From Bugula neritina (lineage: Eukaryota; Animalia; Bryozoa): a stretch of 64,000 nucleotides of DNA. This document shows, one piece after another, positions 1 through 64,000 of the stretch (position 1 is the first letter of the stretch; each line of letters opens with the position of its first letter). A model generated the notes under the pieces. It did no database searches, was not told the origin of the DNA, and saw only the letters and a program-made list of their open reading frames with translations. The stretch spans positions 32,859,504 to 32,923,503 of the forward strand of contig OZ037765.1 of assembly GCA_964035545.1 (NCBI GenBank), in the 5' to 3' direction. The position numbers were made by a program, and so were the translations under genes.

Positions 1-399
1 CAGTTTAGCTCATACTCTCCAGCAGAATTGTTAATGGGTAGAAAATTGAGATCCACTGTACCCATCCATCCGGATAAGCTTAAACCTGAACTCCCTGACC
101 ATGACTTATTCAAAAGGAGCAACGATCAGTATAAAGAGAAAATGAAAGAAAATCATGACAAAAATCCTAAAGTGCGCCCTCTTTTGCCAGTAAATAAAGG
201 AGACAATATGATGGTGAGAGATATGCAAAGAGAAGGCTATGCTGCCTCTTCTTCAGATAATATTACTCGTCGAACAAATGTCATGACTGACACTGGACCT
301 TTAATACGTAACAGAGCTGATATAACTAATATCCCAACACGATGTTCTGAGCGAACCAGAAAAGTGCCACGCTACTTAACAGATTTTGATTGTACATAA
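1..399 (+). mobile_element. pol: 3' end of LTR retrotransposon pol (integrase C-terminal tail), Gypsy-like; truncated by window start
   Basis: Reads SPAELLMGRKLRSTVP...RxSERTRKVPRYLTDF, typical of Gypsy-type integrase C-termini; followed by a polypurine tract and a TG-starting LTR-like segment. Confidence 0.7.
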
Positions 400-500
400 T
401 TTATTATCCACGCCTGTAATATAAGTTGCACTTGATTTAATTACTGTTGTCAAACCTTTTCTTTTGTGTGTTTTTTTTTTGGTTGTTGTAGCCTGAAACT

Positions 501-779
501 AAAGAGGGGATGTTGTAATATTTACACAGTTTATGTAAACTTGGAGTTACCTTTTCTTGATGTTTTAACTGATCAATTATTATTCTGTTTTTGAAAATAA
601 TAGTCACTTCCTGTTTGACTAACTATAGTGCTTGATTAAAACAATTTGAAGATGAAAACTAATCCACTAATAATTGCTAGATAAATAGACATCAAGAGAA
701 TAAAACACTCTCAACCCACTATAATTAGTTAGTCTCCTCATTGTTCACAGCGTACCTTGTTAGTATAGCAATGTAAACA
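501..779 (+). mobile_element. PPT (aaagagggga, 501-510) plus putative 3' LTR (511-~779, TGTTG...AACA)
   Basis: Purine tract directly abutting TG; internal AATAAA; right boundary tentative because the partner LTR is outside the window. Confidence 0.55.
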
Positions 780-1667
780 CTAGTAGGCCGAACATATTAG
801 GGACGCTAAGCATTAGGATAATTGTCTTTCGATATACACAGGAGCACAACTCCTTACAATATTACTGACTCTAAGCATTACTATTGGTTACCATTAGCTG
901 TAATGCTCTTGTTACAAGTGGTTCTTGCTTTATAGCAGTTGTAGGTGTTATTACAGTACTCTTTTATTAGAGATTAAATATTATCAAGCTGAGCTATATT
1001 ATTTTCCTGTAAAATTCGTTTGTAATAAAAACTTGTGTACAAGTGCCTCTCATTCTAAAAAGATAATTTCATTGTTTGAAAAGTTTCACTTTTTTATTTT
1101 TTAAAGGCTTACTTTAAAAAATTCAACTTTTTCTCAAAAATCTTTTGAGAATAATTTCTTATTAAATTCTCTATCTAACAAAAATTAGAAAAATAATTTG
1201 AGCTTGAAAATGTTGTATTTACTCAAAGAAACTCCGTTAAAGTTTCATGAATGCATGTTAGTCCACATCTTTCAAATATATATAATTTCAAACTTCTCAT
1301 GGTATTTCTAAAAATTGCAAGAAACTGGACAAGTTGTTTTGGCTGAGTTGTTTTGCCTTTTAGTTTAAGTAAGCCAGGAAAAGAATACATTTTGTAGTTA
1401 AGGTTTAATTGTTCAAAGTATTTGTAAGCTTCAAATAGAAATTGGTATTTCAATAATTTTTTATTTTGCTTTTCGTTCCAATTCTCTATTTCAACAAATA
1501 TGATGCGATGTAGGTCAAATAAATTTAAACGTTAAAAATTACATGCAATAGCTGATACATCCTAAAACATGCAGTTGTGACTTCCTGCCTATATCTGTAT
1601 TGCATAAAATACTTTTATTTGCATTTAATTTTAGTCTCTTCTCACTATGCATATCTTTATATTACAG

Positions 1668-1805
1668 TCTCAGTCAGCTGACTCAGTTAGAGAGACTAGA
1701 CATAGGAGATAATTCTTTCAACACAGTACCAGAAGTTGTGTCATCACTCACGTCACTTAAACAGTTGAATATGAGTAGATGTGATATAGCCAGTCTACCT
1801 GAGAG
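1668..1805 (+). CDS. LRR cassette exon (138 bp, 46 aa, two 23-aa LRRs), gene 1
   Basis: ttacag|T...GAG AG|gtttct; LSQLTQLERLDIGDNSFNTVPEVVSSLTSLKQLNMSRCDIASLPE. Confidence 0.9.
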
Positions 1806-4800
1806 GTTTCTGTTTATTACTACTTTACAACATAGTTATTGCCTTCTTTTAATTTATATTTATACACAGCTTATAATATATAACATAATATGCAGTATAT
1901 AAAAGTTTAGCTCAAAATTTAGACTCAGTCTAAGTTTGTGGAAAAATACAATGGGATGTGAAGGGCGGAGTGTAATACGATATAAAAAGTTATCCTATAT
2001 CACTAGATAAAGGTGGATTATTATTTTGTGTCTACTGCAATATTAAAATACTACAGGATCTCAGCTATGCAAAAATTTATTACTGGGTATTCTGCTAAAG
2101 ATTTCATGGAAAAAGAATATCAGTTATAGAATATTATTAAGGAAAGCAATGACTTACATGAAGTACTGGTACCATCTCACAACTGTATTTTGTTACTCAC
2201 TATTATACATCGAGGGATGGTATTTATATTACTAAAAGAAAGAATTAGGGATGACAATATATCCTGACAATTTAAAATCCATTTACTGTTTCATTGATAA
2301 TTTTTTTACAAACTAGGAATCATTGTTATATAATTCTTTATTCTCTTGCTGTTGTATGCTTTGTATTACAGTTTCTCCCAGTTAACTCAGTTAGAGAAAC
2401 TAGACATAGGAAACAATCCTCTTAACACAGTACCAGATGTTGTGTCATCACTCACATCACTTAAACAGTTGAATATGAATAGTTGTGATATATCCAGTCT
2501 ACCTGAGAGGTTTGTGTTTATTACTATATTTTACAACATTGTTATTGCCTTCTTTTAACTTATATTTATACACAGCTTATAATATATATAACATAAGATG
2601 CAGCATATAAAAGTTTAGCTCAAACTTTAGACTCAGTCTAAGTTTGTGGAAAAATACAATGGGATGTGAAGGGCGGAGTGTAATATGATATAAAAAGTTA
2701 TCCTATATCACTAGATAAAGGTGGATTATTATTTTGTGTCTACTGCAATATTGAAATACTACAGGATCTCAGCTATGTACAATTTTATTACTGGGTATTC
2801 TGCTAAAGATTTCATGAAAAAAGAATATCAGTTATAGAATATTATTAAGGAAAGCAATGACTTACATGAAGTACTGGTACCATCTCACAACTGTATTTTG
2901 TTACTCACTATTATACATCGAGGGATGGTATTTATATTACTAAAAGAAAGAATTAGGGATGACAATATATCCTGACAATTTAAAATCCATTTACTGTTTC
3001 ATTGATAAATTTTTTACAAACTAGGAATCATTGTTGTATAATTCTTTATTTTCTTGCTGTTGTATGCTTTGTATTACAGTCTCTCCCAGTTGACTCAGTT
3101 AGAGGAACTAGACATAGGAGACAATGCTCTCAACACAGTACCAGATGTTGTGTCATCACTCACATCACTTAAACAGCTGAAGATGAATAGTTGTGGTATA
3201 TCCAGTCTACCTGAAAGGTTTGTGTGTCACATGTTTATTACTATTTCACAATATCATTATTAGTGATTTTTATACTATATTTAAATACAGCTTTTAGCAT
3301 AGTTAATAATAATATACAGGATACAGAGTGTAGCTATAATTTCAGCACTCAGCTGGAAATTCCTGTGTTATACAATGATATAGTTATAAGAGTAGAGTGT
3401 AATATAGAAATCCACCCTTAAGCATGGTCATGGATTAGAGCCAATGCCAGGATATTATAGTGATAAAATATTCAGTCATTTATAAAAAAACACAACATAT
3501 TTATTCTTGAAGTATCACGGTGCCGTATATAAAAGTTTATATTTATGCAAGTATTTTGTTAAGCATTTGATAAACATATATATTCCCTAGAGTTAGGGGT
3601 ACATGACTATGACTGTTGGTCACAGGTTAATAATGATGGAATAGTCATAAGAAGAGGTGTGAAATTAATACCTGCAGTAACAAATAGTTATAGCATCAAC
3701 TAGCTTTATTTGTCACCCATTTTAAAAATAAAAATAACAGCCGACTCCCTAATGTATATACTATGCATAGTAATGTATACTATGTATAGTGATGTATACT
3801 ATGTATAGTAATGTATACTGTGTATAGTAATGTATACTATGTATAGTAATGTACAATATGTATAGTTTGTTGTATACTATGTATAGTAATGTATGATATG
3901 TATAGTAGTGTATACTATGTACATATAGTAATGTATACTATGTATAGTGATGTATACTATGTATAGAAATGTATACTATGTATAGTAATGTATACTATGT
4001 ATATAGTAATGTATACTATGTATAGTAATGTATACTATGTATAGTAATGTATAATATGTATAGTAATGGATACTATGTATAGTAATGTATACTATGCATA
4101 GCAATGGATACTATGTATAGTAATGGATACTATGTATAGTAATGTATACTATGTATAGTGATATATACTATGTATAGTAATGTATACTATGTATAGTAAT
4201 GTATACTGTGTATAGTAATGTATACTATGTATAGTGATGTATGCTATGTATAGTAATGCATACTACGTATAGTAATGTATAATATGTATAGTTTATTGTA
4301 TACTATGTATAGTAATGTATGATATGTATAGTAGTGTATACTATGTACATATAGTAATGTATACTATGTATAGTAATGTATACTATGTATAGTAATGTAT
4401 ACTATGTATAGTAATGTATACTATGTATAGTGATGTATACTATGTATAGTAATGTATACTATGTATAGTAATGTATACTATGTATAGTAATGTATACTAT
4501 GTATAGTGGTGTATACTATGTTTAGTAATGTATACTATGTATAGTGGTGTATACTATGTATAGTAATGTATAATATGTATAGTAATGTATACTATGTATA
4601 GTAATGTATAATATGTATAGTAATGTATACTATGTATAGTGATGTATACTATATATAGTAATGTATATTATGTATAGTAATGTATACTATGTATAGTAAT
4701 GTATACTATGTATAATGGTGTATACTATGTATAGTAATGTATACTATGTTTAGTAATGTATACTATGTATAGTAATGTATAATATGTATAGTAATGTATA

Positions 4801-7800
4801 CTATGTATAGTGATGTATACTTATATATATAGTAATGTATATTATGTGTAGTAATGTATACTATGTATAGTGGTGTATACTATGTATTGTAATGTATACT
4901 ATGTATAGTGGTGTATACTATGTATAGTAATGTATACTATGTATAGTAATGGTATACTACGTATAGTAATGTATACTATGTATAGTTATGTATAGTAATG
5001 TATACTATGTATAGTGGTGTATACTATGTATAGTAATGTATAATATGTATAGTAATGTATAGTTTTCATGGTAATGTATAATATGTATAGTAATGTATAA
5101 TATGTATAGTAATGTATAATATGTATAGTAATGTGTACTATGTATAGTAATGTATACTAAGTATAGTAATGTATACTATGTATAGTAATGTATACTATGT
5201 ATAGTGGTGTATACTGTGTATAGTAATGTATACTATGTATAGTGGTGTATACTATGTATAGTAATGTATACTATGTATAGTAATGTATAATATGTATAGT
5301 AATGTATACTATGTATAGTGGTGTATGCTATGTATAGTAATGTATACTATGTATAGTAATGTATGTATGATATGTAAAGTGACAAAATGATCTACTAAGT
5401 CAGTAAACTATTTTATAAACTATGTGTATTTATATAAAGCTTTACCATTGCCTTTTTCTTAAATAGTATAATTGGCTGAATTGCAAGATTAGTTACTGGC
5501 GTATTTGTATTTATATTTATATAGTATTCTGAGCCTCTCAAACCTCCAACATCTGGACATCTCTAATGCAAGGATGACATGTTTACCTGATAACTTCCAC
5601 CAATTATCTAGCTTGTGGCGTCTTAACCTCAGTGGAAATGATACCCTAAAAGCTCTAACACCAGAGATAGCTGACATGCCTCCATTAATGTTAATAACTA
5701 CTCAGGGTTGTGAGTCATTGACTTCACCACCATATGAAGTTTGTCAACAAGGAGCAGGTGCCATCAAGCAATACTACACAGACATTAGAAACAGTGACAG
5801 TGTAGAGGTTTCCATGGTAACTTTTGCTGTCATTGGTCAGACTATGTCAGGGAAGACTAGTCTGATTAGGACACTACAGAGTACAGATAGAACCAGAGTT
5901 CTTACTCACAGAGTAGATGGTGGACTTGATGATGATACAACTCCTGTATTCAAAATGGAAGATGTTTGTGTAGATAATGATGTGCTGAGATTCATTGACT
6001 TTGGAGGTCATGAAATTTATCAGTCAACATATCGGTTTACTTTAAAGCCAAATTGTATCCCAGTTGTTGTTGTGAGTATTGAACAGTATGAAGACCTGCG
6101 GCATGATATTGGTGGTAATGAGGCAGTGAGGCGACTGTATTTTGATTGGTTGTCACATCTTTACCTGACCTATCCTAACCTTGGGCCTCCTAACTTGGTG
6201 TTGACCCATTTAGATAAAATTGATGAAAGCGAGCTCAAAGAGATTGAAGACAGTTTCTTTAGCCACACAAAGCATGTTTTTGAAATCGTCAGTCGCGATG
6301 AAAAGAGCAAGTGGAAGAATGGAGGTGCTTTTGCAAAAATTAAACATTTTGAAGCAAAGAATATGTTCAAAGCTGAAGATATTTATAAAGTTGGAAATTC
6401 TTACTGCGAAGCTTTCATACAGCTAAAACATAGACTGCTGAGAGAGAGTAAGCAGTTTGTAAAAGCAATACCAACAACCTGGGTGGAAGTTGAACAAGCC
6501 TTGAAGAAATTTGAAAAAGGTTACATGTCATTCCAAGATATCTTCAGCCAGTTGTCTAGCAGCATTTCATTAACCGAAAATCAACTTGACATCATCCTGA
6601 CATACATGCACAACTGTGGCATCTTGCTCTGGTACAAGAATGACAAGGATTTGCGTCTTTACATATTCTATCACATCCCCACAGTCACTTCACTCCTGCA
6701 AGTTCTGTTTACTCATGATGACACAGTTTGGCAGCGTCGTCTGTCAGATTTCGCTAATCCTACTTCTGCTGGTCAACAATTCCTCACACTAAATGAATAC
6801 AGTACGTTTGCTGAAAGATTTGCTTCAACAGGAATCATGCATGGTAAAATGTTCAAACATTTGTTAAGAACCGAAACAGACTTTCAAGAGAATGCTGCAA
6901 TGAGAGTTGCGGCTCAAATTTTGCTGTCATTCAGAATAATGTATCGCTCTACACTACAGAATGAAGAGAGCTCTTTCATTGTGCCATACTTCTGCAAGGA
7001 GTTCCTTAGTCACAGCTTACCTACCACAGGGAGTTGTGTCACCTTTCATGCTCAGCTACGTTTTGATGGTCTTCCACTTCCACAGTATGCCTACCACCAG
7101 CTTGCTGTGGACATAGTCAATTCTTTCTCTCAAGAGTCAGACTGCATAACAGCCAGAAATAATGGAGCTCGTGTGGTGAAGAAAGATGTAACCTATCAGC
7201 TGGTACATGACTACAAGTCAGGAATAGTAAACATGTGTGTTTCCTTTGACTCCAGACAAGTATGCAGAGCATGGGAAGTTCTGGTTGACATCACCAACTC
7301 CTCTATTGAATACATTGAGACCAGATGGTGTGCCTGTAAAATAGGATGTAAATTCTTCTGTGCTCACTGTGGGCTAGAACAAGACCACCACCCGTCTAGC
7401 CTCATGAATCCTTCCTGGGTCCAGTACCATGGCAAGAGATGGGCGCCCTTACTTCCTTCTTTCTTGCCTAATCAGCTCAGATGTAAGAACTTTTTTATTG
7501 TTTGCATTACTACTGCTAATTTAAGCAACTATCAACGTTAATTCTTTGAGCTGTGATGCTTCCTATTTACATTTATGTCGATTGTCCGACTTTAGCACAG
7601 CAGCTCAATGATTATGAAGATTTCAATGCAGAGCTTGACTACTTTAAATATAGACGTCTCTTCTCTAGCCACAGACATCACAATGTAAATTGGATTGCTG
7701 AATCAGCTGGTGGGAAGATATTCAGATGCAAGAAAGATTCTTCCACACCTTCATGTCTCCTCAACCCTTGTGAGTACTTTATACACTCATAATATAAAAA

Positions 7801-10364
7801 CGGTTTTGCAGTATCATTGCTTATACAAATTGTGTAGTGTTTCTGAACCTAGTTATTACATTTCTCAAAATTCACTAGTTTATTACCATAACATGTGTTG
7901 CAGGCTCCAGTTTGTCTGAAGAAGAGGGTGCATGTCTTTCAAGTTATCTCAGCAAATATCAAAGGACCAATTCTACAGGTACTGTATGTTCATCTTATTC
8001 TAGTAATTTTTGTTATAGTAACTATAGAAAGAATCTGAGTATGAAATAAACATATGCTCAGTGTGTGAATATTTAAAAACTCTGAATGTTTATGTATGTA
8101 CAACATATACCGTGATGTATTGCTATCAACAGTCTATAAAATGATGTAGCATACGATAATAATAAATTCAGGTGAGACTCATGTTGAATCTGATAATGAA
8201 GAAACTGATGCCGATAGTGATATCTCTGAACACGAAGACTTCAGCTCACCACAAGAAGCCGGTAACATCAAAATGGAAGTTTCTGAGACCAAGAAAAAAA
8301 AGATAAAACATCTGTTCTATTCTAATGAGGTACTTTAATAAATAGTTTATAGTTGTTAGGTATGAACTACATAGTTCAAATATTTTATTTATAAAGTATT
8401 ATTTGTGGTGAAATATCTTTCACTTATAAAAACATGTTGCTCTTTTGAGTATGGTAAATGCACAATAAGTTTTCTCTGCTTTCTACCAACCAGTTGAGCG
8501 CAGCTGAATTTAGTAAATTTAATTATAGAGTTCAGTTGCATTTATATTTTCATTGGTGCTGTAGAGTATTGCAGTGAAGGCTGTCTGCAAAATTCCATAA
8601 AATTATTCAATCTTATCAAACAAATAAGAGAATGATCACCAGTTGTTAAAAAAATTTTATAGGTGTATAAAATGAGTGAGACTGTGCGAGGAAGAGCTCT
8701 GATTATCAACAACAATGTTTTCCGTGATAGACCCGAGCTCTATAGAGAAGGATCTGCAGTGGATGTGTCTAATATTCGAGCAGTTTTGGCACATTTGAAC
8801 TTTGAAGTAGATGTGAGACGTGACAGAACTGCTGAGGTGCCCAAACATATAATGCCATATTTTGTTATACTTGTAAACATTAGACATTTCATATTATTCC
8901 TATATACTATATTTAATCTCATGATTTATTCACAGGAAATGCTGAAGGATATCAAAGATGAGACTCAAAACCCTGACAATGAAGACTATGGTATGCATGT
9001 CACTGTACTCATGTCTCATGGTGGAACATTTGGTGCTCATGGAGTTTTGTATGGAACTGATGTGAAACCAGTGAAGCTTCTCAATGTCTTTGATTTGTTG
9101 TCTTCCGACAACTTCAAGCACATGGCTGGGAAACCTAAAGTTGTGATCGTGGTAGCTTGTAGGAGTGGTGAGTTGTACATATATCTCAACGCTATACTCA
9201 TATATCATGTAAATTTTTATAACGCTTGAAAAGTTTACAGCTCTCCAAATGACATGTTTTATTGTCTTTCTATATGAATAAACTATTATTTTGCTTATTT
9301 TCATTTAAAATTTCTTGTATCTTATTTCTGTACTATAGAACACTAAACCTTGTATTTATCCCAGCAGACAGATACAATAGATAGAGTAGTGCTTCTTTTA
9401 CATTCATAAAATATATTTATTGGAATGTGTAGCTGCCACAGATGCCCTGATAGAGAGAGTAGAGGCTGAGTCTGGAGAGAGTTCCACCAGACAGGAAACT
9501 CAACAGGAAACTCAACGGAAAACTCAACAGGAAACTCAACAGGAAACTCAACAGGAAACTCAACAGGAAACTCAACAAGAAACTCAACAAGAAACTCACC
9601 AAACTACAAGCAGACGGAATGACTTGAATGTTGATGATCTGTTGATACTGCAGTCGTGCTTTGATGGTAAATCTTTGTGCTACTTGTAACTGATGATACT
9701 GTGTAGTATATGTATCTATATGTTGGTAGCTGTAGAAATTCTCTGATTAGCTGTTGAGGTTTAGACTATTATATAATTTTTCTTAAAATAGGAATACTGC
9801 AATATTACTTTCTACAAAACTCTTAATTTATAAATGCCTCATAATTTATGTTTTCTGTTGTTGCTGACCATTAAGGTTTATCATGTAGTTTAAGCCTAAA
9901 ATGTAGAGCGTGTGCAGTTATGTATCTGAAGTATATTAGTGTCAGGTCAACTCTTTCAAACAGAGAAGAAACTATTTTTTCAGGTCGAAACTCTATAAGA
10001 GATGCAAACTATGGAAGTCCATTTATCAGAGAGCTGGTTAAAACTCTGTACAAACATTCTTCTCATAGAGATCTTGTCACTCTGTTTGATATCGTAAGTG
10101 TGCAATATTAGTCTTTGGTACAGATACTGAGAAGTTTCCAGATGTCTCCTGGTATAAGAGATTCAGAGATGTACAGGTGTTCTATTAATCTGATAAACTG
10201 GTACCTTGTTACAGGTGCAAAAAAGAGTTAAGAGAGTCACTAAAAAGATCTCTGAGACACGTCCGGAATTTTCTGAGCAGGTGCCGATAACAACAAAGAC
10301 TCTCACAGACATGAGGAAGATTTTCTTATTTCCTAAACACAAGATCTCTTCTCCTGCCGAATAG
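1668..10364 (+). CDS. Gene 1: LRR-ROC-COR-caspase fusion protein (Roco GTPase + caspase), 5'-partial. Exons 1668-1805, 2372-2509, 3080-3217, 5525-7482, 7596-7769, 7904-7978, 8172-8329, 8663-8836, 8936-9167, 9433-9666, 9984-10093, 10215-10364
   Basis: All introns GT-AG with compatible phases (2,2,2,1,1,1,0,0,1,1,0); joined frame is open for 1225 aa to TAG at 10362-10364. LRRs, ROC G1/G3/G4 motifs, COR and caspase p20/p10 motifs occur in order. Confidence 0.85.
2372..2509 (+). CDS. LRR cassette exon (138 bp), gene 1
   Basis: ttacag|T...AG|gtttgt; FSQLTQLEKLDIGNNPLNTVPDVVSSLTSLKQLNMNSCDISSLPE. Confidence 0.9.
3080..3217 (+). CDS. LRR cassette exon (138 bp), gene 1
   Basis: ttacag|T...AG|gtttgt; LSQLTQLEELDIGDNALNTVPDVVSSLTSLKQLKMNSCGISSLPE. 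Confidence 0.9.
3751..5366. repeat. 19-bp minisatellite (consensus gtaatgtatactatgtata), ~85 copies, intronic
   Basis: Direct tandem periodicity with scattered substitutions. Confidence 0.95.
5525..7482 (+). CDS. Large exon of gene 1: final LRRs, ROC GTPase and COR domain
   Basis: LSNLQHLDISN / LSSLWRLNLSGN / LTSPPYEVC (LRR cap); G1 GQTMSGKTS (5835-5861), G3 IDFGGHEIY, G4 VLTHLDK; COR motifs IPTTW and LTYMHNCGILLWY; C-terminal FCAHC...HP resembling the MFHAS1 tail. Confidence 0.9.
8663..10364 (+). CDS. Caspase (peptidase C14) domain exons of gene 1
   Basis: VYKM..RGRALIINN, REGSAVD, MSHG (His codon 9017-9019), GKPKVVIVVACRS (Cys codon 9158-9160); p10 DLLILQS..G..SIR...GSPFIRELVKTL..DLVTLFDIV..EQVP...LTDMRKIFLFP. 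Confidence 0.9.
9490..9600 (+). repeat. Coding 12-bp minisatellite (caacaggaaact; QQET x ~9) in the caspase intersubunit linker
   Basis: Tandem 12-mers in frame within exon 9433-9666. Confidence 0.9.
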
Positions 10365-10591
10365 CTGGGATTCATGTTGCTGGGTTTAGCTTTCCCTTTG
10401 TGGCACTGGCCTACCATTATATAATCTTGCATGTTATAACTCAACTCTCTAATTTATAGCTTGTACGTTCAGTTAGCAATGAGCAGAGTACTGGTTATAT
10501 ATCACACTTATTATCTACTACTTTATCAAAACTAGTCTACGCTATTTTTATGTGATGGCTAATCTTTCTTAGAAGATTATTGATGTGTTTT

Positions 10592-10597
10592 AATAAA
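10592..10597 (+). promoter_or_regulatory. Candidate polyadenylation signal AATAAA of gene 1
   Basis: AATAAA ~230 bp after the stop, followed by a T/GT-rich tract. Confidence 0.45.
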
Positions 10598-11673
10598 TTT
10601 AACTTTTACAGTTTGTTTATTTTCAACTAACGTTTTTATATATGCATGTTTTTTTTGTGATTTCATGCTATTTAGAGTTAACTATAGTAATACACAATAC
10701 TTTATATCATTTGATTGACTAAAGTTTTGTTTTACACCTGCACTTTTATTATAATAAATTATATTTAAAAAGTCATAGATGCTTGCTCTTCCCATTAGTT
10801 TTTTTAACAAGAGTAGAAAGTATTTATTGAAAATAGATTTGTCTATCTTTTCTGTCAATTTATCCAGCCAGGGATCTTTAAATCACAGTGTTATTAAGCA
10901 AGTTCTGCCAGCGAAAAATAGCTCAAACATAGCAGAGTAGTTGTGGTAATTAGTATTATATATCCTGCACAAGTTTGTTGGGAGAAGTGAAAAATGAGTA
11001 TTATAGCTGTTATGCAACTCTAAATAACTTCTTATCTTTTGTAAATTTATTAAAACCTATTATTATAATCCTCGTCATTTATGACAATGATTAGAATAAT
11101 CCCATGTGTGTATATGCTTGTGTACCAGGCACATATTTTTGGACCAAGTAGGGTTTTTTGGAATGTTGATTGCTACATCCCTCGAACAAGAGGCATATGG
11201 ATGGGCAATGCTTTATTCACTGCACTCTGATATTATATATGCATCACCCTGACCCACTTTAGTCATATGCATACACTACACTCTTACATTGACGCTTGCT
11301 GATTGATGTTTAATACACATTGTTATTTATAATTACCATCAGAAGTATAGTAGTGTGGTTGTTTGAGAATTTTTAGACTTCAGAATTGAAAAACAGCTAT
11401 TCTATTTTCAATGAATATACAATAGCATAACTTCCGGTTTAAGAAATGAAAGGAAACTGCTTGAAGCAGCACAGATTTGGAGGTGACTTAATGAGCAGGA
11501 GGTCAAGAAGGAGGTCTCAAGTTAGGGGTTGGGAGTTTAGCTTTCTTTAGTGTTATACCAAAGCATAAGGGGGCTCAGGCTAAAGTAGACTCTTGTCTGT
11601 GTATTCCAAGTCATGTGACCTAGGGGGCGACTAAAGAAACTGAAGTTAGTGGATCTAATGATAGGAGGGCTTA

Positions 11674-11971
11674 GCCTAGGGCCACACTGTGTCCTCTGTT
11701 ATAGCGTCAGTGATGCAGGATAAATAAAGCTTTCATTTTTAAATCGCACTCGCTTTAAAAACGCAAATTACTGAAATATACAGTAGCACTAAAATAAAAG
11801 AATTGGGCTCGCTAAGTAACTACTGGCCAATTAGGTGACGAGACGATTCGCACTTGCGTTCAGAATGCTGAGCGACAAGTGCGAATGATTTCGCAACGCA
11901 TACAGTGGACACTTTTGCTACTTGTGGTTTTAATGTTCGCATGCGGTAATACGCACAGTGTGGCCCTAGGC
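11674..11971. mobile_element. PIF/Harbinger-type MITE
   Basis: Perfect 18-bp TIRs gcctagggccacactgtg / cacagtgtggccctaggc flanked by a TTA target-site duplication (11671-11673, 11972-11974). Confidence 0.85.
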
Positions 11972-13816
11972 TTAGCGTTTAGAGAATCTGTGTAGACATG
12001 TTAGTCAAACTGTTCAGTGGAAATGCTGTACTTTATAGCAGACTGACTGTATTTATCATCATTGTCAGGTGTTAATATAAAATATAATACACTACATTAA
12101 ATTGTATACCTCAAAATATATTCAGTTCCTAAATATTCTCTTCTATTAGTAATTTTCTTGGAGTTGTCTGTGTAGTTTGAATATTTTAACAAACTGATTA
12201 ACTATGGCTTCCCTGTATCACCTATAAGCCTACGTGACAGATCCGTAATTATTTTTATTAAACACAACAATATAATTAACATTCCCCATTGTTTTGTATA
12301 ATTATAGGTAGTATACACAGTGTAGATTACATTGAGCTGGTTACTGCAGATACTGAAATTTGATTTTCTTTTACTTCAAAATTAGATGGAATTACATTAT
12401 AGCTATCACTGCAGGGTAGGAATTTAATAGCAGTCTTAGTATTTAAATTATATATGTCATGGGTCAATTTCTAACTGTAATTCTTACTCACTGAAGTATG
12501 CAGAATGAGTTTTAAGATATTTTGAAAAAGGAGCTGTGCATACTTGTGAGTGAAAAAGTCATTTTGGTGTGACTTCGTAACTTTTAGCACATAAAATTAT
12601 TGATTTTAAAAACATTTAGCATGATTGAAATACGCAGAATTCATGTTGACCTGCCATCACCAGTGTCAATGTAACAGTTCTTCATTACATTAATACTATT
12701 TTATGTTTATAAAATCTATATTTATTCAGTCCTTATATACTTATAATTTCTTCTGTCCTTTTGTCTTATGGAATAGAATATAAAGCTGGGAGAATAGAAA
12801 GTGTATATAGTTGATATTACTCTACTGTGTTGCTAAGGAAGTAGTGAAATTAGAAATTGACTAGTGAGAAGTCAGTAACCTACCAACTGCTAGTCAAATT
12901 ATTGATAAAATAAATATTTACTAGCTGGTGAATTCTAAGGTCCTGCTTTAGATCTTTAAGATCTTTTACCTCAATAAACATTGCAGAGTATTTGAACAGT
13001 ATTTTTATAAATAATGTGATTATTAATTAGTTTTATAATCTGGTCCACTTAACCCTGTCTATTTATAGTAATCATAAATCTAGCCTCAGTTAACATTTCA
13101 CCCATATATAACATGTATAATTATACACTGTAACTTCTGATCATATATATATATACATGTTTAATTTTATTTTAAAAAGATTGCTTGCTATGGTAACACA
13201 AAGGCATAATATAATAAACCACAATTATATTACCTATAATAAATCCACTCTTTGCCAAATTCTTTTTGTGATTTCTTCATAATCTATCAGTGCATTAGTG
13301 CATTAAATTCCTAAACACACTTCCAAAATTTATATTCAATTTTATTATGTATGTAAATAAGCATATTATTTCATAAGAAATGAACCAGCAAAAGCCATAA
13401 TGACATAAAAAAATTCAATGGTCATATCTATGAGTAACATTACGTAATAAGACTAAAACTAAACAGGGAAGAAAATATCATGTGGTTAGTTGAATCAATA
13501 TCACAGATACAGGAGAATTTAGTGAATAAACAATAATGGACTGTGAAATAAAACAAATATAAAAAGTAAGTAAATTAATTTAAATGCATAAAAATAAATT
13601 TTATTATATTATATTATATTAAAAGTAGTACTTATATATATTGAAGACAAATCTTGCATAAGAAAATAAACTGCATTTATAAATGGCTACAAAATTTTAT
13701 TAATTATAAATATCAATAATATCACAAATATTTAGAAGAATGTATCACTAATAAGACACAAAGTAATGTTGGGGGGGGGGGCTCTAAGATGCACACCTCT
13801 GGTTTAGGTTTTCAGT

Positions 13817-16043
13817 TTAACTATGAATAATGGTTAATTCACTTACAGCTTTCTGTTTCTTTTTCTTTCTGAAGCTGAGATAAGACAAAATGCCTCTTTT
13901 ACCAGAAACACTCTTTTTATCTCTGTTTCCATTTCTGGTTGATCCAAACGCCCAAACTTCTACCTTCCAGCTGTTGTTCTCATGACACTTTCTAATGACC
14001 AAGTCAAATATATGTTTACACTGAGCATTACTGGAGAGGTCTATGAATAGATGTTGACAAGTGTTTTCACTAGAAATACCAGGTGGTAGTTGGTACTTTG
14101 TAAAGTTCTCTTCTACTCCCCGCAAGTTTCCTATTACTATTACAGGTACTCCGTCACACTCTAGTAAAATAAACAAAAACTGAAATAGTACATAACAATA
14201 ACAATATTAGTAACAGTAATAATAATAAATAACACAAAAAAATGATAAGTTAAACTGCACTGTGTTATGCGATGGAGTATACTATATCACTCTTTAAAGG
14301 ATTGCTCTATCTTAGTTTATTACAATCACATTATAATTATGAACTATAATCTAATGTGTATGCAAACAATTGTGACTTTGCAAAGGGATATGTGCCTAGA
14401 AAACAGCTTTTCAAAATTCCAATTTTGAGGGAGGTAAAATTTTCAGCCATGAAAAAGAATAGCCTAATACGTGACGTGTGAACGCCAGTAACTATGCTGC
14501 ACGTGCTAACTATAACGCTAGTATTCAAGGTTGCTGAGCGCAACATCAACCAATAACGCTCAAGCAGTTACAGTGCGCTATATAGGTCAGCTTTGGTGCG
14601 CCCGTAATATTGCGCAATCTGACCTAGTTTAGATCGATCGCAGGCATTCATCCTAAAGAATGCATGTTTTTGCAATGCTTTTTTCTATGTTTACAAGCAA
14701 AATAATGCCTAATGTTATCACATACATGTTATTTAACATGTCAAAAAACTATAGATTGAGATAATTCACATTTGCACTTCTATAAATATACAAATTACGA
14801 GCTGAAAGATCACATCTCACAGTCATATTTCTATAGTTATTCATTTGTATAGTCACGTGACCAGCAGGAATGCTGGCGCTGTTACGTCACATTTCCCAGC
14901 TCATTTCAAAATCGGCGTTTTGGCTGTTACCAATCTACACCCTCAACTTCAACTAACTTTTTCTACCTTTGGTCAAATGCTTTTTGTCAATGCATGCTTA
15001 GAAAAACACAATATTATGTGTGTTTGACCTAAATGGCTATTTATTAGACAAGATAGAGCAATCCTTTAACTATGGCTATGCGAAATATATGTTACCTCCA
15101 CTAATTTGGACAACCTTAGCACAAAGTATTGTTACCATGATACTTGATATCCATAGAACAGCATTGTTTGCTAACTGCTATAAAAACTAGAGTCAAACTT
15201 AGATAAGAGTAATAAATAAATAAAATATAATAATATGTTTACAATTATTGAAATTTGGACATAATTTCATTTCCACTAATATACAATTATATAATATTAG
15301 TATATATATCACATGATCCCCTGGTAATATGAGTTTATATAAGTCATCAGTTCTATATATGTCATATCATCACTAATTCTGACTACATGGGCTATGCTAT
15401 AATCTCAATGCTGACTATTTTTATCTCATGTTATTTTTACACTCTGCCCTAATTATACTAAGAGAAAATATTGATCTTCTAATCAGAGATAAATTATCAA
15501 ATAATATCATGACAAAATCTCTGGTAGTTTCAGCAATATGTGGCTTTAAACACTTTTGTTGGATCTGTTGCATGTAAGTTAAATGTAAGTTGCTATACAG
15601 AACGGATATAAAAGATGTATATCTTTCCTATAATGACTTACAGTAACTTACATCAAACATGTTAATCACTGCTGAATATTTTTCACAGTCATACTTGGTC
15701 TAATATTTTCATTGATTATTATTTTGACATTTCATAAAAAACCAATGAAAAACCTTCCAATCAAATGGTGGCCACGCAATGATGATTCCATTAGCTTGAG
15801 AAAAAGTTTAACTAGATTTTCATGTAAGAAGGAAGGGGGTCAACACGTACCTCTCATCTGCTGGACTTGTTTCATGAGGCTACTAGCTTTGACTATACTG
15901 CTAGCATTGCTCACATTGTACACAATAATGATGGCAGTTGCTGAACGAATCCTCAACTCCTTCATAGCCGGGAAGTCCATGGCACCCGCTGTATCCACCA
16001 GGTTGACAGTTTTATATTTACCATCTGCAACATACAACCAGTG
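13817..16043 (-). CDS. Divergent Ras-family small GTPase (DiRas/Rasd-like), two exons visible: 16043-15851 and 14160-13817; P-loop exon not found
   Basis: [33 protein letters not shown] (G3 plus FPAM motif typical of DiRas/Rasd); phase-1 GT-AG intron; VPVIVIGN then LRG instead of NKxD; polybasic C-terminus RKKKKQK. Confidence 0.6.
14298..15065. mobile_element. Non-autonomous DNA transposon with TTAA TSD (Kolobok-like termini) in the Ras-like intron
   Basis: TIR aggattgctctatctt / aagatagagcaatcct, TTAA on both sides (14294-14297, 15066-15069); AG terminus rather than the piggyBac CCY. Confidence 0.8.
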
Positions 16044-16148
16044 CTTATAATATACATGACAATATAGCTATGATATATACAGCAATATACGTTTAATATG
16101 TATGACAGTGTAACTATAGCATGTGACAATATATCTATAACATATATG

Positions 16149-16368
<220 letters not shown>

Positions 16369-18304
16369 TCATTAACTGGAGAACTCACTGCACACTGCCA
16401 ACAGTAAACTCTTGTTACACAGAATTATAAGAGTTTATTTGGTAAACAAAAACAATATGCAGACTGAATGATGATTCACATTTCACATGTCTAGGAATAA
16501 TTAGGTCAGGTTTGGCAACTTTTAGGAAGCACTGAGGCATGTCGTTGTAAGGAAGACCACGTCTTTGCGGATTTTTACAGAAAATATAATATAATTCACA
16601 GTATATTATCTAGTCTATTACACTGCAATAAAATAATTACAAATATAGTGTCGCTATAGCATTGGGTGTGTATCTATTTACAGGCAACATTAATTGTAAA
16701 TCATAATTATATATATTACATAATATAATTTATTATAATATAATAATATTATATAGTTTAAAGTCCAAGATATTTTCATCCTCTCAGAATCTGTTTAAAA
16801 GGAAAATGTAAAGGTTTGAAAATTATCAGTTAGTAAATGTTCTCTTTCCCAAATAATAACCCAAGTGTTAATAGCTGTTTCTCTATACACAATTCAACTC
16901 TCTCTCTTTCCTACCTCCAGATAGCAAGTGTGAGCTGCTCTGTTTTCTCCCACGACTCATTTCTAAATTTGGCATGAATCCAGGACTTGCCTTTCTAGAC
17001 TGGTACGGCAGATGTCTGGCTGTGAAGACTCATGACCCTAATATTACATTCAAACAAGTGAGTGGGTGACCAGGCGTGCCCCAAATTAATAACTCAAGAT
17101 ACACATAAACTAAGCTAACATAGCATTTGTTTGTAGATGGAACAACACTGCATAAAATTCATTTCTCTATAAATTCTTGGAGTTGCTTCCTTTGTAATTG
17201 CTACTAAATATCAGTGTTGACTTCCATAAAATATATTGCTGCTACAAGAAAGTCTCAAAACACGATAATCCAATATTCAGTCTCTTGACTAAACAAATTT
17301 TGAGGATTTGCTTGTCTCACATTTCTAGTCCAAAGGTGAAGGTGATTGAATCAGTGTAAGCTCATAACACACATAATATAATAATATTTATATTCAAAAT
17401 ACTAACTCTGTACTATTCCATGTCATGTGTAGATTATTAACTTATACAACTTTTACCACTTTGTCATGTAAGTTAGACATTTAATGTAATATAAGTGCTC
17501 TATTTCATTGCACTGGCTTATATCTCTCTTTCCATGATACCACTATAGGTAAGGATGCCCATTTCAGTCTCTTAAATATTTTCACTCAACAAAGCAAAAT
17601 GCTGATCATTCTAACTATAACTCAGTACAAGAAACTAACTATACTTTAGTACGTAAGACAAGCTATTGGGCAATTTTTTCATTTATGAACTAGAACTATT
17701 ACTGCTTGCATCATTACACTCACTATGAATACTAACATGTTTATCAGTTGCTAGTGTAAACATGGGTGCACCATAAACTCTGATAAGGTAACTAACTATA
17801 TATATGGTGTGATGTTTTACCTGTATATATCATAATATTAAATATGCTCTTTCAATGCCATGCAACCACCGTAATCTGGATTTCATATACAAAATCGTTT
17901 CTATATATATATATGCATCATTATATAAAACAGTGCTGTCCAGTGAGGTGTATGCAGTAATAAACTACCTAGTAATATCTTAACTATCAGCAAGATACAG
18001 TTCTTGGCTATCTGCCATATAAAGCAAAACCTAAAGTTTTACTTAACATATTTGAAGATGTAATTCCTGGCCCATCACTGTATAGTTTCATTTATATTCA
18101 CTTAAATCTGCTACTTTGTTATGACGCAACTGAGTAAAGTGGGTGCAACTCCCACGGGGATAGCAGAGAATTCCCTGAGCAGTATTTACTGGTTCATTAA
18201 AATAGAGTTTCAGATTTTCAGTGAATTTAGACAATACAGCAAACTAAGGATGTATCTCACTTATATGTACCTTTGATCTAACACAAACTGTGACACAGAA
18301 TTTG

Positions 18305-18762
18305 TATGGTAGGAGATGTCATGGTAGGAGATGTCATGGTATAGGAGATGTCATGGTAGGAGATGTCATGGTAAGATATGTCATGGTAAGAGATGTCATG
18401 GTAAGAGATGTCAAGGTAGGAGATCTCATGGTAAGAGATGTCATGGTAAGAGATGTCATGGTGGGAGATGTCATGGTAAGAGATGTCATGGTAAGAGATC
18501 TCATGGTAAGAGATGTCATGGTAAGAGATGTCATGGTAAGATATGTCATGGTAAGATATGTCATGGTAGGAGATGTCATGGTAGGAGATGCCATGGTAGG
18601 AGATGTCATGGTAAGATATGTCATGGTAAGAGATGTCATGGTTGGAGATGTCATGGTAGGAGATGTCATGGTAGGAGATGTCATGGTGAAAGATGTCATG
18701 GTAAGAGATGTCATGGTGACAGATGTCATGGTAAGAGATGTCATGGTGAAAGATGTTATGGT
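18305..18762. repeat. 15-bp minisatellite (gtcatggtaagagat), ~30 copies
   Basis: Direct tandem periodicity. Confidence 0.95.
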
Positions 18763-19373
18763 GTTATACACATATAGCAGCTGCAAATATTCTCATGTAT
18801 AAACTAGAATTATCACTGCTTGTATATTTACATTTCTACGCCCCTCTATGAATAGTAACATCTCTATCAGTTGCTAGTGTAAACATGGGTGGACCCTAAA
18901 CTCTGATAAGGTAACTATATGGTGTGATGTTTTACCTGCATGTACCATCAATTTTTGTTCATTTTACAGTTAGCTATGATGGGACATACTTCAACTATAC
19001 CTGCTTCAATACACAGAGTGACACATGTGACACTTATTAGCAGGTGAGTGAATACGGCAGTTCTTACCTGCAGTAACTGTCATAATACTGACTGCATGGG
19101 TATAATATCAGCATCTTATAGGAATTATTTATCAAGTAGAGAAAATGCTGTTTGATTGCTTCAGGGAGTTTTGTTAAAGAAATTTCAGATTAAAAGTTGC
19201 ATAATATAGTTTAGGAGGTGAAAAGAGGTTTCTTTCAAATTCTATGCAGGAAAATAAATTGAGATGTGATGTTCAAGTCACATGACTTGACATAAAACTC
19301 AACTGCGGTAGTTGTTAGTAAAGCAGTGAGTAGCTCAGGAATGAAGTTAGGCTGTGAAATGCAGTTACGCTGA

Positions 19374-19374
<1 letters not shown>

Positions 19375-19470
<96 letters not shown>

Positions 19471-19480
19471 TATATATATA
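19375..19480. repeat. (TA)n microsatellite
   Basis: Direct observation. Confidence 0.98.
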
Positions 19481-21080
19481 CTCGTCCAACAAGACCAATT
19501 TCTGGTCGAGGATCAGTAGACTTATATTCTGAAAGGAATAAATCCAGAGTAATTAAGGAGACAAGCTTGCGGTGTAGAATCAGTCTCAGGCTTGAGCTCG
19601 CCAGTTAAAACCCTACCTCGGATGCTTCTACTTACAATAAATATTCTTAGATATACCTTAAAAGACTCTCTCTGCTGCTCTATTAAACACAGGCAGTTAT
19701 ATTCTTCACTTGTTTATTTCTCTTACTTCGAAGTCAAAATTATTTAAGGTCAAGGTTGCAGATATAAATAATCAATGCAAGTACTTTCAATGCACATTAT
19801 AATTCTCTCAATATTAGCCTGTCATAAATCGGGCTACTTCTACACTCTATACTTCAATGAATTATATAATTATCTAAAATGTCTATAGATGCATATTTTA
19901 GTCAGTTTAAAAACTTGTAATATGGCAGTGGATATATACTGGTGTTGAGCCATTGCACAATTTTGCTCTGCTTTTATTATGCATAGATCTTTGCTTTCTG
20001 TTAATTTTTATATTGCTATTATAAATAATATATAGAGCTATATACACTCTGAAAATGTATAAAATTACAAGTTCGTTTAACTTGTTTCAGCTCTCTTGTT
20101 TGTCTTTGATTAAAAGAACAAAATCACATCAGCATTCTTTCGGGATTGTTTGGTTATTAGTTTCTACAGTGTTTTTTGAAATTTATACTATATTGTTTGT
20201 CTTAGCAACTATAATTAAATGCAATTCCTCTTTATTTTTCCTCTGCTGTAAATAGTAACTTGCATGCTTCAGTTTAAAGTTTATAACTCTGTCCAAATAG
20301 CTTTCTCATTTTACTGAAACAAACATATGTGAGTTGTCTATAATCAGGCCATTGTTTATGAGACAAAGTTTATTTTTTTATCCTCAGCTGGAGTGGTTAT
20401 ATAGCTGTCAATTGCTGCAGATATTTTGAAGCTGTTGAATCGCTGGAATTTCCATTGACAAATTTACTATAATTACATCTGATAGGACTAGAAAACTTTT
20501 CTCTATAGTCTTCTTATAGTTTTGTCAGGTGTAAAGTTTCTAATATTTGATTACTTCTTGTTAATTTCTCAACCCTTAGTACTTGTTCTATTAGGTTTAT
20601 GTTTTTGAGTTTATAAAGGTGTGCATGAGGGTGCTGGAAAATGTTTCGATCAGCGCTTTTAGTTTAAACCAGTTCATTCTGTAGTTCCTAATCTTAATGC
20701 TTTGAAGAGGAAGGCATATTTTATGAATGATCGAGTTGCTCAGTTTTTCTTTTATCTTGTTTTTGTTCTGTAACTGTACTGCAACATCTATATGATTTTT
20801 CATATGTTTTCTGGATGATGATGAAATATTTTTTCATAGCACTTTTATCTGTTGGTATTACAACTATAGTTTACAGACACTGCAATGTCTTATACAATGT
20901 AAATTTTGTGTTTACAGTATGTTGTATTATAATATACGTACTAAAAATATTCTCTTTTGTATATTTCTAGAATACAGTAAATGTTGAAAAGTGCACCCGC
21001 ACTGGTAACGGATAGCAGAAGCGAAGTTGAAGGTCTGACATGATTGGCTAATGATTTCTTCACCCGTTAAAAAAAACATC

Positions 21081-23545
21081 ATGTCTTTAAGTAAGTAGCA
21101 TATTGGTCTTTTAAATACATTATAAAACTCCTTCTTCTTTGCAAAGTAAAATTTCTTTCATTTTGATTAGTTTGTGAAAGTGACAACATATGAAAAGCAC
21201 AAACCAGGTTTCACATTTTGTGCCAAATAATTGAAGTAAACATTGTTATAATGCATTCGTAGCATAGATTTTTACAAATTCAGTTTTTGCACAGATATTT
21301 AATTAAATTAGAAGACATTATATATACAGTATATCATTAAAAAATTCAGCACATGAAAAATATTCTCTAAACTCTGATGCCTCATTAATATATGTTATAT
21401 AAAGATTTTGCAAGTTTCATGAAGGGAAAAATTCATGCTTCAGGGAAATATTGCGCACTTGCATCTATATTTTAAATTTACAAATTTTGAAACTATTTTA
21501 TAGTTTTTAATTTAGAGGTGTGAGAGTAGCAGTTCAACATAACATGTCTGTAAAGACATGCTGGTAGAGCTGTACATATAGCATTGCCTGCTGTTGCTGC
21601 ATAAAACGATCTTTTTGGTTCATAAAATGAATGAGTTGGGTTTCAGCAGTTGGGCAGTGTTGACGCACCAAAGTTTGTATAATATAAAATATACTCTAAC
21701 CACTTTTGTCATAACATCAGCTGTTGCTTCAGGTTGAATATTGTCTTGTAAGTTTTGACTTTTACACACACCTGTCGATGAAAATATCTACAACTATGCA
21801 TTGTTAACAGGTAATTGATAATTGGATATCAATTAAACCATCATAGCCCATTTATTGAACACCTAACTTAAAGTTATTTGAAAATATAAATTTATATATT
21901 AAATAAATAAAAACTATTAAATCTATATAGAGGTGTATACTCTAACACAATTAATTTGCTGGGATGTAAGTTACCTAATTCCAATTTTTCGGAAACTTGA
22001 ATATTGACTTCACCGTTTTAGATACATTTTAACCAATTTTCGCCGTAGCTAAGCCATATAAGGGTGCTTATCAGAAAGGTTATAAGGCTAACGCTGTCGT
22101 AATCATAAGCCAATGACATCAAGTTAACACATTTGCTGGTAATATTAACTACATGTATAGTGCGTGAACTTGTTACAACTTAATCTCTACTGCTACAGAT
22201 GATACCTAAACCGTTTTTAGGGAATTACATCTAATGTATATATAAGGTTTAAAATTTTTTGTGGCATTTTCACGAATGCAGGCATTTACAATTTTTTTAT
22301 CTAATAATTTTAGCAAAAGATATAAAAAGTGGAATTCCTATATCTACCTTAATTATCAGTCGAAGCTCAAAGTTAGCAAAGCATGCCTTAGCTGTTCAGC
22401 TTGTTAGAAGCACCGGATATAACGTGACAAGTTTATTAGACAACATACTGGCAGCTTTCCCTACTGGTACTGGCAAAAACATTCTCGCTGAAATAAACAT
22501 TATTTGTAAAATTTTGTTAAAACTTTCAACCACAAAGCAAGATGCTCAACCTATTTTACCAACAATAGCTTGGGATCAGGAGCATAATGTCTTCACTGGA
22601 GTTCCAACGGGGTCCAGAGTTAGCCTGACAGATTTCTCACGAGATGAGCTCAACTCTGTCTGCTCAGGAATCTTGTCATTTGAAGATGTCATACTTCAAG
22701 CTCTACCTAATGTAGAAACACAAACACTGCTAGAACAATCTGGAACAAAACTGAGATCCAGTGAACCTACTGAGCAGAGAAAAGCAATAGAAGATTTAGT
22801 AGCTGGTTTTGTCAGAGAAATTTTAGAAAAATCAGAACTCCTCTTTGCAGAAATGGTGGAACTCCTAAACAGATATGGTTTGTCAGAGTCGGATAAAAAT
22901 AAATTGGAAAGTATCTGTCAAATGGAAAGCAATCTAAAGACAGGTACAGATCTTTTCCCTGGCGAACAAAAAAGACAAGAATTGGTGACAAGCTACAAAA
23001 TGTGTGTAGAAGTCTTGGTTAAAGAGCTGAGATGTCTCACATTTGCAGAACAAATCAAGGTAATTATTATAGATATACCTATTTCGATATGGATAAAAAG
23101 TGAAAAAAACAACACTATTAAAAAATTGAGTTAATAGCGCTTACTTTATGCACACAAGTAATAATTTAAAGCATGGTTTATTTTAAGATTATATCATACT
23201 AAATAAATGTTACACTTGACTTAATAATGACCCACTATAACTTGGCAGTTTTACTATGACTATAATATGCTCCTAACTATATTATCTTCTGTTTCAGATT
23301 ACTGATGACTACTTACAGCTGAACCCAACTGCTAATGAGCTCAAAATCATCATTTCACAATATGACAGGTACATAACAACATCACAACATAATACATAAA
23401 GAATATTATGATAGTCTAGTAAGGCAAGTTTTAGCAAGTGTATATTAATTTCTTTACAATGATTCATTTTGGCTGTTTGCAGACTGATCGAAAAAAACAA
23501 GTGTCACGATGAAGAGGGTAGAAAAAGGATAAATCTTCTAGCCAG
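21081..23545 (+). CDS. Coding exons of an uncharacterised helical protein region, probably the 5' part of gene 2: 21081-21090, 22314-23059, 23298-23368, 23483-23545
   Basis: aacatcATG TCT TTA A|gtaagt splices in phase 1 to tttag|CA AAA GAT; 746-bp open exon; later exons GT-AG and phase-compatible (0,2,2); no family recognised. Confidence 0.7.
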
Positions 23546-23814
23546 GTATTTTTTATTTGAGAACAAGACTTACTATATTTGTTGAATACAAGTCATTGTC
23601 TATCAGACAGCCATTTGTTGGTAAAATTCCAGATATGCTTATTAAGTAACTGAATCATTTTATCTGACAAATTTTTAAAAGCTACTTCAATTTTGTTAGC
23701 TGGTATACAAACGGCGTTGGTCCACCGAGTGAAGTGTCCATGAGTAACAGTATATAGGTATTTCTTTTGGTGAATAACCGCATAGGTCCAACTAGGTCCA
23801 CCACCACTATGTGC

Positions 23815-26800
23815 CATGACTGACCGGCGTACAGCTGGTGCCGACTCAAGGTCTCCGTAGGGCGGCCATGTTTACTAGCCTGGCAGACCTCGCACAGCCG
23901 TATTCACAGTCTTACGTCCCGAGTCAGTCCAGGCCAGTACCACTGCAGCCGTAGACATCTGATGACCCGACGAACCCCAGCATGGGCTTGTTTGTGGGTG
24001 TCCCTGATCAGGTCCCGTCGGAGGGCACACGGGCATACAACAAACTCCCTCTCCTAACGACGGTTGTCTGCTGCGAGTGATATGGTGAGTAGACCATCTT
24101 CGCTGACCTTGAGGGAATCTCAGCTGCTACAGAGGTGTCGGTGCTCGACGTCCCCCTGCTGCTGCTGCTCCTTGGTAGGTCGGCGGCCGTCCCTCTTGGC
24201 CCGGAATATGTCTGCTCTTGTTTCTGCCTGCGTCTGCTAGAGCTGGCTCAGCTCCTTGACGCTTTGATACTTTGTGGGGTTGGCTTGTAGAGCGTTGACG
24301 ATGTCCGGTAGGTGTTCTGACCGAAGGCGGCCGTGTTGCCAACTGTAGACATCGTCGTGTCCTGGCTGCTTCTTCTCGTCAAAGCGGGCTGGTCCTCTGT
24401 CCCGTCTCTTGATGTGTAACCACTGTTTGCAGTTTTGCTCCAACTGACGGCTCATCCCATCGACGTTTCCATGCTTCTTCCCAGCACAATGTTCTATCCT
24501 ATAGGAGAACTCAGCAAAAATCTCCAGCTAACTAGCCCCCTAGCTCAAAGGCTCTGTACAGTTATACAGCCATATCAGAGATGCATGGTCCATTCATAAC
24601 CTGAACATTCTCCCATACAGGTATGGCCAGAAGTGCTTGACCGCCTTGACTACTGCCAGGAGCTGCTTCTTGGTAGTGCAGTAGTTCTTCTTGGCAGTCG
24701 AGAGAGTCTTGCTGTAGAAGGCCACTACCACCTGAGTCTCACCCTGGACTTGTGACATAGCAACTCTCACATTGTGGTCACTGGCGTCGATGTCCAGGAT
24801 GTACTCTTTGGCTGAGTCGGAGTATGCCAGGATAGGCGCCTCTATCAGCCGACTCTTGAGGTGGTCAAACGCCTGCTGCTCCTTCTGTGTCTAATGCCAC
24901 TGGACTCCCTTGGCGGTTAGACGATTCAACAGCTGTGCCACCCTTGCAAACCCGGGAATATACTGCCTGTAATACCTCACCAGGCCCAGGAATGCTCGCA
25001 ACTCAGAGAGATCTTGGGGGACATTCTACTCTTCCACAACCTGCACCTTCTCTAGGTTGGTAGCAACCTCGTTACGGTAAACTACATGACCCAGGTACTT
25101 GACCTCTGGCTGTAAGAGTGCACACTTGGAGGACTTCAGGTTCAGCCCGGCAGTCCAAAGACAATTAACGAGCTCCCACAGACGACTGACATGAGTCACA
25201 AAGTCTGGGGAGATACATATGACATCACCTGAATAGATGAGCAGGATCTTCCTGTGCAATCCACTGAGGACCTGCTCTATGAGTCGTTGGAAGGTTGTCA
25301 GGGCAGTTGTTAGTCTGAATGGCAGTCAGTACGTTCCATTTCCAGAGCCCGGCGCGAGTGATAAATGCTGCCTTGTCCTGTGCATCAGGACTGAGGGACA
25401 CTTGCTAGTACCCACTCAGCATACTAAAAGTACTAAAGTACTTGCTTCCCATGAGGGCAGCTAGAGACTCATCTATCCGAGGAAGGGGCTAAGCATCCTG
25501 GGTGGAGTCACTGTTGAGTTTGCTGTAGTTTACGCAGAACCTCCAGCTACCATTTTTCTTCTTGACCAGAACTACTGGAGAACTCCACGCACCGTGGGCA
25601 GGCTCAATCAAGTCCACATTAAAAAATCCTGCACTTGTCTGCTTACTTCCTTCTTCTCCATTCCCAGTCGTCAAGTCGGCTGCCTGATGGGAGTGGTCCC
25701 AGCTGCCAAGGGTATCTCTTTACACACTGCCTTGGTCAGCTTCATACCCTCATCTCCATAGCTGAAGACATCACTGTAATCCAGGAGTAGTCAAGCCAGC
25801 TCCTGGAATTCGGCACTGCCATTACAGTCCCCGCAGGCTTCATCATACAGGTCAGCCACATACTCCGGTACCGTTGCCCGACTGGCCCAAGGGGGAATTC
25901 TTTGGGTGTCGGCTACTGTCTCCAGTGCCAGCCACAGATCCGCTTTAGGGATAGAGTGGTATTTCCCCATCAGGGCGCCAGCCGGTAGTTTGATCTGCTC
26001 AGACAAAGGGTTGATGCATTGTACAAGAGGTTTTCCCTGGCAGTCTAGCCGATTCAAACTGTTTGCCAATTGAATTTTCCCTGGCATCTTCTCCACCAGT
26101 CGCAGTGTGGCTATCTTCTTGCAGCTAGCTTTGCAGCACAGGGTAGCCTGGGATCTTCCGGATACCATGCAGTCCTGCACTACTTGGACTCCGCCCACCA
26201 AGGGCCTGCCAAACTTTTCAATGCAGACAAGTTCCTTTCTAGACATCACCAACTCCGGATTCTGGAAATTCATGCGACACTGGTGTTTCTTCAGAAACGG
26301 CTTGCCCAGAATAGCGTCCTCCTTCAGGTGACTGACTATGTCGAACAATATAGTTAACTCCGAGGAGGTTGGTGCAGGTTTAGCAACGGCGACTACTTGG
26401 GCCTCTTCCTTAGGTGTGTCCTCCACTTGACTCGCCGTAAAGTCTGCTCCATGGGAGGTGTCTACTCAATAGTAGGACCATCCCAACTCTAGAGCCTCTT
26501 CTATAGTAAAGTTCATGGCAACCAGGTAGTACTTCTGGAGTCCCTCATTGCTCACTGTCCTGAAGAAAGCCCCATAGACCAGCTCTCGCTGTGCCTCTGG
26601 ATCGGTTCAGCTGTATGCTATTAATGCCAGTTTTTCTATGGCCTTTGCATGGTCCTGTAGAGAGGTCCTTCTGTCTCTCCTCATGCTCTGTAGCTTGTCC
26701 CTAGCATCTCTGGTGGTCATATCAAATCGTGCTCAGAGCGCCTGAAAGATGTGGTAGATATCATCCCCGAGCGCATAGCTCTTAGCTTTTCCAGTCAGGC

Positions 26801-27490
26801 AGGACCGTAGCTGTAGAAGACGTACCGGTCCGACCATTTGGCGAAGGTAGCCACGTCTTTGATTTTCCTTATAAACTGTTTGACATTGCTGTCGCCTTCA
26901 AAAATCAGAGGCTGAAAGCGATACCTGTCACCAGGTGGCGCCGGGATGACCAAGCCGGCTTCTCGGAGGGCTGTTACTGGGTTCTCTAGTGTGAGAACCT
27001 CTCCTCCTTTTTCTATCCCCACCATCTGGCATTTCTCACTATCTCTTGTAAGGCTTCCTGATTATTTGTGATCCCACCGCTGCCACCAATGTAGTAACTT
27101 GTGGGTTATTGAATTTTATTAGGCCGAGAACATAACTCCTCGTCAGAGAAGCGATAATAGAGTGTTGAGTAGTGTGTGCTGTATAGTATTTATTGGTGTA
27201 GTTGATTCTTCCAGTCTGAGCTCCTGTCTTCAGCTGACTGGAGCTCAAAATGTGCCTCCTCTTATACTTCCCAGACAAAGGGTTCTAGAACATTCGACCA
27301 ACAATCGGTCAAAGTTCGGAAATGTCGGGCTTAGTATTCCGACATTCAAAATGTCGGAGTTCGACATTCGGAATGTCGGCAAGCCAGCAAACCAAACTTC
27401 GGTCAACTGTCAGTTTACATGAATCAGCAAAATTTAACCCAGTCAAGTGCATTAAGATTGTAACGTGTATAAGGGGAAGTACTATTCAAT
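23815..27490 (-). mobile_element. Decayed Gypsy LTR retrotransposon, same lineage as the element at 37774-45281
   Basis: Frameshifted gag (DRYRFQPLIFEGD..QFIR), protease-linker (KEDAILGKPFL, KFGRPLVGGVQVV), RT (AWSSPVVLVKKKNGSWRFCV) and RNase H remnants; tRNA-Leu PBS atcccaccgctgccacca at 27071-27088; LTR from 27090, right edge approximate. Confidence 0.9.
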
Positions 27491-28399
27491 AGTTAATAGT
27501 GATACTATTATGTTAAAATGTAAGTCATGTGTTCTTGTACTGGCGTGTCAAGGGGGTAACTCTAATATTTATCACACAGGTTCCTAAAACATGAAATCAT
27601 GATTTGACCTTTGTTTTTAAGCAAGTCAACCTAGGTATCCATGATTAGGTTTCAGCTGACAGTTTTTAACATTTAACTTTTAAGCCAGCAGCGCTGGCAC
27701 TTTGTAAAGTATAAACAAAGGCAGAGTTGATGAAGCGAGACTAACAAGCTCTCAAATACAATGTAATGAGATAATGTACAATATTAAGTCAAGAGTATTT
27801 TGTGTAGAACTAAAGCTGCCTTCCCACAAAAAGTTTGAAAGCCATGTCAATAGTTTCCATAAATAGAAAGCTAAATAATGAGATTAGATCAACCTTATTT
27901 TGAAAAGGAGTACAATTTAGGCTATCGGTTGAATACCCACTCTAGAAAATCTCCCACAAGTCACCTAAATTAAAAGAGTATAGGGCTTTTGTGATCCAAC
28001 TGGGTTAAACATATTAATTTAAATTGATATAATTTCCATCGCCTTTGTATTGCATGAAGTACAAAATTTAGATGTCACAGAGATCATGTGAAAATTGCAC
28101 TATTTTAAAATATTATTGAGCTACAACGTGAATGCGAAAAGGATGCCGTGTTGCAATACATGCAGCCTATGATGAATGCTATTCATTTACCACAGACGCT
28201 GAGTAGACCGTAAAGTTCAACATTGACTGCACTAAAAATTATAATGGAAACAGGTGCAGCCCTAGTAGATTAGCTGTTTATTGGTCATAGCTAAACCTTA
28301 TGCTATACCATAATTAGTAGGCAACATGCATACCACCCACAAAGAAATCTTAATAAAGAACTAAGACTACAAATTCATGATAGTCATGCAGAGGATGCC

Positions 28400-28955
28400 C
28401 TTAACTATCCTGTGTAAACATCGGCCACTACTCCAGGCAAAATTTCCTAGAGTTTACGTAGCTCATTGACGTTTACGGCCATGACTGGGATAGTGTGGAG
28501 AGCACTAACAGCGTCAGCAGAATTGTCAGACACAAGTTGACCATGCTTCCAGCTGTAACCGCCTCTGGATTCAGACCGTACCTCCATGTCAGAAAGGCAG
28601 GGCCTCGTCTCTCTTTTTTAATATTTAGAGACTGTCTGCACCCTCCTTCCGACCGCTGGCTTAGCCCATCCGCATTGAGGTGTTTCTTCCTGTGGCGATG
28701 TTCAGTCTGGTAGGAAAACTTGGCCAGGATCTCAAGCCACCATGCAACCTGGCTGGAGGGTCCAGCTCTCTTGCACAACCAAATCAAAAAGGCATAGTCT
28801 ATCTGTAAGCAGAACATCCTTTCATGCAGATAAGGTGGAAGTGCTTCATGCACTGCCTTGATTACTGCTAGGAGCTCTTTTTTGGTGGTGCAGTATTTCG
28901 TCTTGGCGGCAGAAAGAACCTTGCTGAAGTAAGCGACGACCACCTCCCGGTCATC
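28400..28955 (-). mobile_element. Gypsy pol fragment (RNase H/linker)
   Basis: VVAYFSKVLS..YCTTKKELLAVIK, LIWLCKRA.PSSQVAWWLEILA, NADGLS match the pol at 39472-44103. Confidence 0.85.
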
Positions 28956-31900
28956 CAGGGCATAATTTCACAGTATCTCGTCCTCAGACATAACACTTAT
29001 GTACCAATACGAGATACATTACATCATAAATAAATGTTGTCTATCGGCAAAAATTTTGCAGTAGCCAATCATAGTACTATAACAGGGCAGTCTGAGTGTA
29101 GTATCTCGTTTATCGGCATAATTATAATAGCCCGTAGTTGAAGATGGAGTTGGAAGCTTTTCAAATACCTCCCACATATAATAGCATTTATGCTGGTCCC
29201 TACAGCTAAATAAACATTATGGTAGACCAATAATCATGAAAGCTCTACTCATTTGCAACTGGAGGATTTGTAGCACCACAATACTAAATTTCTTGCATTG
29301 GAGGTGCTTAGGCTGTGTTGTCATAGTGATATGTACTTATTGGGGCTTGGTATAAAATTAAACCTGACAATTATAAGGATTAAAGTATTATTGCTGTGGT
29401 TTCAACTGACCAACTTTGGAGTTATTATCTCGATTCTTTGTCAGGAATGGTTAGATAATTTCATGCAATAATGAGTTTTAGCTTTATATCATTATAAATA
29501 ATGAGTTTTGGCTTTATATCATTATAAATATCTACATTGATGGCAGCACTGAGCTAGAATTCTAATATCTTTTCAAGCTCATTGGGTGGCAGATTATTGG
29601 CTAAATTTTATGCAGATATTGAATAAATAATGTGGTTTGATAGTTGTCCTATATTGTTAGGTTCACAAGCATCTTTAAAAAGTTATAATTATTGCGTTGA
29701 CCATAGGTCAAAAAATTACCTAAAGAGAGGGCAGACAACTCCAAAAGATTGTTTTCGCAGAAGCAAGTAAAATTCAGCTAAACTGAATACTCCAACTGAT
29801 CAACATTTTCATCTATTAAAATTGAAGAAAAGTTAAATATTATTATACTCTTCTAATCATGAATAGGCACAAGCTAAAAAGATATTTATTTCAAAAAATA
29901 TAAAAAGTAAAGTAACACAACAATGTTTGCAAACGCAGACCTAAAAATGTGAATATTCTAGCTTGAAATTAGGTCTGAAATTCAGACTTTTCGAGGTTGC
30001 ATTGACTCACCAGAAAAAACAATTAATAAAATTATAAAGACAAGCATGTAATGAAATATGTAATTCATTAGCAAAACTGGAGGAAAGCACTTTTTTTTCT
30101 AGAAATTGTTCGATTACATAATACATTTTGGGCAAATGATGTTTTTTAATAAAATGAAACTGTTGTATTGTTTGGCTAGATGAAGTTTCAAAAGTATTTT
30201 TAATATTTTCTCAAATAAAGTAGACATGCACTCCATTTTCACATTTTTTGGCAAAACATGATTGGGATTCAGTAGTCAATCAGTTAAGTTTGACACAAGG
30301 AGTTGTCACATCCATTCCAAAGAACAAGACCATCTACAATAACAAACATGGAAAGTACCTAAAATTACATTTAAGTTTACAACAGTCCTTAAAATAAATG
30401 TTGCCTTCTGCCAATGTTAAATAAGAACATGATGTAATGCTATGTTTACTTAGACTAAATCTTGCTGACTTACAATGAAATTCATTCATTTCAATTTGAA
30501 AATTCCTGTCAATAACTTGACTCTATGCTAACAACTGATTGTAATACCAAAATCACACTGCTACTTTTAGTTTAGGGAATTCGTTTTCATTATTAGTTCA
30601 ATATTCAGCAGAGGTTTTTCTTTAATGAACAAACAATAGGCATACATGCAGATGAAAGATTAGGTCTAGTGAATACTAACTTTGTGCCTAACAAAAGAAA
30701 ATGAAAGACTGCATGAAAAATTAACAACTCTAAAAACTTGCAATTTGAATGAGGCTCAGGCTTTTAGGTGAGCAAGAGTAACCAGAAGAGCTACTTTAAT
30801 GGAAGAAATTACTGACTGATTGTGTAGTTGCAGGCTGCATGATGTGTTTTGATTGTCACAACCACTTTTGAAAAGGGAAAATCCATTAAATTAAGACTAC
30901 TGGCAAACAACGGAACGATAAGGAAAAAATACCAAGTAGAAATTCACTTCTCAAAGCAAACTGTAGTTAATACATTATAGATGCTTAGAAGAAGCAGGCA
31001 ATAGTGAATGCTATATAGTGTAGATCAGGATTCTATACAATGACAAGTAAACTGAAATTCCAGTGCACTTTGAAACTACTTGTAAGAATGGGCTTAGTGC
31101 TTTATAGTGCCTTGAAATTTTTTCAAGTCTAATTGGCACCATGGTATTAGAATTCGCAGAGAGATGACCCTTTAAACTTTAACACCTTCACGATTTTCAG
31201 TAAGAAATTCAATTTATCTAGGTCTAAAATTTCACCGAATTGCATTGTAAAAGCCGCTGGTCAAAATGTTTAGTTTGTGATAACTTAATCAGCTGATTTC
31301 AGAATAACAATCATTGGGAATGACATCTTCATGTAGATATAGATATTTATGCTTATAATTATATCGACTGCCTTCATCAATCATCGATACTATGCTGCCA
31401 AATCAACTAATTAATTACAGTTGGAAACTTCAAAGGGCATTGAATAGCAATTTGGCAAGTTATACTTTTAATATTACAAAAAGAACTTATGCATCAATAT
31501 GATTTAAAACATAGGTGGGTACTCGGCAAGTGATATTAACTGAAACTGGAACTTTTTTCATGCAGGAAAAGCATCAACGCAACTCAACAGAAACTTAAAA
31601 ATGTCCGGCACACTTTATGCTTTGGCAACATGCACACAATAACTTCGTTTATGGTACAAACCTTTTTGTTGATTGTTTTCCAACATTTTCACTAGAGCAA
31701 ACCCGAAAGAAATTTGGAAACTGCATAATGACGCCAGCCACCGTGGCATCATCTTCTCTGGAAAAGTATCGACAAATCATCACCCAAAAACTTCAGCAAA
31801 GCCTCCATCAATAGTATGTAATACTTTAGGTGAAACTAAAAAGAAAGAGACAATATTTTCGTGTAATTTAACCCATCAATAAACGCATCAATAGTTAGTG

Positions 31901-32884
31901 TGGCCACGGTTTAAACCTCATTAATTTCATGCTATTTAAGGCTTTTACAACTTAAAAGATGTAATTCATCTGCAAGAAAAATGTTACGTATATGAAATGA
32001 GTAGAAGTGCAAAAGCAAGCAGGTATTAAGGAAGGACGAGTTAGTAGGTGTACTTTGACTTGCGATAGATCAATGTGATACCAGATGTGAATTTTGAGGT
32101 GTGTTTACTCCAATCTCACTGAAAAGGTATAAATAGCTAAATTTACGAGACACACAATATTCTATGAAATACTGCACATTCATTAAAACTTTATAAAACT
32201 CTAGTGTGAAGGGTGACTCACACTTTTAAACCGTAGATGAGCTAAGTTGTAAAAGTTTGATAAGAACCTTTTACTCTATAAATTTATGCAACATAAAATA
32301 CTCTCCACATATTCAACAGCTACGAAGTTTTGTTGAAGATAAACTTCCTCAACAAATATACAGAAAAAAGCTATTTGAAAGCCAAATTTCATTAGCATAT
32401 TATAAGATTATTTGTGTTTCATCTTTATAAACAGTGATTTAGTCATTTAACTGATAACTAATGATTTCACTTTGTTTTTCATTCAATAAAAACTAAGTGT
32501 AGTTGGTGTTAAAAACAGCTTTCATTTCTCACTTTTTTTTCTCACCCTAGTCTGCGTAGGCAAACAATTGGATTGTTTCAAACACCACGTCAGTAAAGCC
32601 TGACAGCATAGCCAGTGGAGAAAACAATCATCTATACTGCTGGATCAGTGGCAACTTGTGAGTGTGTCAGAGTAGTGTCTTGTTGTGTGACTCTACAAAT
32701 AAATTATGAATTTGAATATACTACAAAGTTGCAAACATTGTTTTAACAAAACACAGCATTTATTTGATATTATATGTAAAGCTCAAGTTGGTATAATATA
32801 TATTAAATACATTTTAGCTTTCCTTTTGGATACTCTGAAACAAAATAAAAAAATAAACCAAAATTGGGTAAAGCCATGCAAACT

Positions 32885-33175
32885 AGAGAGAGAGAAAGAG
32901 AGTGGGAGAGGGGGGGTGGGAGAGAAAGGTTAGGAGAGAGGATGGAAGAGAGATGGGGTAGAAGAGAGAAAGGGAGAGAGTCAGAGAGATAGTGGAAAAG
33001 GGAGGAGAGTAAGGTTAGGAGAGAGAGAAGGTGGGAAAGACAGAGAGTGGGAGAGAGAGGGAGAAGGTGGGAGAGACAGAGGGTGGGAAAGAGGGAGGGT
33101 GGGAGAGAGGGAGAGAAAGAGAGAGAGGTTGACTGGAAGGTGTGGGAGAAAGAGACAGAGAGAGGAGTGAGAGAG
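32885..33175. repeat. GA-rich purine low-complexity tract
   Basis: Almost only G/A on the + strand. Confidence 0.9.
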
Positions 33176-36100
33176 CTTCCAAACTAACACCATTGACTTA
33201 AAAAATGTTGATAAAAACTGCAGCAAGTCTTTAAAAACGATGCTAGCAAGTTCAAAGCTCACTATAACTTTCAAAATCAATAAAATGTCAAGTTCAAAAA
33301 ACTCATCTGCGAGCAAAAAATAGTTACAGAGACAACCAGGTATTGGGCAAGAGCCAGCTAATAGGAGTACCTTTTTAGATAAGCTGCATGCAGGCACAGT
33401 GAGATAGCATCGGTGAGTTGTGTCTTCGTTTTAATTTCCTAAAAATGAACATAAACAAATGCTAGTAATGAAAGTTTTCAGGGTTATTAAGGGTGCAATT
33501 TTATCACTTAACATCATAGCCATAGCAAAAATTGCTCAGTACAAATTTAAGAAAAATTTCTTTCATCCATTACATAATATCCAAAATCAATTCCATTTAT
33601 TCAATTCATCAAGCTGAAAAACCAAGAATAATCAGAAAGACAGTAAAATCACTTTCTCGTAAAAAACAGCTTTAGATCAAAATTGTTGGGTTCAGCTCTT
33701 AAGCTAAGACACCGATGCATTGAAATACAAAAAAGATCAGCATACTTTTGACTGTCACAAAATTTATTTTACGTGCATCAGACATTTTAAGGTCACCCGC
33801 CAACCGCGCAGGACCACGGCGGTAAAAGGTGACCAGACATTTTAAGGTCAATCAAAATCAAGCAAAATTCATCGCCATTTCGCTTACTGCTTTATGCTGC
33901 AGCTTATTTTTGCTTACCAAGTTTCTTTCTGCAGAAGAATTGTAGCTAGCTTCTCGATTTGCCATCTTTATTCCAGTCCCGGTTCAAATGACACCTTGAT
34001 GGTATTAAATATCCATGCAAGCTAAAAAATATTTATCAATCAGTACAACAACAGAAACACTTACAATGATCCAAATATTACTATCACATTACGATAACAT
34101 TACACAGTAACACTATGATTAACATTGTAATATTGAAGCATGACTTTGTGGTAGTTTGATATGCTATAGCAAAAGGCAGAAAAACCAACTGAAAAACCAA
34201 CAGAAATAATCAAGTACAATTAACTAAAGTAAATAAACTCACTGAATAGTAAATATTTTACTATACTTAGTGAATTGATTTACTTCCATTAGGTTTACTT
34301 TCATGATTAAATGCTTCTGTCTATTTTCCAGTTTATAGGAATATATTAAAAGTGAAACTAACTATAATTACTATTACCTTATCTAGTTTTGACTATATAT
34401 TTTTCACAAATATAAACATAGTTATATGCATATCCCTATTGTAACTGCAGATACCATTGCGGTAACTGAAATCAAACTTCATTCTACTTCAAGTTTCTAA
34501 CATTGTCCTAGTTCAAAGACTAACAAGTGAATAATTAATAACTGCGAAAGCTGCAAAAAGTTACTTTATTATTAAATAAGATACAACTGATTCTACCGTA
34601 TATGATACTATGGTATCTGTATTAAATTAAAACATAATTATGAAAATCAAAAGTTGCACTTTGGGCACTTATATTATAGTAATTAAATTGACAGCTTAAA
34701 ATAGGCACATTAAACTATGATTGCAATTTTTATCCATTTATCTTTATAATTGAAGAATTATGATTTATTCTTACACACTTTATCATTATATTTAATCATC
34801 CTGACTTTCAGTCTGTCATAGTGATTACTACTATATGAAAATGACTTTGACTTAGGAGTCATAATTATAGTCACAGTGTTGATAAGTCAACAGTGTAGGA
34901 TTAACACAGCACCAGACTAGTACTACCTCCAGCTTTTCAAGTTTATGTTAGGGTATCTCTAAGACTAAAGAGTAACCCTAATAATGTAAGCAAAAAGCAG
35001 TGAGTAATAAGCATGCTATTCAACTTCAAGTTTCACTATTACTATAACTAATACCACATGTATTTTAATAAAATTATGTAGCTGGTGAGTGAACTATAAA
35101 ATTAAGTGGGGATCAAACTTTGAGCAATAATAATAGAAATAATATTAGGACAGAGGTTTCCAATTATTAGTATGTGAAACCAAAGAAGAATGAATAACTA
35201 CTATTAGTATTATTACGTTTACTTTATATTTAGTTTTACCAGTTCGTATTATGATTATCTTACTTTGAATTGTAAAGTATAATAATTATAATATTCATAG
35301 TATTATATTTATATTATTAATTAATATTTGTATTAGTAAAAACATTTGCTTTAAGTTGCTTGTTTATTAAATTATTCTAAATCCTAATAACGATAATCTT
35401 AATATTAGTGATAATCATTATGCTCCTCACTATCCCCAAGTGCTATCAGTATGACCATCGCAATGTGAACCTAGACGTGAATGTAAAAAGGCACTGCAAA
35501 ATAGAACATGGGATGGAACATGGGATGGAGGCAGATATCCATATCATGATACAAATATCGATATTGAAGTTGATAATCATAATTATTATACAAATATAAT
35601 GATAATAACTACAATGATCAAAAATAAATAATAACAAAGAGTTTTCGAATTACTATTCATAAAATCAAAGATCACATTTATAAAGATACAATCATATCTA
35701 TTATTAAATTTAAGTCAACTATACTAATAGCAATAGTAATAGAAATAGAAAAAAAATCAATTTTAAGACAAAGAGTAAGAAAAATACTAAATCGATATTT
35801 AAAATTACTTATTTTTAATTTTAATCACTTACAGTCAGTCTTAGTTTAATTTTTACCACTGAGTGTTTAATTTCAAGTTCATTTTGACAATAAACTTGAA
35901 GACTTTAACTAAGAATATGTATAACTCAAAATTCCAAATTGGTACAAGTAAAAGTTACAAATGAAGCTTTGTAATACTATTTTAAATTATTGGTATGATA
36001 GCATTATATTTTGACTCATAGCAATACTGATGGTGACAATTTCAAACATACCCATACCATTACTGTTACAGTTTAAGTTACTATTGCCGTTGTGATTGCC

Positions 36101-37773
36101 AGTAATGAGTAAATATTATTTAAATTTATATTACTATTACTATTAGTATTACTATCACTATCAGTACCGGTACGAGTATAAGTATCACCATGATTCAAAA
36201 TCAATGTATATTTTATCGATTTACTTTTATATTATCATTTATCATTATGTTCATCACTATGATATTATCATGATATTAATTTTTAATTTAAACATAATAA
36301 AATCATAGGTATAATCATAAATAATCATAATGATGATCATAATCATAATGCTTAATTTTACTTTTAGTTCAGATTCAATGATTTAAGAGTAAGTGAAAGT
36401 TACTATAACTATTGCCATTGTGATTGCCAGTAATAAGTAAATATAATTTAAATTTATATGACTATTATTATTACCAACACTCAGACTTACTCGGAGTCAC
36501 TCTGTCTCTAAGTCTGAGTCTCACTCCACCAGTCCACGACCACTCACACTGACAGTGACAGAGTGAGAGTGACACTGAATTACTATTACTATAACTATTA
36601 GCAAAATATATCAACATTATGGTTATCTTATTAGTTATTACAATATGTTCGGCATTGATGTTGAACTAAAAATATTAATAGTTATTACAATCACAATGAC
36701 AATGCCATGATGATGATATCAATATGAATATGATCAAAGACAAATGATTCCAAGCAGTTGAGTAGTAATTTATAAGTTAAAGTAGTAACTGTAAGACTAA
36801 GTAACTGGTAGCTGATACTATCAGTGATAGGTCTATACTCCATACCAATTACCTCAATAATATTACCTATATTACCATAATTATATTACCTATAATATAT
36901 TTTTTTTCCAGCTCAGTGCTTTATACCCTCTACTAAGTCTTATGCCGCGCACGTGACAAGAATGTAAGGTGAAGGTCACTCACAGCTGAAATCGCCAAGG
37001 ATCTGTGATCCGTCACTGGTAGTAATATTTGTAGTAGTCGTACTACCAGTACCAGTGATCTGGATTTCTCTATGGCACTACGAATTGAATGTTGACAAGA
37101 CGCGTGCATGTTCGCTGTCGATAAACTAATTTTTACTGAATTTCAATCATGCTAAGCTGTAACTTATTTTCTAATGAAATAATATATTCAATAATAATAT
37201 TAATGAATATAATAAGAATATTTTATCATTTAATTTTATAACTTTTACTTTTAGTTTTAGTTTTAGTATCTCGGTTTTGCATCAAAATTTACATCAATAT
37301 GATTATCATTATGATTACAAAATGAAAATAATTATCATTAATCATTACCACTTATAGTTATATTATGATTATGATTAATGTTAGAATTACCAAAATTATA
37401 ATGACATAATGATAATGCCAATGATAATCACAATCGTAACACTAATACTAATAGTAATAGTAATACTAATACTAATAGTAATACTAATACTAAGACTAAT
37501 AGTCAAACTCAAGGATTGAGCCAAAGATTCAGATTGTCTAAATTTAAATAAATAAATTTCGGCCTCGGGTTTAACTTATTAGTTCACAATTTTATTTTAC
37601 ATTACGGCTGAGAGTCACAGTAAGACTAAGAAAAAGAGAAAAACTAAATCATACCTCTCTTACAATTATTTTCAAAGTTTGTAGTTGTACTAGTACAGTA
37701 GTAGACGTATTACTATTAGTAGTAATACTAGTAGTAGTAGTAGTAGTAGTACTAGTATTAGTACTAGTAGTAG

Positions 37774-38078
37774 TGTTAAGATTTTCAGATTTAGGGTTGA
37801 TGTGCTATCCAGAGAGTCTATTTATTTGCTATAGAACTGCACCAGGATAAGTCGAGTGAACGAGTATATTTTACACACAATTATACATTATAAAAACGAT
37901 ACATTATATTCAAACAAGTTACACATCTAATCTATTTGACACTCTAGCTTCGACTGCCTTAGCAGCGGGAAACTATAATTGCTGCTAACTATCAAACACG
38001 CTAATTGGCTATCCATTGTTCCGGGTCAATTACGCGACCCTACATGTTGTGCTGCTGGCAGTTCCACGAACCACCACA
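37774..38078 (-). repeat. 3' LTR
   Basis: Direct repeat of 44977-45281. Confidence 0.97.
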
Positions 38079-38369
38079 CCGCCCCCACCAGCAGAAAGCC
38101 CTCTTTCTGATATATATATAAAAAAAACATTCATTAGTAATCGCATACATCAGTGGACAAAAATAATACATAATATACAGGAAGAGACATAATAATAGGC
38201 AGAGTCATTATAACGATCCGTTACATACAATTGACCAGCTGTAGATAGACGAGGAATACCAGCTAGCTGTGGTGTTAGACAGGGGATAACCTGTTAAGCA
38301 GTCAAACATTTACATGACATCTTGGTTTCCCCCAAGAGGCGAAGTTGTGGAGTATTCCGGGTAGCCTAA

Positions 38370-39447
38370 CTAGAGTCCTTGTTGGGCACGCCGGTGCTTG
38401 GCTTGGCATGTACGCAGTTTCCGTTTCATACGGCATACGGATCCCTTTAGCTGGAAGAGTCCTGTTGTAGTGTTAAGTAGATCTGGTGCCAGCTGGGTGA
38501 ATTCTTCTTGTAATCGCAGGAGGCGTTCTTCTACTGTGGCTAGGCGGACTGGGTCTGGGGACGGTGTCCGTCTGCGGCGCAAGGGGGGACTGGGGGACCT
38601 GGTTCGTCTCTTCGTCGGGGTAGGGGAGATCTCTCCTTCTTCTGGATATGTGAACTCCTCGGGGGTGTATGTAATCTGAGGGCGGTCAGACACCAACGGG
38701 GATTGCTGGCGGGCGTTGTCTAATACACGTTGGAACCCCGAGGACAGAACGGCTAACAGCATGGCCTTCTTCACCAGGGGTCGTATAAGTGTGAGGAACT
38801 CCGGGTATAGCTTAGCGTCGACCACGTAGTTTTCTCCAGGGAAACAGCCCGTCGCTCGATGTCGGGTGACGGGGTAGGGATACACATCATTGTACCCGCA
38901 GGGGCAGAATGTTAGTAGGAGATGAGCATTGACGTGTAGTTTAAGGGAGCGGTGAGAGGCGCATTCTTCACCACAGATCTGGCATCTCGTCCGTGCTCTG
39001 GACCCCCAGGCCGTTTCTATTTCTTCTTCTGTTTGTGGAGACACCCACCGCCAACGGCGGCGTAGTGGCTCAGGCCGGTCACCACTAGCATACTCCTCCG
39101 GATGCGGAGCGGGAAGTGTTCTATCCCGTACCCTGGTTGTAGCGGGTCGAGTGTAATCTGAAAAAGTTTCAACAGTGTTAATACAGTACACTGCCGTGTT
39201 GTCAGCTTGAATAGCTTGGCAACTCCTAATTCAGTTACCTCGTAGAGATTTATGGTAGTGAATAGTCAGATAGAACACGTAATGCAATGAGATTATAAAA
39301 ATCTCTAAGTCAAACTGAGTTCTTACTACGGTATTTCACTAACCTATCTCCAGCTCGATTGACTCAGTGAGTCAGAGCTGAGCGATGCAATCTAGTTTCG
39401 TATTAAGATATAGTTAACTCACCCCACGATCTGTTGTCGTAAGACAT
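38370..39447 (-). CDS. Retrotransposon third ORF: zinc-finger/RS-rich/coiled-coil protein; proposed exons 39447-39423 and 39157-38370
   Basis: CQICGEECASHRSLKLHVNAH (C2H2), CPCG..HRATGC, RRTRSPSPPLRRRRTPSP, terminal heptad helix; main ORF lacks a 5' ATG but has a ttttcag acceptor in phase with an upstream ATG micro-exon ending G|gtgagt. Confidence 0.65.
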
Positions 39448-39471
39448 ACTGAATGTGTGAAATGGTTTGAA

Positions 39472-42400
39472 CTACTGCTTAGAAACACGTCTACTCCTGA
39501 CTGCATCAGCGTATGAAAAGATCGAGCAACGTGGTTGGGGTGCGTGATTAAGACTTTGTGCACCCGGCGGATGAATTTTGTTTCCATTTCCGCCGATACA
39601 AAAGTTGATATTTCCGTGGTGTTGACAACTCCCACATTTGCTCGATACTTTTCTCGTACGGTTTTCCCCTAGACTTTCATACACGCCGCTTTTAACGCAG
39701 TCGCATATGAAGTCCTTCAAGTATGCGGGGGGTTGCCTCGTACGCTGTCCCCTTTCTAGGGGGGGTGACACGCTTGCTGGTTCGTTAGTAGGGGCCTCTA
39801 ATGGCGTCTCTACTTCACCGTTGGCGGTCACCTCTTCTTGTTCTCCGGATGGAGCCCCTCCCTCCGTGGGGGTTTGCACTTCCGGAACCGGTTCGGTTTC
39901 TGGAAGTGATGGAATTAGACTTGGCGGTGGCGGACACGCTTCTGTTGGTAAAAGCTGCCGCTCCTCTCTCACCAAGTTTTCTTCCTGCGGTATGACCACT
40001 TCGTATTCGGGTCCATTCCGCCGTCGCCCACGCGTTGTTGTCTGCCTCCTGGGCTCTAACAACGGGGGGGCTTCTCCCACTCCGTCGGGGCTAGCCCAAT
40101 ACGGTTTCAAGCGAGACTCATTCTGGATAGACACCTGTCCTGAGCGCTCAATCTTGTACGTATGATTGGGCATAGCCTCGACGACCACGTAGGGGCCTAC
40201 GAACTTAGGCTTCAGTTTATCAGCCTGTCCGCGACGCCTACGGTAATTGACCATCCACACCTTATCTCCCATTTGATAGAGAGGTGGTTCATCGGAATTT
40301 TCGTGCCGCACCTTCCACTGCTGTTGGCGCAGTATATCGTGTGCGGCCTTCATCCGTTCCACTAGTTCACTGGCATACTCGTGAACCGAGTTGTCTTGCT
40401 CTGGAACGTGATAGGTGAGATGGTCAGGGACACGAGTCTCTCTCTCGAGCATCAAGAGGTTTGGGGTCTCACCAGTACTGGTGTGTGGGGTGCTACGGTA
40501 TGCACGCATGACTTGCGGCAACACCGTATCCCATTCCTCTTGACCTCGTCCAAGGAGAAGACTCCGGAGTGCATCACCTAGCATCCGGTTGTTGCGCTCC
40601 ACCACCCCGTTACCTTGAGGGTGGTAGGGGGTGGTCCTGCTCTGATTTACCCCCCAGAGGTGACAAAGGTCGCTCATCAGTTGAGACTGGAATTGAGCGC
40701 CTTGGTCAGAGTGTATCTGTTCGGGGAGCCCAAAATAACAGAATACATGTTGGTCTAGCGCCCTGGCCACTGTTGGGGCTGACGCATCTGGAATAGCCAG
40801 AGCATCCGCCCACCTAGTAAAGTGGTCGGTTAGTACTAGGATCCAATTATTGCCTCTGGGGGTCAGGGGCATGGGTCCGACCAGGTCTACAGCGACTACT
40901 TGCCAGGGCCTACCAGCATATAGCCTCCGCCGTCCTGCTTCACCAGGGGGGCGGCTATGCTTACTGGCCTGGCAGATCTCACACTGTTTGACTCTGAGCC
41001 GGACGTCACGCTCCATTTGTGGCCAATACCACCGGAGTCGTAATTTGGACATCACTCGCTTGACCCCTGCGTGGGCCTGTTTGTGAGTATCCCAAATCAA
41101 CTCACGGCGGATGGCTGTGGGGCAGACTACCCTCTTCCTCTCCGGGTGTCTGCCGCTGGCGGCTAGAGAGATGGTTAGTAACCCATCCTGCCCGATCCGC
41201 AGCGAGTCCCAACGCTGACAGTATAGCCGGAACTCGGCGCATCCCTGTCGTATGCGTTCCTCGCTGGGTCGTCGCCCTTCCCTTTTGGCCCGGTATATGT
41301 CTGCCACGACTCCAGGCAGCTCTTCTTGGAGCTTCTTCAGCTCCCGAACATTACCGGCCAGTACAGGGTTGGCGCGGAGGTTTTGTACATCCTCCGGGGA
41401 CTCATCAACTCTTTGCCTGAGTTGACCTTGGTCCCAGTCAAACGGTGCTTCGTGGTGAACCAGCGTCTCCAACTCGCATCGCGGGGGACCTCCATCCCTC
41501 CTCTCGATGTTGAGACACTGTTTGCAACCTCCGTCAGGTCGGCGACTCAGCCCATCCGCATTGCTGTGTCTCTTGCCCGGTCGATGTTCGATCCGGTATG
41601 AGAATTCAGCTAGGATTTCGAGCCACCGGGCGACCTGACTAGAGGGCTCTGCTCTCTTGCACAACCAGATCAGCGAGGCATGATCCGTACGCAGCCGGAA
41701 CTTCCTGCCATATAGGTATGGTCTGAAGTGCTTCACTGACTTGATTACTGCCAGCAGCTCCTTGCGGGTAGTGCAGTAGTTTCGTTCAGTGGGTGAGAGA
41801 GACTTGCTGTAGTAGGCTACTACTACTTCTCGGCCTTCCTGCACTTGTGACAGCACAGCGCCAACATTTTGGTCACTGGCGTCCGTGTCGAGGATGTACT
41901 CCAGAGTGGGGTCTGGGTAGGCCAAGATGGGCGCCGTTAGTAGGCAGCCCTTGAGGCGGTCGAACGCTTCTTGTTCGACTGGGGTCCACTGCCACGTCAC
42001 TCCCTTTTCGGTGAGCTGGTTTAACGGCTGTGCTATGCCCGCAAAGTCTGGTATGTATTGCCTGTAATACCCTACCAGCCCCAAGAAAGCCCGGAGTCCG
42101 GTCAAGTCTTGGGGGGTGACCCAGTCTTCTACCGCCCGTACCTTTTCGGGATCCGTTGCCACGCCGTTTCGACCGACAACGTGCCCCAGGTACTTGACCT
42201 CCGGCTGCAATAGAGCGCACTTAGAAGGCTTGAGCTTAAGACCGGCACCTCGGAGTCTCTCAAAGACCTCCTGCAGACGACTGACATGTGTCTCGAAGTC
42301 TGGGGAGATCACGATGACATCATCGAGGTAGATCAGCAGTGTCTTCCAATGGAGCCCGCTGAGGACTTGCTCCATCAGCCTCTGGAAGGTGGCCGGGGCG

Positions 42401-44103
42401 GAGGTCAACCCGAAAGGCAGCACCTTCCACTTCCACAAACCGTCCCGTGTGATAAACGCCGCTTTCTCTTGGGCGTCGGGACTCAGAGGAACTTGCCAAT
42501 AGCCGCTTAGCAAGTCTAACGTACTGAAGTACTTGCTGCCGGCTAGGGCGTCCAATGACTCGTCAATACGAGGTAGAGGGTAGGCGTCCTGTATGGTTAC
42601 GCTATTGAGTTTGCGGTAATCCACACAGAACCGCCAACTGCCGTCTTTCTTCCGGACCAGTACGACTGGCGAGCTCCACGCGCTATGGGCGGGCTCTATC
42701 AGTCCCCGATCCAGAAGATCCCGTACTTGTCGGCTAACCTCCTTCTCTTTCTCCGGCCCCAGCCTGCGTGTGGGCTGCCGGACAGGGACTGTCCCTGCAG
42801 TCAGCGGTATTTCGTGTCTGACAATTCCAGTCAGTCCCACGTCATGCTCTCCGCTGCTGAACACATCACCGTAGTCGCGCAGTAACTTAGCCATAACTTG
42901 GCGTTCTCTGTTACTTGCGCAGCCGCTACAGGCTGTGTCATACAACTCCCGGAGATGTGTGGGGACTGCCCCTCGCCCTTGAGTCGGGCACTGAGGGAGT
43001 GCCTCTGTCGCATCACCCAGCGACGGGCCTACGTCTTCCTCCTGAACAGAGTGAAAACGGCCCAGCATCGACCCAGCCGGGAGCTTGATAGGCTCGGTAA
43101 AGGGGTTGACGCACTGCACTAAGATCTCCCCTTGTTCAGTCAGCTGATTCAGACTGCTGGCAAGTTGGATCTTTTCGTGCGCGCCTTCAACCACCCCGAG
43201 TCCAGAGATCCGGCTATTATTCACCCTGCAGTGAATGGTAGCCCGGGAGCGGCCTGGTATGATACGGTTGCGTACCACTTGCACACCTCCCACTAAAGGG
43301 CGGCCGAACTTGTCGACGCAGGCGAGTTCCCGCCCGGACATCATCATTGCAGATCTGCTAAAATCTATGTGACATCCGTGCCGTTTAAGGAACGGCATCC
43401 CGAGGATAGCATCCTCCTTGAGCTGACTGACGATGAACGTCTCTTGGATCGTTTGATCACGGACTCGTCCCGTCAGCTCAATTATACCATAGAAGGGAAG
43501 GCACGACCCGTCAGCTAGGGTGCCGTATTCCCCTTCATATGATTCCATCTCGCCCCTGACCTTAGCACTGAGGGTGTCGAAGAGTTGGCGGCTTAAGAGG
43601 TTTGTGGTACAGCCCGAATCAATGAGGAAAGTAACAGCTTTGCCTTCCAGTTTACCGGGCAAGAAATAGCTGTTCCCATGGGGCTGCACCTGAACTCTCT
43701 CTTCAGGCCCTACTCTCGCAGGGAGTACCTCCCTCGCTTTGGGTCGCGAAGGAGGTCTCTTGGGGCGGTGGTAGGTAGGCCTCGGGGGTGCCGAGGTTAG
43801 ATCCCCGGCTACCTTTGTGGGCTCCCATCCAGATTCTTGGACTCGTAGCCCTGTGAATCTGTTGTGAAGGGGCATAGAAAAGGCAGCCGCGGGGCGAAGC
43901 CCCTTGCCGGTCCGTCGTGGCTGTTGCCACTGTTGGTTGCCAGTACGCGGTACCCGTCTGGGTGACCTGCGTTTCTTCTTCCCTGGGGGTTTCATCGTCG
44001 GCCCGCAGGAGGTGGGAACATCTGCGGGCCGCGGTAGTTTAACCCCTGATTTAGGAAGGGACAGTATCGGCGGAAATGCCCTTGATTTCCGCACTCCCAG
44101 CAA
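39472..44103 (-). CDS. pol: Pol polyprotein (PR-RT-RH-IN)
   Basis: FLIDSGCT protease, LIYLDD RT, DTDAS RNase H, HHCC plus D-D-E integrase (VDLVGP/SDQG/VERNNR), GPY motif; Gypsy domain order. Confidence 0.97.
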   Translation of the reverse strand: MLGVRKSRAFPPILSLPKSGVKLPRPADVPTSCGPTMKPPGKKKRRSPRRVPRTGNQQWQQPRRTGKGLRPAAAFSMPLHNRFTGLRVQESGWEPTKVAGDLTSAPPRPTYHRPKRPPSRPKAREVLPARVGPEERVQVQPHGNSYFLPGKLEGKAVTFLIDSGCTTNLLSRQLFDTLSAKVRGEMESYEGEYGTLADGSCLPFYGIIELTGRVRDQTIQETFIVSQLKEDAILGMPFLKRHGCHIDFSRSAMMMSGRELACVDKFGRPLVGGVQVVRNRIIPGRSRATIHCRVNNSRISGLGVVEGAHEKIQLASSLNQLTEQGEILVQCVNPFTEPIKLPAGSMLGRFHSVQEEDVGPSLGDATEALPQCPTQGRGAVPTHLRELYDTACSGCASNRERQVMAKLLRDYGDVFSSGEHDVGLTGIVRHEIPLTAGTVPVRQPTRRLGPEKEKEVSRQVRDLLDRGLIEPAHSAWSSPVVLVRKKDGSWRFCVDYRKLNSVTIQDAYPLPRIDESLDALAGSKYFSTLDLLSGYWQVPLSPDAQEKAAFITRDGLWKWKVLPFGLTSAPATFQRLMEQVLSGLHWKTLLIYLDDVIVISPDFETHVSRLQEVFERLRGAGLKLKPSKCALLQPEVKYLGHVVGRNGVATDPEKVRAVEDWVTPQDLTGLRAFLGLVGYYRQYIPDFAGIAQPLNQLTEKGVTWQWTPVEQEAFDRLKGCLLTAPILAYPDPTLEYILDTDASDQNVGAVLSQVQEGREVVVAYYSKSLSPTERNYCTTRKELLAVIKSVKHFRPYLYGRKFRLRTDHASLIWLCKRAEPSSQVARWLEILAEFSYRIEHRPGKRHSNADGLSRRPDGGCKQCLNIERRDGGPPRCELETLVHHEAPFDWDQGQLRQRVDESPEDVQNLRANPVLAGNVRELKKLQEELPGVVADIYRAKREGRRPSEERIRQGCAEFRLYCQRWDSLRIGQDGLLTISLAASGRHPERKRVVCPTAIRRELIWDTHKQAHAGVKRVMSKLRLRWYWPQMERDVRLRVKQCEICQASKHSRPPGEAGRRRLYAGRPWQVVAVDLVGPMPLTPRGNNWILVLTDHFTRWADALAIPDASAPTVARALDQHVFCYFGLPEQIHSDQGAQFQSQLMSDLCHLWGVNQSRTTPYHPQGNGVVERNNRMLGDALRSLLLGRGQEEWDTVLPQVMRAYRSTPHTSTGETPNLLMLERETRVPDHLTYHVPEQDNSVHEYASELVERMKAAHDILRQQQWKVRHENSDEPPLYQMGDKVWMVNYRRRRGQADKLKPKFVGPYVVVEAMPNHTYKIERSGQVSIQNESRLKPYWASPDGVGEAPPLLEPRRQTTTRGRRRNGPEYEVVIPQEENLVREERQLLPTEACPPPPSLIPSLPETEPVPEVQTPTEGGAPSGEQEEVTANGEVETPLEAPTNEPASVSPPLERGQRTRQPPAYLKDFICDCVKSGVYESLGENRTRKVSSKCGSCQHHGNINFCIGGNGNKIHPPGAQSLNHAPQPRCSIFSYADAVRSRRVSKQ

Positions 44104-44945
44104 AAACTGACTGTTTCTCCCTGTGGCGGCGCCGATGGCCGCATGGGCTCAGGGGCGGTACTCACTGGGTTTTGTGGTGTCAGTGTTGCTATCAGCTTGG
44201 CTAGCATGTCTGTCAGTTGAGTGACTTTCGATGCCGTCGCCAACTGGGACACGGCAGCCGCGGCGGGGGTTTCCTCCCCTTGTCCCGCGGCCGTGTCTGC
44301 GCGGTCTATCTCCACTTGACGGGAGCTTCCGCGATTTTTATGCATTTGATTAGCTAGGAGGTAAGCTTCCCCCTCAGTCAGAGCATCTTCAACGGTGGTG
44401 ACTCCCCTAGCTAGAAACTGGTGGTGGAGACCCAGATCGTCGACAGATGCTATGAAAGCGTCGAGGGTATACCTCTCGCGGTTGACTGGGGGCAAGTCGC
44501 TGTACGCGATCTGTGCCAGCTTCATGATCGCGGCGGCATGCTCCCGCAGCGGGGTGCGGGGATCACGCCGCAACCTCTGCAATCGGGCCCTGGCATCTGT
44601 AGCAGGGAGGCCGAAGCGGGCCCGCAGAGAAGCAAAGATATTATCAATGTCTACGCCCAGCCCATAAGGCTTGGCTTTGTCCATCAATGCCATTCTAAGC
44701 TTCAGCAAGGCCACCCTAGGGGGCCACTGGGCGACGTCCATTACGTCGCTAAACTCTTGGATAAATTGTTCCACCTCCTCTTCACCCGTGAAGGTGGGCG
44801 CCTTTAACCGGTAGCGGTCCTCAGCTAGTTCTCGCGGAACCCTTCGCTCTTCTACTACATGGTTAACAGGCATTGTCTCTACAGCATTGTCTCTACGCTC
44901 ACCTTCTATTGCCGGTGGTTGAGTTCCAGCATTTTCAGTCTCCAT
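43992..44945 (-). CDS. gag: Gag
   Basis: 317 aa upstream of and overlapping pol; CCHC knuckle CWECGNQGHFRRYC. Confidence 0.93.
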   Translation of the reverse strand: METENAGTQPPAIEGERRDNAVETMPVNHVVEERRVPRELAEDRYRLKAPTFTGEEEVEQFIQEFSDVMDVAQWPPRVALLKLRMALMDKAKPYGLGVDIDNIFASLRARFGLPATDARARLQRLRRDPRTPLREHAAAIMKLAQIAYSDLPPVNRERYTLDAFIASVDDLGLHHQFLARGVTTVEDALTEGEAYLLANQMHKNRGSSRQVEIDRADTAAGQGEETPAAAAVSQLATASKVTQLTDMLAKLIATLTPQNPVSTAPEPMRPSAPPQGETVSFCWECGNQGHFRRYCPFLNQGLNYRGPQMFPPPAGRR

Positions 44946-44957
44946 CTTGGATGCACT

Positions 44958-44975
44958 ATCCCACTGCTGCCACCA
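44958..44975 (-). promoter_or_regulatory. Primer-binding site (tRNA-Leu type, TGGTGGCAGCAGTGGGAT)
   Basis: 1 nt from the 5' LTR, begins TGG, complementary to the eukaryotic tRNA-Leu 3' end. Confidence 0.8.
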
Positions 44976-44976
44976 C

Positions 44977-45281
44977 TGTTAAGATTTTCAGATTTAGGGT
45001 TGATGTGCTATCCAGAGAGTCTATTTATTTGCTATAGAACTGCACCAGGATAAGTCGAGTGAACGAGTATATTTTACACACAATTATACATTATAAAAAC
45101 GATACATTATATTCAAACAAGTTACACATCTAATCTATTTGACACTCTAGCTTCGACTGCCTTAGCAGCGGGAAACTATAATTGCTGCTAACTATCAAAC
45201 ACGCTAATTGGCTATCCATTGTTCCGGGTCAATTACGCGACCCTACATGTTGTGCTGCTGGTAGTTCCACGAACCACCACA
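44977..45281 (-). repeat. 5' LTR
   Basis: Direct repeat of 37774-38078. Confidence 0.97.
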
Positions 45282-47389
45282 GTAGTACTAGTGTTAGTAG
45301 TAGTATTAGTGGTAATAGTAATGGGACTGCAATCTTAGATGTAAGTTCTAGCTGCTTTGCCTAACTGATTATAAGCACTTTACACCGACTCTGCTTTATA
45401 TCATCTGAAGCTGTGCGGTGTATATTTATTTATTTATTTGCTTTTTTTTTTTTTCCTTTTTTTCTTTCCTGGCAGTAACTAGCTATTGAGCTTTGAATCA
45501 AAGCATAATTAACTATATTCTTATCTCGTAGACAAAATGGTTTTCTTCCTTACTACTGATAATTTAAACAATTGTTCATACACCACTGCATCTCGATAAA
45601 GGAGCCAAAGCGCTCCGAGTGAGATTAATTAGATGAGATGAGATGAGATGAGATAATGAAATACTAATAGTAAAAGTATAAGTATAACTTTTGCATATTT
45701 AGTTTTACTATAAGTGTAAATATGATTAGTAATAGTAAAACTCAAAGTATATACATTAACTCAGTTTAGCATTAATGATAAAATATAATAATTATAATAA
45801 AGTAATATGATCACCATTGCGATTATAATTAAAATTCTTAGTAACACTTTTATGAGACTCAGTTTAATTTAATAATATTAAACATTAGTTTGGCTACTAC
45901 AAATAACTAATAAGTGCTACTATAGGTAACTGTAAGGATAAGTATAAATTTAACTATAACATAAACTATCAGCAATAATAATATATCATATTAGTATTAA
46001 ACTATATATAGATAATGCAAATCATAGATCATACCTCATGATAGTTATTCCTAATGATCACATTTTTATATGCTGATGCTAATAAGTAGTAATTTTAAAT
46101 TTGATAACTCATAAATGATGAATAAGGTAACAAGAATAATACTGGACCTAATAATACTATTAGTCCTACTACAAGGATTTTATTTTTTTATATGTGTAAT
46201 ACGCTTCTTTTATTAATACTGCTGCTCAAAGTTAGTGTTAATAAATTATATAGTTAAATGTTGTTGAAGGAATAAATTAGTTCATAACATAAACATTGCA
46301 CCATGTGAATATGAAATTTAATATGAATATCCCAGTTACACTTGCTGTTGCTCTTTAGAGACTAGAGTTATAACTTATAACTATGATATAATAATGCATA
46401 CCATTATTTTAACTAATCATATTACTCAGCTAATGTTAATGATAACTGTAAGTCTAAAAACCATTACGGTTATAGGTGTCACTGACTAATATTATTATTA
46501 ATATAATCATTCGTTTTATACTTGTACCTATATTTATATTTATACTTATACCTATTCTTATACCTATGCTCATATTTATAATTTCACGTATGCTTGTACA
46601 TTTTGCTCATAGTATCAGGGTGGCAATCGAAAAGTAATAATCGATATGTTAATCTAATATAATAGAACCAACTGCACTAATATAGTTGTATATTATTATT
46701 ATTGTTGATTGACCGCAGTTTTTCAGCTGGTGTAAACAAATATTTTTTGACAAGTAATATAGTATTTAATTATATTTTTTAGTCAAAGAAATTTGTTTGG
46801 TTTCTTGTGTCATCTTGAATAGCTTGTTATTCATTATCTTTTTCTTCGTGTTATGACTATGAGTGTATATAACCTTTTCTGACAGGTTTTTCCCCCCATC
46901 ACTATATGTTTCTCTGTTTACTCTCTAACAGTTTTATTTCCGTTCATTTTTTAGAGTTTACTAAAATGACATGGGTGTGCTTTGTTGTGGCTCCTAATTG
47001 AGCGCATCCGTAGAGATTATTGGAAGTTTTGTTGAAACTGAGCTGAGGCCTCTTACTCCTAAAGGCAAGAATTTGAGTAATCTTAGCTACTTGTAGCATA
47101 TCAACATCGAACAGCACCATTCCACTACTCTAAGCTTAAGGTTTTGGCTGCATTAGATCAACAGGTAAGTTTAATAGTTTGTATTCCGTACACTATTTCA
47201 TGATGTCTGTTCAGCATTTACTTGGTAGCACACATTTATAGATTTTGCATTCTTTTAGTTTTTTGCAGTACAACTTTTCTACGCAACTATTACACTGTTG
47301 TTGCTGTTAATTGTAGTTTATTCTGCTTGACCATGCAATTATTGAATTATGTTGCAGAGGTGATTGGGTCTTTTTATTTAATTTAGTAC

Positions 47390-47790
47390 ACACTGGAAAT
47401 CTGCAGTTTTTAGCCATGTTTACAATTTAGCTGCTAATGAACAATGCTTTTTGCTTAAAATTAGTGAGACATCAAAAAATACACCTAAATAATCAAGGTT
47501 CTTCTTAATTTTGCATGATTTCTCATGTTTTTTCATATTTATTCATTTCATTTGGATTGCCTACTGTTACAAACTAACCGTGGCGATCCGCAGTCAGAAG
47601 TTGCTGTAATTAGAAAAAAGCATAAGAAATCAAAGAAAATTAAAAAGAGCCTCGATTATTTAGGTGTATTCATTGATATTTTTTTTGTTTCGGGCCAAAA
47701 CTCATGTTCATTAGCAAAAACTTGAGATCTTCAGTATGTACTATAACTTAAGTAAAATGAACCAATTGCAGTAAATTTCTGCATTTTCTA
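47390..47790. mobile_element. Diverged foldback MITE (long imperfect inverted arms), related to 63400-63755
   Basis: tacacctaaataatcaaggttcttcttaattttg / aaaattaaaaagagcctcgattatttaggtgta inverted pair; left end resembles 63402-63450. Confidence 0.6.
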
Positions 47791-50700
47791 ATACTTCTTA
47801 AATTTACACCTAAAATAGTGCTGTCTTAAGAAAATGACACTAGCTGCTGTTTTCATGTATGTGCCCCAATTGTATATAATGCTGTTGATTTGTTTTGTGC
47901 TTTTTCTATTTGTTTGTTATATAACTTTTCTTTTAAGGTTGTTGCCAGCACCTAAAGCATGAAGTTGGTTTAAAAGAGAATATTTAGAAGAAGAAACTGA
48001 TGAACTTTATTGAAGGTGATCAAGCAGGTAATGCACATGATTAATAATAGAAAGCTCCTTTAAATTTATTTATGTTGGTAAAGTTTTATTTTGGTAATCT
48101 AAATATTGATTGTAACTATGTTATTTTCATTGCTAAAACATGCAAAAGTAAGTTTCGAAAGGTTTGTTAGTCACAATAACAAAAATCTAATATCCATTCC
48201 TAAGTAAGTCATGAAAAATATTTGCTTATGATCAATCTTTTTATTGAGGTAAAGTACTTGACTGCATGGAGAAATTTTTAAATCTACAATAATAATTATT
48301 CTGACCACCAAACATGGTTAACACAAAGAATTTCATATTTTGTTATTTAGGTAACATTGTTTCACAAGCCTTAGATATATTATTCTTGCTTCTTGGTAAG
48401 CATTGTACTAGGTAATGTGCATTTAGGCATTATTTGGGCTGACTTCAAAACCAAATCCTCCAGCATTCCTTTGCAATTTTGTTGCTAAATTATTATTTTT
48501 ATTTTTAGATTTAGCTGAGGGCAGCAGAGCAGTCAAGAGTCATCAACTATGTACTCAGTTTCATAACAGGTCTAAAGACTAGGTTAGTAATGTTGTCATT
48601 TTATGAGACTTGCATATATGCTGCACATGTATCTTTTGCCTTTAAATTCTATCTGAGTGAGTAAAAAAGTTATTCTCATTATTCATTAGTGTCAATTAAT
48701 TTCTACTCACAGTTTTACTGTTACATGGTTTATAAAGCCCTTGTGTCAACTTTTCTAGATATCCTGGTTAAAATTGTTCCACTTGATGAATGGCATAGGG
48801 CATATGCAATAGCAAAACAGTTGCAGGCTGTTTTGGAAAAAAAATTGTACATATAACCTTTATTTTATACATGTTATTTAGGCTTTGGTAGAACTGTTGG
48901 AGAGCCTTCCTCTTGAATAAAGCTACTCAACTTCCCGGATTCTACTTTATTGACATTAACCCACTACCTACAAAACGCCTTGAAATTTAGCTAATAGGTT
49001 ATGTATTTTGTGATTTTTTTTAAATGTACAATGTTATGTATAAATTACAATCAGTTTATATATATATATACATGTCTTCTACTACTTAGTATTACAATGT
49101 AAAAAGCATTTTAGGGTTAACAATTTAATTAATTGGCCCTAACAGTAATTATGTATAATACAGATTTGCAGATGCTTTAAATGAACCCAAAAAACTGATG
49201 TTGTTAAACCGTGTACAAAATAGTCACCTCATATCAGCCAGACATGCTTAGTCATTACCTAGCATTAAAATCATATTATGAATGCAGTCAAGTTTTGATA
49301 TGCATCCCTGTTATTGATAGTTTGTGAACCAGCAATTAAATATCAAGAAGCAATATTACTAACCAATGTGCTGGTTAAAGAGTTTCAAGTTGTAGTTATA
49401 GTATCAAACTATTATAATGGCATAAAAACTATCAGTTAAAACATCTTATTAATATTTACTACAGGAATACATATTATAGGTGTGCTAAAAATCTGGTAGA
49501 AGCATCAATTATTTTAGATGTTTTGGATTTAATATCTCTGTACTATAATGTAATATATACAGAACATCAGGTGCTGTCTCCACAGTGCATTGATGGCACT
49601 AATGAATATTAATACATGCAGGCAGTGTTGGTAATGATTTATTGAAATAGGAGTTTAAAAACTGTTTAAACAACAATGAAAAGCCTGAGATTAGTCCAAG
49701 GAGAGGGGTATTTCAAGCTAGCAGATGAGCAATATAGATGCGAAAGTCTTGCCTAAAAATCATTATTGTTATATCTAGTCATTAATTTCTTGCAATAGAT
49801 CTATTTCACTATTGAGAAGAACAAAATTAGCTAGTAAACACTGTAATAGAGTCAAGGCACTTTGGCAGTGCTAGTTAAAAATAAACCTGGGATAGTCAAA
49901 TAGCAGAAGTACTTTTTGATGCATAATATAATTATGTACAGCTTAAGCTTTTGCAATACTGTGTTTTCAGTGAGATATTAATTTCAATAGCTACATTAAA
50001 ATAATGTACAATTCTAGCAAGTGATGCAAAATCTTCTAAGATGCTATGACTGAAGCAGTTTGCTACTAGTCTCAAGTAACAAACCAAATAGCCTTTCTTT
50101 GTACCATCATCCAAATGCCAAACAAATAACTCATTCATTCTGTAACAACAAGGTGGTCTCCCAAGTAGATTGTTAGACATTTCAGGCATTAATAACCAAA
50201 GGCTTTTCACTTTGGCATAATTGTATAGTTACCCAGCTAAATAAATAATGTATTCATGGTATTGTAATTGCAAGCCATGCATTTATCTGTGAATGCAGCT
50301 AAGTAGTTAATACGGCCATATATTTATGTACTATGTAGCAATGCCTAATGTAGCTGTCAAGCTTCTACTTATACTCATTTTACTGATGCTTTACTTCTGA
50401 TTACATGATTACAAACATATCAGTTCAAACAAAATTATTTTAGATAGGAATAAATATAATGCTCCTAGCAAATGTTGTAAAACTATTTTCCAAAAACATA
50501 TACTTTGCAAACAAACTTTTCAGAAAGTTATAATGCATTTATCATATTATTGTTTCATTTAAAAGTTATAATGATAGAATAATATAATTAAAACACACTC
50601 AAATTTTTAGATTCTTGTAATATTGTTAAACAAGAGTTAAACATCGTAGGCATCCAGGTTATTTTGATAAAATCAATTACTGTTAATTAAAAGATCATAC

Positions 50701-52614
50701 TTTTTTAGTTGCATTCACAAAATATATACAAAAAATCTCAACTCAATATACCAGAAAAAATGAATTAAAATATATGTGTTAATAGCACTGAGATTGACGT
50801 GACCGTGGCGCATGAAAAATCTGAAAGAAGAGTTGTCTTCTATTTTTCTATATTAATATATAGAGCTTGTCGTGAAAATGAAGATTTTTTAAAAAAAATA
50901 TTGTGATCCTCTGGTAACTTCCTGAATTTAGAAAATTAACTCATATATTTCTTTTCATGTGGACAACAGCTCACTTTTTTTTAAATTTATTTTGAAGCTC
51001 TTTTCGTAAAAAATAATCAAAAGTAAAAAATCCAAAATTTTTACAAATTGGTTCGGGGCTTGACGTGAAAGGCATTTGGACGAAGATGTCAAGGTCACCA
51101 TTAATAAATTTATTTTATCACAATTCACAATACTGCACAGAAAGTTAATGAAGTGGGCTGAAAATTAGGTTGCTAGCATATTCATATTGATATGCATTAT
51201 ATTGATTGTTACAGTATTATTTTTTAAATGTGTTTTGTTATCAGTTATGTTTAACTTCTTTATAGAGCTGCTGTTAGACTAAGACTAAGAGTAAGACATA
51301 ATATTAGCAACAATGAATGATTCAATGATAATATTAATAATTAATATCACTTTAATATTAAATTAAAATTATTATTAAATTGAAATTCACGGTGACGTAT
51401 CACTATCACTATGAGTATGAGTATCGTACAAATTAATTATGAGTATGAGTATTACTATGACATTAACTCAATCAGTGATTGACTATTAGTATTACTATGA
51501 ATATGACTGTGCATAACTCAATCACAATGAGAATATCAATATGAATATGGCTTCTAATTCTTGTAACTTTTGACTATCACTATGATGATGCTGATAGTGA
51601 TAATCACTGCCAGCCCAAGTCTCATACTCATAGTGATACTATTACTATTGTCTATTAGTATTAATAACTAGTATTACTATTAGTACAACTACTAGTACTG
51701 TACTAGTATTACTCATAGTTCTGATAATGATGGAGATAATAGTTTTAAAAGTTCTACTTCTACTTTTATAGTAACTGTGAGCTAGATTGTATATGTTGAA
51801 CTCTACTCATTTTTTACTACTAATGCTAATACTAATAGTAATAGTAATACTAATAATAATTATAGTTGTTATAATGATAGTAATACTAATAGTAATAATA
51901 ACTATTTCAATTTGATAATTTATGTTTTACAACAGCATTATCGCTTATCAATTACATTGGTTCATAATATGATTATTTTAATTTTGCTTTGTGTGTTTTT
52001 TCATGTTGTAAATTTAAGTTCGTATGGTTATTTAATGAACTAGAGAACTAGCCAAATGTTATGTACCGATTGCAATAATTTACTATAAACTCAGTGAAAT
52101 TTAAAACCTAATTGATATTACTATGACATTGATTGTACAGAGGTAGCTAAAATATACATTAAATTACCAATAATTTTAACTCGCCAATACACTATGAGTA
52201 GAACAGTCAAATGCAATGATAGAAAATTAATTAGTCATAGCAGCCCGTTGCTTGAGGAACATTGAGCTACAGGTCTAAAATGATTTAGTTTTGTGATCCC
52301 TTATATAACAAAATAATTTTTTTTAAACTGGTTTAATACTTTTATTATAAACACGCTTATCAAAGTAACATGTTTTTGATGTATATTCTATTAAAAAAGC
52401 AATCACATCAGGTTTTCAATTTGTATGTTGTACAAAGTTTATTATGGTGACAAGTTACTAAATTATATGGTTCAGCTTTGTAAAGTAAAGCTGATAAAAT
52501 AAATACAATTATGTGATTGTTTTACTGCTATATATTAAATTTAAATGAGTTGAATAATATCCTAGTGCATTGAATTAGATATTTTTTTTAGCTTTGGTAC
52601 ACCTGTTTGTTATA

Positions 52615-53205
52615 GGCTAACATTCCACCAATAGAAGAATGGTGCAAGTAGAAGAAATTTCAGGTGCAGAAAGCTAAGGAGCAGTCAGAATGCTGCCAGA
52701 GTTGTGAAGAGGCACTTGAAAAAGCTGAATTTCAATAATGACATGAAATTCGTAACAGATCACCCTGGTGTAATTGAACTGACATGGCCAGCAGAGTTCT
52801 CGAAGTCACATACAACAGCTATTTACATCATCATGGTTAGCTTAAATTTAATTCCTATATCAGTCTCTAATATATAGTTTGATATCTGCTGTAAATTCGC
52901 TTAAGGAGCATACACATAACCAAAACTGAGTTACACTATAGTATTTGTTCTTGAATATATTTACCAAGATAAGTAGATTTGCTAATTCATTAACAGTAAA
53001 ATTATAATGATACAACAATTTTTCTTTTAGATGATTCAATCAATAACACAAGACACTACAACATGGTTTTGCAGTTATAGAGTATTAATTTTCTGGCTCT
53101 TTCCAAATCTTCATAGAAGGCAAAGAAAACCACCGTCAGCTTGCCTTTATAACTGAGTGCACGCGTCTTCCACCTACAGATGATGGTTAACAATTTGCTG
53201 GTGTG
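52615..53205 (+). pseudogene. Degenerate two-exon P2X7 C-terminal-domain-like (KolX-like, Kolobok accessory) gene
   Basis: Across stops and frameshifts: EEWCK*KK..EQSECCQS, VTDHPGV, VLEVTYNSY, SYRVLIFWLFPNL.RRQRKPPSAC; GT-AG intron ~52836-53030. Confidence 0.55.
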
Positions 53206-56200
53206 GAACTTTCTAATTTTGTTTACAATGAAGATAGATTATAGGACATTATTCTTTATGTAAAGATTGTCAAGTTTTGTTATAATTAAGAACAGTTTTA
53301 GTTTCAATAAATCAGTTCAACATTATGGACATCATTGCACAAACATTTTAATCTTTACTATCTACAAAGGTATCTGATGGACTACTTAAAAATACAAAAC
53401 TATGCTCCAGATACACAATGCACTGACCAGCAAAGTTAAAATGAGTTGGAGATGTAAAACATAATATCTTGTTCAAGGCTTTTCCCTGCTGTTGGAACCT
53501 TCTACTTCAGAACACTGAATTGAACAAACATATGTAGATATATGAAACTTTGCAAAAAATAATAATGTGAAATTAGTTGCTAAGTATCACATTGCTAATA
53601 AATACAGCATTGTGTAATGTTTTATTTAATTTTTTTTTGAGCCATTGGATCTATAGGCCCGCATAGTATTTACTATATTATAACTAATAAATTGCAGACA
53701 CATTATGTCAGACCAGTTTCCATTTAAATAGAATAGTGTAGGCTATCAAATTTGTAGAAGTAAAAAACCGCATTCATATTTAGTAAAATACTTGCCTTTT
53801 TTTTCATGATGCCTCTACTGCTAAAAAGAGAAGTTTTTATCAATACAGCTCCATCAATCTGTATCCTGATGAAGCTAGTAGTTTAGGAACATTTGTGGGG
53901 GGGGGGGGAGTGTAGGCTGAGCTGCAGTATAGGAAAAACCCCAACATATGTAATCTATTCAGCACATTATATGTATATTTATTCAAAAAAGGATTTAGAA
54001 AATGCTTTATGAAGAGATGAACAAAGTAAAAATTAATGCTGGTGAAAGTAATATTATTACACCCATTAGAATTACTAGCAGCTATAGCATTAACATTATG
54101 TATTTTCATAAAAATGTGTCTAATTTATGCTACAAAGTTATTACTGCCAAAGGTTACAAAATTTACCAGTCACATTCATGCAGCTGGCGGAGAATAACTA
54201 ACTTTCACTTGCAATAAATATTATATAATATATTGATAATTATTGGAATCATAATTATATTTATTGTTATGATCATTATGATTATAATTATTTAATATTA
54301 TCTTTATGTTTGTATTTAAAGTTGTTCCTTAAATTAAAAGTTGTTTAAGTTTTATAAATTTATTATAATTATATTTCTGTATAAGTATTAGTATAATTAA
54401 ATTATTATAATTTATATTTTATTATTTATATTTATTTCACTTTTTATTTCAAGACCAGCAGTTCAAATTGAAATTAATACTTGTGTCGTTTGCTTTATAT
54501 TATAACTTACAAGTATAACTATTAACATAATAATATTACATTTGCTATTAGTATTACTATGAATATAAATATTTATATTAATATAGCTATCGGTATAACT
54601 TATAGTTATAGTTATACTTATAGTTATAACTAATATAACTATAAGTATAAGTATTAGTTTCGAAACTGATCCTGCTCCGTAACATTAACATACTGATACT
54701 GTCATATGATTATCATTATGACTAATAATAGTATTAATAAATATAACCATTGAATATTATTAATAATAGTTCACCAATAGGCGATAGTCATAGACTTAGA
54801 GTGAGAGTCAATGTCATAGAAATAGAGTTAGACTAGTGACACTCATACTGATACTGATACTCATACTGTGATTCACTTTCAGTTACAAATTTCAAAACTT
54901 GGTTTTACGTAGACAACTACTAACCTATAATTCATCACAAAACGGTTGAAAATCATCATTTACTGCATATTTAAGAGTAATTTTCTGGTAGTGTGGTCGA
55001 CATGATAATTGAAATTAAAATAGGGAAAATAATTATTTTGTGATTTACAGCAAGTTACAAACTAGCGAAATGAAATAGTCCATTTGAAAACAGTTAAATT
55101 AGTTACCTTTCTTGATGTTGCGTAGCTAACGTTAGTTATTAGTAGCCGCCCGAAGAGTAACATTCATGTGATTTGAGCTACGAATAACGAGAATCTGCGA
55201 CAAACCCGCTTCTTAATAACTTTACGCGATATAAACTCACGCTACAATTGGGCTATTTTGCCATCCCCACGTCACGGAGGGCACGCTCGCGGGCAAGTCT
55301 GGGCAAGTCTAAGACACCTAATATGACCACTTTTACTTACATTTTTGTAGTGTTTTCGTATAAGAAATTGGGTAAAATGCTGATAAAACAGTTGAAAAGC
55401 ATGCAAACTTTTGCTCAAATGTAATAAATAACCTGGAAGCTTACCGCCTTTAACAGTAAGATTGGCTGTAGAGTAGAATGTTTAGCTGTTTGTACTAAAG
55501 CTAACAAGTAACTGCATGGCATTAAAAAGAGTTGTAGATAAAAAGTGACAGAATAACAACTGGCTTGTATATTGGTAGTGCAAAAAGCTGTATATAACAG
55601 TTTAAACAAATACCCATTAGAATAAGTGGTAACCCAGTACATAAAATGTGGTATGTCATAATACATCTTTGTGGTGTATTGACTAGGCTAGATCAACACA
55701 TAGCACTATGTAATTGCTTTAGTATTTACAATTAGTTTGTGGTCTGGTGGGACTTGTTGATAGCCATTGTCTTTATTAACATAACAGTTTCATAAAATTA
55801 GCAGTTTTCCTTATTCACCTAGTTAATTTTTAAGATTTATGTACAATATTTACATATTTGGATATAAAAAATATCTTCAACCAGTGAATATCAAAATAAT
55901 GATTAAAGACATATTTTATGTCATATTTTTGTGGCAATCTAAATAATAAGCTGGTCTAAATTGTACTTGTGCAAACAGAACCAGCTCATGAATATATGTT
56001 GTCTTTTTTTAACTTGACAGTTAATCTAATATGGATGTGTATTTTATACTTGCTTTTGTGTTTAAGGTGATAAAATTGCACTGGTAAGGTAAATAAACAT
56101 TGCTTGTTTGGCATGCTTTTGCGTGGCATTGCATATTATGCTAAACTAATGGCCAGTTTTGCAGTAGCTTCACCATAACCTTCAAAAGAATGCAAATATC

Positions 56201-58369
56201 ATCTAATTATTGTAAGCTTTTTAAATTAATTTGTCTAGCTATAAACACATGTAAAACTATTAGGCTATTCCAGTTTCACGATATACATAGCTCTATAATT
56301 CTGAAAAACTGCTAGGTAGAGTGGAAATTAAACATGATCTATTCATTGCTAAAGTATTACAGCTATGAATAATATATATGTGATTACCTGAGTGATATCA
56401 CAATCTCCACTTGCTAAGTTAGTTTAAATACAGGAAAAAAAATTAATCTGGCGAAAGATTATATATGAGAAGCTGTTTTTGTAATAATTTCCTGCTCTAG
56501 GGTGATTCAAAAGAATTGTTTTAAAGCAAAACTTTTGCATACATGAGTTGAATAAAATCATTGAAAGTTTTATGAAGGTCTATTTGTGTATAGGTAGCCC
56601 TATGTCACAACTCAAGTTTTTAGATTTTATGCAATTTGTGGTGCAAAGTTGCAAATAAAAACCTTATTTTAATAATACTTAGACATATGCAAGCAATAAA
56701 GATAATGAAAAAAATGCTATAGTTGCTAATTAGCTAATATTACTTGCATATGATGCAAATATTTGTATGCATGCATGTTTAGTTTGTTAGCATTGGTTAG
56801 ATATAATTGAATATATAGATTTGATGTGGAGATTGAAGAAAATCAATATGTTGTGTTCTATATACAACAACAGTTTTTACATTGGTTTGTTAATTACTTC
56901 ATAAATCATTTATTACTTCATGCAATATTTGTTCCTGCAACTTTGCAGAGTGGCAAAATGCATTTCAAAGACATATATTAAGTGATTCTAATTATACTAG
57001 AATTTTCAAACTAAGAATTTTTGTGGAGTTTTCTTCTTCCTAAGACATATGTGGCAATTGAACACATAATAAGTTGTGGGCTACAACTCCTTTATACAAC
57101 CTTGCAAGAAATTATGCAGCTATCTAAATAGAAAAGGAATTATTGAATTTATTTATTCAACATTATTAGTATTTTATAAATATTTGTTGCATTTAATTAA
57201 TGAGCATAAAATTTGTTTTACAAATACTGTAATTAACAGCATGGTAAAAATATATTATATATACTGGTATATATTTTGTATTGTATTAGATTTAGGCTAC
57301 ATTGCAAGACATTTATAATTAAAATGAGTTAATGGCTAAGTTTAAATATCCTCGACTTATAGATTAAATTTTTATGTGCTATAAAAATTTAACTCGTTTG
57401 TTACGACATTTCTCCCTGCATAAAAGCAAAACTTACTGCAAGAAATCCTTAGCTAGAAAGATAAATAATAATTTACTTCAATTACATCAAAAGCTAATAT
57501 CAGCCAGCATTCTATAAATAATGGTAAATTACCTAGTGTAATTTTTCTTAAACTAGCTAAGCTTGCTTGGTACTTTAATAAGTTTATTGGCATAGTGTAT
57601 TATTTTATACTTATATATTTTTAAGACTTTAAGGAAAATGATGTTTTAGCTGCGTTATTCCTAATGCAAGCCTTATAAATTTACAATATATACTAAAATA
57701 TTATATTTGTAATTAGAAAGAAAACAAATTACTTTCATAAACTTATAATTATTGCATTCTGTTATTTTTAATGCTAGAATAACAAATTGAACACGGCATA
57801 TGCTTCCCTAACCAGATGCTTTTAAACGGATTAAAAATAATTTGTCAATTTCTAATTATGAGGAACAAACTCCTCGATAGTTTCTACATTTGCGCATGAT
57901 TTTATCAAGATAGGCTTGCTTTTGTGTCAACCTGTAGCCAGTGCAACTATACTTTATGTAACGAGTAAAACAGACTCATTTCAAAGTACACAGTCTAAAG
58001 GGTAGGAATTACTACAAAGAAAAGTGCCGGTTAAAAGTTAATTATAATTGGAAATAAGGTGAAATATCAGTCAGAAATTAAAAAGTGTCAACTAAAAAGG
58101 TGTATTGTTATTTCTTTTTGGCTTAATGAAAATGTTTTTTGTGGAAGAAGTACGAGAAACGTCTAGGAGGGGTTCATATCCACCACTGGCGACTACCTGT
58201 TTATTGATGAAGAACCATCCAATGATAGTACAGTATTATGGTCTTTTGCCTTATAATTGGCTTTGATTTTTTTATGTCTAATTACAAGATACTAAACAGA
58301 TGCAAAGTATGTTGTGCATAGGCAGTTTTTTTATGTCTCTAAACAACATTCTAGGAAAATATATACTGC

Positions 58370-58530
58370 GGTCATCCTAGACCTGTGACAGTGTGGCACC
58401 TACATTGTGGTCGCTGGCATCAGTGTCCAGGAGATACTCCATGGCATGGTCGAGATACGCCAAAACAGGTGCGCTTATCAAGCAACTTTTGAGGTGGTCA
58501 AATGCTTGCTGTTTAGCCTCGGTTCATTAC
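58370..58530 (-). mobile_element. Short Gypsy pol fragment (RT-RNase H connection)
   Basis: Minus strand reads QAFDHLKSCLISAPVLAYLD...YLLDTDASDHNVGATLSQV. Confidence 0.8.
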
Positions 58531-59199
58531 CATTTGCGGAGGTGCCCTCAACTACCACATCCTGAGCAGATGGTAGTCCGTTCCAAAGGCGGTTCCAATC
58601 CTGACCTCTGGAGTAGTTTAGCGGGCCCTACCATCTGAGACTGTCACCACTTAAGAGATAGTAGGGGAACTGGCATTGGCGGTAGCTACGTGAGCAGCCA
58701 GGGGATGTTGTGGGATAGGGGATGTTTGGCTTATATAGGAGAAATTGGGGGCTATACTTTCCACAGCGACTGCAATAACAAATCAAAGTAAATAAATAAA
58801 TATCTATGCTATATAATATTCTTTGTTCTATCCATTTGGAGATGTTTATTTTTAAGCTTTTCAATTGGCAATATGAACATTTCTCAAATGTGTGATTTTT
58901 AGATGAAATTTTTAAGCAGTCACCCTATCCAATAAATGATGTCTTTCAACGGTGTTTAGGAAGTTTTGTCTAAGAGCTTCTGTTTTGATATAACTCATTA
59001 TAATAAGTCAAAGATTTGCTAAAGAAGTAAGCATCTAGATGGAAACATGCTCAAACTGCAATAATAAGTATACATTTTTATGGTTATGGTGACATAATCT
59101 CAATAGAAAAAAATTCTCTCTCAAAACAACTCAGATGTGCTCAGTTTAATGCTATACTGGTTATCAGTTTTACCTGAGTGATTATTTTCTGTATTAAAG

Positions 59200-62100
59200 A
59201 GAGCAGCATAGTCTGTGGGCAACAGCTAACCAGTTGTTAGAAGGTGTAGAAGTTTCAGGTTCTCCTGTTGACTTATCTCTGAATGAAGCATTGATTGACT
59301 TTGAAGAGCAAAAGGTAATTTTTTGTCAAAACATCTCAAAGATTTATCGAGTGAATGAATGCTTTAAACTTTAAAAAGCCATGATTTGTTGATGTGAATT
59401 GAGTATTTAAGGTTTGATATCAAAAAAATATCTAGTAGGTATAATGCAAACACTTGTGCTTTTGTTAGCAAGTAGAAAAGATATTCATGTGCGAATTGTT
59501 AATTTGTAATTTTAGACTGAAACACAGATTGCTGAAACTAAGGAAAAAGGTAATTTTACTAATATAATACAAAAGCTGTAATATATTCTCAAAAACTTAA
59601 TGGTTAAAGCCCCTGATTGCAATGCAAGCATAAATAGTTAAGTAATGCATGCACTTGCAAATAACCAAATAATATGTATAAATGATAATTGTATCTCTTA
59701 CAATTGTATATTGTATACAAATGTTTCTTCATCAGCTTCTTAATAGACAATATTACTAGAGCAAGGTATCTTCTGATGTCATACAACTACAGTTTGGATG
59801 CCTTCGAAGACACTGCCAGCTCACTAAGCTACACAGCAACTGCAATCAAATCAAAGTATATGTAACTTATAAAACTAAAAGTCCCAAAAAAGGACCTGCA
59901 TTGTGCTTTTCCTTTCGTCAGTTTTATTTAGTGTGTAATGTCACGTATCATGCTTTATTTGAGTATGATGACTCAGAAACAATCAACAGTTGATATTTCC
60001 TGTATGATAGTCTTTTTGGTCTTGGGTTTCTAAAATCTCAGACCAAGTCATTACAGGCAGGCTACTTGTTTGTAAGCGTTATTTTATTGACGATGCAGCG
60101 TTAGTTTCATTTAGTGAGTCAGCCTATCTTACAGTGACCAGTAAATTGCTTCGATAGTTCTGCAGTTAGTTAAGTGAGTCTGAGAATAAACTGAAGTTCT
60201 CTGTTAGCCAGTTTCGCAATAACTTTGTGATTAATTCCAATACATTCCTATTGAAGACACAGCAATAAATGCATCTTTGATCAGTGCTTCTAAATTTTTG
60301 TTGCATAATTTCTTCTGATGTGAACTTTCAAAAGAGATAGATTATAGACTTTTAGCTGCAAACATAGCAACTGTTATATTTCACAAAAAAATTTAGAAAA
60401 AACTTAGGGAGGGGGTGCTAAAATAAGCCCTTACAGAGCTGTAGATGCATACCTTAAGCTATATATAAGTTTGAATTTTTTTATCTGCCAAAATGGGGTG
60501 GCAATTAAAATGTGAAAACAGGATAGCATTGAAGCTCTGTTGATAAAATACCAACTACAGTGCTGGGTGGGTCATATCTTTAGGTTGGATTGGAACAAAA
60601 TGGCGCTGCTTGGTAAATTGTGTGACGCCTAACCAAGATTTGTTTACAGACCAACTTAAATGTTCTCTTTTGATTTAATTAGGTGTAACCTCGTATGTCT
60701 ATTTTCTCTCCTAGATCCCTTTGGCTACGAAGTGTTGCTAATTACAAATATTAGATAAAATATTACATAATTTTAAAGACAGTTATATAGATTAAAATAA
60801 TCATCACTGCGCAATTAAAAATATTCACTATAGCTGCCTGTTTAAAGCGCTGGTCATGTGTACAGAGTTGCATGACTATTATGAGTTTATCAAAGACTGG
60901 TAGGATATACTTTGTAATAATTACTTCAAATACCTATTCCAGCAGGCCATAAATTCTTTCAATGAATTTTAAAAATAATTGATAACTACTACTGCAACTA
61001 AATGGGTTTGACAAGTATTTAGATGTTGGTTATACATGGAGTAGAAGACATTGCGTTTCATCAACTATAATTATTTAACCTGCATTAACTGGCTGCAAGA
61101 AAGTTGTGCTGAAAAGAAATGATATATCCACAAATTTAGCTGCAGTATTTGTACATGCATGTCAATAATATTGTGTCTCTGTTGTTACAGAAATGATCAG
61201 AATCTGGTTCAGACATTCTGGACAGGATCCTGTAGACTTGGAAGATGTACGCCAAGCTACAACCAAATCATACACCTTGAGTAAAGTGAAGACTCAAGTT
61301 GGGAGTTATCAACTCACTCACCTCACGTTAGAGGAGATAATTCCTAAGAATATAGGAGAGATTGCTTCTCATGCTGTCTGTTTGGTACTCCGTAAGATAA
61401 CTGACAAGCAGAGTCTGAATAAGTGAGTATTTATAGTTGAGTATAACTGAGTCAGACAACTCACACATATTGTATGATTTCAATATGAATATGTTGATGA
61501 CTTTTAGAAAGTTGTACATGGTACGCTATATTAGGAGTTGAATACACAGCAGCGATGTGATGTATATTATTATGTTAATTTATATTCTTCTCCGATTGTA
61601 TGTTCTTATATTGTATCTTTATCTTACAGTCTCAGTCAGCTGACTCAGTTAGAGATACTAGACATAAAAGACAATACTCTCAACACAGTACCAGATGTTG
61701 TGTCATCACTCACATCACTTAAACAGTTAAATATGAGTGGATGTGGCATATCCAGTCTACCCGAGAGGTTTGTGTGTCACATGTTTATTACTACTTCACA
61801 ACATCATTATTACTACTCTGTAACCTATATTTATACACAACCTATATAGTATATAAAATAATATCCAGACTATAGGGTGTGGCTATAATCTCTGTACTCA
61901 GCTTGAGTTCCCTGTTTTATACAATTAAACAGTAAGGGTAGAGTATAATTATTTGGAGAGCCCTCCTCTCAAATGACCATGAATAAAACCTTTAGGACTC
62001 GTGAAAATTTCATAAGTAATTTGAGTATTTTTAATGTTGTGACATGCACAAAAAGCCAATGTGTTTTTAAGTGTCATATTAGGTGCTAAAGCCAGCTTTA

Positions 62101-63295
62101 CCCAGGATATATCTTTGACAAATAATCAATATAGTATTTACAAAATACAAGTCGTGATAACATGTATATCTCTGTGCTGTATAAAATACATATGTTATGT
62201 GTAATTTTATTCTCTTGTCATAGCATAAATTTATATTACAGTCTCTGTCAGCTGACTCAGTTAAAGATACTAGACATAGGAGGGAATCCTCTCAACACAG
62301 TACCAGATGTTGTGTCATCACTCACATCACTTAAACAGTTGAATATGAGTCACTGTAGAATATCCAGTCTACCTGAGAGGTTTGTGCTTCACACGCCTGT
62401 TACTACTTCACAACCTCATTATTACCTTGATCCCTTTAAAGTATATCTGTACACAATTTATATTATGCAAAATAATATAAAGGATATAAATGTGTAGGTG
62501 AATTTTGTACCCAGCTTAAAGTTTTGGTAAAACACAATGAGATGGGAAGGGTGGAGTGCATTATGATTTGAAAACCACCCTCTCTCATGAAAAGGTGGAT
62601 TATAATTTTGTTCTACTTCTATATTAAAATATCCCAGCTATAACGTAAAATTATATTGCTACTTAGCATTTTGCTAAAGTTTTCATGTGGAAAGAATACT
62701 AGATATAGGTTGTTACTAAAGAAAACAGTGGTCTAGGGGCTTGAACCCGACAAAGGCCATTAGTGATGTTAGGAAGACTACCCAGTACCCAGTCACAATT
62801 GCTCCTGTGCCCCATCTGAATAAGTCCTTAGCCCAGTTTAACGAAAAATCATTTCATCGGGGATTTTCTCACAGGGATGGTGATTATAAATTTTCGTCAG
62901 TTTTATTTTTAAATAAAGCGAACAAACCACTTGTTATATAAAGTACTAATACCTATTAGTGACATAATTTGTTACTGATCACTTATACATCAAATCTCAT
63001 TTATCTTATTAGATGAAACAATTTAAGGTAAAATATTGTGAAGATTGCAAAAAAAATATTTTGTTTTGTCGAGAGAACTTTTCGAAGCTATAAACTGCTG
63101 CATGATATTTCATTATCTTTCTGTTGTAAATTTTTATATTATATTCTTATATTACAGTTTCTCCCAGCTGACTCAGTTAGAGACACTAGACATGGTAGGG
63201 AATCCTCTCAACACAGTACCAGATGTTGTGTCATCACTCACATCACTTAAACAGTTGAATATGAGTAACTTTGGTATATTGAGTGTACTTGAGAG
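59200..63295 (+). CDS. Gene 2 (paralog of gene 1), 3'-partial: exons 59200-59314, 59516-59549, 61191-61422, then LRR cassettes 61630-61767, 62242-62379, 63158-63295
   Basis: GT-AG junctions with compatible phases (0,1,2,2,2); three 138-bp LRR exons nearly identical to those of gene 1; ROC/COR/caspase part presumably beyond the window. Confidence 0.75.
61630..61767 (+). CDS. LRR cassette exon (138 bp), gene 2
   Basis: LSQLTQLEILDIKDNTLNTVPDVVSSLTSLKQLNMSGCGISSLPE, phase 2/2. Confidence 0.9.
62242..62379 (+). CDS. LRR cassette exon (138 bp), gene 2
   Basis: LCQLTQLKILDIGGNPLNTVPDVVSSLTSLKQLNMSHCRISSLPE, phase 2/2. Confidence 0.9.
63158..63295 (+). CDS. LRR cassette exon (138 bp), gene 2
   Basis: FSQLTQLETLDMVGNPLNTVPDVVSSLTSLKQLNMSNFGILSVLE, phase 2/2. 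Confidence 0.88.
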
Positions 63296-63399
63296 GTTTG
63301 TGTGTCACATGTTCATTACTACTTCACAACATCATTATTACTACTCTCTAACTTATATTTATACACAACTTATAGTGGGGCCATTTTACTTAATTTAGT

Positions 63400-63755
63400 A
63401 GACACTCAAAATCTCCAGTTTTTAGCTACTTTTCACAATTTGGCTGCTAATTTATATAGGTTTTTACCCAAAACTAACAAAATGTTAACAAAGACAACTA
63501 AATATTTCAGGTTCTTTTTAGTTTTGCTTAGTTTTCCATGTTTTTCCCCAATTGTTTAAGTAATTTGGAGCTTCGAACCATTACAAAAATTCTGTGACAG
63601 TCCGCAAATCTAAGTTAACTGATTAAATGGGGAAAAACATAGGAAATCAAGCAAACTTAAGAAGAACCTGGATTATTTAGTTGTATTTGTTAATATTTTG
63701 TTAGTTTTAGGCAAAAACCTATAATAAAAATTAGCAGCCAAATTGTGAAAAATAG
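63400..63755. mobile_element. Foldback MITE with ~130-bp inverted arms in an LRR intron
   Basis: ttttcacaatttggctgctaattt...tttttcccca (63430-63549) is the inverted complement of tggggaaaaa...aaattagcagccaaattgtgaaaa (63628-63752). Confidence 0.8.
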
Positions 63756-64000
63756 TGTTGTAGTTTAGCGGATTACTACAAGTGTGGTGTTATTGTGTGC
63801 TTAGACTGCTAGAGCATAGCCCTGCTACGAGATTTACTTGAGAATCGAGCAGTGGTTGAGATTAGTTGACAATTATATTTATGATACTAATTACAAACCA
63901 AGTCACATCCAGTCAAAAAGACATACAAAAGAAAAAATATATATAGTAGTACAAGTAAGGAGCTTCGCACGGTATATCTGCATGGAACGAATGAATGCCC
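63756..64000. mobile_element. Possible start of another LTR interrupting the foldback element
   Basis: Abrupt switch at tgttgtag where the MITE right arm stops early; no partner LTR visible. Confidence 0.3.

Follow-up and report, generated by a model that had tools for sequence, protein, structure and literature searches.

A spliced and conserved LRR-ROC-COR-caspase gene in the bryozoan Bugula neritina: anatomy, relatives and a proposed one-chain mode of action

Background

Can a repeat sensor, a nucleotide switch and a caspase be carried by one and the same protein chain? This question is raised by a Bugula neritina locus at positions 1668-10364 (+ strand) of a 64,000-nucleotide stretch of AT-rich animal DNA (the window, to which all coordinates refer), which had been predicted from its sequence to encode an LRR-ROC-COR GTPase fused to a complete caspase. 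The activation of initiator caspases by induced dimerisation is established, with the details under debate. Whether Roco proteins are active as monomers or as dimers is still debated as well, which bears on LRRK2 and Parkinson's disease, and a natural Roco with a dimerisation-gated protease output would report the Roco cycle directly. Bryozoan immunity is little studied, and a 2019 review of Roco proteins nowhere mentions caspases. To judge the locus, gene structure, RNA contigs, domains and relatives were combined; Pfam searches were run exon by exon and the AlphaFold model covers exon 4 alone.

Results

Gene model

The spliced model of the window consists of twelve AG/GT-bounded exons (Table 1) that join in phase, as predicted, into 1,226 codons with zero internal stops. 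It is 5'-incomplete: position 1668 is a splice acceptor and a start codon is absent, so the gene begins upstream of the window; a search of window positions 1-1667 gave no N-terminal exon. Downstream of the stop, AATAAA occurs at 10592 and 10753, and contigs extend to 10399. The closest named protein is KAF6026298.1 from B. neritina (82% identical, the locus being 88% identical at the DNA level); after B. neritina, Watersipora subatra is the next closest relative.

Table 1. Exons of the LRR-ROC-COR-caspase gene, its motifs, and other elements of the window
Feature	Position	Strand	Description
Exon 1	1668..1805	+	LRR cassette, two LRRs of 23 aa, 138 nt, phase 2-2; first visible exon, not gene start
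Exon 2	2372..2509	+	LRR cassette, 138 nt, phase 2-2; Pfam LRR match
Exon 3	3080..3217	+	LRR cassette, 138 nt, phase 2-2
Minisatellite in intron 3	3757..5364		19-bp unit, 84 copies
Exon 4	5525..7482	+	Last LRRs, ROC GTPase, COR-A, COR-B, CAHC
ROC G1	5835..5861	+
ROC switch-I Thr	near 5940	+
ROC G3	5997..6011	+
ROC G4	from 6204	+	THLD
CAHC	7359..7370	+	COR tail
Intron 4	7483..7595	+
Exon 5 (bridge)	7596..7769	+	Contig joints, open in L004; profile match weak, E 0.056
Exon 6 (bridge)	7904..7978	+	25 codons; contig joints 7769>7904 and 7975>8169; open in L004
Exon 7 (bridge)	8172..8329	+	Acidic linker, 29% D/E
Exon 8	8663..8836	+	p20 start; Pfam C14 2e-8; S1-pocket Arg in REGS (8744)
Intron 8	8837..8935	+	99 nt, in frame, stop-free
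Exon 9	8936..9167	+	Catalytic His and Cys; Pfam C14 5e-11
MSHG	9011..9022	+	Catalytic His
Cys codon	9158..9160	+	Catalytic Cys
Exon 10	9433..9666	+	Intersubunit linker, candidate cleavage Asp 9441, p10 start
Linker repeat	9491..9598	+	12-bp unit, nine copies, QQET-type
Exon 11	9984..10093	+	p10; second S1-pocket Arg in SIRD (9992-10003); family caspase profile E 5.6e-13; contig joints
Exon 12	10215..10364	+	p10 end, stop TAG
Putative gene	22259..23500	+	Large exon (291-aa ORF, no Pfam match), then short exons
Young LTR retrotransposon	37774..45281	-	305-bp LTRs, 99.7% identical
Extra ORF of the LTR element	38370..39191	-	273 aa, no Pfam match
pol ORF of the LTR element	39472..44103	-	Protease, RT, RNase H, integrase
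gag-like ORF of the LTR element	43992..44945	-
Older retrotransposon fragments	1..400 and near 25800..28900
Second paralogue, 5' part	59200..64000	+	Extends past window end
Probable N-terminal exon of second paralogue	61191..61423	+	Weak match to N-terminus of Watersipora protein P0180, E 0.001
LRR cassette exons of second paralogue	61630..63295	+	Starts at 61630, 62242 and 63158

Two introns deserve mention on their own. Intron 4 is absent in Watersipora and in the B. neritina paralogue L003 (described below); its donor GT sits within an apparent Cys codon belonging to an R-C-K motif, and this motif is seen again where exon 5 ends. A recent gain of the intron, adding about 40 residues, is thereby suggested. 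Retention of intron 8 would insert 33 residues into p20. A minisatellite like that of intron 3 is also present upstream of the large exon in L003 and in L004, a genomic relative.

Domain anatomy

Pfam, fold and caspase-profile results agree with the predicted order of LRRs, ROC, COR, Cys tail, acidic linker and caspase. Exon 1 is a cassette of the same type as exon 2, the segments 1652-2517 and 2355-3225 form a tandem duplication of exon plus intron (94% identical), and an LRR-exon end is joined to 5525 in contigs (loose ends at 5523 in runs X4 and X6). On exon 4, Pfam Roc scores under its curated cut-off (E 8e-4), COR-A directly after ROC scores above it (2.4e-10) and COR-B gives no match; G1, switch-I Thr, G3 and G4 of the ROC domain are all kept across 56 relatives. 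The AlphaFold (AF2) model of exon 4 adopts an LRR-ROC-COR fold (pLDDT 88, pTM 0.88), which Foldseek matched over its whole length to LRRK1 (1e-21), CtRoco (2e-19) and LRRK2; LRRK1/2 dimer and tetramer structures are its top matches, and CtRoco 6hlu/3dpu and COR 3dpt are matched as well. By its motifs and modelled fold, the predicted gene product is a Roco protein, ROC being followed by COR. In the post-COR Cys cluster, the third conserved Cys lies in exon 5 and the fourth arises at the exon 5/6 junction, as it does in Watersipora.

For binding nucleotide the gene has a Ras-like ROC domain, not a NACHT or NB-ARC ATPase (Pfam, Foldseek). Neither a protein kinase domain nor WD40 and ARM domains (Pfam) were found in the visible exons or in the full-length relatives from Watersipora, and no death-fold (CARD/DED) match was obtained by Pfam in exons 4, 5 and 7, exon 6 being a mere 25 codons long. 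The gene is a Roco with a caspase domain, and not an NLR, LRRK, DAPK or plain MFHAS1.

As predicted, the caspase is complete in its parts: p20, intersubunit linker and p10 are all present in exons 8-12, which, searched singly, tile positions 1-274 of the 278 of a family caspase profile that itself matches caspase-3 (about 1e-54) and caspase-9 (about 1e-51). The catalytic His and Cys align to those of caspase-3. The predicted ACRS, however, is part of a non-canonical active-site motif, VACRS(A) instead of QACxG, with Val in the place of Gln and Ser in that of Gly; both S1-pocket Arg are kept and the S1-pocket Gln is missing. Relatives have QACSG or QACGG (Watersipora copies) and QACRG (amphioxus), and L004 carries VACRS as well. 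The 12-bp linker repeat of exon 10 is far longer in L004, where it is unfinished at the contig end, which indicates that linker length is polymorphic. Candidate caspase sites occur in the exon 7 linker, e.g. EETD/A at 8207.

One spliced message

Exons 4 and 8 are separated by a stretch with 29 open phase-1-to-0 candidates, so that the in-phase AG/GT chain is weak evidence and the bridge between COR and caspase rests on RNA and homology. The three bridge exons have exactly the predicted coordinates and are all crossed by a 671-nt contig (run X4, record 12) that aligns as 7334-7479 > 7600-7769 > 7904-7975 > 8169-8327 > 8661-8775; instead of stopping before 8663, this message continues to 8775. 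The predicted continuity from 7482/7596 to 8329/8663 is thereby seen in a contig that differs from the window by 47 mismatches in 590 listed letters (92% identity), so that it may represent an allele or close paralogue rather than the exact locus. At this identity, it shows a fused message for the subfamily and not strictly for the window locus. A second, more divergent contig likewise connects the COR tail to the caspase, single junctions were seen again in runs of three more studies, and the 7596 acceptor is in use in contigs of four studies. The 9167>9433 joint does not occur among the contig alignments listed, and depth over that intron is zero in all four runs. Run X4 is labelled RNA-Seq and the other three runs were guessed to be RNA, yet their contigs skip introns; contigs are mostly 90-99% identical to the window.

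Moreover, all three bridge exons are in place and open in L004, and the acceptor of exon 8 is one that Watersipora and amphioxus have at the same position and in the same phase. The bridging contig, the conserved bridge exons and full-length homologues lead us to reject an annotation artefact made of two adjacent genes.

Selection and LRR diversity

Compared with L004, dN/dS is 0.25 for ROC, 0.35-0.37 for COR, 0.18 for caspase exon 8 and 0.07 for caspase exon 9, and all of these are under purifying selection; in the bridge exons synonymous changes relative to L004 are too few for purifying selection to be demonstrable. Six 138-nt LRR exons are present in the window, three in the gene and three in the second paralogue. 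Their variation lies mostly on or beside the ligand-facing concave surface, with pN 0.236 and pS 0.190 at concave positions and 0.082 and 0.149 elsewhere (counted pairwise over the six exons, which are not independent). Exons 1 and 2 have diverged further (87.7% identity) than their duplicated introns (96.5%; Fisher p = 1.5e-4); the same comparison for exons 2 and 3 gave no significant difference (p = 0.06).

Relatives and origins

The original prediction knew of no animal protein of this architecture that has been characterised. Indeed, no functional or experimental study of an LRR-ROC-COR-caspase fusion was found in the open literature, but the architecture itself is known: full-length versions are annotated in Watersipora (including XP_067947674.1 and XP_067948342.1, under RefSeq names such as 'MFHAS1 homolog'), at least 11 are present in Branchiostoma (e.g. 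C3XQ16) in the public RefSeq/UniProt sets, and it is listed for bacteria. Amphioxus, sponge and bacterial versions exclude a bryozoan-only novelty. The fusion is real, spliced and conserved, and not the first of its kind.

In public annotation such loci are often broken up into separate gene models. The paralogue L003 (B. neritina draft VXIV02002306.1, 12354-13089) has altered reading frames in its caspase exons 8 and 9 and is annotated as two genes; it may be a pseudogene or reflect assembly errors. Another one-chain design is seen in protein P0171 (ENA), which combines an LRRC8 pannexin-like membrane region, LRRs and a caspase with QACRG.

In Rocos of the amphioxus clade the C-terminal slot is also taken by GT4, OTU or Death, interleaved with caspase forms in the tree, and one Lingula Roco has a C-terminal CARD. 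Animal LRR-Roc-COR proteins with a C-terminal OTU, Death, GT4 or CARD are P0099, P0105, P0112, P0119, P0120, P0122, P0067 and P0114. To go by these domain combinations, the bacterial theme of a Roco with a variable effector appears to be present in animals too.

Bryozoan ROC-CORs form a single long-branched clade. A joint bryozoan and amphioxus ROC-COR clade was rejected (AU p = 0.006, in a quick tree whose long branches call for caution), so that the two fusions may be independent, and a single origin with amphioxus finds no support in ROC-COR. Bacterial-type ROC-COR sequences, most of them labelled by similarity and not by taxon record, make up their own branch (SH-aLRT 100), and the ROC-COR of the window groups with animal sequences. 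The introns, the animal-type caspase and the tree lead us to reject a bacterial origin or contamination. Five introns within or directly ahead of the caspase are common to the window, Watersipora and amphioxus in both position and phase; the same positions presumably also match caspase-9/2 genes, which suggests an initiator-type donor, may show no more than recruitment of the same caspase type, and is no proof of a single fusion. Exon 11 found no amphioxus match in pairwise BLAST and did match in the profile search.

Discussion

Proposed mechanism

We give about an even chance to the reading that the gene encodes a one-chain receptor in which dimerisation of COR activates the caspase and the GTP-bound state is OFF. 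The product would be a cytosolic pattern or danger receptor, contained in a single chain and belonging to an expanded bryozoan family. At rest it would be a GTP-loaded monomer with its tethered caspase monomeric and inactive. Ligand on the LRRs, or GTP loss, would move ROC to the GDP or empty state, upon which a COR-COR dimer would form and two tethered caspases would meet in the manner of initiator caspases, without a CARD/DED adaptor. The dimer might then cleave its own intersubunit linker at the candidate Asp, and perhaps also the tether at the EETD/A site, and substrate cleavage would drive cell death or defence signalling. Of the original prediction, the fusion, its spliced message and the idea of a self-contained sensor-switch-protease are supported; ligand binding, dimer activation, proteolysis and every other step beyond the anatomy are what we infer, and an immune function is suggested by analogy.

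The polarity is favoured by two published observations: the Roco of C. tepidum is a dimer with GDP or when empty and a monomer with GTP (PMC5714945), and the toxicity of human MASL1/MFHAS1 is raised by GTP loss (PMC3995007). In a model of a Watersipora homologue, not of the window protein itself, both modules are folded and the 40-aa tether is disordered (pTM 0.63), an arrangement more in keeping with proximity activation than with a fixed allosteric contact. The CARD, Death, OTU and GT4 found in the C-terminal slot of other animal Rocos are effector or caspase-recruiting modules, which also fits. Against the model stand VACRS, which has neither the Gln of the S1 pocket nor the Gly of QACxG, and the consideration that another brake would be needed if the GDP/empty dimer is the default state.

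Alternative readings

We think it rather improbable that polarity is NLR-like, with ligand leading to GTP loading and to a higher-order or membrane-bound assembly that clusters the caspases, in the style of LRRK2 on Rab-coated membranes. The LRRK1/2 dimers and tetramers among the top fold matches would suit such an assembly, and in STAND receptors the nucleotide triphosphate state is ON. However, the best-studied kinase-less Roco is monomeric with GTP (PMC5714945), and the window protein is without the WD40 and ARM that LRRK2 uses for such assemblies.

The replacement of QACxG, which Watersipora and amphioxus caspases retain, together with the frameshifted caspase exons of the draft paralogue, could point to a protease of weak or altered specificity or to a decoy, either tuning active paralogues through COR heterodimers (cFLIP-like) or serving as bait for pathogen enzymes. 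We regard this as unlikely given the retained His, Cys and both S1-pocket Arg, the recurrence of VACRS in L004 and the low dN/dS of exon 9.

Input from self, be it in allorecognition among colonies or in the programmed degeneration of polypides and metamorphosis, would suit a colonial animal and the high allelic or paralogue diversity of the contigs, and apoptosis has been cited in bryozoan allo-incompatibility (Kaur 2021, PMC8195603). Yet the visible part of the protein, from which the N-terminus is missing, has neither a signal peptide nor a membrane segment, which makes cell-surface recognition unlikely, and the same design in the solitary amphioxus and in bacteria indicates invader sensing; we consider self input quite unlikely.

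Finally, it is very unlikely that the locus is not one protein, so that the Roco would terminate at the read-through stop 7541 or behind one of the bridge exons, the caspase would be silent or encoded separately and the bridging contigs would stem from paralogues, for although the 92% identity of the bridging contig, AATAAA motifs in introns 6 and 7, the commonly split public models and a bridge depth below that of ROC-COR (depth being no measure of expression) would allow it, every splice site and frame is intact, four studies use the 7596 acceptor, and the caspase acceptor is shared with Watersipora and amphioxus.

Returning to the dimer-activated, GTP-OFF receptor, such a protein would reveal that animals can get from sensing to caspase activation by means of a GTPase and without an adaptor, in parallel with NLRs and bacterial Roco-effectors. 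More tentatively, and with rather more doubt than confidence, we propose that the main intracellular immune repertoire of bryozoans could be Roco- and not NLR-based, comprising dozens of one-chain receptors with cassette LRRs and a GDP/empty dimer as ON state, and originating independently of amphioxus and bacteria. Roco-plus-effector proteins would then make up a third class of death receptor that recurs in animals.

Comparison with known systems

Classical initiator caspases have a CARD/DED prodomain, of which none is seen in exons 4, 5 and 7, and LRRK1/2 and DAPK1 have a protein kinase domain that the gene lacks. The LRR-ROC-COR core is common to the human kinase-less Roco MFHAS1/MASL1, to which Watersipora relatives are likened by RefSeq name, but MFHAS1 has no C-terminal enzyme (PMC6337361) where the gene has a caspase after COR. 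Brown-algal ROCOs (Teng 2024, PMC11378527) are likewise expanded LRR-ROC-COR proteins with LRRs on separate exons, and are candidate immune receptors whose LRR exons are shuffled and under diversifying selection, a pattern that the variation of the LRR exons in the window resembles; they have no caspase and one LRR per exon, whereas each 138-nt exon of the gene holds two.

NLR inflammasomes and the Apaf-1/caspase-9 apoptosome share the combination of repeat sensor, nucleotide switch and proximity-activated caspase, a likeness of working only. In the predicted adaptor-free NLR analogue the polarity of the switch is probably wrong, CtRoco being monomeric with GTP (PMC5714945). The gene has a GTPase in place of a STAND ATPase and its caspase in the same chain, and it probably forms a dimer and not a ring, probably with opposite nucleotide polarity.

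The sponge protein XP_019855546.1, listed as AP-GTPase+COR+DED+TRADD-N+caspase (Kaur 2021 supplement, PMC8195603), also holds Roco and caspase in one chain, but with DED and TRADD-N in between and no LRR listed. The Branchiostoma proteins (such as C3XQ16) have the same four-domain order and the five shared intron positions and phases, and differ in that their LRRs are encoded by a single uninterrupted exon and QACRG is kept. Amphioxus LRR-caspase 'shortcut' proteins leading from recognition straight to apoptosis were already proposed by Zhang 2008 (PMC2575513), in a text that makes no mention of ROC-COR; the gene models behind them may be these Branchiostoma proteins.

In bacterial conflict systems, LRR+AP-GTPase+COR proteins carry at least 24 effector types including caspase (Kaur 2021, PMC8195603), and LRR+AP-GTPase+COR+caspase proteins, e.g. 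OQX07365.1, are given in the supplement of that study. They resemble the gene in the order LRR-ROC-COR-caspase-like effector, in several paralogues per genome and in a proposed counter-invader role, whereas the gene is spliced, has a true metazoan p20/p10 caspase and carries a ROC-COR that groups with animals.

Follow-up and report, generated by a model that had tools for sequence, protein, structure and literature searches.

Cassette exons encoding leucine-rich repeats in a large Roc-COR gene family of the bryozoan Bugula neritina: duplication, exchange and signs of diversifying selection

The closest described counterparts of the genes considered here are the LRR-ROC-COR genes of the brown algae Ectocarpus and Saccharina, whose exon-shuffled LRRs prompted the suggestion of a novel class of immune receptors (Zambounis et al. 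2012, PMC3341825; Teng et al. 2024, PMC11378527). In these genes the LRR exons are of equal length and symmetric in phase 2, their number varies between paralogues, inactivated pseudo-exons are present, and positive selection acts on four positions of the concave face; the appeal made to Ectocarpus in the original prediction, as a precedent for LRR exon shuffling and diversifying selection in ROCO genes, is thus a fair account of the brown-algal papers. The same combination of LRR-Roc-COR architecture, phase-2 symmetric exons of one length, variable exon number and inactivated pseudo-exons is seen in the cheilostome bryozoan Bugula neritina, in and around a 64,000-nt stretch of genomic DNA (hereafter the window), and the four algal positions correspond to x3, x5, x7, and x8 of the Bugula cassette. 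One brown-algal group further carries a C-terminal peptidase domain, where the predicted effector in Bugula is a caspase. We consider it likely that the Bugula genes form a very large germline family that encodes cytosolic LRR-Roc-COR proteins, here joined to a caspase, and that the cassettes provide the ligand-binding modules of these proteins and have been diversified by duplication, exchange, and positive selection.

Each of the six cassettes in the window is 138 nt long, with AG directly before it and GT directly after it. A cassette starts with T and ends with AG, giving a split Ser codon when cassettes are joined, and therefore the introns on either side are in phase 2. The expectation of six 138-bp exons of identical, symmetric phase is verified, and the variable residues first listed for them (ER/EK/EE/EI/KI/ET and so forth) match the re-made translations exactly. 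One cassette encodes a 46-residue unit of two 23-residue LRRs, and the two-copy LRR model of Pfam, LRR_4, matches all six exons when they are scanned singly (27.5-34.2 bits; gathering cut-off 27). A 32-nt core within the cassette occurs six times in the window at no more than one mismatch, against none expected by chance, and at least 314 times across the genome at up to three mismatches, against none in the control. The anatomy holds in the wider family: of 118 sampled cassettes, 112 have the 138-nt length, AG/GT flanks, and phase 2/2, and the arrays range from 2 to at least 13 cassettes. The other six lack the AG or the GT at the 138-nt spacing and appear to be inactivated pseudo-exons in or near the arrays; one, L006:376, is further interrupted by an in-frame stop, and two have a 9-nt deletion.

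The window cassettes had been taken to form a single sensor. This reading was rejected: they belong to two neighboring paralogous genes, A and B, with three cassettes each, and about 58 kb and a Ty3/gypsy element lie between the first three and the last three (Table 1).

Table 1. Features of genes A and B in the window
Feature	Position	Strand	Basis
Gene A cassette 1	1668..1805	+	AG/GT flanks, translation, LRR_4 29.3 bits; PEVV core variant
Intron after cassette 1	1806..2371	+	Tandem-duplicate partner of intron 2510-3079
Gene A cassette 2	2372..2509	+	AG/GT flanks, translation, LRR_4 34.2 bits
Intron after cassette 2	2510..3079	+	Duplicate of intron 1806-2371
Gene A cassette 3	3080..3217	+	AG/GT flanks, translation, LRR_4 above cut-off
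Gene A large exon: last LRRs, Roc GTPase, COR	5525..7482	+	Pfam matches, translation; donor at 7482 tentative
Gene A caspase (p20) coding region	8663..9229	+	Peptidase_C14 match; interrupted by an intron-like stretch
Gene B exon before first cassette	61169..61422	+	Ends ...KQSLN, codon AAT split after AA, GTGAGT donor
Gene B cassette 1	61630..61767	+	AG/GT flanks, translation, LRR_4 above cut-off
Gene B cassette 2	62242..62379	+	AG/GT flanks, translation, LRR_4 above cut-off
Gene B cassette 3	63158..63295	+	AG/GT flanks, open frame, LRR_4 27.5 bits

In gene A the three cassettes are followed by an LRR-Roc-COR exon and then by a caspase exon. The acceptor at 5524/5525 keeps the phase-2 frame, and the large exon is an open frame of 669 aa with matches to LRR_8 (26.8 bits) and COR-A (40.9 bits, cut-off 35.3; residues 323-388). 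The latter lies downstream of a Roc match (residues 108-198) that scores 20 bits, below the Pfam cut-off of 27; the translation has the P-loop GQTMSGKT and a DFGG motif, and the precomputed annotation PF08477 is carried by paralogues and homologues of the protein. The caspase region matches Peptidase_C14 at E = 7.4e-22 and contains SHG, while the Cys motif, canonically QACxG, reads VACRS in gene A and QACRV in the paralogue P0008. These COR-A and Peptidase_C14 matches, together with the sub-cut-off Roc, uphold the assignment of the host genes to an LRR-Roc-COR-caspase type. Because no recognizable exon precedes gene A cassette 1 in positions 1-1667 of the window and the preceding 10 kb (11.6 kb in all), gene A may be truncated. 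Gene B, which begins near 61.2 kb, continues beyond the window end. The exon before its first cassette matched no Pfam family; it has eight copies in the clade of contig C1 and about 34, at the 51-62% level, on contig C6. The third cassette of gene B is divergent, with Phe in place of Cys39, ILSVLE for ISSLPE, and a distance of at least 14 nt to every other cassette, and its frame is open.

The genome holds at least 136 candidate Roc-COR exons; all 66 that were scored have E values no higher than about 1e-142, and nearly all of them are open frames. The large exon of gene A has eight genomic copies at 81% identity or more, and none at that level was found near the cassette arrays located at C1:32.79-32.85 Mb. 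In a comparison of the C1 and C6 clades, which lie on different contigs, the Roc-COR proteins are 38-41% identical and their exons are saturated at silent sites (pS 0.76), and the N-terminal exon has a pS of 0.36-0.45, whereas the cassette scaffold, common to both clades, stands at only 0.148. This disparity between scaffold and Roc-COR exon argues that cassettes have spread between genes; judged by silent divergence, the scaffold is much more recent than the genes that carry it. Collinear paralogues show a mosaic of intron divergence, from 0/400 to 23/100 (chi-square p = 1.5e-33), and the nearest neighbors of a cassette by exon and by intron disagree. Duplicate cassette units with an intron divergence of 0.000-0.022 point to ongoing duplication. 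Within gene A itself, the introns after cassettes 1 and 2 differ at 16 of 566 aligned bases (2.8%) as against 17 of 138 (12.3%) in the flanking exons (Fisher p = 2.5e-5). That cassettes are duplicated and swapped in frame, as originally proposed, agrees with both observations, the tandem units with 0-3% intron divergence and the scaffold shared by diverged Roco clades. The process would involve tandem duplication of one, two, or three cassettes at a time, together with their introns, and exchange of cassettes between paralogues, including members of deeply diverged Roco clades that lie on different contigs, through gene conversion, unequal recombination, or exon shuffling; its product would be the near-uniform scaffold.

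Variation within the cassette is distributed very unevenly. Across the 112 intact cassettes the pattern LxxLxLxxN/CxL occurs twice per 46 residues, with nearly invariant L/I/M and N/C positions. Entropy reaches 1.6-3.5 bits at codons 10, 12, 14, 15, 17, 35, 37, 38, and 40, whereas in the core (codons 19-31) it does not exceed about 0.4 bits. The nine variable codons fall on x3, x5, x7, x8, and x10 of the first repeat and on x5, x7, x8, and x10 of the second, so that the clustering of changes at x positions first noticed in six exons extends to the family. The LRR domain of a Watersipora homologue (P0024:20-300), from which the Bugula cassettes are read by homology, was modeled as a canonical solenoid with a period of 23-24 residues and strands on x3-L4-x5 in the first repeat of a pair and on L4-x5-L6 (mean pLDDT 63.8; 74-92 over the repeats). 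Its top PDB matches are LRR solenoids, including SHOC2, internalin A, and the Chlorobium Roco LRR, and a VLR-derived repebody is among its structural matches. The nine variable positions are accordingly predicted from the model to lie on or beside the β-strand of the concave face. Watersipora subatra has the same gene layout, with two-LRR exons ahead of a large Roc-COR exon; its homologues bear the NCBI name MFHAS1.

The core had also been described as almost invariant even at silent sites. Its conservation is real: third-position diversity is about 0.03 compared with 0.3-0.5 in aligned introns, and recent, independent pairs give a synonymous rate of 0.0315 for the core and a rate of 0.067 for introns (p = 0.003). 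It is, however, modest, since non-core scaffold synonymous sites change at the intron rate (38.5/582 = 0.066) and the core-specific part amounts to about two-fold. Comparison of these rates suggests that the silent conservation mostly reflects concerted evolution and the recent spread of cassettes, with the roughly two-fold extra confined to the core. An RNA-level function as the cause of the silent-site invariance was rejected on the same two grounds, the intron rate outside the core and the merely two-fold slower core.

Diversifying selection was assessed by counting methods in which introns and the silent sites of the scaffold served as neutral reference. At the hypervariable codons pN/pS is 2.0 and 1.6, compared with 0.52 elsewhere. 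In 37 phylogenetically independent cassette pairs, matched by flanking intron, nonsynonymous divergence at the hypervariable codons is 0.284 versus 0.067 for introns (odds ratio 5.5, p = 7e-73), while the scaffold stands at 0.051 for synonymous and 0.0295 for nonsynonymous change; the hypervariable value is thus 4.2-fold that of introns and 5.5-fold that of silent scaffold sites. Those codons were first picked by their variability, and a set of x positions fixed a priori was used as a separate test, with a nonsynonymous divergence of 0.217, or 3.2 times that of introns (p = 1e-52). Intron divergence would understate the age of a pair if conversion homogenized introns more than exons, and the scaffold silent sites interleaved in the same exons give the same answer as the introns. 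On these sequence comparisons, the data support diversifying selection, as originally proposed, at the x positions, which change two to eight times faster than the flanking introns. Strong positive selection would then drive the turnover of amino acids at nine positions per cassette, and the result would be a set of sensors that share one solenoid frame but differ in binding surface and in number of repeats.

The pattern might be explained with no positive selection at all, if the x positions were simply unconstrained and gene conversion kept the rest uniform. Gene conversion and mosaicism are clearly present, and the hypervariable positions were originally chosen for being variable; nevertheless, unconstrained sites cannot exceed the neutral rate, as both the hypervariable and the a-priori set do. 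Moreover, codons 10, 12, 14, 15, and 17 interleave with the conserved codons 11, 13, and 16, an arrangement in which conversion tracts cannot divide one set from the other. By our own calculation, swapped exons with neutral hypervariable sites predict a scaffold synonymous divergence of about 0.09, as against the 0.051 observed. We therefore regard this explanation as highly improbable. A mutational mechanism, in the form of templated micro-conversion like that of chicken Ig or VLR copy-choice, or of hypermutation targeted to β-strand codons, germline or somatic, could account for the very high apparent omega at single codons. At codon 15, nonsynonymous divergence is 0.51 against 0.067 for introns, and all three bases differ in four of seven collinear exon pairs with a mean intron divergence of 5.6%; the decoupled histories of exons and introns would also fit. 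Against such a mechanism, the cassettes sit in ordinary spliced arrays within complete genes and have canonical splice sites, there is no sign of incomplete germline genes or flanking donor libraries, and the site specificity tracks protein structure (x positions in both repeats) with no DNA motif visible. It seems very unlikely to be the main source of the diversity, for which we prefer selection on duplicated and exchanged cassettes.

Three RNA-like runs cover the exons and not the introns. A cassette-to-cassette junction, CCTGAGAG joined to TCTCAG, is present in the RNA-like runs X1 and X3 and absent from the DNA run, and an annotated Watersipora homologue includes four consecutive cassettes. 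These read data are short de Bruijn (Logan) contigs, broken or chimeric across paralogues at the shared 32-nt core, and, being matched at 95% identity, they may derive from paralogues and are not gene specific. In a contig of X3 the 3' end of a paralogue's copy of the gene B exon that precedes the cassettes adjoins the 5' edge of a cassette of the type at 1668; this copy reads GGAG where gene B reads GCAG. The 2-2 symmetry of the cassettes, their near-identical splice sites, and their uniform AG/GT contexts would lend themselves to combinatorial alternative splicing, in which skipping or choice of cassettes yields many isoforms per gene on top of the germline diversity. Alternative splicing of LRR exons is indeed established for the brown-algal ROCO genes, with up to nine variants that differ in their LRR combinations. 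In Bugula, however, the joints seen are generic neighbor-type junctions and paralogue-chimeric contigs only, and the skipping of one cassette would remove two repeats from a rigid solenoid, a loss that may or may not be tolerated; such splicing is, in our estimate, doubtful.

As to function, the variable face would bind non-self or danger ligands, binding would throw the Roc-COR GTPase switch, and the C-terminal caspase would be activated by induced proximity, which would place the family in immunity or allorecognition. Colony allorecognition (fusion or rejection) in place of pathogen sensing, with selection for individuality, has in its favor that bryozoans are colonial and show allo-incompatibility (mentioned in PMC8195603), as well as the extreme diversification and the presence of a death effector, the caspase. 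Yet most allorecognition determinants known from animals are surface proteins, the diversity here is spread over more than 100 paralogues and not concentrated in a few hyperpolymorphic loci, and no signal peptide or transmembrane segment was identified in the coding parts read, which stop short of the N-termini; we consider this role quite unlikely. A more far-reaching proposal is an inflammasome-like system of bryozoan non-self recognition in which Roco GTPases replace NLRs: the sensor surfaces of more than 130 LRR-Roc-COR(-caspase) genes would be diversified in the germline by shuffling of cassettes, and alternative inclusion or copy-number change of the symmetric cassettes, at the transcript or somatic level, would in addition give single genes many receptor forms that directly trigger a fused caspase. 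In this full form it appears unlikely, and a germline-encoded family of cytosolic sensors remains the reading we favor.

Several known systems share elements of this design. Vertebrate MFHAS1/MASL1 has the same LRR-Roc-COR domain order but only about 22% identity to the window protein; the MFHAS1 proteins of Octopus, amphioxus, and gecko are distant relatives at 21-24% identity (E values of 1e-16 to 8e-11). MFHAS1 is single copy and has no caspase, and we know of no cassette-exon array or diversifying selection in it. The LRRs of plant NLRs and PGIPs and of lamprey VLRs likewise combine hypervariable, selected, exposed residues of an xxLxLxx β-strand with a conserved LRR scaffold. However, those of plant NLRs are not built from one-exon-per-unit cassettes, and VLRs arise by somatic assembly from donor cassettes without splice sites, whereas the Bugula cassettes are exons of germline genes, ordered within them, bounded by canonical AG/GT, and spliced together in the RNA-like data. 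Arthropod Dscam1 also uses tandem arrays of duplicated in-frame exons that code for a unit of a recognition domain, but there the cassettes are mutually exclusive and encode an Ig domain, while those of Bugula encode LRRs and are spliced in series, as the junctions in X1 and X3 indicate.

A literature search yielded no relevant paper on expansions of Roco, Roco-caspase, or MFHAS1 genes in bryozoans, and for Roco genes, LRR shuffling in the exon-per-repeat manner, together with diversifying selection, has so far been described only from brown algae. The bryozoan version differs from the algal one in its host, an animal, in its unit (two LRRs per 138-bp exon versus one per 72-bp exon), and in its repertoire (at least 136 Roc-COR exons versus 9-47 genes per species); the homogenization of its scaffold across saturated Roc-COR clades is a feature not reported in the brown-algal papers. 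The two designs almost certainly arose independently, by convergence. The same design in an animal implies that it evolved at least twice, which strengthens the case for LRR-Roco proteins as innate receptors and offers in lophotrochozoans a candidate receptor family beyond the TLR/NLR paradigm. With the proposed sensor, switch, and protease on a single chain, the architecture is directly testable, and the coupling of a homogenized scaffold with positive selection on interleaved codons should be useful both for understanding the evolution of binding surfaces and for the engineering of LRR binders.

The six cassettes of the window, each coding for two LRRs (46 residues), are genuine exons by every sequence criterion, namely, length, AG/GT flanks, phase, and profile score. 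All of them begin with T and end with AG, so that a Ser codon is divided between its second and third bases at both edges; thus, the introns on either side are in phase 2 and the cassettes are symmetric. Scanned singly, each reaches the cut-off of LRR_4, the Pfam model for a two-copy LRR, and their near-uniform 32-nt core has six matches in the window at one mismatch or fewer and none in shuffled sequences. The variable residues named in the original prediction agree with our translations. Instead of the single sensor that it had assembled from the six cassettes, however, there are two neighboring paralogous Roco genes, A and B, with three window cassettes apiece. Past the window end, gene B continues with two further cassettes and one dead cassette, and it owns a separate Roc-COR exon, which shares 92% identity with the gene A one. 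No counterpart of the exon preceding the gene B cassettes is recognizable for gene A within the window or the preceding 10 kb, and gene A may be 5'-truncated.

Features of the two Roco genes and of the DNA between them (window positions)
Feature	Position	Strand	Remarks
Gene A cassettes	1668-1805, 2372-2509, 3080-3217	+	138 nt each, AG before, GT after
Gene A large exon	from 5525	+	last LRRs, Roc GTPase (P-loop, DFGG), COR-A
Gene A caspase p20 region	8663-9229	+	
Ty3/gypsy-type LTR retroelement	38370-45000	-	between the two Roco genes
Gene B exon, 84 codons	61169-61422	+	precedes first cassette
Gene B cassettes	61630-61767, 62242-62379, 63158-63295	+	138 nt each, AG before, GT after

Several further features of the locus deserve mention. 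The segment at 1-744, where the missing upstream exon of gene A is expected, is a multicopy element with a DNA-run depth of 1000-7500, as against approximately 175 for single-copy introns, and is covered by the RNA-like runs too. About 4 to 5 kb upstream of the window (L004:5030-5563), an open frame with the P-loop GKSGCGKT lies in AT-rich surroundings and may belong to a mobile element. A 19-bp unit, repeated in tandem about 84 times (3757-5364), takes up most of the intron that separates the last cassette of gene A from its Roc-COR exon. The caspase of gene A retains the catalytic Cys and the His of the SHG motif, and at 9140-9160 it reads VACRS in place of the canonical QACxG (QACRV in the paralogue protein P0008). 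Nine copies of a 12-bp repeat (9491-9598) encode a (QETQ)n tract within an open frame that runs on into a caspase region like the C-terminal part of P0008 (DDLLILQSCF). The retroelement has an unbroken pol frame of 1543 aa (protease, RT, RNase H, and integrase) and a GC content of about 55%, versus about 30% in its surroundings.

The window and 20 other loci yielded 118 cassettes, 112 of which count as intact: their AG/GT flanks are 138 nt apart and their frame is open. When codons are numbered from the split Ser codon as 1, amino acid entropy in the intact set exceeds 1.6 bits solely at codons 10, 12, 14, 15, 17, 35, 37, 38, and 40. The first five of these hypervariable codons are x3, x5, x7, x8, and x10 of the first motif, LxxLxLxxNxL, and the other four are x5, x7, x8, and x10 of the second, LxxLxLxxCxL; hence, the changes do gather at the x positions of LxxLxLxxN/C, as had been predicted. 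Nearly no amino acid variation is seen at core codons 19-31. In a model of the LRR domain of the homologue from Watersipora subatra, a strand recurs every 23-24 residues on x3-L4-x5 or L4-x5-L6, and the model matches SHOC2, internalin A with E-cadherin, the Chlorobium Roco LRR, and a VLR-derived repebody, solenoids that bind their partners via the concave face. It is therefore reasonable, given this model, the models made for brown algae, and the established geometry of LRRs, to regard the nine variable positions as ligand-facing. Two cassettes (L018:3557 and L003:3503) share one kind of 9-nt in-frame deletion, which takes out three core residues, with the donor moved correspondingly to give a 129-nt variant exon.

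Across the family, pN/pS over the nine hypervariable codons is 2.0 on contig C1 and 1.6 on C6, versus 0.52 for the other codons. For a better test, with the flanking introns as a local clock, cassettes were paired greedily by intron similarity, each being used once, to yield 37 independent pairs. Intron divergence in these pairs is 0.067, nonhypervariable divergence is 0.051 at synonymous and 0.0295 at nonsynonymous sites, and hypervariable nonsynonymous divergence is 0.284, well above that of introns (odds ratio, 5.5; p = 7e-73). Synonymous sites of the noncore scaffold, taken on their own, evolve at the intron level (0.066), whereas the nine hypervariable codons, taken singly, all run at 2.2-7.6 times the intron rate. 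The a priori set of x positions (x2, x3, x5, x7, x8, and x10 of both repeats) likewise has a rate of 0.217 (p = 1e-52). Within the window itself, introns 1806-2371 and 2510-3079 are 2.8% divergent, whereas the exons flanking them differ by 12.3% and 7.2% (p = 2.5e-5 and 0.018). Unconstrained sites cannot exceed the rate of neutral DNA, nor can conversion tracts produce the contrast, since fast codons alternate with slow ones. Thus, positive diversifying selection on the nine codons is supported by counting-based comparison with introns and scaffold silent sites. These tests bear out the diversification of the proposed recognition surface; recognition itself is what we infer.

Cassette units are still being duplicated: several adjacent units have an intron divergence of 0.000-0.022 and identical or nearly identical exons, with repeated blocks spanning one to three cassettes. 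The histories of the cassettes are also mosaic: the introns of two collinear paralogues differ at anything from 0/400 to 23/100 positions per stretch (chi-square p = 1.5e-33), and the nearest exon and the nearest intron of one cassette often come from different copies. Comparison of the Roco clades named after contigs C1 and C6 shows that the cassette is far younger than its host genes: their Roc-COR exons share only 38-41% identity and have reached saturation at silent sites (pS 0.76), and pS is 0.36-0.45 for the N-terminal exons and 0.148 for the cassette scaffolds. Exchange within and between clades thus holds the scaffold uniform, and at the same time the binding positions are pushed to diverge. 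Such exchange also accounts for most of the near-invariance of the core at silent sites, which the original prediction had noted; beyond it, an approximately 2-fold extra reduction is confined to the core (synonymous rate, 0.0315 versus 0.067 for introns; p = 0.003) and could reflect an anchor for conversion, a splicing enhancer, or another cause. For the C1 family, the first 20 or so nucleotides of the intron after the cassette (GTTTGTGTGTCACATGTTTATTAC..., e.g., 3218-3240 and 61768-61790) are conserved like the exon core (diversity, 0.02-0.07); the C6 family lacks such conservation (0.24-0.34).

In three RNA-like runs, drawn from three studies, coverage extends over the cassette exons and spares the introns; in a DNA run, the introns are covered too. 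A cassette-to-cassette junction at the predicted splice sites, CCTGAGAG followed directly by TCTCAG, occurs in two RNA-like runs (X1 and X3) and is absent from the DNA run. In one X3 contig, the loose end that adjoins a 1668-type cassette at its 5' edge matches the 3' end of a 61169-type exon from a paralogue (GGAG; GCAG in gene B). As all of these data are short assembled contigs, which fit at more than one place and are chimeric across paralogues, the junctions speak for the family rather than for single genes or isoforms. Combinatorial splicing of the cassettes is possible by analogy, in keeping with their symmetric phase, their uniform splice sites, and the brown-algal precedent (PMC3341825; PMC11378527).

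The family is large. The Roc-COR exon of gene A is 77-82% identical to hypothetical proteins of Bugula neritina and 28-35% identical to Watersipora subatra proteins named "MFHAS1 homolog." Genome-wide (216 Mb), the cassette core has 314 copies at three mismatches or fewer, versus 0 for the reversed control, and there are at least 136 candidate Roc-COR exons. All 66 that were scored have E values no higher than about 1e-142, the frame is open in nearly all of them, and 8 are at least 81% identical to that of gene A. Large tandem clusters hold the candidates (e.g., C7:7.58-7.72 Mb, C1:33.8-35.0 Mb, and C6:3.5-6.2 Mb), and their number exceeds the 9-47 ROCO genes per species of brown algae, stated in the brown-algal ROCO literature to be the most of any organism reported. 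Arrays of the same cassette type also lie at C1:32.79-32.85 Mb (L001-L003) and C1:33.07-33.095 Mb (L009, L010, and the first part of L011), near which no Roc-COR exon at least 81% identical was found among the scored matches. Clades on C7, at 0.35 Mb of C1, and on C8 have the 46-residue exon design too, each with its own homogenized scaffold and with variation at identical positions. The homologous Watersipora gene carries its LRRs on two-LRR exons of 141-153 nt, followed by a 1977-nt Roc-COR exon; hence, the design is older than the split of these cheilostomes.

Bryozoan Roco genes are the subject of no paper in the literature searched, and the proteins are annotated solely as "hypothetical" or "MFHAS1 homolog." We infer an immune or allorecognition role for the family. 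A VLR-like system is ruled out by the cassettes being ordinary spliced germline exons and a Dscam-like one by their being joined serially. The nearest known system is the ROCO family of brown algae (Zambounis et al. 2012, PMC3341825; Teng et al. 2024, PMC11378527), with shuffled phase-2 exons of 72 bp, pseudo-exons, positive selection at four sites of the concave face, and alternatively spliced LRR exons. Every defining feature of that system testable here is also found in the bryozoan family. However, the latter belongs to an animal, carries two LRRs per 138 bp rather than one per 72 bp, and differs in repertoire size and in having a caspase as its effector, and one type of cassette has demonstrably spread over deeply diverged Roco clades.
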